In this document: piece by piece, positions 1 through 64,000 of the stretch
Position numbering within the stretch: the first letter of the stretch is position 1
How the letters are laid out: every line of letters starts with the position of its first letter
Origin: Eledone cirrhosa
Lineage: Eukaryota
NCBI GenBank assembly: GCA_964016885.1
Contig: OZ024741.1
Span: forward strand, 11,408,001 to 11,472,000
DNA: 64,000 bases
Reading direction: 5' to 3'
Program-made: the position numbers and the translations under genes
Notes under the pieces: model-generated
What the model was told of the DNA's origin: nothing
What the model saw: the letters and a program-made list of their open reading frames with translations, nothing else
The model's database searches: none

Positions 1-755
1 GTAGAAAAGGAGTAGGCATAAACTCCATACAATGTACACAATATAAATCTTGGATTCACAAGAGATGTAGTGGAATATCATGTAGACTAATTGGAATGGA
101 AAGTAAGGGGAAAAGCGTCATTGATATAAACCTTTTCCAATCACATGAAGGATCCCTAGAAGTGGTTGATAGCTTCTGTTATCCAGGTGACCTAATTAGT
201 AGCAGAGTAGGTGCTCTGAGAACATAATAGCTAGAATATAGAAGTTTAGAGAGCTACTCCCACTCTTGACAACAAAAGGTTTCTCCCTACGCACAAAAGA
301 ACGACTGTATCATGCCTGTGTGCAAAGTGCAGTACTGCATGGTAGTGAAACATGGGCATTGGCTGCAGAAGACATGCATTGGCTGGAGAGAAATGGAGAA
401 GCCATGCTTTGTTGGATGTACCACGTAAGTGTGAGAGAAAGGCAAAGATTGAATGAACTGAGGGAGAAACTCGGTTTAAGAGGAATCCAAGGTGGTATGC
501 AAGAGAGAAGACTGCGTTGATACGGACATGTGATACACATGGACAATGGTTATTGGGTGAAGAAGAGCCAGGAAATCCTAGTGGAAAGAAGCTGCAGTTG
601 AGGTAGACCAAGGAAGCTGGTGAGAGCTGATCTTAAATTGCTGAGACTCACAGAGGAGATGACGAAGGAATGTGGTGAGTGGAGAGATGCTGTGCTGAAG
701 AGGACTTGTACAACCCATGCAAGCGTGGAAAAATGGACATAAAAGTAATGATGAT
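1..755 (+). mobile_element. Decayed RTE-clade LINE, 3' part of the RT ORF
   Basis: ORF 266-520 (KGFSLRTKERLYHACVQSAVLHGSETWALAAEDM...ERRLR) aligns by eye with the RTE ORF at 13987-15230. It has stops and frameshifts and ends in a short (ATG)n tail near 748. Confidence 0.85.
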
Positions 756-1249
756 ATACATATATATATAAACCCTGCTGGTCTTCCATAAACAACCTTG
801 CCTGGACTTGTGCCTCAGAGGTGAACTTTCTGGAAGGAAATCCCATGGTCATCCAAAGATGGCTACTTACATATATACCTGAAAGGGTGAGTATGGTTTG
901 GTTGGCAGAAGTCTTGGGTAGGGATTAGCGTTTAGTTTAGGGTAGTTGCTGAAGGTAAATAGACTGATTGGAGCAATAACAGTCTTATTTACGTATAAAT
1001 ATATATATTCATCATCATCATCATCACTTGTTTTACATCCATTCTTCCAAGCTAGCATGGGTTAGACGGGTTGTCCTTTTGTGGGCAGTTCAGGTTGGGT
1101 GACCTTGTCTTGCTCATACGGGAACTGATTCTGGCTTGATTTCTACAGCTGGATGCCCTTCCTAACACCAACCTCATTTACAGTGTGGGCTGGGTGCTTT
1201 TTTACTGTGGCACCTCCACGACCACTTTCCAGTGGGAGGGGGTGGGGAC

Positions 1250-1490
1250 ATATATACACATATATATATACATATATATATATACATATATATATACACA
1301 TATATATATACATATATATATACATATATATATATATATACATATATATATACATATATATATACATATATATATACATATATATATATACATATATATA
1401 TTTACATATATATACATATATATATATACATATATATATATACATATATATATATACATATATATATAATATATATGTACATATATATAT
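1250..1490. repeat. (TA)n/(TACA)n microsatellite
   Basis: Directly visible; explains the spurious YI-rich ORFs. Confidence 0.95.
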
Positions 1491-1795
1491 GAATGTATGT
1501 ATAGTATATTTGGCAATATACCGCATGTTTAATTAAAAACATTTTGAAGACCATACGCTATCGGTTTTAAAGTAATGACTATGTCACTTACTTCTTTTCG
1601 GTGGAAGCAGGGAGTGCGTGGCTCTGATGATCGCCAACCAGCGTAAAACAGACTGTTAGCTTCTCTCCCTTCTTTCGCCAAAAAGAAGTAAGTGACATAG
1701 TCACTACTTTAAAACCGATAGCGTATGGTCTTCAAAATGTTTTTAATTAAACATACGGTATATTGCCAAATATACTATACATACATTCATATATA
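1485..1795 (+). repeat. Long inverted repeat (~117-bp arms) whose loop is a mutated type I hammerhead ribozyme
   Basis: 1485-1601 is the near-perfect reverse complement of 1678-1795. The loop has CTGATGA (1624-1630), stem II CGC/GCG, AAAA instead of GAAA (1645-1648), ACAG-A-CTGT and GTT instead of GTC. It is homologous to 19387-19582. Confidence 0.85.
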
Positions 1796-1814
1796 CATCG
1801 AGGCATATATACAT

Positions 1815-2148
1815 GGAAGCACATGGCTTAGTGGTTAGAGCATTGGCCTTTCAATCGAAAGGTTGTGAGTTAAATTCTCAGACCGGGTGATGTGTTGTTT
1901 CCTTGAGCAAGACAATTTATTTCACATTGCTCCAGCTTACTCAGCTGTAGAAATGAGATGATAGGATTGGGGTCCCTATCATTCCACTGTAAAGTGGTCG
2001 TGGAGGTGCCATAGCAAAAAGCACCCAGCACTCACTGTAAATGAGGTTGGTGTTAGGAAGGGCATCCAGCTGTAGAAATCAAGCCAAAATCAGTTCCCGT
2101 CCCACCCTTGCAAGCGGACGTAAAATGAAATGATGATGATGATGATGA
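1815..2148 (+). mobile_element. tRNA-derived SINE with RTE-like 3' tail and (GAT)n end
   Basis: A-box TGGCTTAGTGG, B-box-like GAGTTAAATTC, body CCTTGAGCAAGACA, tail GGTGTTAGGAAGGGCATCCAGC. A close copy lies at 7708-8055. Confidence 0.85.
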
Positions 2149-2329
2149 TCGCTATTTCGGAGGACCAATCCAAATATATATATATATATGGCAGAATTAA
2201 TGACAGCTCTATAGATGAACGGACTCATACGCGTGAGGTGAGTCGGGTCACCCCAACCCCTGGGAACTTACCCATAGAGCAGACAAGAACTGAGACCCGA
2301 CACCAGAGATACCGTGGTTCTTCTCGAAC

Positions 2330-2760
2330 TACCCAGGTCGATAACAGAAAATGTAATTGCAGGAACACCGCCACTTGCTCCATAGCTGGGAAATGCCTCA
2401 TCAAAAACATAGTCTACAACTGTCAGGTCTCCACTTTAGATAGAACCTTCAGGTATGTTGGAGCAACTGCCACTGAATTTAAGGATAGATGGTATAATCA
2501 CCACCATATCTTTAATAGATTAGATAAAAAAAATAGCACGGCGCTTTCTGAATTAGTCTGGAAGCTTAAATAACAGAATATAGAGCACTCCTTATCCTGG
2601 TCCATTTGCTCAGCCCAGCCATATAACGGCAGCACGGGCGTCTGTAATTTATGTATAGCTGAAACCTTTAATATTATTAGAGGCGGCCCTCTATTAATCA
2701 ATAGGAGAGTGGATTTTTTCAGTAACTGCCAACATAGAACCTCGAAAACCTTCCACAGGA
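2330..2760 (+). pseudogene. Penelope-like element fragment: GIY-YIG endonuclease preceded by a Cys-rich motif (Neptune-like)
   Basis: KCNCRNTATCSIAGKCLIKNIVY...RYVGAT...FKDRWYNH...STALSELVWKLK, then an in-frame stop, then CNLCIAE. Homologous to ORF 6137-6655. Confidence 0.85.
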
Positions 2761-3616
2761 TTTTTGGAAAGTAACCTACCACTAACTCCTCCCTTTTTAC
2801 CTTAGCCATAGAGGTCTCTCAATTAGCAAAAAACGGACAATCACACATTCAGGTAGTAGACAGCTAAGATCGTTTGCGCACTTACAAACAGTACTTGGTT
2901 TGTTTCCACAGAGTTCTTACTGCTGAGTGCACATTTACCACTACTTTAGAATACCTAGTTAGTAAATAGTTAGAATTATTACACACTCAGTTAAGACCGA
3001 TTACGCGCATTCACCATTACTTTAGAATACCCTAACCATTGAGTTCTCTCGGTTAGTAAATAGTTAGATGTATTACACACTCAGTTAAGCCCAATTACGC
3101 TCTTTATACATGACTCTACACACAGTACCCGGTTTCTTTACACACGGAGTTCCCACAGTTATGACTGGTCACGATCCTATCAATTGAACACTACACTAGG
3201 TTTTGATCCGTGATCATCTAACCATGGAGTGCTCAGGGTTACTGATTGGACAATATTACTTACACACCATTAATGGGCTTACACACATCCTCGGGGTTTT
3301 GCCATTCTTTTTTATTTTATTTTATTTTATTTTATTTTATTTTGGTGTTGGGTAACAACCTCCACCACTCAAACACCTATCTTAAAAGCCCAAGGGCCCA
3401 TATGACGGGAAAACGCACATACTGACACCTTAACTCAAAAACCCAACCCTACACAGAGCCCCTTGGTGGCCTACATGGTGGTTGCTTGCACGCACAGATT
3501 TGGGGACTCAGATTCTCAATGGGACAACGGCACATAGAGAGTTCGATATGAGCTGACAACTTGCTCTTCACATGGATGTGTATATACCAAAACATACACT
3601 TTTTAGACGATACGGG

Positions 3617-3837
3617 TCATCATCATCATCATCATTTCATTTTACGTCCGCTTTTTCCCTGCTTGCAAGGGTCGGACGGGAACTGATTCTGGCTTGATTT
3701 CTACAGCTGGATGCCCTTCCTAACACTAACTTCATTTACAGTGAGTGCTGGGTGCTTTTTTGCCGTGGCACCTCCACGACCGCTTTGCAGTGGAATGATA
3801 GGGACCCCAGTCCCTATCATCTCATTTCTACAGCTGG
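3617..3837 (-). mobile_element. 5'-truncated SINE (same family as 1815-2148) flanked by a 38-bp direct repeat
   Basis: Reverse complement of the SINE 3' half. The flanks 3578-3615 and 3838-3875 are identical except for 2 mismatches. Confidence 0.85.
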
Positions 3838-4295
3838 GTGTATATACCAAAACATACACTATTTAGAAGATACGGATGTTACAATTCAATCGATACACGT
3901 ATAGCAGAACATTGAACTGAATTTACTTGCGTGTGTATAGGGTTGCGGTTGACCCAATTTTTCCAATTTACATCGTCAAATTGAGATTTGACCAATATAA
4001 CATGTTGTTTTGTAAACTAACTTTCTTTGACCTCGCGTTGGTGTGTGTGTGAGTGTGTGTATGTACTCACTCACACTAACTGTGACCGACTGTAATTCTA
4101 CAGATTTGATGTTGAGATTAGACCCATCCAGCATCTTTTACAGCTATTGAGAGATAGAGACTTGATAGTTTTATGACCCTAACTGAGGACGATAGCAGTC
4201 AGCATGTTTTGGCTGCTTAAATCTTCATATGGGGGACAAAACTCTAGTGAGTGAACATCGTTAAATTTTCTCCCTCATATCAAGGATTTGAAGAC

Positions 4296-4387
4296 AATTC
4301 ATTTTCACCTGACGAGATCAGTGATAATCGATCATGGCCACACGATCGATCTATCTCTTATTGAAAAGTGTCGTGATTAAAATGATT
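4296..4387 (+). ncRNA. Degenerate type I hammerhead motif upstream of the Penelope ORF
   Basis: TCAC-CTGACGA (4309-4315), a long stem II containing ATCGATC/GATCGAT, GAAA (4363-4366), AGT-GTC-GTGA. Stem I TCAC/GTGA pairs, but stem III is imperfect. Confidence 0.55.
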
Positions 4388-4579
4388 GGAAATTTATACC
4401 ATGCCTTCGGATCTTTATTTTGATACAAATACTCCGTTTTACATCATCTAGCTGTTCCCATAAATGGAATTGGAGATATACAAAAGCGTGGAGAACTTAA
4501 TATTGCTAACAAAAGTTTATTGCACCATATGACACAACCAATAATACACCTTACTATATAACAACTATATATATATATA

Positions 4580-6655
4580 CCTACTCCTTCCAACACAACT
4601 TATACCAAACTGCTTATAGATAAAATCGAACAAGTCGTTAAAAGAATGGGATGGAAGGCAATGGTTTACGATGGACTATTCAGTGCTAATACAAATGATT
4701 GTTTTGACATAAAATCCCGTAAATATCCATCTAGAATTAAAGACATGGCCAACTTCGAATTAGACCTTGTTAATTTAATTAGTGATATCAAATTTCGTAA
4801 GTACAATAATAATTTTCAAACTAAACTTTCTAACGATATTTCTAATTTTAAAAATTCTACAAATACTTTTGTTCTTTCCGATAAAACTAAAAATCTCTTT
4901 GAAGTTAATAGTATTTTGTATAACCAACTGTTAACTAATAGTATCACCAACAAATATCAATTAACTAATAATAACACCTATAATACTATTAATAAAGAAG
5001 CTAAAGAACTAGCTAGTTCTTTAAAACTAGACAACCGGATTGAAAGCCTAGCTAAACGTAAAGCATATATTACCCTTAAATACCATAAATTAGACTTTAC
5101 TAATCGACCTAGTTGTAGACTGATTAACCCGGCTAAATCCGAAGTTGGCCTTGCAAGTAAAAAAATCTTAAGAAAAATAATTCTCCAAATTAGAACTAAG
5201 ACTGACTTATCACAGTGGTTAAACACATCATCTGTTATTTCTTGGTTTAATAATATACAAGGTAAAAATAAGTGTAGATTTACCCAATTTGATATTGTTG
5301 ATTTTTACCCCTCTATTACTGTTTCCTTATTAACTAATGCCTTAGAGTTTGCAAGACCCTTCATTAATATTTCTAAATTAGAAGAAGACATTATCTTTCA
5401 TGCTAGGAAAACTCTACTCTTTACTAATGAAAGTATTTGGGTTAAAAAGTCAAACCCTGAAAACTCTTTTGATGTTGCAATGGGTTCATATGACAGTGCG
5501 GATGTGTGTGAATTAGTAGGATTATTCCTTCTCCACACCCTTAAAGAGAAATTTCCGTCCCATAATATCGGTTTATACCGAGACGACGGATTGGCAGTTT
5601 CTCATACCACCAACGGCCATAACCTTGATAAATGCTGTAAAGATTTAATCAATACCTTTGCTAACCTAAACCTTAAAATTACTATAGATACGAACCTTAC
5701 CAATGCTAACTTTCTTGACATTAATCTTGATCTACTTACCGCCTCTTTTAAACCTTTTCATAAACCTAACGAGAATCTAAGATATATACACAAAGAGTCT
5801 TGCCATCCCCCTATAGTTTAAAAAAATCTTATTCCTAATATTAGCCGAAGGATTTCTACCTTATCTTCATCCCTAGACATTTTTAACAAAGCCCTTAATA
5901 ACAGCAGCTTTACAGAACATATTAAATATTTACCTACTCCTCCCCCTAAAACTAATCACAATAATAGGAAAAGGAAAATTATTTGGTTTACACCCCACCC
6001 CTTCGCTCTAACTGTCAAAACTAATGTAGGAAGGAAATTCCTTGACCTCCTAGACAAACATTTTCCTCTTAATCATAGATATTATAAGATATTTAATAGA
6101 AATGTAGTTAAAATCAGTTACTCTTGCTGCCCATCAATGAAGTCTAAAATCACCAATTCTAATCGGACGAGAATAAATCCAGGATGCAGTTGCAGGGAGC
6201 CGGATGAATGCCCATTACAGGGCAAATGTAATACCAAATCCGTTGTATATGAGGCCGAAGTGACACCTTTGATTAACAACCAGCCAGCCACAAGTGAACG
6301 ATATGTTGGCATGACTCAGGACAGGTTCAAAACCAGGTTTTATGCACATGTCGCTTCTTTTAAACACTCTGATAAAAGGACAGCCACGGCTCTCACAAAT
6401 AAGGTGTGGGAATTCAAAGATAAAAACATCCCGTACTCTATCGATTGGTTTATTTTAGACCATTCGAGGGAATACCAAAGGAGCACAAAGAATTGTTCTT
6501 TGTGTACCACTGAAAAATTTAGAATTCTACAAAACTTGAAAGCCACTTCAACTTGCCTGAACTCCAAGACCGAGATCTTCAGATGTTGTCCTCACCTGAA
6601 ATCACATCTGCTCTGTAACTGGATTGACATTCCTACGATGACTCAACCACCTTGA
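4580..6655 (+). pseudogene. Penelope-like retroelement (RT + GIY-YIG), disrupted
   Basis: RT motifs CRLINPAKSEVG, QFDIVDFYPSI, VAMGSYDSADVCELVGLFLL, GLYRDDGL and NFLDI. In-frame TAA at 5819-5821 and a frameshift near 5995, then CSC...CPLQGKC...VVYEA...RYVGMT...FKTRFYAH...CSLCTTEK. Confidence 0.93.
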
Positions 6656-6849
6656 ACTTCTCTGCTCTTTACGTCTTACATCCACTACGATTTTTATTAC
6701 TCTCTGAACTCACTTTCTATACCCTTATATTCTTTTTCTCCCTTATCTCCCCTTATATTTAAACTTTTCCTATGTTATTTATTTTCCTTAATCCCCCTAC
6801 TTTCTACGTTACCCTTTACATACCCACCTTTTTTATTTATAGATATTTA

Positions 6850-6938
6850 TTTCTGTGTGTATGTATGTGTTGCGTATATGTATATGTGTATATATATATA
6901 TATATGTATATATGTGTATATAATTATATATATCTGTA

Positions 6939-6969
<31 letters not shown>

Positions 6970-7072
6970 GTGTGTGTGTATTTTTATTATCGTGGTGACG
7001 TAACTTTTTGTATATATGTGTGTGAATATTAGTGTGTGTGTGTGTGTATATATATATATTTATATATATATG

Positions 7073-7151
<79 letters not shown>

Positions 7152-7166
7152 TTATATATATATATG

Positions 7167-7207
<41 letters not shown>

Positions 7208-7242
7208 TTATATATATATATATGTATTTATATATATATATG

Positions 7243-7332
<90 letters not shown>

Positions 7333-7614
7333 ATAGCCGTCGAAACGGCTTGAGCTCTGCCGTCGGGGTCATACTTTGTCCTATATATATATATGTATAT
7401 ATATATATATTTGTATGGTTGTGTGTGTGTGTATGTATATATGTGTATGTATATGCATAATTACATACAGAGTGATTTAATGTTTATTTTCATTGATTAT
7501 TTGCTCCAAGAATTGTTGAGTGCTCTAAATCAGCTATAAACATTTATACCTTTATTTATTTATTATTTGTCGTATTCCCAACTATTTGTTTACCCCTTCC
7601 ATCTTTTTATTTTT

Positions 7615-7698
<84 letters not shown>

Positions 7699-7700
7699 CT
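6850..7700. repeat. (TA)n/(TG)n compound microsatellites
   Basis: Directly visible. Confidence 0.9.
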
Positions 7701-7707
7701 AAGCAAT

Positions 7708-8055
7708 GGAGGCACATGGCTTAGTGGTTAGAGCATTGGCCTTGCAATCGAAAGGTTGTGAGTTCAATTCTCAGACCGGGTGATGTGTTGTTTCCTTGAG
7801 CAAGACACTTTATTTCACATTGCTCCAGTTTACTCAGCTGTAGAAATGAGATGATACGGACAGGGGTCTATATCATTCCACTGCAAAGTGGTCGTGGAGG
7901 TGCCACGGCAAAAAAGCACCCAGCACTCACTGTAAATGAGGTTGGTGTTAGGAAGGGCATCCAGCTGTAGAAATCAAGCCAGCATCAGTTTCCGTCCCAC
8001 CCTTGCAAGCAGGGAAAAAGCGGACGTAAAATGAAATGATGATGATGATGATGAT
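7708..8055 (+). mobile_element. tRNA-derived SINE, full length
   Basis: A-box TGGCTTAGTGG, B-box GAGTTCAATTC and (GAT)n tail; copy of 1815-2148. Confidence 0.88.
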
Positions 8056-8271
8056 GTGTATGTATATGTGTGTGTGTATGTATATATTTATATGTATGTG
8101 TATGTGTATTGCTTACCATGTGTGTTTGTTTATTTGTGTCCTTTCCTGTATCGCTGTCAACTTTATAATTATTTTTATTTTTATGTGACGGCCTATTGCA
8201 TTATATGTTTGTTCATTGTTTTTTTTATTTTTTCTTATAATTAATTGTGTGTGTGCGTATGTAGGTGTGTG

Positions 8272-8304
<33 letters not shown>

Positions 8305-8629
8305 ATTTATGCGTGTATATATGTGTGTATGTATGTATGTGTATGTACATGTGTGTATATATATATATATATGTATATATGTGTTTGTGTATTTATGTGT
8401 ATGTGTATGTATGGATATATATATATATATGTATGTGTATGTATGTGTATATATGTGTGTTGTGTGTATGTATATATATATATGTCTGTGTGTGTATGTA
8501 TATGTGTGTGTGCGTGTATCTACTTTTATATTTATTCTCTTTCCTTTCCTTCTTCCTTTTCCAGCCTCACTTTCATATAGATTATATTTTTGTTTTTAAA
8601 ATCCACTGTCAATAAATACACCAGGATTT

Positions 8630-8690
8630 TTTCATTCTGATGACTGAAAGCAAATTTTGCTTGCTTTCAAGAAACCACTGGTAAATGAAA
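8630..8690 (+). ncRNA. Type I hammerhead ribozyme with intact core
   Basis: Stem I TTTCATT/AATGAAA; CTGATGA 8637-8643; stem II TGAAAGCAA/TTGCTTTCA (first pair is a C-A mismatch); GAAA 8671-8674; stem III ACCA-C-TGGT; GTA triplet with predicted cleavage after 8683. Confidence 0.8.
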
Positions 8691-9162
8691 TAATTATATT
8701 ATGTTGTTTATTACATAACTATATTTATATATCATCATTCATCATCATCATTTCATTTTACGTCCGCTTTTTCCCTGCTTGCAAGGATGGGACGGGAACT
8801 GATTCTGGCTATATAGTATATATTGCAAGCAGGGAAAAGCAGACGTAAAATGATGATGATGATGATATATATATATATATATATACATACACACAGTATG
8901 TATATAGTATTCATGGGTAAACAGTCATTCTTATACAAGAGGACTTCAAGAAAGGAATGATCAAGAAAGCTCACAAATACTGGGACATCCTGATCACCAA
9001 GGGAAAGTACCCTCGTCAAGGAAAGGGATCTCCTTTTTTTAAACCTCCAGGCTCATGCTGGGAGTAGAACCAATAATAATTATTATTATAATTAGGTAGT
9101 CAGGTGAGAAATGCATGCTAGAAATTAAATTTAGAAAAAAAAGCAGAAATATTTTTTTCTAC

Positions 9163-9217
9163 CTGACATTCGGAAAGGCATAAAAATTTGTTCGCCAGTA
9201 TCAGGGTGTATGATGGC
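9163..9217 (-). CDS. SFXN5: Sideroflexin-5-like, coding exon 3 ([19 protein letters not shown])
   Basis: Contains the sideroflexin hallmark HPDTGE..FMPFRMS. TTTCAG acceptor and GTAGA donor; 55 bp, in phase with the preceding exon. Later exons were not found in this window. Confidence 0.93.
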
Positions 9218-9369
9218 CTGAAATAGTGAGAGACATTGAGAAAATAAAGTGCAAGTGGAAAGAAATAATGCAGATAAGTCTATTACAGCTTATAAGTTGT
9301 TTTTCACAGCTTATAAGTTGCTCTGGTCCATTAGACACCCTCTCACTTTCTTCTCTTCTTTATCTTCTT

Positions 9370-9750
9370 CGCCCACTTATTCCTGAGAGGGTCGTGGGGG
9401 CAGAATCCTCAAATACTCTTTCCAGCAGATCCTGTCAGAAGTAACTGTCTCCAACTGATCTGGTTGGATCCCCAAGTGAGACCAACCAAGCTTATGGATG
9501 TTATCTAAACAGCTTTCTCAGGGTCTACCTCTGGGTCTGCTGCCAGTTGGTCTTTCCTATAAAATCTGTCCAGCAATTCTTTCCTGAGACATTCTAACTA
9601 CATACCCATAGTATCGGAGCTGTGATCTCTTAATTCAGAGAAGTAGTGGCTCTACCTGGAGTGACTCTCTGATCTCTGATCTACAAATATGTTCAGTGAT
9701 TCTTTCCTGAGACATTCTAACCACATGTCCATAGTATCGGAGCTGTGAAG
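9370..9750 (-). mobile_element. Decayed RTE-type LINE 3' fragment
   Basis: The minus strand reads RPTGSRPRGRP, like RTE C-termini; similar to 17500-17690 on the + strand. Confidence 0.55.
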
Positions 9751-11292
9751 AAGCAGTTCTACCTCAGTTTAGATAATAATAATAATCAGGAAAAAATACA
9801 GAGTAATATTTACTCCACAGAAACCTGGCCTTATTTCACCTTCAAACCTTTACTAATTACAACAAAGTCAAAGTACTAAGTTTAAATCAAATTGTAGTGC
9901 ACCTGAGCACTGTACGCAATAATTTTCATTACTTTTATATGTAATTTTTGGTTACAAAAATAAGGTTAGGTTTGATTTATGGGCAAGTTGAAGCATACAA
10001 TAGGCCTGGTGCTTACCTAGTTATACAAATTATTTTAGCTTCAAATCCTCACTCTGCACATTACTGACATTACTGACATTCAGCTTATAGGATGCCAAGC
10101 AGTTTTTAGAGTAGGGACAAATGCTGTATAATAATAAGCTGTCAAATATGCTGAAATAAATAGGCATGACAAAAAGCACCCAGTCAACACTGTAAAGTGG
10201 TTGTGCTGGTGACATTACAAAAAGCACCCAGTCAGCACTGTAAATGAGGTTGGTATTAGGAAGGGCATCCAGCTTTAGAAACCAAGCCATAAACAGTTCT
10301 GTATGTGCAAGACATGGTCACCTGACCTACCATTGCCCACAACAGGACAACTTGTCTAACGCATGCTAGCGTGGAAAAATGGACATAAAACAGTAATGAC
10401 TGGCTGATTCTCGGTGTTAATAAATTCATTATGAAGAGGCCACAAGTTGAAACCCTACATTCTAGATATTGCACAAGGAGGAGGTATGAGTGATGTTGAG
10501 TTGTAACCCTGAACCGTTTTGATACCAGCCTGGCCAAAACCAGCTCTGTCTGGAGTGAGGACTTGAAGTGAAAATAATGTTTAGTATGTGAGCACTAGGT
10601 CTACGTTTTAACTTGCCTACAAACAAAACCACTCATTCTAAGTGGTTCCTATTTAAATTAAAATCCCCTAACATATAAGAACCATATGTTAAGTTACTAT
10701 CTTAGTAATAATTATTATTTTAGTAAATTGCTCAAACTTCTTCATTAAACCTTTGATACCAGCTCTGATGAAACCAGTTCTGGTTCTATAAAACCACCCA
10801 TTTTCAAGGGTCCTATTTAAATTAAAATCTTCCAAAATAATTTTATATAAGAATCATTTATATAATAACTTTGGCTTTATTATATAGAAACTATGTAATA
10901 TGACAGCTGCAGCTTGATAAGGTCCGTCTTCCCCATTTGGTGGCTGTTGTGGTCTGGTTACATATGCTGAGTTGGGGAGGGTGGGTGTTCTGTGTTTAAT
11001 TTGCCAAATTCGGAGGGTGGGTCATGGTTTGGTTTAGCAGAAATCACAAGTGCAGGTTGGTGTTTGGTTTAAGGTATTTGCTGAGAGTAGACTGGAGCAA
11101 TAATGGTCTTATTTACATATATAAACTACCATCTATCCTATGAAATAATTTTCATAAGTAAATTCCTCAAAATTCATCATCAATTAATTAAAATAGAGAG
11201 TACTTCATTAGAAACATGATCATGAAAGGGTTGAAGTATATGAGGTGTTAGTCCTATTAATGGCTGTCTGCATTTCCAGGCTGGCATGGGTT

Positions 11293-11665
11293 ATCATCAT
11301 CATCATCATCATCGTTTAACGTCCATCTTCCACGCTTGCATGGGTTTGGACAGGAATTTTCCCACTTGAGGCAAGATTGGTTGTCTTGCTCGTATAGGAC
11401 TGTCTACGGCTGGATGTCCTTCCTAACACCAACCACGTTTACAGTGTGGACTTGGAGGTTTTTACCGTGTTACCTACACGGCCACATTACAGCGTGGACT
11501 GTGTGTTTTTTTGTCGTGACACCTACACGACCTCATTTGTTTCGGACTGGATGTTGTGGTACCAACATAACTTTACATTGAAAGGGGTGGTGTGGATGGG
11601 GTGGGGGTAGTGGGATGGGGGTGTATTTTTGTTAGAGGTGCATACTGACTGTAGGTTTCGCTTTG
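11293..11665 (-). mobile_element. 5'-truncated copy of the RTE LINE 3' UTR
   Basis: Colinear with 13626-14010, including TACTGACTGTAGGTTTCGCTTTG, the end of the RTE ORF. Confidence 0.8.
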
Positions 11666-12473
11666 GGGTTAATCTAGACATTTAGAGCTAGTGGTAGTGG
11701 TTATCTAAACTATAATAAAGTAAGGAGTGCAGGACTGCATATGGTTTATAATTTTTTATCCTATTAGTAAAATAAGTTGGATTACTTTGAATAAATAATG
11801 AATGAATATTACATAATTTATCTACTAAATTTCGTGGCTGTTTATTAAATATATTTTATTACTTATTTTAAGATTCACTTCTTTAAAATTTTCAATAACA
11901 CTTCTGGTTAACGATTGCTTAATATATTAATTCATATATTTCCGTCACTAATTTTCTCCTAATACAGTTTATATATAATATCGTCTTGTTTTAATGTATC
12001 ATGGATTACGTTACTGATTACATAAGACAGTATAACACAGTCTTCGTTCAATTTCTGTGTATATTGTCAATGACGATTTTATTTGATGTATCATATCTAC
12101 ATGCATATATACTTTCGTATAATATCAATATACACACTACACATGCTAGCAGAAAACCACCCAAAGGGTGGTTTTTCTGCTAGTTATTGTAATAGTGTTT
12201 GTAGTGGAGGTAGTGGTTGTACCAACAGTAGTAGTAGCTTAACCCCAGCTCTATCCTGATCCAGTAGGACTATTATCAAAGGAATCCAGCCATGACAATC
12301 TTTTTTTAAAAACGTACATATGAATGTGTGGATGTATGTGTGCTTGTATGTATGCATGTATGTGTGCATGTATGCATGTATATACGTATGTGCGCATGTA
12401 TATATGTAAGTATATATGTATGTATGCATGTATGTGTGCATGTATGTATATATATATGTATATATGTATGTTG

Positions 12474-12790
12474 TACCGCGTGGTTAAACCACTGGGAGTG
12501 AAGGACCCCTAGACTTTGTCAGGGCATTCTTCTAGAAGAAGGCAACTCAGGAAACTGGGATAACGGCGATATAAAACCTGCGGCTCAGTAGTTACCGATG
12601 ATGTTGATCTTTTCTTCTTTTCGGGTTATAGCTACTGTCGCTCAGAGAGTGGGATTGGCTCAGTGCACAGTCTTTCCTCACTTTAAAAAGTATCTTCCCG
12701 CACAGGCATTGCACGATAGAATTAATTAATAATTATTAATAATGGAATATCGTGCAATGGCCATACTCGATAACGAGGGGGCAGCCATCA
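12474..12790 (+). mobile_element. ~315-bp non-autonomous interspersed repeat, probably RTE-related
   Basis: Close copy at 61860-62175 and a tail fragment on the minus strand at 46493-46531. Has a CTAG(A/G)AGAAGGCAACTC motif like RTE 5' UTRs and an internal hairpin CATTGCACGATA/TATCGTGCAATG. Confidence 0.7.
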
Positions 12791-12953
12791 TATATGTATG
12801 TATATATGTATGTATGTATGTATGTGTGTATGTGTGTGTGTGTGTATGCATGTGTGTATGCATGTATGTATGCATGTATGTATGTTGGTATATATATATA
12901 TATATATGTATGTATGTGTAGGTAGTGTGGTATTGTCTTAAAACGTATCTTAC

Positions 12954-13127
12954 CTGTTTAATCTTCTGAGCCTCCCACAACTGTTTGTTATGGATATTGT
13001 GAGGAAGCTGACCATTGTTGTAGAGTTCTAACAACTGGATGGATGACTGCAGTCTCTTGTCACTCACCAATAATGTCCTGGGGTCAATGACATCCAAGAA
13101 ATGGAGCAAACGGCCTCGGAACGTCTC
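12954..13127 (-). CDS. SFXN5: Sideroflexin-5-like, coding exon 2
   Basis: ETFRGRLLHFLDVIDPRTLLVSDKRLQSSIQLLELYNNGQLPHNIHNKQLWEAQKIKQ matches the SFXN5 pattern GRFRHFLDIIDPRTLFV...QLWSAQKIKQ (recalled). TTTTTAG acceptor and GTAAG donor; 174 bp, phase 0/0. Confidence 0.95.
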
Positions 13128-13242
13128 CTAAAAATAACAACAAGACTATATATGCCTGTATATATATGTATATATTTAATATAGAAAAGGTTTCTACGGG
13201 ACTAGAACTGTTTCATTTGGGAGAAATCATATATACATATAT

Positions 13243-13556
13243 ATATAAGTTAAAACAATGAAATAAAAATTCAAGTCAATAGGAATATACTTCACTGCTT
13301 TACGATCGTTTCTAGGTGATAATAATACATCGTACGCATATTTCGTTATCGATCTATGTAAGGTTAGTTACAAAATATCAAATATGGAATATATTTACCT
13401 ACGTGTATATTCCGTATTTGATATTTTGTAACTAACCTTACATAGATCGATAACGAAATATGCGTACGATGTATTATTATCACCTAGAAACGATCGTAAA
13501 GCAGTGAAGTATATTCCTAATGACTTGAATTTTTATTTCATTGTTTTGACTTATAT
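13243..13556. repeat. Near-perfect palindrome, ~150-bp arms with a 12-nt loop
   Basis: 13243-13393 is the reverse complement of 13406-13556 with about 3 mismatches. The right arm contains GAAACGATCGTA. Confidence 0.95.
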
Positions 13557-13625
13557 CATGACTCTGTTTTCCTTTTGATGTTTTATTGTTTTCCGGGATT
13601 TATTTTAACCTACAACATTTTTAAC

Positions 13626-15232
13626 ATCATCATCATCTTCGTTTAACGTCCATTTTCCACGCTAGCATGGGTTAGACGGGAGTTGTCCCACTTGAGGCAA
13701 GGTTGGTCGGGTGACCATGTCTCGCTCATATAGGACTATCTGGCAGGTTTTCTACGGCTGGATGCCCTTCCTAACACCAACCACATTTACAGTGTGGGAC
13801 TGGGAACTTTTTACCGTGTTACAGCGTGGACTGTGTGTTTTTCTCGTGACACCTACACGATCTCAATCTCATTTATTTGGACTGAATGTTGTGGTACCAA
13901 CTTTATAGAGAGAGGGTGGTGTTGGTGGGAGTGGAAGGATAGGGTAGGGGTTAGTGGGTTGGGGTGTATATTTGGTTAAGAGGTGCCTACTGACTGTAGG
14001 TTTCGCTTTGTACATAGGCAAGGCGGGTCTTCTGTATTACTGCGTAGCGCCAAAGATCTCGGTCCAGTGACATTGTCTTAGAGAGGTGCAAGTGTGTAAG
14101 GTCGGAATTTATCAGATCGTCCCAGGTTTTTCTGGGTCTACCTACTCCGTAACTACCATCAATTTTGATCGCCCTGCTCTTTTTTATACAGCTGTCGTCT
14201 TTCATGTGCATCACGTGGCCATACCAACGTAGTCTTCTCTCGAGTAAACAGCATCTGATCCTTCTTATTCCTAATTTCTTACTTAGTTCATTTATGCTTT
14301 GTCGTTCACGTATATTACTATTACACATCCAGCGGAGCATGCATGCTTCGTTCCTTTCCGGTCTACGCAGGTCCTCTGCACGTAATGCCCATGTCTCACT
14401 GCCATGTAGCATTGCTGTTCGTATGCAGGCATCATACAATCTGCCTTTGATTTTTAGAGAGAAACCTTTTGTGGCCAACAGCAGTATAAGCTCTCTGAAC
14501 TTTTTCCATCCCGTTCTGACTCTGGCTACTGTACTTTCAGAACACCCTCCACCACTGCTGATTTTGTCACCCAGGTAACGGAAAGTGTCTACTATTTCTA
14601 TAGAACCATCTGGGCAATAGAAGGGGCTAGTATCCTGTGTACACTTGCTACCTATTGCACCTGAGCATCGGCCACATATAAAGTCTACGTTCTTAGATAG
14701 TTTACCTGTGATACCACTACATCTTTTATGTACCCATACTTTGCATTTGGGACATAAAATTGAATTTCTGCCTAGTCCTTTCCTACACACTGAGCAAGGC
14801 CATTTCGCTGAGGGTACCTGTGCCTTATTTTCTTTTCTACAAACTAGGACTTTAGTCTTAGACAGGTTAATTTTAAGGCCTTTTGATTCTAGGCCATGCT
14901 TCCATGTTTGGAATTTCTTCTCTAGTTCGGCCATTGATTCAGCTATGAGCGTTAGATCATCTGCGTATAGGAGTTCCCATGGGCAGCCGGTCTTGAACTC
15001 CTCTGTTATAGCCTGAAGGGCAATAATAAATAGGAGGGGGCTAAGGACAGAGCCTTGGTGAACACCAACTTTTACACTAAATTCTTCACAATATTCATTG
15101 TTAATTCTAACCTTACTGACTGTTTCATTATACATAGCTTGTATAGCTCTCACAAGCCCTTCATCTACACCTAGTTTTCTAAGAGCCCACCAGATAATGG
15201 AGCGGGGGACTCTGTCAAAGGCTTTTTCCAAC
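13626..15232 (-). mobile_element. 5'-truncated RTE-clade LINE: RT, PHD-like Cys cluster, C-terminus, 3' UTR and (GAT)n tail
   Basis: LEKAFDRVP, GVHQGSVLSPLLF, LLYADDL, CSVC...CPKC..WVHKRC...CGRC, FRYLG, LHGSETW and RRLRWYGHV in an open frame ending at 13987. Confidence 0.92.
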
Positions 15233-15292
15233 ATATGGATTATATTGAGTTCTTCATGCAGACTAGACCCCACAACTAACCGTGGATATTTC

Positions 15293-15323
<31 letters not shown>

Positions 15324-15437
15324 CAAAGAAGACCAGACTCCCCATGGGCACAGACCGAAGTATATATACAGTATACACCATTCCACCCCAACCTCCCATA
15401 CATCTCCCATGAGGACAGGCCGAAGTATAAATATACC

Positions 15438-15892
15438 CACACTGTAAAGTGGTCATGTAGGTGTCATGACAAAAAGCACCCAGTAACTCTGTAAAATGAT
15501 CATGTAGGTGTCATGACAAAAAGCACCCAGTCCACACTGTAAAGTGGTTGTGTAGGTGTCATGACAAAAAGCACCCAATCCACTCTGTAAAGTGGTCATG
15601 TAGGTGTCATTACAAAAAGCACCCAGTCCATACTGTAAAGTGGTCGTGTAGGTGTCATGACAAAAATTACCCAGTACTCACTGTAAAGTGGTCATGTAGG
15701 TGTCATGAAAAAAGCCCCCAGTACTCACTGTAAATGAGGTTGGTGTTAAGAAGGGCATCCAGCTGTAGAAATCAAGCCAAAATCAGTTCTGTATGAGCAA
15801 GACATGGTCACCTGACCTGGCATTGCCCACAACAGGACAACTTGTTTAACCCATGCTAGCAGGGTAAAATGGAAGTAAAACAGTGATGATGA
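15438..15892 (+). repeat. SINE/RTE tail carrying ~6 tandem copies of a ~47-48-bp internal unit
   Basis: CACTGTAAAGTGGTCATGTAGGTGTCATGACAAAAAGCACCCAGT is repeated over 15438-15730, followed by the normal tail. Confidence 0.85.
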
Positions 15893-15946
15893 TATTTATA
15901 TATATATATATATATGCTTTAACATGTATATATATATATGTGTTTG

Positions 15947-15976
<30 letters not shown>

Positions 15977-15978
<2 letters not shown>

Positions 15979-16092
15979 GGAACGAGTAGGACCCCAACGG
16001 CTGAGCTCAAGCCATTTCGACGGCTAATTCTGAGTCCAGAATTAGCCGTCGAAACGGCATGAGCTCAGCCGTCGGGGTCCTACTCGTTCCTA
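15977..16092. repeat. Palindrome (~56-bp arms, AGTC loop) built from the 3' half of a hammerhead-like motif
   Basis: The right arm reads GAAACGGC-ATGAGCTCA-GCCGTC-GGGGTC. The same motif occurs unpaired at 7334-7383. Confidence 0.85.
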
Positions 16093-16224
16093 TTACCCAC
16101 TCTACTACCCTAAGTATTGAGTACTTTGGTGCGTTATGGTTCGTCTGGTTCCTTACCACATTTCCTTCGCTATATATATATATATATATATATATATGAC
16201 TTAACATATCCTCAAAAATGTTGA

Positions 16225-16725
16225 ATAATATGCAGCAGATAGAGTGGCCAGGAGAAATGCCATTTGGAATGAAGTTAAATCATTTGAAATGGAGAGAGTA
16301 AAACATGCAGAACTGAAAAGAAAAGTGCAGAATAATGAGACCAACAATAATATTGATAAATCTTATCCAGCATTGGTTTTCAAATGCCCTGTGTGCCCTA
16401 AGGTGTGCCTTTTAAACGCTGGCTTGAAGTCACACCAACAAGTACATGACGGTAAAGTCCAAATTGATTATAATCAATTATAATTGATAATTAATCAATT
16501 AATCAATTATAATTAATAATTATTAAGCTTTGTTACAGAGAATTTGTTCCAGTGCAAGGTTTGTCAGAAAATGTACAAATCGGGTGGATTGAAGCGACAT
16601 CTGAACATACACAATAAGCAAATCCAAGGTGGAAACAAGCACGAAATGAGACATTGTTGTACTATTTGTGATAGGTGTTTCACAGGCTTTCAGGACTCAA
16701 AAGCCATTTGAGATCTCATGCCAGG
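16225..16725 (+). mobile_element. 3' end of an RTE(BovB-like) LINE with three C2H2 zinc fingers, decayed
   Basis: SFEMERVKHAELKRK, then FKCPVCPKVCLLNAGLKSHQQVH, FQCKVCQK...GLKRHLNIH and a frameshifted CTICDRCF...GLKSHLRSH. Confidence 0.65.
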
Positions 16726-18457
16726 AAGGAACAGACATAAAGTGCAAAAGAGGTCAATTATTAGATTCTGCAAGTGTTGTATCAATATGTATTAATTACA
16801 TTAAAATGTTGCTGGATATAGATAAACAAAATGTTATAAGTGTGTGTGTGGGGGGGGCGGGGGGAAATAAAAGTGGGTTGTGGTGGAAAAAATCTGGAAA
16901 ATTAAAAAGCAGGGGATGCGATTATTCAAGACCTGGGTGCATCATTTTATAGTTACACCAAACACTAGAGAGGTTGTTTTGTCCACTCAATCCTATATTG
17001 CCCCAACTTGTTTGTCACCCATTCTACAGAGTGTACTGAATGTATTTGTGCAAGTCACCAACACTAGAGGGGCTGTTATGTCTAGAACAAGACTAAGGGT
17101 TTTTCTCAACCCTATGTTATCCTTATTTGTTTGCCAATCATTTTACATAGTGTAGGGAACACATCTATTGTGGCACCAGTACTAGTATATTTATCTAGAA
17201 TAAACTACTCACAACTTAATATTGTCAATAATTCTAACAGCTTAATTAATTATATTATTATAATTAGAGACTAATGCAGTTAATTGGCAGAGTCATTAGA
17301 ACGTCAGATAGAATACTTTGTGGTATGTTTTTTGGCTGTCTGTTCTTGGAGTTCAAACCCTGCTGAGGTCAACTTTGCTTTTCATCCTTTCAAGGTTGAT
17401 AAAAAATGTACCAGTGACGTACTGGGGTTGATTCTTCTTCTATATCTCTTTCTCACTTCCATTCTCTCATTCTCTATTCTTCTCTGGAAGAAATAATGGA
17501 GAGGGATGGGCTCTACCAGGTTTTAAAAAGTGTGCTAGAAATGCTGTATAACCCCGAGCAAGATGGTTGGATAACATTCATGAGCTTCGCTAGTTTCACT
17601 TGAGGATCCAGCTGGAGATGGTTGTTTCTGACAGGACACACTGGAAGGAATGTTTGAGGGCTCTGACCCAACGACACGAAGAAGACGAAGACGAAGAAGA
17701 AGACATCATTTCTGTTGTAACAGTGAACAAATGTCCCTTCTCTGTGGCTTATATGGCAATACATCGCTCCATTATTAAATGTCTCCTTTAGATGTCAATC
17801 TACTCCTCAGACAAGAAAGCACATATTCCCTACATGGAACTAAACTGAAACATGTAGAATTTAGTTCTCTGCTAAAAGACAACAAAATAACTAAGATGGT
17901 CAGCTGAGAAGTTCATAGGATGACTATGAAGGAGTGATGCTAGTGCTGTGAAATCCTGCATGCCTTAATTTCAACTTTTCTTATTAATAACTGTATTGTT
18001 TCTTTCTAGGGACTATGTTGAAAAACAAACCTCATTTGGTCATTCCATGAGAGTATCTTGGTCAGCCTATGGAATTTTAGCTGATCTTCGTACATCAGGT
18101 TTGAACTGAAGATTCATGAGTTAGAAGGTCAATATTCTATATTTACATACAGTAGGAGCAAGCATGGCTGTGTGGTTAAGAAGTTCACTTTACAACCACA
18201 TAGTTTCAAGTTTGATCTAATGCATGGCACCTTCGGCATGTGTCTTTTAGTATAACTTTGAGTTGACCAATAAATTGTGAATAAATTTAGTAGATGGAAA
18301 CTGTGTGGAAGTCCACCCTGTCAAATCTCTCCACATATGGCACCCACCAATGACATACATCCTGACCATTCCTGTCTGGGAGGGTAGAGAGGGATCTCCA
18401 GCTGTGTACAATAAATGCAACCAGTACTCTCTATAAGGTGGTTAGTGATAGTAAGGG

Positions 18458-18633
18458 CTCACCACTGTGTAAACCATACCAAAAAGAGTCAAGAGGACAC
18501 ATTAATTATATAGCTTCATATGCAAATGAGGCTAATCAGCCCATCTCACCACTGTGTAAACCATACCAAAAAGAGTCAAGAGGACACATTAATTATATAG
18601 CTTCATATGCAAATGAGGCTAATCAGCCCATCT
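18458..18633. repeat. Perfect 87-bp tandem duplication
   Basis: 18458-18544 equals 18545-18631; each copy contains ATGCAAAT. Confidence 0.95.
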
Positions 18634-18974
18634 GCACAGGCAAAAATACCACATATTTCCACCCGTTTTAAATTCCTGCCGTAAGCAAGGGGAAAGCATT
18701 GTCCTAATGAGAGCCAGAGCTCCAAATGAATAGACAGTTATCCTCCGCTGTTTCTGCTAGGATCTGCTAGATGGCGCTGGTCATCATCCTTCTATTCATA
18801 GCTGGGCATTCAAAATGTTTATTTATTAAACATAACATATATCTTTAGATATAAGAAATTCACATATACGTATGTATACAGCTATGCTGAAGCAAAATTT
18901 ATATATATATATATATATATCGTTTCTGAATTTGTTTAGCACGATTCTTTATCTGAAATCGTGTGTTGAAACCG

Positions 18975-19206
18975 ATATTGTTATACTTTGGGAGGGTCAT
19001 GTTGCCAATAAGAAACACACGCACCAGTTGCTTTCACTTCAATTTATTATATATAAACAACTATCTGGTTGTGGAACCAACCAACCAACCAGAAAGTTAT
19101 AGATTTGTAGATTTGTAAATTTATAAATATATAATAAATTGAAGTGAAAGCAACTGGTGCGTGTGTTTCTTATTGGCAACATGACCCTCCCAAAGTATAA
19201 CAATAT
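18975..19206. repeat. Inverted repeat with ~80-bp arms
   Basis: ATATTGTTATACTTTGGGAGGGTCATGTTGCC...TTCAATTTATTATAT is the reverse complement of about 19126-19206; the spacer has its own TCTGGTTG/CAACCAGA hairpin. Confidence 0.92.
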
Positions 19207-19222
19207 ATATATATATATATAC

Positions 19223-19585
19223 ATTAAACATACGGTATATTGCCAAATATACTATACATACATTCATGTATATATCGCTATTTCAGAACACCAATCCTAA
19301 TACCTAATTTTGTCTCGACCAACAATCGCGCTGTATAATCAGCTCCTGATTATTACTGGAATTCTATAAGAATCCAGCTTCTATAATTTTCGGTGGAAGC
19401 AGGGAGTGCGTGACTCTGATGATCGCCAACCAGCGTGAAACAGACTGTCAGCCTCTCTCCCTTCTTTCGCCGAAAAGAAGTAAGTGACATAGTCACTACT
19501 TTAAAACTGATAGCGTATGGTCTTCTAAATGTTTTTAATTAAACATACGGTATGTTGCCATATATACTATACATACATTCATATA
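19223..19585 (+). mobile_element. ~315-bp hammerhead-bearing unit with terminal direct repeat (retrozyme or Penelope pLTR-like)
   Basis: ATTAAACATACGGTAT(A/G)TTGCCA(A/T)ATATACTATACATACATTCAT starts at 19223 and again at 19538 (spacing 315); hammerhead at 19387-19476. Confidence 0.75.
19387..19476 (+). ncRNA. Type I hammerhead ribozyme with conserved core nucleotides
   Basis: Long stem I (TTTTCGG/CCGAAAA, AGGGAG/CTCCCT, GACT/AGCC with one mismatch); CTGATGA 19416-19422; stem II CGC-CAACCA-GCG preceded by a U-U pair; GAAA 19437-19440; stem III ACAG-A-CTGT; GTC with predicted cleavage after 19449. Confidence 0.78.
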
Positions 19586-20858
19586 TATATATGTGTGTGT
19601 TTGTCATGAGGGACAAGGCAGGGTTTTATCAATCTTGGCTTATATATTTGTTAATCCTTATCTATTTCCTTATCTAAACACACACACACACACACACACA
19701 CAGAAACACACACACAGACACACACACAAAACACACATGAATTCTTTTTGAGGATGTGACAATGTTATACCTGTGTGTATATATATGTGTGTATGTATGT
19801 TTGTGTGTGTGCGTGTGTGTATATCTGTGTATGTATATGTCCATGTAAAGTAGACTGTGTAACAGTCACCATATATTTTCAGATCTAATCACACAAGTGA
19901 CACACAGACACCTGATGTTTCCCACTGTTATTGACCTGACTAATGTCGCAGTAAAGGGCCAGAAAGTTCCTCTCTAAGGTGCAAGCCATGGTGAGGTGTT
20001 TTATAGAACATCAGTTGTCATTCTTGTATGACAGTCTTCCATCTTCATGTCACAATTGTTATCCAAGGGAAAGACAGAGGCTGACAGCTTGGCACCAGTG
20101 ATGTCACAACTCATATATATACATTACCTTTGTGTGGACTTTTCCATGCTGGCATGGGTTGGATAGGACTTTTTGAGGTAATTTTTTACAGCTGAATGTG
20201 CTTCCTGACACCAACCCTTTTAGTCAGTTTTTACAACACACAGGAGATACAGTGTACCTATTGTAAACCAGATACACACAATTCTTATATACACTATATA
20301 TGACATTTTGTCAAATGAAAAAGGCAAAGATTGATACAGCTTGATACCAGTGCCATTCAACAGAGTAGAAGGGAAAATGTACAAGGGTACAATGTACAAG
20401 GGCCGAGCCAAAGAATCAAAATCATGACTTCATGACTATGAGTCCAACACCCTAACCATTAACCTACATACACTGGCCAACTTTACATGCTACTAAAATA
20501 CTCATTTATTAAAACCCTTTTGATACCAACCCACATGAAACTGCCCCTTGTGTTATGATACAAAACTGCACATTTTAAAATTATCATCATCACCGTTTTT
20601 CCATGCTTGCATGGGTTGGACGGGTCCTTTTCAGCATCTCTTCACTTGTTGCATTCCTTCATCATCTCCTCTGTGAGTCTCAGTAATTTAAGGTCAGCTC
20701 TCACCACATGTGCCCAGGTCTTTCTCAGTCTACCTATACTGTGCCTTCCTTCCACTGGCATTTCTTGGAACTTCTTCACCCAGCGATCATCATCCACACA
20801 TATCACATGTCCGTATCAACGCAGTCTTCTCTCTTGCACACCACCAGATTCCTCTTAA

Positions 20859-21069
20859 CCCTTTAACATTTACATTACTCTATATATACTATTGTATTTT
20901 TGTGGTAAAGGTACATAATTATCTCATAATATCGAGTCTATGGAATTTTGATATTATTAATTTTGAGAACAATACCTTAACATTAGTATGAGTGGCCGGT
21001 TATGGCCAGTTTGAACAGAAAGAGGTGAAAGAATTCTGGCCGGATATGGCCGGTTTAAATGCTAAAGGG
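20859..21069. mobile_element. 211-bp piggyBac-like MITE
   Basis: TTAA at 20855-20858 and 21070-21073; TIR CCCTTTA(A/G)CATTTA. The empty site (a single TTAA) is seen in the RTE copy near 476. Confidence 0.88.
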
Positions 21070-21170
21070 TTAAACCCGGTTTCTCCCTCAGTTCATCCAA
21101 ACTTTGCCTTTCTCTCACACTTACATTGCACATCCAACGAAGTATAGTAGCTTCATTTCTCTCCTCTCTA

Positions 21171-22160
21171 TGCATGTCTTCTGCAGTCACTTCCCATGTT
21201 TCACTACCATGTAGCACCACATGTCTTCTGCAGTCACTTCCCATGTTTCACTACCATGTAGCACCACATGTCTTCTGCAGTCACTACCCATGTTTCACTA
21301 CCATGTGGCACCACATGTCCTCTGTAGTCACTACCCATGCTTCACTACCATGTAGCACCACATGTCTTCTGCAGTCACATCCCATGTTTCACTACCATGT
21401 AGCACCACATGTCTTCTGCAGTCACATCCCATGTTTCACTACCGTGTAGCCCCACATGTCTTCTGCAGTCACTGCCCATGTTTCACTACCATGTAGCACC
21501 ACATGTTCTCTGCAGTCACTACCCATGTTTCACTACCATGTAGCACCACATGTCTTCTTCAGTCACTGTCCATGTTACACTACCATGCAGCACCACATGT
21601 CTTCTGCAGTCACTGTCCATGTTTCACTACCATGCAGCACCACATGTCTTCTGCAATCACTGTCCATGTTTCACTACCATGCAGCACCACATGTCTTCTG
21701 CAGTCACTGTCCATGTTTCACTACCATGCAGCATCACATGTCTTCTGCAGTCACTGCCCATGTTTCACTACCATGTAGCACCACATGTCTTCTGCAGTCA
21801 CTGTCCATGTTACACTACCATGCAGCACCACATGTCTTCTGCAGTCACTGTCCATGTTTCACTACCATGCAGCATCACATGTCTTCTGCAGTCACTGCCC
21901 ATGTTTCACTACCATGTAGCACCACATGTCTTCTGCAGTCACTGTCCATGTTTCACTACCATGCAGCATCACATGTCTTCTGCAGTCACTGTCCATGTTT
22001 CACTACCATGTAGCACCACATGTCTTCTGCAGTCACTGTCCATGTTACACTACCATGCAGCACCACATGTCTTCTGCAGTCACTGTCCATGTTTCACTAC
22101 CATGCAGCACCACATGTCTTCTGCAGTCACTGTCCATGTTTCACTACCATGCAGCATCAC
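21171..22160. repeat. 47-bp minisatellite (~21 copies) amplified from RTE coding sequence
   Basis: Unit ATGTCTTCTGCAGTCACTGTCCATGTTTCACTACCATGCAGCACCAC is the reverse complement of the VLHGSETW...AEDM segment. Confidence 0.93.
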
Positions 22161-22479
22161 ACTTCACACACAGGCATCATAGTCATCCTTTTGTTCATAG
22201 GGATAAAATGTTCACAATATTAAAACTTTCTGTCAACCTTATTTAAGAAATTTAGTTAAGTAATTTTCGAAACAGAAGTTAATTAATAAAAACTTAGTTA
22301 TTATTAATTTCTTCCAATTTCTGACTATTTTCAAAATCTATTGTAAGGCAGTGTATTTCATTAGAAATATGGTGACAGAAAGAGTTAAAACTCAACTCTT
22401 ACCACATATGTCCTTGAAATTATATAAACTGTTGAGGAAACTGGTTGACATGTTGGTTTGGGATGAGGTTTTTTACTTG

Positions 22480-23224
22480 TGAAGTGTGTGTGTATGTGTG
22501 TGCATGTGTGTGTGTGTGCATGCGTGTGTATGCTTGCGTATGTGTGTGTGTATGTGTGTGTGTGTGTGCATGCGTGTGTATGTGTGTGTGTGTGTGTTAG
22601 AATGAGATTGCTATATAAGTACATGTGAGTGTGTTGTGACATGAGTGTATGTGTATGAGGAGAGTTCTATATATGTACATAAGTCTGTATATAGGGGAGA
22701 CATCTATATATGTACATGTGTGTATAGTGGAGATGTCTATTTATGTAGATAAGTGTGTGTGTATGAGATGAGTGCTTTATATGTACATGTGTGAAGAGAC
22801 CTCTCTATATATGTACATGTGTGTGTGAGGAAACCTCTCTCTATATATGTACATGTGTCAGTGTGTGTGTCAAATCTCCCACCCTTACATGTTTGTGTGT
22901 GAGGGATCTCTCTCTATATGTATGTGTCAAATCTCCCACCCTTACATGTGTGTGTGTGAGGGATCTCTCTCTCTATATGTGTGTCATTACAACCAAACAG
23001 AACACTAACCTTTTCAATCAGGTCATGCAATGAAAACCACATATTGTTGATTTTTATTGTCAGATATATGTTACTGTCCACCCATTGTGTGTGTGATATG
23101 TACGTGTGTGTGTGTTTGTGTGTACGTGTGTAAATGTACGTGTGTGTGTAAATGTGTGTGTGTACGTGTGTGTGTGTAAATGTGTGTGTGTGTGCATGTA
23201 AGTGTGTGTGTGTGTGCGTATGTG

Positions 23225-23264
<40 letters not shown>

Positions 23265-23370
23265 TGTGTGTACATGTGAGTGTGTGTGTATGTGTGAGAG
23301 AGAGAGTGTGTGTGTGTGTGTGAGTGAGTGTGTGAATGAGTGTATGATATGTGTGATAAGTGTGTGTGAC
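22480..23370. repeat. (TG)n-rich compound microsatellite
   Basis: Directly visible. Confidence 0.9.
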
Positions 23371-23656
23371 ATTTGACATTACTGGGAACAAAGGTCAAAT
23401 CTATTACTGACACAGTCAAAATTTAGGTTGCTATAATCACTGGTAGACCATAGACTGAAATGTATTGTAGCTATCACATCATCACCATTTAACAGCCATT
23501 GCCATGCTAGCATGGGTTAGACAAGTTATCCTATTGTGAGACAAGTCAGGTGACCATGTCTTGCTCATACAGAACTGTTTCTGGCCTGGTTTCTATGACA
23601 AGATGCCCTTCCTAAGGCCAACCATATTTACAATGAGGACTATGTACATATGTGTG

Positions 23657-23691
<35 letters not shown>

Positions 23692-24032
23692 GAAGGTGTG
23701 AGGCTGAGTGGTTTGAGAATTGGATTCACAATTGTGAGGTTGTGCATTTGATTCCTGGACCGAGTCATGTGTTATGTCCTTGAGCAAGACACTTTATTTC
23801 ACGTTGTTCCTTCTACCTGGAGTTGCGACTGATAGAGAGTATTAGCAACTGGAAAGACCAACGGAAACATTGTTTCCTCGGTCTAATTTGATGAAAAGTC
23901 GATCAACTATCATATATCCAAAATGGCTGACTGAATATACATGATTTCCCCCATTTTTTTCTCATCCCCCCCCCCCCGTTCCTTTCTCTTCTCACTCTTT
24001 ATCTTTGCATTTATCTTCTATTTCTAACTCTA

Positions 24033-37700: not shown

Positions 37701-40700
37701 CTAGTTGAGGGGGTAATGTAGTGACATATACACTACACACTGTCACTAGCCAGTCTTGCTGGGGTTGACACTAGTTGAGGGGGTAATGTAGTGACATATA
37801 CACTACACACTGTCACTAGCCAGTCTTGGTGGGGTTGACACTAGTTGAGGGGGTAGTGTAGTGACATATACACTACACACTGTCACTAGCCAGTCTTGGT
37901 GGGGTTGACACTAGTTGAGGGGGTAATGTAGTGACATATACACTACACACTGTCACTAGCAAGCCCTGCTGGGGTTGACACTAGTTGAGGGGGTAATGTA
38001 GTGACATATACACTACACACTGTCACTAGCAAGCCCTGCTGGGGTTGACACTAGTTGAGGGGGTAATGTAGTGACATATACACTACACACTGTCACTAGC
38101 CAGTCTTGCTGGGGTTGACACTAGTTGAGGGGGTAATGTAGTGACATATACACTACACACTGTCACTAGCAAGTCTTGGTGGGGTTGACACTAGTTGAGG
38201 GGGTAATGTAGTGACATATACACTACACACTGTCACTAGCCAGTCTTGCTGGGGTTGACACTAGTTGAGGGGGTAATGTAGTGACATATACACTACACAC
38301 TGTCACTAGCCAGTCTTGGTGGGGTTGACACTAGTTGAGGGGGTAATGTAGTGACATATACACTACACACTGTCACTAGCAAGTCCTGCTGGGGTTGACA
38401 CTAGTTGAGGGGGTAATGTAGTGACATATACACTACACACTGTCACTAGCCAGTCTTGCTGGGGTTGACACTAGTTGAGGGGGTAATGTAGTGACATATA
38501 CACTACACACTGTCACTAGCAAGTCTTGGTGGGCTTGACACTAGTTGAGGGGGTAATGTAGTGACATATACACTACACACTGTCACTAGCCTGTCTTGCT
38601 GGGGTTGACACTAGTTGAGGGGGTAATGTAGTGACATATACACTACACACTGTCACTAGCCAGTCTTGGTGGGGTTGACACTAGTTGAGGGGGTAATGTA
38701 GTGACATATACACTACACACTGTCACTAGCCAGTCTTGGTGGGGTTGACACTAGTTGAGGGGGTAATGTAGTGACATATACACTACACACTGTCACTAGC
38801 CAGTCTTGGTGGGGTTGACACTAGTTGAGGGGGTAATGTAGTGACATATACACTACACACTGTCACTAGCCAGTCTTGGTGGGGTTGACACTAGTTGAGG
38901 GGGTAATGTAGTGACATATACACTACACACTGTCACTAGCCAGTCTTGGTGGGGTTGACACTAGTTGAGGGGGTAATGTAGTGACATATACACTACACAC
39001 TGTCACTAGCCAGTCTTGGTGGGGTTGACACTAGTTGAGGGGGTAATGTAGTGACATATACACTACACACAGTCACTAGCCAGCCTTGGTGGGGTTGACA
39101 CTAGTTGAGGGGGTAATGTAGTGACATATACACTACACACTGTCACTAGCCAGCCCTGCTGGGGTTGACACTAGTTGAGGGGGTAATGTAGTGACATATA
39201 CACTACACACTGTCACTAGCAAGCCCTGCTGGGGTTGACACTAGTTGAGGGGGTCATGTAGTGACATATACACTACACACTGTCACTAGCAAGCCCTGCT
39301 GGGGTTGACACTAGTTGAGGGGGTAATGTAGTGACATATACACTACACACCGTCACTAGCAAGCCCTGCTGGGGTTGACACTAGTTGAGGGGGTAATGTA
39401 GTGACATATACACTACACACTGTCACTAGCCAGTCTTGCTGGGGTTGACACTAGTTGAGGGGGTAATGTAGTGACATATACACTACACACTGTCACTAGC
39501 AAGCCCTGCTGCGGTTGACACTAGTTGAGGGGGTAATGTACTGACATATACACTACACACTGTCACTAGCAAGCCCTGCTGGGGTTGACACTAGTTGAGG
39601 GGGTAATGTAGTGACATATACACTACACACTGTCACTAGCCAGCCCTGCTGGGGTTGACACTAGTTGAGGGGGTAATGTAGTGACATATACACTACACAC
39701 TGTCACTAGCAAGCCCTGCTGGGGTTGACACTAGTTGAGGGGGTAATGTAGTAACATATACACTACACACTGTCACAAGCAAGCCCTGCTGGGGTTGACA
39801 CTATTTGAGGGGGTAATGTAGTGACATATACACTACACACTGTCACTAGCAAGCCCTGCTGGGGTTGACACTAGTTGAGGGGGTAATGTAGTGACATATA
39901 CACTACACACTGTCACTAGCCAGTCTTGGTGGGGTTGACACTAGTTGAGGTGGTAATGTAGTGACATATACACTACACACTGTCACTAACCAGTCTTGGT
40001 GGGGTTGACACTAGTTGAGGGGGTAATGTAGTGACATATACACTACACACTGTCACTAGCCAGCCTCGGTGGGGTTGACACTAGTTGAGGGGGTAATGTA
40101 GTGACATATACACTACACACTGTCACTAGCCAGTCTTGGTGGGGTTGACACTAGTTGAGGGGGTAATGTAGTGACATATACACTACACACTGTCACTAGC
40201 CAGCTCTGCTGGGGTTGACACTAGTTGAGGGGGTAATGTAGTGACATATACACTACACACTGTCACTAGCCAGTCTTGGTGGGGTTGACACTAGTTGAGG
40301 GGGTAATGTAGTGACATATACACTACACACTGTCACTAGCCAGTCTTGGTGGGGTTGACACTAGTTGAGGGGGTAATGTAGTGACATATACACTACACAC
40401 TGTCACTAGCCAGTTTTAGTGGGGTTGACACTAGTTGAGGGGGTAATGTAGTGACATATACACTACACACTGTCACTAGCCAGTCTTGGTAGGGTTGACA
40501 CTAGTTGAGGGGGTAATGTAGTGACATATACACTACACACTGTCACTAGCCAGTCTTGGTGGGGTTGACACTAGTTGAGGGGGTAATGTAGTGACATATA
40601 CACTACACACTGTCACTAGCCAGTCTTGCTGGGGTTGACACTAGTTGAGGGGGTAATGTAGTGACATATACACTACACACTGTCACTAGCCAGCCCTGCT

Positions 40701-42193
40701 GGGGTTGACACTAGTTGAGGGGGTAATGTAGTGACATATACACTACACACTATCACTAGCCAGTCTTACTGGGGTAGACACTAGTTGAGGGGGTAATGTA
40801 GTGACATATACACTACACACTGTCACTAGCAAGCCCTGCTGGGGTTGACACTAGTTGAGGGGGTAATGTAGTGACATATACACTACACACTGTCACTAGC
40901 AAGCCCTGCTGGGGTTGACACTAGTTGAGGGGGTAATGTAGTGACATATACACTACACACTGTCACTAGCCAGTCTTACTGGGGTTGACACTAGTTGAGG
41001 GGGTAATGTAGTGACATATACACTACACACTGTCACTAGCCAGCCCTGCTGGGGTTGACAGTAGTTGAGGGGGTAATGTAGTGACATATACACTACACAC
41101 TGTCACTAGCCAGTCTTACTGGGGTTGACACTAGTTGAGGGGGTAATGTAGTGACATATACACTACACACTGTCACTAGCCAGCCCTGCTGGGGTTGACA
41201 CTAGTTGAGGGGGTAATGTAGTGACATATACACTACACACTGTCACTAGCCAGCCCTGCTGGGGTTGACACTAGTTGAGGGGGTAATGTAGTGACATATA
41301 CACTACACACTGTCACTAGCCAGCCCTGCTGGGGTTGACACTAGTTGAGGGGGTAATGTAGTGACATATACACTACACACTGTCACTAGCCAGTCTTGGT
41401 GGGGTTGACACTAGTTGAGGGGGTAATGTAGTGACATATACACTACACACTGTCACTAGCCAGCCCTGCTGGGGTTGACACTAGTTGAGGGGGTAATGTA
41501 GTGACATATACACTACACACTGTCACTAGCCAGTCTTGGTGGGGTTGACACTAGTTGAGGGGGTAATGTAGTGACATATACACTACACACTGTCACTAGC
41601 CAGCCCTGCTGGGGTTGACACTAGTTGAGGGGGTAATGTAGTGACATATACACTACACACTGTCACTAGCCAGTCTTGCTGGGGTTGACACTAGTTGAGG
41701 GGGTAATGTAGTGACATATGCACTACACACTGTCACTAGCCAGTCTTGGTGGGGTTGACACTAGTTGAGGGGGTAATGTAGTGACATATACACTACACAC
41801 TGTCACTAGCCAGTCTTGCTGGGGTTGACACTAGTTGAGGGGGTAATGTAGTGACATATACACTACACACTGTCACTAGCCAGTCTTGCTGGGGTTGACA
41901 CTAGTTGAGGGGGTAATGTAGTGACATATACACTACACACTGTCACTAGCCAGCCCTGCTGGGGTTGACACTAGTTGAGGGGGTAATGTAGTGACATATA
42001 CACTACACACTGTCACTAGCCAGCCCTGCTGGGGTTGACACTAGTTGAGGGGGTAGTGTAGTGACATATACACTACACACTGTCACTAGCCAGTCTTGCT
42101 GGGGTTGACACTAGTTGAGGGGGTAATGTAGTGACATATGCACTACACACTGTCACTAGCCAGCCCTGCTGGGGTTGACACTAGTTGAGGGGG
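28785..42193. repeat. 70-bp tandem satellite, ~191 copies (13.4 kb), inside the long SFXN5 intron
   Basis: Unit AATGTAGTGACATATACACTACACACTGTCACTAGC-[10-bp variable]-GGGGTTGACACTAGTTGAGGGGGT; the ORF track has no ORF here. Confidence 0.98.
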
Positions 42194-42221
42194 AATCTTA
42201 GCAACACAGGTCAGTTAAATA

Positions 42222-42432
42222 TTACTACATATACACACCTGACACACCACAACTATATATACACACATATACACACCTGACACACTACAACTATATATAT
42301 ACATATATACACACCACAACTATATATACACACATATACACACCTGACACACCACAACTATATATACACACATATACACACCTGACACACCACAACTATA
42401 TATATACACACCTGACACACCACAACTATACA
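42222..42432. repeat. Short minisatellite (CACCTGACACACCACAACTATATATACACACATATACA-like, ~5 copies)
   Basis: Directly visible right of the 70-bp array. Confidence 0.8.
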
Positions 42433-42699
42433 TACATTCTTTTTCTGTTGTTTATTGCTGCACATGATTTTGAAGTGAATTATGTGACAAAAACATGATC
42501 AGTGTCTTGTTCCTTTGTTAATTCTTATCCCTGTGACATGAGGAAATCCCCTCCCCCACAGTAATATTACTTCACCCCACAACAATGAGGACAACTTCTT
42601 GTTTCCTTGAATATGGCAAACTTCTCTTGACTCCCTCAGACCAACTTCTCTTACTTGGCATTATTTGACCAACAAAGCTACACTCATCAACTTCACATC

Positions 42700-43060
42700 A
42701 CTGAGGTGTCAGGTAATGCCCATGAGGGTGCTTGGTTGTCTCAGTGTCTTAGCCTCGCCATCACCCGTGGTAATGCTGTGAGTATATTGAATATATATAT
42801 TATTTAATAAAATAGTACATATTTCATCCCTAGTGCTACTGCTGCAACTATTACTACTACCACCACCACCACTGCTACTAGTACAACTATTACCACCACC
42901 ACCACTACTACTACAAATGAGTGGAGGCTTCTGGTATCTTTGGCCCTAGGGCTACCTCCGTACTCACCACCATAGGCGCTGAGTTGGCCAGCCGCAGGTG
43001 TGAGCCTCGCGTGTTGGAATGCCTTTTCCAGCGCATCTCCCTTACCATCCACCGGGGCTG
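42700..43060 (+). mobile_element. Two C-terminal fragments of CRE-like (RLE-type) non-LTR retrotransposons
   Basis: HEGAWLSQCLSLAITRGNAVSIL (42721-42789) and VEASGIFGPRATSVLTTIGAELASRRCEPRVLECLFQRISLTIHRG (42921-43058) fit the family motif ET.G..G....L......LFQR(I/L)S.AIQRGNA. Confidence 0.7.
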
Positions 43061-43950
43061 TGGGGAGGCCAGCACGTGGGACCCCATTTGCTCACCATAC
43101 AGAGAGATGGCGAGGGTGAGAGAGATTGAGGCGATGATAGTGGGAGTTCGGCTCTTCCACGTTCGGACCATATCCTTGTGGTTGTGTTTATTATCTATGG
43201 AGTTCCCACTTCACGTTAATGTTTGTAGTCACTACTTGAATACTCAGTACACTCACCACAAGAATTACAATCCTACAGTGGAATATTAGAACCTTAGACT
43301 ACAAATGAATGAATCAACCAGACAACAAACAAACCAAACTCACAACAGCCACCGCTAAAACTTAACACCTTTACCTGGCAACTGATTACTAGAGAAACCT
43401 TACAAAAATATTATTATTGACATGATCGTTAGAACATCGAACAACATGCACTGTAGCTTTTAGTTCCGCCCCTTAATGTTCTGAGTCCAAATCTCACCGA
43501 GGTCAACTCTGCTTTACATCCTTCCGGGGTCGATACAATAAAGTACCGATCCAGTACAGATATACGAAATCATCGTTTATTGGAAGCTGTTGCTTGGTGT
43601 TGCTGAACTTTACGGCGACAACACGGTGTAACGATACAGCCTCCATCTAATTATCTCATGGTTTCTACTTTATGCACAAGGCCAGCAATTTACGGGAGGA
43701 GGTGGAGTCAAATTAAATTTACTCCTGTACTTGACTGGTATTTTATTTTATCAACCCCGGAAGGATGCAAAGTAAATTTCACCCCGGCAGGATTTGAACG
43801 CACAATATAAGGAGTCGGAACAAATACTGCAAGGTATTTGTCCGGCCAGCCCATCGATTCGTTTTGTTTACTCTTCAATAACACTCGTGTATATGTGTGT
43901 GTATATATATATATATATATGTGTGTATGTGTATAAATATTTATATTTAC

Positions 43951-44016
43951 CTGGTCAAAGCGGGATGAGTTGAGTTTGAAAGGAGGGTATTCATCGTGTG
44001 TATCACCAACAGACAT
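43951..44016 (-). CDS. SFXN5: Sideroflexin-5-like, first coding exon (MSVGDTHDEYPPFKLNSSRFDQ)
   Basis: PPFKL...RFDQ matches the SFXN5 N-terminal PPFQLGKPRFQQ (recalled). CAG/GTAAA donor; 66 bp, phase 0, joins ETFRGR in frame. A TTAG acceptor 12 nt upstream of the ATG suggests an unlocated 5' UTR exon. Confidence 0.85.
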
Positions 44017-44734
44017 TATAACTGGACTCTAAGTAAATATGTGTGCGTATGTATGTGTATTTATTTATAAGTGACACTGGAATTCTGTTGACATCCCACC
44101 AGAGGGCAGTGTGTATGATAAATTGTCAAATGAGAGTTACTTCCCCTTAATGCGTTGGTTCTCTGTTATTTTTGAAGAAAGCAGTGGGGTGTTTGTAAAC
44201 TGTGTCGTAAAAGAGATATATTGTATTTCAAAAAGGTAAAAAAATACAAATTGAAGTTGGTAATAAAGTTTTTATAACACTTTATTTTTTACAATAAAGA
44301 AATATATTAGTTTAATGTTTAATATAATAAGAAAGGTTACATAAAAACTTTATTTTCCGAAGTACACAGTAGAGAGTCGTCGTTTTATTCACTGTTGTAT
44401 AAAAAGAGATATAATAATACAATGCTTACAAAACGGAAACATAAACAAATATAATATAAAGGAAAGGGAAAACAGAAAAAAAGAAAGGAAAAGAAAGAAA
44501 AAAGAAAAAAATTTATCTGGGACCACAACAAAAGGCAGACGAAAGGGGCGGTCAACCGAGTCGGTACCAGAGTAAAAGATAACAGTATCGCAAGGAGCAC
44601 TGGGAAAGCTCTCTAATGATTTTTTAGGCAAGCCAGCACGCCGGCAGCGTTACCTCGGGTGGTGGCGAGGTTGATGCTAAGGGACAGGGATGTGTTTACA
44701 GAGCTGAGTTAAAGTGAGAGTGATTAACAGCCTG

Positions 44735-45352
44735 CTGACTGCTAAGAGTCAGAAGTGTGTTTTCACTGCTTAGCTATAGCATGACTGAAATACAGACTGC
44801 TGAAGGCCAGAGGTGTGTTTTTACTGCTCAGCTAAGGTGACACTAACTAAAAGACTGCTGAGGGCCAGAGGTGTGTTTTTACTGCTCAGCTAAGGTGACA
44901 CTAACTAACAGACTGTTGTAGGCCAGAGGTGTGTTTTTACTGCTCAGCTAAGGTGACACTAACTAAAAGACTGCTGAGGGCCAGAGGTGTGTTTTTACTG
45001 CTCAGCTAAGGTGACACTAACTAACAGACTGTTGTAGGCCAGAGGTGTGTTTTCACTGCTCAGCTAAGGTGACACTAACTAACAGACTGTTGAGGACCAG
45101 AGGTGTGTTTTCACTGCTCAGCTAAGGTGACACTAACTAACAGACTGTTGTAGGCCAGAGGTGTGTTTTCACTGCTCAGCTAAGGTGACACTAACTAACA
45201 GACTGTTGTAGGCCAGAGGTGTGTTTTCACTGCTCAGCTAAGGTGATACTAACTAACAGACTGTTGAGGACCAGAGGCTTGTTGCCACTACTCAGCTAAG
45301 GTGACACTGACAGACTGCTGAGGACCAGAGGTGTCTTTCCACTGCTCACCTA
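44735..45352. repeat. ~58-bp minisatellite, ~10 copies
   Basis: Unit GACTG(C/T)TG(A/T)(G/A)GGCCAGAGGTGTGTTTT(T/C)ACTGCTCAGCTAAGGTGACACTAACTAACA. Confidence 0.9.
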
Positions 45353-46579
45353 AAGCACTTTTCATTTTCATTTCAATCTTTCTGCAGTGACTATAACTTC
45401 AGTTTATTGTGAAAATTTTGTAAATATTATTTTGCATTCATTTATTTATTCAATCATAATGCCCTGCTAGACAGGCCATCTCTTCCATTTTCTCACATAT
45501 ACCAACCTCACCTTGGACGTGATCTCAATACTAAAAAAAGAATTATTGTTATTACACTGCGATTGCTTTCAGATCAGTAGGACAACATTCATTATGGTAT
45601 TTAAATATTTAGTATGGGCTCTGTTAAGTTTTACATACCCAAGATACACCGTATATCACAGTATATTTACTGATAAAATGACAAGTCAGACAATCATATT
45701 GGTGGCCTCCCCACAGCCCCGGTGGACAGAATGGAGAAGGCGTTGGACTAAAGTTAGAAAATCTCCATTATTTCACTTCCTCTGTGTTTCACCCTTCCCC
45801 ACCAGAAACTATAAGACATGGCGAGCCTCTTAAATCACTGCATTCTATTGACCTAGTTTATTGACGCTTTCTAATCTCTTTTCTATAACCTTCTTGAATG
45901 AATCGTTAAACACATAAATATACATACATACACACATATACATACACATACATACACATATATGCATACATGCATAGACATATATACATACACACACATA
46001 CATTTATACACATACACATTCATGCATATACACACACATATACATACGTGCATATATACATATACATATACATACATACACACATACATACATGCATACG
46101 CACATACAGACACATACGCACACACACATACAGACACATACGCACACACATTCCAATATACAGTCTTGCAAATACACAAACTTACTCAAGTATACGAATT
46201 TATATTCACGTATATATACACATGTTCAATTTTACAAACATTATACACAAATCCATAAATCCATATATATATCTACTCAAATTTACAAGCTTAGATACAT
46301 ACACACACACATTGAGGCAGGGTAGGGGAGGCTGACTGGGTCGTAGCCGGGGGGGGGGGGATAATATTTTAAAGCCCCAAATACATTTGTTTACTATTAT
46401 AATATATACATATATACATTAGATTACATAAACATACATACACTCACACATACACATACACACTCACACACACACATACATACATACATACATGATGGCT
46501 GCCGCCACGTTATCGAGTATGGCCATTGCACGAAAAAAAGAAGAAAAAAAAACAACATAATAACGACAATAATAATAAT

Positions 46580-46769
46580 AATAATTGTTTCTACTTTTGG
46601 CACAAGGCCAGCAATTATCCAGTACATTACTGGTACTTTATTTTATCGACCCCGTAAGGATGAAAGGCAAAGTTAACCTCGGCGGGATTTGAACTCAGAA
46701 CATAAAGGGCCGTAGCTATGCTGGAAAGCATGTCCCAGCCTCTACCGATACTGCCAATCCACCGCCCTT
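46580..46769 (-). mobile_element. Second tRNA-derived SINE family
   Basis: Minus strand TGGCAGTATCGG...GAGTTCAAATCCCGCCGAGGTTAACTTTGCCTTTCATCCTTACGGGGTCGATAAAATAAAGTACCAGT. Copies at 62440-62630, 43670-43850, 43460-43560, 24845-24960 and 17285-17430. Confidence 0.8.
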
Positions 46770-46784
46770 AATAATAATAATAAT

Positions 46785-49700
46785 GATTTCTTTATTAACC
46801 ACAAGGGTTGACATAAAGTATACATTAAGGACAGTGCAGGACGGTACAAATGGGCATTTCTGCGTGTAAAGAACAAAAACAGAGGATGTAACATAAAAAT
46901 AACAATGAAAAATTCCCCAATAGGGGGAATTTTTCATGGTTATGTCCTTAATGTCTACTTTATGTAAACCCTTGTGGTTAATAAAGAAATCATTATTATT
47001 ATTATTATTATTATTATTGGGGAGACTTCGGAGGGACATTTGTGGAGAAAGCCCAGTAAAAGGCCACAGTGACCCTGACCACCAAGGCAAGTGCCCTCTC
47101 CCAGTTTTCCACCTTTAATTTACAGATACGTACTCAGAGTAGGCCCATTCACTCGGGCCATTCTTGCTTCTCTCACCCAGTAGCCGGGTCCTCGTCTATG
47201 AAGCCTATCTAAGTCAAGCACACAGATCCCGAATTTGTGGTCCGTGTAGCTGACTATCTTGAATTGTGGACAGCCTATGCTAGACCTATCTATTTCCCTA
47301 CAAAATACTCTATCTAGATATGATCTGGATGACCCTATTCGATTTGTCCAAGTCCACATTGGCACATTCGGGAAATCCAATCGGTACCTGTCAGACAGTT
47401 CAAACCGCCTGAGCAGGTTGGTGAGACTCTTGCACCCTCCTCCCCTATCCGCTAATCCCACACAGTCCCAGCGTGCATCTAAGATCCCGTTCCAGTCGCC
47501 CACTAACACTAAAGAGCGGGACGTTCCAAGAAAGGTCTCCAAGCCACGCGCATTTATGCTGCCTATTCTGAGTGAGGTCATGTTGAAATGGAGTGGAAAA
47601 GATGGGAAAGACCTCTTGCCGTACTTTTCGCAGAGGAAGGATGGTTTCTCCATCCCTTTTCACTTGATCGTCTGGTGAAGGGACCGTTGAATCGTCCCTT
47701 CGGCTGGTCGTCGGTTCTTCTATGAGTATGTCCGAATATACTCTCCGGTTGAGAGTCCCTCCTAGGTCTCTGAAATCACCAACTACGTTGGGGAATTTCG
47801 TTTTAATGTTTGTGTATTGTTTCTGTGCTATTTTAACCAGTCTTATGTTCGTTGGCGTTTTGATTGGTGCTGCTATTATGTAGTCGTGCTGTGGAATGTC
47901 TGTGTGTTCAATTATGTAAGTCATTAGTTTCTTGTTGTGTGTATTTATTGCCGTGCATTTATTTTTCTGTGGGTGGGGTGTGGTTCTGCTATTTTCTTGT
48001 CGTTGTTGCTGGGTGTGTGTATTTTGTTGTTGTGTTTGCGATGTTGGTGTTTGTGGTGGTGGTGTTGAAGGTGTTGTTGTTGTTGTTGGCGGTGGGGTTG
48101 TCGCCGGTGGTGATGGTGGTGCTAGTGTGGGTGGTGATGCTGTTGGTGGTGTTGCTGCTGTGAGTCTCTTTGCAGTAGCCTTTACCCTTTTTTCATTTCT
48201 TTCCTCCCTTTTCGAAGGCGACGATGCGCTGCTTCTGCGTTTGTGCCTTCTTACGACCTTTTGCCATCCCTCTCCCACCTCACACTTCATGTCTGATTCT
48301 GTGAGGTCGGGGAGGGGTACCAGCTCCACTCTTTCACTTGTTGTTGTTGGTGATGTTTGCAGTGGAGTCTCTGTTGCAGCTGCATTTGGTATTACTGTTG
48401 TTGTTGTTAATACTTCCACTGCTGCTGCTGTTCTTGATTTCCGTGGCGTGGGTATGGGTGCCACGGACCTATCGTTCCTAGTTGCCGCTTGTCCTGTTGC
48501 TGGTAGCCGTGGAGCCGGTTTCGGAAGGAGGGGGTTTTTTCTCCTTTCTCAGGGTCTTCTCGTTGCAGAAGGCCCTGAGGTGAGTCTTCGATCCACAGCG
48601 AAAGCATTTCGGGCGTTTGCCCTCAACACTTATGGGCAGTTGAGTGCCGTTATCGAAGTCTATCACATCCGGGATAGCTTCGATGCACTCCTGGTTGGTT
48701 TGGATTAACATCTCAATGAAGGTGCCAACCCAATCTTCTCTTACTTTTTTCTGTACTTGCAGTACAGTTGTTTTGTCCTCGATTCCGACGAGGACAGACG
48801 CGGCCAGCCAAGAAGGGTCCATCCCCGGGGGGGGGGGGGGGTCAGTTTGACCCTCACAATTTTTTGCCCGCAGTAGGAGGACACCAACACCATTTCCTCG
48901 CTCCTTAGGGTCACTAAGGATTGAGCCTTTGCCTCCTGGGGTGTGGCAAAAAGCACGTCTACGGTGGCATATTTCTTGCCTGGGTGATATGCGTTTTCCG
49001 CTGCCACACATACCGTAAGGCTTTTTGTATTTGAGCCTCTGTGGCTCTTTCAACCCTACGGGATTTTGTGCTTACTGTACGGTACGTGACCGTACAGTGC
49101 TGTTGGGTTTCGAAACATTTTTCGGCTGCCTTGCAGATTGCTCGGTGTCCGATTTTCGTCACCATCTTCTTCGCTTCCTGTAATTCCTCACTTGTTATGA
49201 GGATGGTTTCCAGGTTCTTTGCGATACCTGCAAACGAGATTGGTTTTTCTTTGCTGCTGTTGTTGTTGTTGTTGTCGTCAGAGCTGCTGTTACTTTTGTT
49301 GTTGCTGCAGGTACTACGACTACTGCCGCCGCCGCTGTTGCTGTGGTTGTTGTTGTTGTTGCTACTGCTGCTGTTGTTGCTGTTGCTGCTAATGCTGTTG
49401 TTGTTTATGCTGCTGCTGATGCTGTTGCGGCTGCTACTGTTGGTTTCCTTGTCACTGTTGCTGCTGCTGCTGTTATTACGGCTGCTACTGCTATTATTCA
49501 TGACGACAGACGAATGAAATGGGTTTTCGGATTTACCGCACATCTTTTTCGTCGTTGTCGTCGTCGTGGAGAAATGTTCCATGTTTTGCACGTGATTTTG
49601 TAAACTATTTTTCTTTACTGGCGTCGCTTGCGAAAGAGAAGGGAGGGAGAGAGACACATTTAGAGAAGGGAGGGAGAGAGACAATCTACTCTCTGCTGTA

Positions 49701-49993
49701 GTGACGATTGAGGAAGAAGACGGAATGAGTGGGAGTGATTTGTGAAAATTCTTTTTCGTAGCCATGTTTTTTTTTTGGGGGGGGGGGGGGGTAAAATAAA
49801 TATTGGGCACAAAACCCCAATAAGCGGTTATTTAACCCCGAAGGGCCAAATAACGGGCAGAAAGACCCCTCTCACGAGGAGGAGGGTGTTTTTGTTTACA
49901 ATTTAGTTACAATTTTAAACAATTTACAATTGTTATAGCGGTCAAAATTTACAATACCTTACAGAGCCGAGCCTCCGTCAACCATGGCGTTCA
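46785..49993 (-). mobile_element. Internally deleted Tx1-clade LINE with intact 5' end, frameshifted ORF1, 153-aa mini-ORF2 and rearranged 3' end
   Basis: Colinear with 50047-56077. ORF1 is split over 48959-49810, 48478-49053 and 47445-48464; ORF2 is reduced to 47120-47581. Confidence 0.93.
47120..47581 (-). CDS. Open 153-aa mini-ORF2 (partial APE endonuclease fused to the last 17 residues of ORF2)
   Basis: MTSLRIGSINARGL|ETFLGTSRSLVLVGDWN...SYLDRVF...TDH...GPGYW|VREARMARVNGPTLSTYL; two in-frame deletions relative to 50309-53728. Expression unknown. Confidence 0.5.
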   Translation of the reverse strand: MTSLRIGSINARGLETFLGTSRSLVLVGDWNGILDARWDCVGLADRGGGCKSLTNLLRRFELSDRYRLDFPNVPMWTWTNRIGSSRSYLDRVFCREIDRSSIGCPQFKIVSYTDHKFGICVLDLDRLHRRGPGYWVREARMARVNGPTLSTYL

Positions 49994-50048
<55 letters not shown>

Positions 50049-50308
50049 TTTCTTTATTAACCACAAGGGTTTACATAAAGTAGACATTAAGGACAGTGCA
50101 GGACAATGCAGGACGGTACAAATGGGCATTTCTGCGTGTAAAAAAACAAAAACAGAGGATGTAACAAAAATAACAATGAAAATAACAATGAAAAATTCCC
50201 CAATAGGGGGGAGACTTCGGAGGGACATTTGTGGAGAAAGCCCAGTAAAAAGCCACAATGACCCTGACCACCAAGGCAAGTGCCCTCTCCCAGTTTTCCA
50301 CCTTTAGT

Positions 50309-53300
50309 TTACAGATATATACTCAGAGTCGGCCCATTCACTCGGGCCATTCTTGCTTCTCTCACCCATCTTTCAACAAAATGCTGGGAAGAGAGCACTT
50401 CCTTTTCTACTCTGATTTTCCTTTTCAAATGAAATTTGAAAAAGTCAATCAGAGCATCACCGAAGAGGTAAGTGCTCGTCTTCAGCCCTTTCAAACGTGT
50501 CCACCATACTATCTCTTTCGCCATGGCCACCAGACAGATAAAAACTGCCTGCCCTTCCCGGCTAAAGGAGGAGGGCGGGGCAATCCTCACGATAGACTCA
50601 GATGATAGCTGGATCCGTCCTAAACGCGACAGCAGGTGTTCGACATAAACCCACAAGTCAGCAATTTTCGGACACTGGACGAGTGCGTGCAGGACGGTTT
50701 CGTCGCCCTGCGCGCATCTCGGACATGCCCGGCTGACGGCACCTCCATGCCTGTAGAGTTTATCCCGAACTGGCAAGGCTCCTCGGTAGCACTGCCAGGC
50801 CAGAGATTTCTGGAAGTTGTCCATAGGCCCTGGCCCGAAAGTTCTTCCGAAGAGATTGGCTAGTTGATTTTCGTCGACGCCTAGAGTTTCCCCAAGTACG
50901 TCGTCGCTCTTCCCCTCCACTAATCCTCTATAGAACGCCGAGGTGGAGTTTCCACCGATCACATTGCCCGATTGGTCGAGGGCTGTGAGCGCCTGAAGAC
51001 ATTCCAGTCTCCAGGCGCTCCCTCTCGGTCTTCGCTTGACCCAGGACTGCAGCTCCGTCAAGGAAACGAGCTGGGGAAAAACGCGTCTAGCAAACGGCGA
51101 CCACACCTGATCACCGTCGAGGAAGAGGTGGAGATGTCGTAGCCTGAGCGCGTGCCTGCGCATCATCAGCCACGGCATGCCCAGCCCTCCACGTAGCGGG
51201 TGTTGACAACAGATGGACCGCCTGACCATCGGAGCACGTCCCTTCCACAAAAAGCGAAAGAGCAAACGCTCCAGCGCAGTCAGGCGAGGCTTAGGACAAG
51301 GTACGACGGTTAGGCGGTAGCAGATGACAGACGCGATGTACGCGTTAGCCACCTCCGCTCGACCTTTCAGGGATAGCTTCCTCTCCGCCCATTTCTGGGT
51401 GAGAGAAGCCACCCTGCTCGTCACCTCGTCCCAGTTTTTGTCCGTCTGGAGGTCCGGACCGAACCAGACCCCTAGCAATTTAACCGGTCCGTCCGTCCAG
51501 CGCCCGACGACGCTGTTGGACGGCATGGACCTGCCTCTCCAGGTGCCGAGCTGCAGGCCCACTGACTTTTCCTGGTTGATCATTGCTCCTGTCACCGCTT
51601 CGTATTCTCTTAGTGTAGTGCCGATCGCCTCGATGTGTTTGGCGTTCGACACCACTACGGTGACATCGTCCGCATATGCTGACACGGATCTTCCGCATCC
51701 TAGTTCGCGCGGGACTCCCCTCAACGTCTCCAGTTTGTGCAGTAATGGCTCGAGAGTCAATACGTACAAGAGGGACGAGAGGGGACATCCTTGGCGGACC
51801 GAGCGCATGATGTTGAACGGTTCCGACAGGTGACCGTTCACTCTCACCACAGAGCAGATGTCGCTGTGCATGGCAGCGATCCAGCCTCTGAAGACGGGCC
51901 CAAAGCCAGCCGCCCTCAGGACTGCCGCTAGGTAACGATGGTCGACCCTATCGAAAGCTTTCGACTGATCTAAATTGATCAAGGACCCACCCGTGCCAGG
52001 TTCCCTAGCTACCCTCTCTACGATGTATCGCATGAGGTGGAGGTTGTCGTGGATGGATCTGTCGGGAATGGCGCATGTCTGCGCCTCTCCCACCAGACCA
52101 CCAACGACAAGCGCCAACCTCTTTGCTAGCACCTTGGCCAAAATCTTAAACTCTGTGTTTAGCAGAGTTATGGGCCGGAAATTGTCTATGTTATCCCCCT
52201 TGTTCGGATCCTTTCTCAGCAGTGCCACCGCTCCTCGGCTCACAGAACTGGGAATTCTCCCGTTCTGTTGCCAGTTGCAGTAGACGTCCGCCAAGAGGCC
52301 TCCGAACAAGTCTGGCATCTGTACGTAAAGTTCATAGGGCAGACCATCCAAACCAGGCGATTTACCCCTTGTGCAGCCAGTCATTGCCTCCCGTACTTCA
52401 GCGGCTGTTATCGGCTTTTCGCAACACCTCGCCTCAGTGGCCGAGAGCCGCGGCAGCCCGTCGAGGTAGACACTAAAGTCCATCCCTCTACCCGGCCCCC
52501 CGCTGCCCCCGAACAGCTGAGCGAAGTGTCGCTGAAAAGCTTCACACATTTGCCCGGGATCGAGTAGCATGCGCCCGTCGTGGTCCACCAAAGACCGGAT
52601 CGTGGCTTTGTTGCCACGACGCGCCTCCGCCACTCGGGCCCATTGAACGGCTTTCGTCCCCTCGTGTCTGAGAGCACGCACCCTAGCTCTGACAACGCAG
52701 CCTTCGTGCTTTGCATTGAAGAATTGGTCAAGGGCCAATTTCGCCGCAAGCACGTCGGTCGCAATGCCTTTGCTAAGCGCCTCGTCTAATTTTCTAACTA
52801 GTTCTCCCTCTGCTCTATTTTTCTCTATTGCTAAAGCCTTACTAAACCTAATCGATTCTATTCTAATCGCTCTTTTCAGAGCAAACCACCACTTGTTGTT
52901 GACGATGGCCCCCGTCAACGCCCGCTTAACTAGTTCGCTAATCCGGTCTCTGTAGGCCTTGCGCGCTGGTAAGGACGCGTTTAGCTTCCAGTAGCCGGGT
53001 CCTCGTCTATGAAGCCTATCTAAGTCAAGCACACAGATCACGAATTTGTGGTCCGTGTAGCTGACTATCTTGAATTGTGGACAGCCTATGCTAGACCTAT
53101 CTATTTCCCTACAAAATACTCTATCTAGATATGATCTGGATGACCCTATGCGGTTTGTCCAAGTCCACATTGGCACATTCGGGAAATCCAATCGGTACCT
53201 GTCAGACAGTTCAAAACGCCTGAGCAGGTTGGTGAGGCTCTTGCACCCTCCACCCCTATCCGCTAATCCCACACAGTCCCAGCGTGCATCTAAGATCCCG

Positions 53301-53728
53301 TTCCAGTCGCCCACTAACACTAAAGAGCGCGACGTTCCAAGAAAGGTCTCCAGACGCCGGAAGAAATCAGGCCGCCCTGCTCCTGTCGGGGCATAGACGG
53401 CCACTAGCCTGAAAGCTTGCCCGTCTCCGCTGGTCACGTCCAGCACCACCAGCTTACCCTCTGGGTCCAGGAAGATGGCCCGTATGGCGAGATCCAAACC
53501 TCTCCGAAAAAGTACAGCAACTCCTCCACCGGATCCAGGACGGCTGGGAGATGCGTACACATCGTAGCCGCCGAAGATCGGTGCGAAGGCCCGTGCTTCG
53601 GAGATTCTGGTCTCGCTGATGGCCACTACATCTATGTTTAGTGACCTGAGGTCGTTGAGCAGGTGACCCTGCTTCCATGACGACCCCAAGCCACGCGCAT
53701 TTATGCTGCCTATTCTGAGTGAGGTCAT
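50309..53728 (-). CDS. LINE ORF2: APE endonuclease + reverse transcriptase + C-terminal zinc motif (1139 aa)
   Basis: INARGL, ISET, VYAP, GDWN, SYLDR, TDH, GYWKLN, KSPGLDGLP, FRPITLLN, LDQSKAFDRV, VRQGCPLS, AYADDV, KLLGV and CPRC...ETVLHALVQC. Confidence 0.97.
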   Translation of the reverse strand: MTSLRIGSINARGLGSSWKQGHLLNDLRSLNIDVVAISETRISEARAFAPIFGGYDVYASPSRPGSGGGVAVLFRRGLDLAIRAIFLDPEGKLVVLDVTSGDGQAFRLVAVYAPTGAGRPDFFRRLETFLGTSRSLVLVGDWNGILDARWDCVGLADRGGGCKSLTNLLRRFELSDRYRLDFPNVPMWTWTNRIGSSRSYLDRVFCREIDRSSIGCPQFKIVSYTDHKFVICVLDLDRLHRRGPGYWKLNASLPARKAYRDRISELVKRALTGAIVNNKWWFALKRAIRIESIRFSKALAIEKNRAEGELVRKLDEALSKGIATDVLAAKLALDQFFNAKHEGCVVRARVRALRHEGTKAVQWARVAEARRGNKATIRSLVDHDGRMLLDPGQMCEAFQRHFAQLFGGSGGPGRGMDFSVYLDGLPRLSATEARCCEKPITAAEVREAMTGCTRGKSPGLDGLPYELYVQMPDLFGGLLADVYCNWQQNGRIPSSVSRGAVALLRKDPNKGDNIDNFRPITLLNTEFKILAKVLAKRLALVVGGLVGEAQTCAIPDRSIHDNLHLMRYIVERVAREPGTGGSLINLDQSKAFDRVDHRYLAAVLRAAGFGPVFRGWIAAMHSDICSVVRVNGHLSEPFNIMRSVRQGCPLSSLLYVLTLEPLLHKLETLRGVPRELGCGRSVSAYADDVTVVVSNAKHIEAIGTTLREYEAVTGAMINQEKSVGLQLGTWRGRSMPSNSVVGRWTDGPVKLLGVWFGPDLQTDKNWDEVTSRVASLTQKWAERKLSLKGRAEVANAYIASVICYRLTVVPCPKPRLTALERLLFRFLWKGRAPMVRRSICCQHPLRGGLGMPWLMMRRHALRLRHLHLFLDGDQVWSPFARRVFPQLVSLTELQSWVKRRPRGSAWRLECLQALTALDQSGNVIGGNSTSAFYRGLVEGKSDDVLGETLGVDENQLANLFGRTFGPGPMDNFQKSLAWQCYRGALPVRDKLYRHGGAVSRACPRCAQGDETVLHALVQCPKIADLWVYVEHLLSRLGRIQLSSESIVRIAPPSSFSREGQAVFICLVAMAKEIVWWTRLKGLKTSTYLFGDALIDFFKFHLKRKIRVEKEVLSSQHFVERWVREARMARVNGPTLSIYL

Positions 53729-53763
53729 GTTTAAAATAGAGTGGAAAAGATGGGAAAGACCAC

Positions 53764-55863
53764 TTACCGTATTTTTGGTAGAGGAGGGATTGTTTTTACA
53801 TCCCTTTTCACTTGATCGTCTGGTGAAGGGACCGTTGAATCGTCCCTTCGGCTGGTCGTCGGCTCTTCTAAGAGAATGTCTGAATATACTCTTCGATTAA
53901 TGGTTCCTCCTAGGTCCCTGAAATCACCAACTGCGTTGGGAAATTTCGTTTTAATGTTTGTGTATTGTTTCTGTGCTATTTTTAGCAGTCTTATGTTAGT
54001 TGGCGTTTTGATTGGTGCTGGTATTATGTAGTCCTGTTGTGAAATGTCTGTGTGTTCAATTATGTAAGTCATTAGTTTCTTGTTGTGTGTGTTTATTGCC
54101 GTGCATTTGTTTTTCTGGGGGTGGGGTGTGGTTCTGCTATTTTCTTGTCGTTGTTGCTGGGTGTGTGTGTTTTGTTGTTGTGTTTGCGATGTTGGTGCTT
54201 GTGGTGGTGGTGTTGAAGGTGTTGTTGGCGGTGGGGTTGTCGCCGGTGGTGATGGTGGTGCTGGTGTGGGTGGTGATGGTGTTGGTGGTGTTGCTGCTGT
54301 GGGTCTCTTTGCAGTAGACTTTACCCTTTTCTCATTTCTTTCCTCCCTTTTCAAAGGCGACGATGCGCTGCTTCTGCGTTTGTGCCTTCTTGAGACCTTT
54401 TGCCATCCCTCTCCCACCTCACACTCCATGTCTGATTCTGTAAGGTCGGGGAGGGGTACCAGCTCCACTCTTTCACTTGTTGTTGTTGGTGATGTTTGCA
54501 CTGGAGTCTCTGTTGCAGCTGCATTTGGTATTGCTGTTGTTGTTGTTAATATTTCCACTGCTGCTGCTGTCTTTGATTTCCGTGGAGTGGGTATGGGTGC
54601 CACGGACCTATCGTTCCTGGTTGCCGCTTGTCCTGTTGCTGGTAGCCGTGGAACCGGATTCGGGAGGAGGGGGGTTTTCTCCTTTCTCAGGGTCTTCTCG
54701 TTGCAGAAGGCCCTGAGGTGAGTCTTCGATCCACAGCGAAAGCATTTCGGGCGTTTGCCCTCAACACTTATGGGCAGTTGAGTGCCGTTATCGAAGTCTA
54801 TCACATCCGGGATAGCTTCGATGCACTCCTGGTTGGTTTGGATTAGCATCTCAATGGAGGAGCCGACCCAATCTTCTCTTACTTTTTTCTGTACTTGCAG
54901 TACAGTTGTTTTGTCCTCGATTCCGACGAGGACAGACGCGGCCAGCCAAGAAGGGGTCATTCCGGGGGGGACGTGGGTCAGTTTGACCCTCACAATTTTT
55001 TGCCCGCAGTAGGAGGGCACCAACACCATTTCCTCGCTCCTTAGGGTCACTACTGATTGGGCCTTTGCCTCCTGGGGTGTGGCAAAAAGTACGTCTACGG
55101 TGGCGTATTTTTTGCCTCGGGTGATGTGCGTTTTCCTCTGCCACACAGACCCCAAGGCTTTTTGTATTTGGGCCTCTGTGGCTCTTTCCACCCTACGGGA
55201 TTTTGTACTTACTGTACGGTACGTGACCGTACAGTGCTCTTGGGTTTCGAAAAAATTTTTCGCTGCCTTGCAGATTGCTCGGTGTCCGTTCTTTGTCACC
55301 ATCTTCTTCGCTTCCTCTAATTCCTCATTTGTTATGAGGATTGTTTCCAGGTTTTTCGCAATACCTGCAAATGAGATTGGTTTTTCTCTGCTGTTGTTGT
55401 TGTCGTCAGAGCTGCTGGTACTTTTGTTGTTGCTGCAGGTACTACGACTACTGCCTCCGCCGCTGTTGCTGTGGTTGTTGTTGGTGTTGCTGCTGCTAAT
55501 GCTGTTGTTGTTTATGCTGCTGGTGATGCTGTTGCGGCTGCTACTGTTGTTTTCATTGTCACTGTTGCTGTTGTTATTACGGCTGCTACTGCTATTATTC
55601 CTGACGTCAGACGAATGAACTGGGTTTTCGTATTTCCCGCACACCTGTTTCGTCGCTGTCGTCGTCGTCGTGGAGAAACCTTGCACGCTTTGCACGAGAC
55701 TTTTCTTTTCTTTCGTCGCTTGCGAAAGAGAAGGTAGGGAGAGAGACACATTTAAAGAAGGGAGGGAGAGAGACAATCTTCTCTCTCCTGTAGTGATGAT
55801 TGAGGAAGAAGAAGACGGAATGAGTGGGAGTGACGTATGAAATTTTTTTTTTTTGGTAGCCAT
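53764..55863 (-). CDS. LINE ORF1 with CCHC zinc knuckle (699 aa from MATKKK)
   Basis: CFRCGSKTHLRAFC knuckle, Asn/Ser-rich N-terminus, Pro/Thr-rich C-terminus; directly upstream of ORF2. Confidence 0.9.
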   Translation of the reverse strand: MATKKKKFHTSLPLIPSSSSSIITTGERRLSLSLPSLNVSLSLPSLSQATKEKKSLVQSVQGFSTTTTTATKQVCGKYENPVHSSDVRNNSSSSRNNNSNSDNENNSSSRNSITSSINNNSISSSNTNNNHSNSGGGSSRSTCSNNKSTSSSDDNNNSREKPISFAGIAKNLETILITNEELEEAKKMVTKNGHRAICKAAKNFFETQEHCTVTYRTVSTKSRRVERATEAQIQKALGSVWQRKTHITRGKKYATVDVLFATPQEAKAQSVVTLRSEEMVLVPSYCGQKIVRVKLTHVPPGMTPSWLAASVLVGIEDKTTVLQVQKKVREDWVGSSIEMLIQTNQECIEAIPDVIDFDNGTQLPISVEGKRPKCFRCGSKTHLRAFCNEKTLRKEKTPLLPNPVPRLPATGQAATRNDRSVAPIPTPRKSKTAAAVEILTTTTAIPNAAATETPVQTSPTTTSERVELVPLPDLTESDMECEVGEGWQKVSRRHKRRSSASSPLKREERNEKRVKSTAKRPTAATPPTPSPPTPAPPSPPATTPPPTTPSTPPPQAPTSQTQQQNTHTQQQRQENSRTTPHPQKNKCTAINTHNKKLMTYIIEHTDISQQDYIIPAPIKTPTNIRLLKIAQKQYTNIKTKFPNAVGDFRDLGGTINRRVYSDILLEEPTTSRRDDSTVPSPDDQVKRDVKTIPPLPKIR

Positions 55864-57064
55864 GTTTTTTTGCTTAAAATGAAATTTTGGGTACAAAACC
55901 CCAATAACTGATTATTTAACCCCGAAGGGCCAAATAACGGACAGAAAGACCCCTCTCACGAGGAGGAGGGTGTCTTTATCAACAATTTGGTTCAAGTTTT
56001 AAACAATTTACAATTGTTTTAACGGTTAAAAATTACTATACCTTACAGAGCCGAGCCTCCGTCAACCATGGCATTCAATAATAATAATAATAATAAGGGA
56101 AGAAGACGCACGAGGTGACGGAAGGTCATGAAATCGCTCCCGTAAGTTTTGAATTTTTAACATATTTAAATCATTTGTGAAATAACAACTCTTAGTACAA
56201 ATGCTACGTAAAGCACCCGGCTTGAACCCCCCAAAATTCGGACCCAAAATATATTGTTATAAGGCTCAAATATTCAAATATTCAACTTTGTATTGTACAT
56301 TGTATATTCAAAAAAGAAAATGACTATAAATGGAAGAAGAACCCCCTCCTCTGTCTACGCTATATAGAACAGCCAAACAACACCAGAAACTAGATACAAC
56401 ACCTACCTCATCACCTCTCTGTGTACACTAAACACAACAGCCAGATAACGGCAATTTCACCACCACCACTCACTACTGCCATCATTACCACCACTATCCC
56501 ATCACCGCCGCCACCACTCCTTCATTGCTACCACCGCTACAACACCATCACTACAGTAATACGATCACGTCACCACCACCACTGCCTCGGTATCGACATC
56601 ACCACCACCACTGTCTCAGTATCGATACCGCCGCTACTGTCTCCCACATCTCCCCGCCGCCACCACTCCTTCAATGCTACCACCACTATTCCCCTGTTAA
56701 CTTGAGAGAGAAAGGGGAAGGTGGCGGTATCACTAGACAAGGGAGAGGCTAGCAAAAGATATAAATAGATTGACTTAGTGACCTGGCCAAGGCCAAACGA
56801 CAATATCAACAAATATGGGACTGCTGGCTCACCCCTTCCTCACCAACAATATAAAAAGCCCCGGCACCACCACCGACATAGCCAACAACAATAACAGCCA
56901 ACTACAACAAAAAGTATATTATATTATTGTAATGCACTGGGTGATTGCTGGCCTTGTGCCTGGAGTGGAGACAATTATTAATAATTTCATTCTTAAGCCA
57001 CGCAATGCTCACATTAAGGAACCACTCATGATAATAACAATTTAAAAAAAAACAACAAAAAGAA

Positions 57065-60000
57065 AACCCCGTGACCAAGAAATACCGGGATGGCGGCCGG
57101 CGGGGAATAGCCGTGTCTCTAGGGGAGAACGACCCCTCTAGTCTTGGTTGACACTCGTTCTAGAAGTGGTAACACGAAATGATTACCCCTTGGCGGATAA
57201 GGATAAAACGCGAAAAAATAAAGTAAATGTCTAATGATAAAATCTCATACCGGATCGGCCGTCACCCGGGTAAAAAAGTGCCGCGTCGCTCAGAGAGGAA
57301 CCAGACTGGGGTCGAAAAATCAGCTAATGGTTCAAACCTTCCCATCACTTCGGAGTTGGAGACCTCCCATAACCGGAATACTCCTACTGTTGGCCCTCCA
57401 TGCTCACCACCAAGAAATCCAAAGAAAAAGAGAGAAAAATGGTCAAGGGAAGATAATAAAGAAGTCCTTGAGGCTTTCTACACTGCCATGTACTACCCAT
57501 CAAATACATCGAATACAGAACAGACATATATCAACTGGAAAAAGAAACATCCCGAAAACAGAGGCTATATTGACAGTAACAAACTAGCCAATATACGAAG
57601 AAATATTGTAAGAAAAAAGTTACTAACTGATATAGAAATTGATCAGATCAAGCTATTAGCACAAAGTCAGCGAAGGGAAAATGAAACATGTGTCAGTGAA
57701 AACGAGGTAAACTGTAACACTTCGAATCCCAGGGTTGGGGCGGAATCACTGGCAACAGAACAAATTAAAGAAAGGATCGAAAAAGTGGAGGGAGTGCATG
57801 CTCAGGATGAAACTCCAAATGAAAATAATGAGATCGTAAATGATAAGGAAATGAATGAGAATGAACTTGCCAACTTGAAGGATGAAATTATGATCGAATG
57901 GATGAAAATGAAAGAATCTGACATGGGGCAACGAGACACCCTCCCTAAGATCCAGAACTCCAAACAGAACCAAAAGATAATACACAAGACTAACATAATT
58001 CTCAAAAACATTATCATCACAAACAAACTAAACATTACTGATTTAAATCATCTCTATTATGCATCGGCTAAAGTCACCACTCACTTATGTGGAGTGAAGA
58101 TGAAAAAACAAAGGAATTCCCACAAGAAATCTACTTGGCAAGAGAACATCAATCGCCAAATAAACCTTCTCCAATCTGACATAGAAATTTTAACAAACTA
58201 TAAAGTAGGTGAACATGTTAAACAAACTAAACTTAGAAAATTGAAAAAAAAGTACAGTATAAAATCAACATGTGACATAGACATGCTGATAGAAATAATC
58301 AAGCAAAAAGTGTCGGCCAAAGCTGCTCGTATAAGGCGCTTTGAAAAACGATCTAGATTCTATAAGGACAATAATATGTTCAAAAACAACCAAAGAAACT
58401 TCTACAGAAAAATTGGTAAGTCAACAATAACTGCTAAATCAATACCACCCAAGGAGGAAGTGCAAGAATTCTGGGAAAAGATCTGGGCCGAAGAAAAAGT
58501 TCATAACATACATGCCCCATGGATAGACAGACAAATGAAAGATACAGCTCACCTTGAGGAACAAATATGGGAAAATATAACAGTTGAACAGTTGCGCTTG
58601 GCTCTAAGAAAAACCAGCAAATGGAAATCCCCAGGAAAAGACAAAATACAAAACTTTTGGATAAATGCCTTCACAGAGTCTCATGAGCTGTTAGCCCAAC
58701 TTTACAATGAAATAGTTAAGGAGCCAGAAAAGATACCTTCATGGCTAGTTAACGGCATTACATTCCTGCTTCCGAAGAATGATGAGACAAACAATCCCAA
58801 AAATTACAGACCGATAACTTGCATGACCACAATGCATAAAATGTTAACATCAGTCCTAACTGAATACACATATGACCACCTGATAACAAATGACCTATTT
58901 CCCATTGAGCAGAAAGGGTGTAAACGAGGCTCATATGGCTGTAAGGATCGGCTTCTGGTTAACAAAATGATACTGGAAGATTGTCATAATAGACACAAAA
59001 ATCTATCGATTGCTTGGATAGATTATAAAAAAGCATTTGATAGTTTGCCACACAGTTGGATTGAAAAATGTTTAGAGATTTTCAAAGTATCCCCCGTTGT
59101 CAGGAGGTTTTTGTCATTCAGTATGAAGACATGGAGAACGACACTCCTTTTGAATAGTGAAACAAAATCACTGGAAGCTGGAGAAGTTAATATTAAATGT
59201 GGAATTTTTCAGGGTGACTTTTTATCACCGCTTTTATTCTGCATCGCACTTATACCATTAAGTAAAATGCTCAATGAAACAAAACATGGATATAAAGTCT
59301 ATGACAAAACCATTAATCACCTGTTCTACATGGATAACCTGAAACTATTTGCAAAAAATGATGAACAATTGCAAGGGCCAACTGTGAAGCAGTTCAGTGA
59401 TGACATTAAAATGGAGTTTGGACTAGATAAATGCGCCAAAGCAACGTTCACCAGAGGAAAGCTGCTGAAGAGTTCAGACATTAATCTTGATCGGGGGAAC
59501 GTGATAAGAGAACTTGATCAAGAAAAAACTTACAAATATCTAGGTGTTTGTGAAGGAGACGGAATCAAGCACTCGACAATGAGGGAAAGGATAAGAAGGA
59601 ATGTTACCGCAGAGTAAGAACAATCTTAAGAACGGAATTGAATGCAAGGAATAGGATCGATGCCATAAACACGCTTGCCATAACAGTAGTAACCTACAGT
59701 TACAATGTCATCAACTGGTCAAGCACAGAGATCCGTAGGCTCGATACAAAAATTCGAAAATTCTTAACCATGCACAGAATGCATCACCCTAAGGCAGATA
59801 TAGATAGAATATATCTCCCTAGGAAAGAAGGAGGACGTGGGTTGAAAACTGCAACAATTGGATTATCTACATATCTAAGGGAATCACATGATTGGATGAT
59901 CAAACTCGTTTTGAAACACGAAAGCATCAAAAGATCATATTCCATTACAAAAGATGCACAAAGATACAGTAATGGACTACAAATTTCAGAAGTCCCATTT

Positions 60001-61018
60001 ACTGCTGAAATGGAAAACACAGAAAAAGCAAAGCAGGTAAAAGTAACTGCAAAGAAAGAACTGCTACAGAAACTGGCTAAGAAATGGCAAGAAAAGCCTC
60101 TGTATGGAAAATACCCAGAGCGAGCTAACAATCCTGATGTTGACAAAACTTTAACCCATCAGTGGTTGGCATCCTCTGGACTGAAATCGGAGACTGAAGG
60201 ACTGATTATATCGGCACAAGATCAGTGTCTGCCAACAAAAAATTACCAAGCCAACATAATAAAAAATGGGTGCAGCCCATTATGCCGTGTATGCAAAAAA
60301 CAACCAGAGACCATTGACCATATAATTTCAATGTGCAGTCCTATAGCTCCAACCGAATACCTAAACAGGCATGACAGAGCTGCACAATACATACATTGGA
60401 TAATGTGTAAGCATTTTGACCTGCCCCATCAAAAGAATTGGTGGGAGCATCAACCACCTCCCATACTTGAAAAAGATCACATCTCAATCTTGTGGAACTT
60501 TAGCATCCAAACAGACCGAAAAATAGATGCAAACAGACCTGATATAATATTGAAAGACTTTCAAAAGAGGGTATGCCTGCTAATTGATATGTCTGTTCCA
60601 ATAGACAAGAATGTATCTATAAAAACATTTGAAAAATTGAGCAAGTATAAGGACCTGGAGATAGAAATTGGAAAAATGTGGAAATTGAGAACTAAAACAA
60701 TACCAGTGGTTGTAGGCGCTCTGGGAATGATACCTAAGGGGTCTAATGATTACATATCGCAAATACCAGGAAACCCGCGTATAGGAGAAATACAAAAGAT
60801 AGTATTAATGGGAACTGCCCATATACTAAGGAAGATTCTGTCAATATAAGTACATCACAAGTCTAAACACTAAAGATGCATGTGTGAATATGTATGTTCT
60901 TTCTTGAACATGGCGGACCTTGTTGTCTCTTGAGGTCACTGGTTGTGACTTGGTGATAACTCGTATGAACATAAAGCAAGATAAATGCAACTGTAATAAT
61001 AATAATAATAATAATAAT

Positions 61019-61019
<1 letters not shown>
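57065..61019 (+). mobile_element. R4/Dong-like RLE non-LTR retrotransposon, near full length, inactivated
   Basis: Single-ORF architecture (57227-60849) with RT, CCHC finger and restriction-like endonuclease; ends in (TAA)n at 60994-61019. The 5' boundary is approximate. Confidence 0.9.
57227..60849 (+). pseudogene. RT + RLE polyprotein, frameshifted
   Basis: WKSPGKD, NYRPITC, EQKGC, AWIDYKKAFDS, GIFQGD.LSPLLF, HLFYMDNLK (catalytic DD changed to DN), YKYLG. A 1-nt frameshift near 59596, then GGRGL, CRVC...ETIDHIISMC, RHD, RPDI...LIDMSVP and KLSKY. Confidence 0.92.
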
Positions 61020-61059
<40 letters not shown>

Positions 61060-61067
61060 CATATACG

Positions 61068-61133
<66 letters not shown>

Positions 61134-61859
61134 AACAATTGTTTCAATCGAATGTGGCTGTTTAGCCCAGCCAATGATCTAAAATGTCTTGAAGATATAA
61201 CTTGTTTTATCGACTTAAACATAAATATGGCAGATTTGTTTATGTATATATTAGTATGAACTCGCTATTTTGTAGATAGTTTTGTGTTGTAGTGTATCTA
61301 TATATAGAGAAAAATAGGAGATAGACAGACACCGTGTGTGCAGACACATACACATATTCATAGATACATATAACTTTGATAAGATTTGGTCAGTATTGGC
61401 CCAAGCCATGTCTAACTTAATAGCACCACCTGGCAAAGTCTTTCTAATCAGAATTTAGACACCATGGAATTTTCCAAAGACTTTTTGAAATTTATGGGAT
61501 CTGTTTCTGCTTTAATGTGTTTTGGTGTTGTCCTAATATTGTTATGAGATGTGACATTGATGTCTGTTATTGGCAGATAGCACTGTAATAAAATTGTTTA
61601 TTGACATCTTGTCCTTATAAACAAGGTTACGATAAATATACAAATTTACAAACATTCTTATATAGTTATGCTGATATATATGCAGACACACACTCATAGA
61701 CTGACCAGTATATAAACGTAAACAGACTGTATGTATGTATATATGTATATGTATATATATGTATATGTATATATATGTATATGTATATATATACAAGGGC
61801 GGAAGAACTCATAAGAGTCAACGGCCATCCGAAAGTGTGTAAATATGTATATACACATC

Positions 61860-62175
61860 TACCGCGCGCTTAAACCACTGGGAGTGAAGGACCCCTAGTC
61901 TTTGTCAGAGTATTCTTCTAGGAGAAGGCAACTCAGGAAACTGGGATAACTCCGATATAAAACCTGTGGCTCAGTAGTTACCGATGATGTTGATCTTTTC
62001 TTCTTTTCGGGTTATAGCTACTGTCTCTCAGAGAGTGGGATTGGCTCAGTGCACAGTCTTTCCTCACTTTAAAAGATATCTTCACACACAGGCATTGCAC
62101 GATAGAATTAATTAATAATTATTAATAATGATATATCGTGCAATGGCTATACTCGATAACGAGGGGGCAGGCATC
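61860..62175 (+). mobile_element. Second copy of the 12474-12790 repeat
   Basis: Near-identical over ~315 bp. Confidence 0.8.
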
Positions 62176-62389
62176 ATATATATGTATATAGTTCCCAAAA
62201 CTAATCAGATCAGAGCAAACATCACGGACGCTCTATCTCAACATTATTCTTGAAAACATTAGAAATGCGCAACCGGTAAAACTTAAAACCAAATCTGAAT
62301 ACTAACCAATACTATTACTAATTCTCACTTATTCCTAATTAAACTATTTTTCACTGTGAACAATTTGTCAGCATTTTCTATTCCGTTTA

Positions 62390-62432
<43 letters not shown>

Positions 62433-62439
62433 AATAAAA

Positions 62440-62648
62440 ATAATTGTTTCTACTTTTGGCACAAGACCAGCAATTACTCAGGGCATTACTGGTACTTGAT
62501 TTTATCGACCCCGTAAGGATGAAAGGCAAAGTCAACCTCGGCGGGATTTGAACTCAGATCGTAAAGGGACGTAACTATGCTGGAAAGCATGGCGTCTGAC
62601 CCTCTACCGATACTGCCAATCCACCACCTTAATAATAATAATAATAAT
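62440..62648 (-). mobile_element. SINE (same family as 46580-46769) with adjacent uninterrupted (AAT)n
   Basis: Colinear with 46580-46784; shows the SINE-(AAT)n context without a Tx1 insertion. Confidence 0.82.
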
Positions 62649-62779
62649 ATATTAATGATAGTAAATATACTCATTTACTGTGTTTATAGCTCAATGCAAT
62701 GAAGATCCTGCAGAGCTTTTATATATTTATAGTTTATAGTTGTTAATAAATGCCTTAAATATTTTGGTTTGTAAATAAA

Positions 62780-63036
62780 CTATATATATATAAATATATA
62801 AGTATTTGTATGTGTATGTATATATATATATAAATATATAAGTGTTTGTATGTATATATATATACAAATATATAAGTGTTTGTATGTATATATATATATA
62901 TATACACACACACATATGTGTTTGTATGTATGTATATATATATATACAAATATATAAGTGTTTGTATGTGTATGTATATAAATATATAAGTGTTTGTATG
63001 TGTATGTATACATATAAATATATAAGTGTTTGTATG

Positions 63037-63086
<50 letters not shown>

Positions 63087-63205
63087 TATGTTTGTATGTT
63101 TAAGTACATATATATATAAATATATAAGTGTTTGTATGTGTATGTATATATCTATCTATATCTACACATACATAACACACATATCATATACATGTGTGTG
63201 TGTAT
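62780..63205. repeat. AT-rich compound micro/minisatellite (AAATATATAAGTGTTTGTATG + (TA)n)
   Basis: Directly visible. Confidence 0.88.
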
Positions 63206-64000
63206 GTTTTAATGTACTGTTGAAGCAAGTAAAAGTGAAACGAAACAAAACCACCACCTCGACCCCCCATTATTACCCTTGCCACCACCCATTCTACCCA
63301 GATACATTTAGTCAATCATCATTGTACTATTCAAACCACCCCTACCCTCGCTCCCTTCATATCACTAACACCATGACCACTTTCAATATTATAAACCATC
63401 ACTCCACCCACCTACAACACCATCATTAATTCTTACCCTAACTTAATTAGGTACAAACACACATAGATTTGGGGAACTAGCTGTACAGTAATCCAGATTT
63501 GGGAAACTAGTATAGTAATCCAGGTTTGGGGACTAGCTGTACAGTAATCCATGTTTGGGGAGTTAGATGTACAGTAATCCAGTTTTTATATTCAACGGTC
63601 ACAATGATTTCCATGAAGAATGACTTAAATGACCTTTTAACGTCCTTATTTTCTTGTAATTAACCCCAAATATGCACATTCATACCCAAGGAGACAGTAA
63701 TATACATGTTCAAACCCAAGACCTCAAAATATTGGAAGAGGTATGTTGCCGGTCTCGGTAAAATAGACTCCCATGCTATATAGCCGTTAAGCGTGTTAGA
63801 CACCATGAGTTGCGGCCCAAGTTAAGACAGTTTGAAATCTTTTCTACCATCAATTGTTAAAAAATATGTTAAAATCATTTAGTAATCATTTCATTATAAT
63901 TCTGCTTGTGTTTCGACCATTCGTAACTTATGTTAGGCTTTAGTTACATACAGACACATCTACTGTGTTACATACATACATATCTACTGTGTTACATGCA

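Follow-up and report, generated by a model that had tools for sequence, protein, structure and literature searches.

How does a ribozyme motif come to lie in the loop of a palindrome whose arms are copies of the sequence downstream of it? The question is raised by one locus in the window, that is, in the whole 64-kb stretch of DNA analyzed here (G000:C2:11408001-11472000, part of a 3.0-Gb eukaryotic assembly), where positions 1491-1800 form a palindrome with a hammerhead motif, at 1595-1684, as its loop. An inverted-repeat search returned arms of 146 nt (1469-1614 and 1665-1810) that are 92% complementary and separated by a 50-nt spacer. When stem I of the ribozyme is excluded, 102 of 104 bases match between 1491-1594 and 1685-1790, the mismatches lying at 1524 and 1575. 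The palindrome is asymmetric: the right arm bears a tail of ~29 nt (2148-2176) that is missing from the left arm. In addition, a SINE interrupts the right arm, which picks up again at 2148-2176, which aligns to q49-77 of the repeat unit, numbered here on a sister copy as q1-315, with the ribozyme at q162-251 and the predicted cleavage after q224. The tetranucleotide ATCG stands on each side of the SINE (1797-1800 and 2148-2151), and other copies of the same SINE start at the equivalent of window positions 1805-1813 and stop at 2143-2149.

The initial annotation had placed this palindrome correctly, with every coordinate of its description right, and had stated that unique sequence upstream of the motif in the sister copy is replaced at the palindrome by inverted downstream sequence, and that the right arm is interrupted by an ATCG-bounded SINE and resumes at about 2148. 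All of this holds: the sister copy has an intact motif at 19387-19476 preceded by unrelated sequence, and the near identity of the two arms and the alignment of the resumed segment are as given above. The features of the locus are collected in the table. The tRNA-headed SINE is itself present twice in opposite orientation, at 1010-1245 (-) and 1805-2147 (+), bracketing the microsatellite and the palindrome; the two copies make a larger inverted repeat, the inner part of which matches the stretch 1967-2017, likely edited in a copy of the locus described below.

Features of the palindromic locus and of the sister copy (window positions; q, positions in the repeat unit).
Feature	Position	Strand
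(TA)n/(TATATACA)n microsatellite, insertion target, left flank	1250..1490	
Inverted arm, unit q252-315 + q1-50 in reverse complement; outer end (1491) of the short type (S), abutting the microsatellite	1491..1594	-
Hammerhead-like motif, palindrome loop	1595..1684	+
Stem I, 5' strand (window motif)	1595-1623	+
CUGAUGA (window motif)	1624-1630	+
Stem II (window motif)	1631-1634/1641-1644	+
AAAA, G12 changed to A (window motif)	1645-1648	+
Stem III (window motif)	1648-1650/1654-1656	+
GUU (window motif)	1655-1657	+
Stem I, 3' strand (window motif)	1658-1684	+
Direct arm, unit q252-315 + q1-52	1685..1800	+
Later SINE insertion, tRNA-like head and (GAT)n tail, between two ATCG	1801..2147	+
Direct arm continued, ~29-nt tail q49-77; long (L) outer end at 2176, then a short (TA)n run from 2177	2148..2176	+
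Sister copy, full unit q1-315 + q1-50, S end, (TA)n flanks	19226..19590	+

The hammerhead assignment rests on the conserved core and its helices. The core CUGANGA, GAAA, and NUH triplet is present in the sister copy (CUGAUGA, GAAA, and GUC, all intact, with cleavage predicted after 19449) and in most copies of the family, and the core columns are invariant or nearly so among 39 aligned copies. Three helices can be drawn around the core, with stem I open, and 92.9% of their 1136 cells are paired, versus 49-56% after the partner has been shifted by 1-3 columns. Stem I of the sister copy is long (~27 bp) and strong, with an MFE of -39.5 kcal/mol and z = -5.1. Covariation did not rise above that of shuffled alignments, although the family is so young that this test is uninformative; two pairs show double changes, one of them CG to UA in proximal stem I. 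Rfam at its gathering threshold reports no hammerhead in the window, and under relaxed settings the HH9 model scores 18.6 bits for the sister copy, 13.8 for the window palindrome, and 22.4 for a B-type copy, against a gathering cut-off of 52. The copies fall into two subfamilies that differ in the basal pair of stem II and in the cleavage triplet: U-U and GUU in A, A-U and GUC in B. GUU is still compatible with the NUH rule for hammerhead cleavage. A second CUGAUGA...GAAAC motif, with a short stem II, occurs at 24037 (+), outside this repeat family, and has no Rfam match at E<=1.

The window palindrome fails the hammerhead core, having A at G12 (AAAA for GAAA), and with this change and the inserted SINE it is now dead, though its RNA would still fold into a long hairpin. 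Two core mutations had been ascribed to it. The change of GTC to GTT does not stand as a mutation of this copy, GTT being the state of the whole of subfamily A. The change of GAAA to AAAA is present, but it is not private to the window copy, recurring at loci L014, L055, and L038. G12-to-A is common to at least three unlinked subfamily A copies, including L014, L055, and the window (position 1645), and its origin may be a source element in which the ribozyme was already inactive.

The repeat to which the motif belongs is 315 bp long and protein-free, and the frame that opens at the AUG inside CUGAUGA runs for only 22 codons. A search of the animal's own genome with the sister unit gave 3072 first-look candidates, the 40 that were scored being all 93-100% identical and near full length, and a 22-mer from the tail occurs 2296 times in the 3-Gb genome versus 0 times for its reversed control. 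The family has over 2000 copies and two alternative 3' ends ~30 nt apart. These ends can be read directly: the short one, S, lies at ...CATTCAT (~q47-50) and the long one, L, at ...CCAATCCTAATA(CC) (~q77-84), and both abut (TA)n. Across the family, a (TA)>=4 run lies within 24 nt of 68 of 109 outer ends, versus 12 of 158 control windows. Mapping of 30 full-unit loci revealed variable 5' ends, indicative of 5' truncation, and partial tandems of up to ~1.7 units; the unit coordinates used here derive from BLAST against one reference copy and are blurred for diverged subfamilies.

Head-to-head pairing is a common state of the family. In a sample chosen by position and not by structure (the first 100 places of the 22-mer, corresponding to 83 loci of contig 1 in order, of which 80 were fetched and the last three left out), 46 of 80 loci hold copies in inverted head-to-head pairs, defined as a minus copy followed by a plus copy within 80 nt, and in the paired loci nearly all junctions fall elsewhere in the unit than stem I. 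The breakpoints of such ordinary pairs are unrelated between the two arms, which are separated by gaps of 0-30 nt or overlap by 2-3 nt. The outer ends of a pair, in contrast to what independent ends would give, almost always differ: one S and one L end were found in 24 of the 25 positional pairs whose two ends could be read, and in 13 of 14 such pairs from the full-unit sample, whereas solo copies (23 S and 14 L ends) predict ~47% mixed pairs by chance. Two loci of unusual form were also seen. L080 and L081, which lie 3 kb from each other, are mirror duplicates, and at L117 (G000:C1:70861464-70863455, positions 740-1253) two copies cut at q172 face each other across (TA)n, with the unique flank mirrored too, so that this locus, unlike the other pairs, is an inverted duplication that includes flanking DNA.

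Fold-backs that begin in stem I recur elsewhere in the genome. The genome was searched with 100 bases spanning the left junction of the window palindrome (1556-1655), and among the 40 candidates scored at least 24 other loci align over the full length of this query at 81-96%. After L038 (a copy of the window locus) and L037 (a duplicate of L036) were set aside, there remained 19 independent loci whose junction falls within stem I and three (L051, L052, and L060) where it lies 1-23 nt outside the helix. The stem-I fold-back is therefore found at 20 or more independent loci including the window, in both subfamilies A and B and between unrelated flanks. This bears out the earlier proposal that the fold-back starts at ribozyme stem I. 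The point at which the inverted 3' strand crosses over to the native 5' strand within stem I varies among loci, for instance between L035, L042, and L053 on the one hand and L032-L034 on the other.

The fold-back is nonetheless a minor form. Exact-pattern counts gave 7 true fold-back junctions versus 325 normal ones; another 5 of 12 raw pattern matches (L012 and L141-L144) were discarded, being normal copies on the reverse strand with T>G in stem I. In the positional sample 1 of 45 junctions is a stem-I fold-back (L080/L081, of a diverged subfamily). The stem-I fold-back is thus a real but minor hot spot, ~2% of copies, with an enrichment of the stem-I junction that we put, roughly, at 5- to 30-fold. 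The palindromic form is not the family consensus, a status that by the initial annotation's own account would have spoken against its reading, and a MITE-like TIR element was rejected on the same junction counts.

The truncation points of the copies provide a view of where reverse transcription ends. Among 79 arms with a terminal alignment at least 88% identical, 17 have their 5' end at q1-20, the full-length start, and 23 have it in q225-251, the 3' strand of stem I, a density of 0.85 per nt versus 0.12-0.16 elsewhere. Inspection by eye of 12 ends in q225-251 confirmed at least 8 as true ends abutting flank or partner; some of the 23 are alignment breaks of diverged subfamilies. As 5' ends cluster in the very strand that reverse transcription, proceeding 3' to 5', meets first, at q251, we infer that stem I stalls reverse transcription. 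The clustering of breakpoints on the ribozyme structure that the initial annotation had looked for is hence seen, but it is a property of all cDNA 5' ends, at q1 and in the stem I 3' strand, and solo and paired arms are alike in their distribution.

The reading that we favor, with reasonable though not high confidence, is that the palindrome is a head-to-head insertion of a hammerhead-bearing, protein-free repeat into a (TA)n microsatellite, in which the arms are two separately target-primed cDNAs made by a Penelope-like enzyme and joined by annealing at the self-complementary stem I. Specifically, the enzyme would nick both DNA strands and prime one cDNA on each. One cDNA would stall after entering the ~27-bp stem I, where 5' ends cluster, and the second would copy through the ribozyme. 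Both cDNAs would be minus-sense and yet able to pair at stem I, a hairpin stem being its own complement: the 3' end of the stalled cDNA, corresponding to the stem-I 3' strand, would be complementary to the complement of the stem-I 5' strand in the cDNA that passed through. Overlap extension would then yield the order arm, ribozyme, arm, with loss of the unique upstream sequence. Ordinary pairs and fold-backs could accordingly arise by one process, in which two strands are primed, one per start site, and the cDNAs are usually end-joined and occasionally annealed; a single process for both is the parsimonious reading.

The annotation that first described the locus had proposed instead that a single minus-strand cDNA, copied through the ribozyme, snapped back on its own stem I and primed a copy of itself. 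The stem-I junction and its recurrence, on which that proposal was built, are confirmed, and they suit it: the junction lies in register within stem I, varied crossover points are expected from self-priming, and in the window the arms are identical at 102 of 104 positions and the inverted arm is shorter than the ribozyme arm, as a copy-back would be. What does not stand is the idea of a special accident of one cDNA, given the inverted partner at more than half of the positional loci. Both models give the same central sequence, but the outer ends discriminate between them, because a copy-back arm can hold only what the first cDNA held. Both ends could be read in 18 fold-backs: 16 of these combine an S end with an L end (15 before the SINE-split tail of the window copy is counted, which makes the window LS), and just 2 have mirror-image ends, SS or LL. 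Among the 16, the ribozyme lies on the S arm in 8 and on the L arm in the other 8. In 7 of the former 8 (L032, L042, L045, L047, L049, L050, and L054) the inverted arm, which has no internal ribozyme, holds the ~30-nt tail that is missing from the ribozyme arm and therefore is not a snap-back copy. Ordinary pairs likewise require two cDNAs, since their arm breakpoints are unrelated, making two cDNAs the norm of the family. Self-priming from one cDNA thus seems to us unlikely as the general explanation, being ruled out for these seven fold-backs; the window copy itself, with an L ribozyme arm, an S inverted arm, and arms that are 98% alike, is compatible with it and may have arisen by snap-back as readily as from two cDNAs.

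Two further explanations place the inversion after insertion or before amplification. Were the fold-backs descended from one or a few founding events and multiplied thereafter as whole units, in the manner of a self-propagating MITE-like or TIR-like palindromic subfamily, loci should share their peculiarities, and a few do: L046, L048, and L049 have a common out-of-register (12-nt) junction, and L050 and L054 have a common junction shortened by 7-10 nt together with the same substitution on both arms. The flanks differ in both groups, and the first three are not segmental duplicates; moreover, L038 is the window fold-back locus copied elsewhere, likely through RNA. These shared odd junctions hint that some fold-backs were themselves re-copied as units. 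As an account of the fold-backs in general, however, amplification of a palindrome is quite improbable in our estimation, given how few exact fold-back junctions there are beside normal ones, the variation in crossover points, and outer ends that coincide with the two start sites, both orientations being represented (8 versus 8), as fresh priming predicts. Fold-backs also occur in both subfamilies and are unclustered on a tree of 56 copies, 15 of them fold-back rows, built without the stem-I 5' strand: the fold-back state requires 14 changes for 15 rows (shuffled mean 13.5; 403 of 500 shuffles as low), although this tree has no well-supported branch and hence cannot prove multiple origins. Less probable still, to the point that we give it very little weight, is a DNA-level inversion after insertion, in which extrusion of the stem-I hairpin during replication or repair duplicates one side in inverted form. 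Stem I is a ~27-bp imperfect inverted repeat in DNA too, and the inverted duplication at L117 does take in flanking DNA; but the fold-back arms stop exactly at the S or L termini between unrelated flanks, whereas a DNA event would carry the flank along.

A copy of the locus on another chromosome offers a view of the palindrome as RNA. Positions 1195-1962 of L038 (contig 5, G000:C5:130240890-130243989) are a copy of window positions 1250-2017 with its own microsatellites and unrelated flanks. Over 548 ungapped bases the two differ at 38 positions, comprising 37 T>C and 1 A>C changes, with no A>G, C>T, or G>A, and L038 is the derived copy, because family copies have T at the changed sites. The T>C changes affect 34 of 90 T's in the two arms plus SINE 1967-2017, the latter being complementary to an inverted SINE fragment at ~1205-1245; they affect 3 of 17 T's in stem I and none of the 58 T's in the ribozyme core and the unpaired part of the SINE (Fisher p = 2.5e-9). 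Seen from the minus strand, these are A>G changes; just 3 of the 37 are preceded by G, and the base that most often follows is A (14 of 37). In the portion of Porath et al. 2017 (PMC5625713) available to us, the invertebrate ADAR hyper-editing context is described as depleted of G upstream and favoring A downstream, and hyper-editing of long RNA hairpins is likewise recognized by one-strand A>G (here T>C) clusters confined to self-pairing stretches. What differs is that the changes seen here have become part of the genomic DNA at another locus, and reverse transcription is required for that. From this sequence pattern, L038 is likely an ADAR-edited RNA hairpin copied back into DNA: a minus-strand transcript of the window locus would have folded as a long hairpin, been hyper-edited in that state, and been reverse-transcribed into another chromosome. 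The changes might alternatively stem from a polymerase-eta-like WA>WG process or from an artefact of assembly. L038 would serve as a natural structure probe, indicating that in cellular RNA the arms pair and the ribozyme region is unpaired. A broader proposal is offered tentatively and at slightly less than even confidence: in vivo, stem I may act as both roadblock and splint in a double-ended Penelope-type insertion, with fold-backs as the fossils of that step, and the palindromes may be live sources of dsRNA that is ADAR-edited and can be written back into the germline, as L038 suggests.

The window also holds candidate retroelement coding sequence. An ORF at 4562-6655 (+) encodes, in this order, YRDD, a Cys-rich linker, and a GIY...YVG motif, a Penelope-like layout, and a separate fragment at 2124-2573 (+) with the same endonuclease-like motif adjoins the palindrome. 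Pfam gave nothing in three nearby ORFs, and the nearest Atlas clusters of the retroelement ORFs near the palindrome carry RVT_1. No match was found between the repeat unit and the ORF region at 4562-6655. We file the repeat as a putative non-autonomous, retrozyme-like passenger of a Penelope-like element (PLE). A match to U2 snRNA at 27709-27853 (-) scores 51.7 bits (gathering 46) and misses most of the 3' half; it is probably a pseudogene or fragment. For studies of insertion, the family amounts to around two thousand small, easily aligned insertions in which the start site and the stop point of each arm can be read. It gives handles on the PLE mechanism in the form of a near-absolute one-tail rule, stops in stem I, and a junction class derived from hairpin complementarity. 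For genome annotation, it suggests that such palindromes be filed as PLE-type insertions and not as a new class of fold-back element.

Inversion through two priming events has a counterpart in the twin priming of L1, in which, as Ostertag and Kazazian reportedly described in 2001, cDNA synthesis is primed from both ends of the target break and an inversion results when the two products join at microhomology. The two parts of such an L1 insertion are said to be different regions of one RNA. In contrast, both arms studied here represent one and the same 3' region and each terminates at a start site; their joint uses ~20-27 nt of hairpin complementarity.

The closer likeness is to endonuclease-bearing PLEs, whose insertions share with this family truncation, pseudo-LTR tandems, a head-to-head inverted copy, a one-end tail, (TA)n targets, and a hammerhead motif upstream of the region where reverse transcription starts. 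As described in the portion of Craig, Yushenova, Rodriguez and Arkhipova 2021 (PMC8557442) available to us, PLE insertions have high 5' truncation, partial tandems (pseudo-LTR), and an inverted 5'-truncated copy adjoining the 5' end, with a 30-40-bp tail often at one end only and a (TA)n bias, and the building of tandem and inverted insertions is there called undefined. Purified Anolis Poseidon protein cleaves and extends both strands, its reverse transcription starts in vitro at a pair of neighboring internal sites in the RNA, which delimit the tail, and ribozyme-dead templates insert equally well with it (PMC11167929). The repeat described here differs from PLEs in having no ORF and in its recurrent class of junctions based on stem-I complementarity, a class that we did not find described in the available portions of PMC8557442 and PMC11167929.

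Animal retrozymes have been proposed as non-autonomous PLE derivatives, according to the available part of Li, Clavereau and Pollet 2026 (bioRxiv 10.64898/2026.07.22.740005). Metazoan non-LTR retrozymes (Cervera and de la Pena 2020, PMC7229834, and the same preprint) resemble our family in being short, AT-rich, non-coding repeats with a type I hammerhead and a short stem III, and the U-U pair that closes stem II in one subfamily here has also been described for an axolotl motif. A search of passages of PMC7229834 did not find the word "inverted", and "snap-back" was absent from the 12 papers listed, of 57, by a full-text search of the hammerhead retrozyme literature. Retrozymes are tandemly repeated short units, each bearing a type I hammerhead, and are expressed as circular RNA; the copies seen here differ in being mostly 0.3-1.7 units long, most of them <2, rather than long tandem arrays. 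The palindrome is thus a PLE-type insertion of a retrozyme-like repeat, a known type of insertion, and its modest mechanistic interest lies in the stem-I junctions and in the apparently edited retrocopy.

Follow-up and report, generated by a model that had tools for sequence, protein, structure and literature searches.

Head-to-head truncated pseudo-LTRs (pLTRs) are known from EN+ Penelope-like elements (PLEs; Neptune, Penelope/Poseidon and Naiad). In the accessible text of PMC8557442 and PMC3846280, these elements have a tail at one end that is the start of the ORF, a bias towards (TA)n targets and a hammerhead-like motif in the pLTR; they encode RT followed by a C-terminal GIY-YIG, with a Cys linker before GIY-YIG. 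Formation of their tandem and inverted ends is stated as an open question in the available part of PMC8557442. Self-priming from palindromes at PLE inverted junctions was proposed by Arkhipova et al. in 2013 (PMC3846280, in part), so the fold-back idea is not new. In vitro, a PLE protein nicked and extended both target strands, its two start sites bounding the tail, and Frangieh et al. found no strand difference in start site (PMC11167929, in part). Snap-back of cDNA has been described for R2 proteins (PMC11371274, excerpts). Animal non-LTR retrozymes are tandem non-coding monomers of 150-400 nt with a type I hammerhead motif in each (bioRxiv 10.64898/2026.07.22.740005; minimal hammerheads in PMC4209133; excerpts of both).

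Six inverted repeats in the window

The window is the whole 64,000-nt stretch of Eledone cirrhosa DNA that was analysed. An earlier note had listed six inverted repeats in it and attributed them to fold-back retrotransposition at hammerhead helices and native hairpins in unrelated retroelement families. All six are present, five by computation and 8731-8865 by eye only, and they represent more than one phenomenon. The inverted-repeat scan placed arms at 1469-1614/1665-1810 (92% identity), 13243-13393/13406-13556 (98%), 18975-19054/19127-19206 (100%) and 46769-46833/46943-47007 (97%); the 15977 palindrome spans 15979-16090 (91%). The extents given earlier stopped short of the tails, which lie leftward from 18920 at 18975 (55 nt), continue on the right to 13627 at 13243 and to 16171 at 15977, and at 1485 were found past a SINE. 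Features are collected in Table 1.

Table 1. Coordinates of the palindrome arms and associated features in the window.
Feature	Position	Strand	Remarks
Family A inverted tail-less arm	1481..1601	-	monomer positions 368 to 247; 7-nt overlap TTTTCGG with other arm
Family A direct arm	1595..1800	+	decayed type I hammerhead motif in loop (1620-1661, GAAA read as AAAA)
tRNA-headed SINE within family A tail	1813..2149	+	(ATG)n tail; 91.5% to 7706-8035
Family A 3' tail, pushed away by SINE	2146..2175	+	extent approximate; then (TA)n
Two SINE 3' ends head to head	8731..8865	.	13-nt TA-rich spacer
Sideroflexin-family coding exon (host gene)	9161..9229	-	E 0.039, over family cut-off
Sideroflexin-family coding exon	12954..13128	-	acceptor-like TTTTTAG on right
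Family B inverted tail-less arm with loop	13243..13410	-	reference 157 to -11
Family B direct arm with partial tail	13406..13627	+	reference 6 to 228; hammerhead 3' half at 13487
Family C inverted tail-less arm	15976..16032	-
Family C direct arm	16033..16171	+	tail about 78 nt; hammerhead 3' half at 16051
Family D short inverted arm with tail	18920..19054	-	Neptune-like PLE pLTR; tail about 18920-18974 = element ORF start
Family D tail-less arm	19048..19206	+	reaches 79 nt further 5'; 7-nt overlap TATATAT
Non-inverted family A copy, 1.2 monomers	19223..19590	+	type I hammerhead motif 19412-19453 in long stem 19387-19476
LINE 3' UTR with inverted copy of own 3' end	46770..47018	.	about 70 nt skipped; inserted at CCCC-AATA-GGGG; LINE resumes at 47019
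Reference LINE copy	49995..55911	-	(TTA)n tail, 3' UTR, EEP + RT + zf-RVT ORF 50309-53896, upstream ORF

Four palindromes, at 1485, 13243, 15977 and 18975 (families A, B, C and D), have the published PLE architecture: an inverted 5'-truncated pLTR lies next to a direct one, one arm carries a 3' tail, and (TA)n flanks the whole. Each of the four families has a hammerhead-like motif. With four of six PLE-type, the families are not unrelated. Tails are about 27-130 nt here versus 30-40 nt in the accessible text of PMC8557442 and PMC3846280.

Family D is linked to a single RT + GIY-YIG ORF (L112, L273 and L274), as in EN+ PLEs. The motifs DKS-G, LYPSID, YVDD and YSIRC..IVYIGET were read by eye; the match to RVT_1 (E 3e-4) is below the curated cut-off, and that to I-TevI GIY-YIG has E 0.1. 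Atlas neighbours lie at 0.95-0.97, with GIY-YIG on 27% of members in one neighbour set. In the full-length tandem L273, whose ORF is frameshifted, the upstream pLTR and its tail continue into the ORF, the downstream pLTR is tail-less, the tail is the ORF start and AT/AT stands at both end points. The ORF contains CIDKKCITC, a candidate for the CX2-5CxxC linker that precedes GIY-YIG in Neptune, a clade also defined by phylogenetic placement; family D is Neptune-like by motif.

Families A, B and C have the inverted truncated copy, optional tail and (TA)n target of EN+ PLEs or their passengers; no linked RT-EN ORF was established within 1.5-kb flanks among the translations listed. Family A is retrozyme-like: its non-coding monomers repeat in tandem with an observed period of 315 nt and carry a type I hammerhead motif, and in no single copy could two complete hammerheads be established. 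In contrast to the non-LTR retrozymes in the excerpts cited above, family A occurs mostly as 1-1.5 monomers and has PLE-type inverted arms and tails. The SINE at 1813 appears to have arrived after the family A element.

Candidate hammerheads

The hammerhead ribozymes are candidates from motif scans and folding; no hammerhead family was among 114 Rfam matches at E ≤ 5. The motif scan found a candidate type I core motif (CUGANGA, GAAA and UH, with stems I-II) in family A (19416) and family D. At the hammerhead core, family B and some family C copies have TTGANAA, which we take to be the U3-A8 hammerhead variant, and other family C copies have CTGAGAA. The scan confirmed the two hammerhead 3' halves lacking a CTGANGA half that had been noticed previously, and the link between palindromes and hammerhead-bearing PLE-type families was borne out, by motif, for four of the six.

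Enrichment of palindrome centres at the hammerhead, expected if its stems were turning points, was partial. Within hammerhead-region windows, chosen post hoc on data already inspected, arm ends were enriched in families B and C (p ≤ 1e-5) and not in families A (p 0.13) and D (p 0.84); native helix register was seen at only 2 of 70 mapped junctions (1485 and L098). One family D arm (L100) begins exactly at the predicted hammerhead cut, too few to count.

Arm geometry across mapped loci

The best-scoring 30 loci per query were sampled; first-look candidates numbered 722-2352 per family. Of 158 PLE-family loci, 86 were scored as having an inverted partner, a count that includes a few complex loci. 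The 70 mapped junctions are those left after removal of 4 reciprocal duplicates, of 14 rows that were complex or short (all inspected afterwards except L047 and L052) and of 3 unanchored loci (L008, non-nested in separate inspection, L009 and L063). The 1485 locus was scored as having neither tail because its tail is displaced by the SINE.

Two alternative 3' ends, one at the pLTR and one at the tail, occur in each family, and most pairs have one of each. Exactly one arm was tailed in 32 of 37 A, B and D pairs, against 47% expected from the single-copy tail rate (23/61; p = 7e-7). Among 27 pairs with 5' ends differing by at least 20 nt, the tailed arm reached further 5' in 11 and the tail-less arm in 16. 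In these 16 pairs each arm holds sequence that could not have been copied from the other. Fold-back of target-primed cDNA predicts no pair of this kind; the 16 count against it. L110 (1295 nt), L109 and L099 are the extremes of this overreach. In the window 18975 is non-nested, and 13243 by 17 nt; the earlier proposal that the duplicated arm is the part reverse-transcribed first fails for the one and, narrowly, for the other.

Five loci (L036, L046, L149, L253 and L255) join non-overlapping or abutting RNA pieces, for example 6-158 plus 169-287 in L046 and 61-138 plus 1-64 in L149. Near-equal arm ends, no more than 15 nt apart, were seen in most C pairs (30 of 33) and in 8 of 17 D pairs, two of which have them far upstream, at about -495 and -345. 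In family C, allele A29, over-represented because the query itself favoured it, co-occurs with a second marker (9/10 A copies versus 4/19 T copies), and the partner of A29 arms carries T in 7 of 8 pairs. The L028 arms differ at six of the polymorphic sites listed for this family. Two candidate allele differences were rejected: D sites 55/60, considered as a two-template haplotype, are an 8-nt slippage repeat-unit indel and were left uncounted, and at A sites 360/365 the difference is one between tail and target sequence.

Origin of the inverted arms

The four PLE-type palindromes are head-to-head pLTR ends of PLEs or non-coding passengers in (TA)n, probably made when each of the nicked target strands primed reverse transcription, at two fixed positions on the RNA, and the resulting cDNAs were joined. 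One strand would prime at the pLTR end and the other at the tail end, with one RNA as template in most cases and two in some; short annealing or blunt end-joining would unite the two cDNAs. Arm 5' ends would accumulate at the start of the template RNA or at a point of enzyme stalling. This point may lie inside the hammerhead region in families B and C, which would explain why the first half of the ribozyme is missing there. L1 twin priming, reportedly described by Ostertag and Kazazian in 2001, is said to involve priming of the second target strand on the RNA, giving a 5' inverted segment with junction microhomology. The five loci with abutting or non-overlapping pieces resemble it, whereas the PLE loci here have two fixed start sites and mostly overlapping cDNAs, which yield inverted repeats and not inversions.

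Against twin priming, 1485 is nested and in native register, and the two arms of a pair diverge less than arms from different loci (5.7 versus 7.0% in A, 1.2 versus 2.4% in B, 3.9 versus 4.9% in C and 1.5 versus 2.3% in D). Near-equal arm ends need a shared RNA 5' end or stall, and fold-back explains the two far-upstream D pairs naturally. The one-tail-one-plain rule lacks a biochemical account, since Frangieh et al. found the strands alike in start site. The accessible text of PMC8557442 and PMC3846280 leaves the mechanism open or favours self-priming; arm nesting and tail side, which are simple genome-only tests separating self-priming from two-ended priming, favour two priming events here.

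A stronger form can be put forward tentatively, in which twin priming is obligatory for PLE insertion: a single RNP would start synthesis on each target strand, from the pLTR end on one and from the tail end on the other, and each cDNA would extend as far as the RNA 5' end. If true, it would cover the one-end tail, the inverted pLTR and the absent ribozyme first half in one step, and would predict that successful templates are transcripts that start inside the hammerhead and are incapable of self-cutting. A literature search, thin on subscription journals, found no paper on twin priming in Penelope.

Self-priming is unlikely as the general origin. In it, cDNA (the earlier note) or antisense RNA (Arkhipova 2013) would prime its own copying from a native hairpin, and one arm would then lose its tail, either to trimming by the endonuclease or to a later deletion at the tip. 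It has published precedent (PMC3846280 and PMC11371274, in the parts available), and the two junctions in native register and the near-zero loops of many pairs agree with it. So do the flush junctions of family A, with at least 2 nt of microhomology in 7 of 9 (17% in the null), and six short inverted arms that end internally and look like true snap-backs (L002, L063, L066, L073, L113 and L118). Later one-sided deletion at the hairpin tip could have un-nested some pairs. However, 68 of the 70 junctions are out of register, none of 10 flush C junctions has such microhomology, and the 16 non-nested pairs, the five loci with little or no sequence common to both arms and the subfamily alleles discordant between arms all speak against self-priming. 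Ribozyme stems thus do not act as general self-priming points for cDNA. A turn at a pre-existing hairpin holds for 1485 (7-nt overlap in extended stem I) and 46905 (CCCC-AATA-GGGG), not as a rule; likewise a nested short arm in native register, with arms identical at birth, is found individually at 1485 and 46770 and not overall. The R2 snap-back of PMC11371274 (excerpts) can account for 46770 and for some six short internal arms, and possibly for 1485, a minority class here.

DNA-level events after insertion, such as replication template switching or break-induced fold-back at hairpins or (TA)n, are an improbable source of duplicated element ends. They fit 46770, with the LINE continuing from the turn point, and the (TA)n at the centre of several inverted repeats in random tiles; PLE arms, however, stop at two family-specific RNA start sites, those inspected have no extension into unique flank, and a tail missing from one arm could not have been copied from that arm. 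Two independent insertions in opposite orientation into the same (TA)n are very improbable: the families are abundant, and the 8731 SINE pair could plausibly have arisen so, but the one-tail-one-plain excess, the rarity of (TA)n at the junctions listed and the frequency of inverted partners are hard to reconcile with it. Library or assembly fold-back artefacts are scarcely credible, for although assembled contigs break in repeats, none of those listed spans 18975 and no RNA data set was among the matches listed, divergence between arms is 0-9%, family-specific tails set the arms apart, SINEs have since inserted within them, junctions vary from locus to locus, and X1, X5 and X12 have other family D head-to-head joints in their contigs or reads (X1 may be the source sample). 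A retrotransposition origin is borne out in this respect; these contigs or reads support family D joints at other loci and not 18975 itself.

LINE and SINE palindromes

The 46770 palindrome probably arose from one template switch, in which the cDNA snapped back and, beyond the R2 precedent, synthesis would also have returned to the template. An exact-pattern search of the genome found the native LINE hairpin in at least 5151 copies and the fold in 2; the second of these, about 1 Mb distant, is a 3-kb duplicate with 99.9% identity, so the fold is one event. The 8731 arms, read by eye, are about 35-50 nt with three differences; the pair fell outside the 25 longest inverted repeats and was missed by the masked scan. 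No head-to-head pairs were found among 32 other SINE ends.

Host gene and genome-wide frequency

The intronic location proposed for the palindromes is supported for 1485, 8731 and 13243, which lie in a sideroflexin-family gene on the minus strand. PLE-type inverted structures are common and could provide many putative intronic double-stranded RNA substrates for editing or silencing. In random 10-kb tiles, 81 inverted-repeat rows were found in 37 of 60, some rows overlapping the same locus, and 42 of the 81 had (TA)n on both sides, versus 9% in the null.

Families and inverted repeats

All six inverted repeats of the earlier note were found in the window (G000:C2:11408001-11472000); the note's boundaries had left out the tails (extra 3' sequence on one arm). 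The families of the repeats at 1485, 13243, 15977 and 18975 (A, B, C and D) were defined from searches of the 3.0-Gb animal genome (best 30 loci per query), which by its size and repeats may be cephalopod-like. Family A is a tandem 315-nt monomer in which a hammerhead motif caps a long stem. B and C have ends like the pseudo-LTR (pLTR) of Penelope-like elements (PLEs), in which stem II is long and the core reads TTGANAA or CTGAGAA; D is Neptune-like. The architecture is the PLE structure given in PMC8557442 and PMC3846280. All four families insert into (TA)n, and copies of each family finish at one of two 3' positions, tailed or tail-less (tails of about 27, 130, 78 and 57 nt in A to D). In full-length D the ORF starts with the tail sequence; one D ORF (L273; L numbers denote loci elsewhere in the genome) has a long Asn/Thr/His-rich insert resembling the N-rich inserts reported for rotifer PLEs.

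An Rfam search of the window returned no hammerhead; a motif scan located one type I core and two 3' halves (table). Inverted repeats were frequent: random genome tiles totalling 600 kb gave 81 rows, of which 14 overlapped families A, C or D, and 42 had (TA)n on both sides (9% expected). The (TA)n-centred repeats at L172, L177, L198 and L203 are possibly DNA-level fold-backs at TA tracts or paired insertions.

Features in the window and at other loci
Position	Strand	Feature
1485 (start)		Inverted repeat, family A
4562-6655	+	In-frame open stretches, 419 and 277 codons, one stop between; no Pfam match at E<=0.01
7334-7375		Additional family C 3' half next to long (TA)n tract
8731-8865		Inverted repeat, two SINE 3' ends, 13-nt spacer
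9161-9229, 12954-13128	-	Sideroflexin-family exons
13243 (start)		Inverted repeat, family B
13487, 16051		Hammerhead 3' halves
13987-15510	-	Non-LTR ORF, RT then PHD-like finger
15977 (start)		Inverted repeat, family C
18920-18974		Tail of the 18975 left arm
18975 (start)		Inverted repeat, family D
19416		Type I hammerhead core
24030-24070	+	Other-family minimal hammerhead-like motif, CTT CTGATGA AGG..CCT GAAAC ATTA AG
27045-27208	-	U2 snRNA 5'-part match, 23.2 bits; probably pseudogene fragment
27709-27853	-	U2 snRNA 5'-part match, 51.7 bits; probably pseudogene fragment
28785-42193		Satellite, 70-bp unit, 192 copies, 94% matches
46770-47018		Inverted repeat in LINE 3' UTR
57227-60849	+	Non-LTR ORF, RT and zf-RVT spread over two frames
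L172:3947-4124		(TA)n-centred inverted repeat
L177:2899-3157		(TA)n-centred inverted repeat
L198:2537-2756, 3083-3187		(TA)n-centred inverted repeats
L203:7620-7859		(TA)n-centred inverted repeat
L272 (G000:C2:12518858-12521882)		3 kb, 99.9% identical to window about 45400-48400, about 1 Mb away
L273:839-3406		Family D ORF

Arm structure and mechanism

Fold-back of a target-primed cDNA copies only its own content, so the short arm must nest in the long one. Seventy junctions were mapped. In 27 pairs the 5' ends lay at least 20 nt apart (offsets up to 1295 nt), and 16 of these were non-nested and 11 nested. At 18975 the short left arm is tailed, and the tail-less right arm exceeds it by 79 nt at the 5' end. 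In the 13243 repeat the right arm is tailed and the left has a 17-nt extra 5' stretch. Abutting or non-overlapping pieces were joined at five more loci (L036, L046, L149, L253, L255). Exactly one arm was tailed in 32 of 37 A/B/D pairs (47% expected, p=7e-7), so a single coordinated event produced both arms.

Twin priming is the simplest account of the PLE-family palindromes. The endonuclease would nick (TA)n on both strands; priming would begin at the tail end from one nicked 3' end and at the pLTR end from its counterpart, and both of these are AT/AT sites. The two cDNAs would extend 5' up to the RNA end or an enzyme stall and would then be joined, by short annealing or bluntly. In vitro, according to PMC11167929, a PLE protein nicks and extends both strands, with two start sites flanking the tail. 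Counter to twin priming, loops were near zero in 30/33 pairs of C and 8/17 of D, and some inverted arms (about six, short and internal) look like snap-backs. Fold-back is probably a minority route. The repeat at 1485 cannot be assigned to either. Self-priming at hammerhead stems or native hairpins, the mechanism of the earlier note, is mostly unsupported given the non-nested arms and the junctions, of which 2 of 70 (1485 and L098) are in a native helix register.

The literature already covers the PLE architecture, its link to hammerheads and the proposal of self-priming. A limited literature search turned up no study that applies twin priming to the inverted ends of PLEs, and the palindromes here give a testable lead on how such ends form.

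Junctions, arm ends and alleles

Microhomology of at least 2 nt was present at 7/9 flush family A junctions (null 17%), 3/10 in D (null 11%) and 0/10 in C. Inserted or unassigned bases occurred at 39/70 junctions, some probably due to reference polymorphism. Three family C centres (L077, L088, L075) had a long A-run/T-run, which suggests slippage or A's added at the cDNA end.

Arm 5' ends were enriched in the hammerhead region in B (-34 to -23, family reference coordinates) and C (-6 to +10), with no enrichment there in A or D; D had a cluster near -110 and A a small one at 238-250. Transcript starts are a candidate cause in B and C, because both clusters begin at TCATT, an initiator-like word. 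Since the B cluster also falls on the 5' strand of stem I, the enzyme may instead stall at structure there.

Arms were somewhat more similar within pairs than between loci, as expected of one source RNA or locus and also of fold-back. Arms were discordant at inherited sites in some pairs (C allele A29 in 7/8 pairs; L028 at six sites), which points to the use of two templates in part of the pairs.

LINE and SINE palindromes and host gene

The repeat at 46770 lies in a LINE with EEP, RT and zf-RVT. Here the 3' end of the element is repeated in inverted form at a hairpin of 4 bp, and the LINE then continues; RT or DNA polymerase probably switched template once. Among at least 5151 copies bearing the hairpin, 2 carried the fold, and the second of these is nearly identical to the first; the duplicated stretch at L272 arose either by recent segmental duplication or in the assembly. 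The centre of the SINE pair at 8731 is not a native hairpin, and the head-to-head arrangement was seen in 0/32 other SINE ends.

The repeats at 1485 and 8731 are intronic, since the minus-strand sideroflexin-family gene has the two exons of the table to their right and more exons past the window's left edge. The repeat at 13243 adjoins, just past, an acceptor-like site of this gene.
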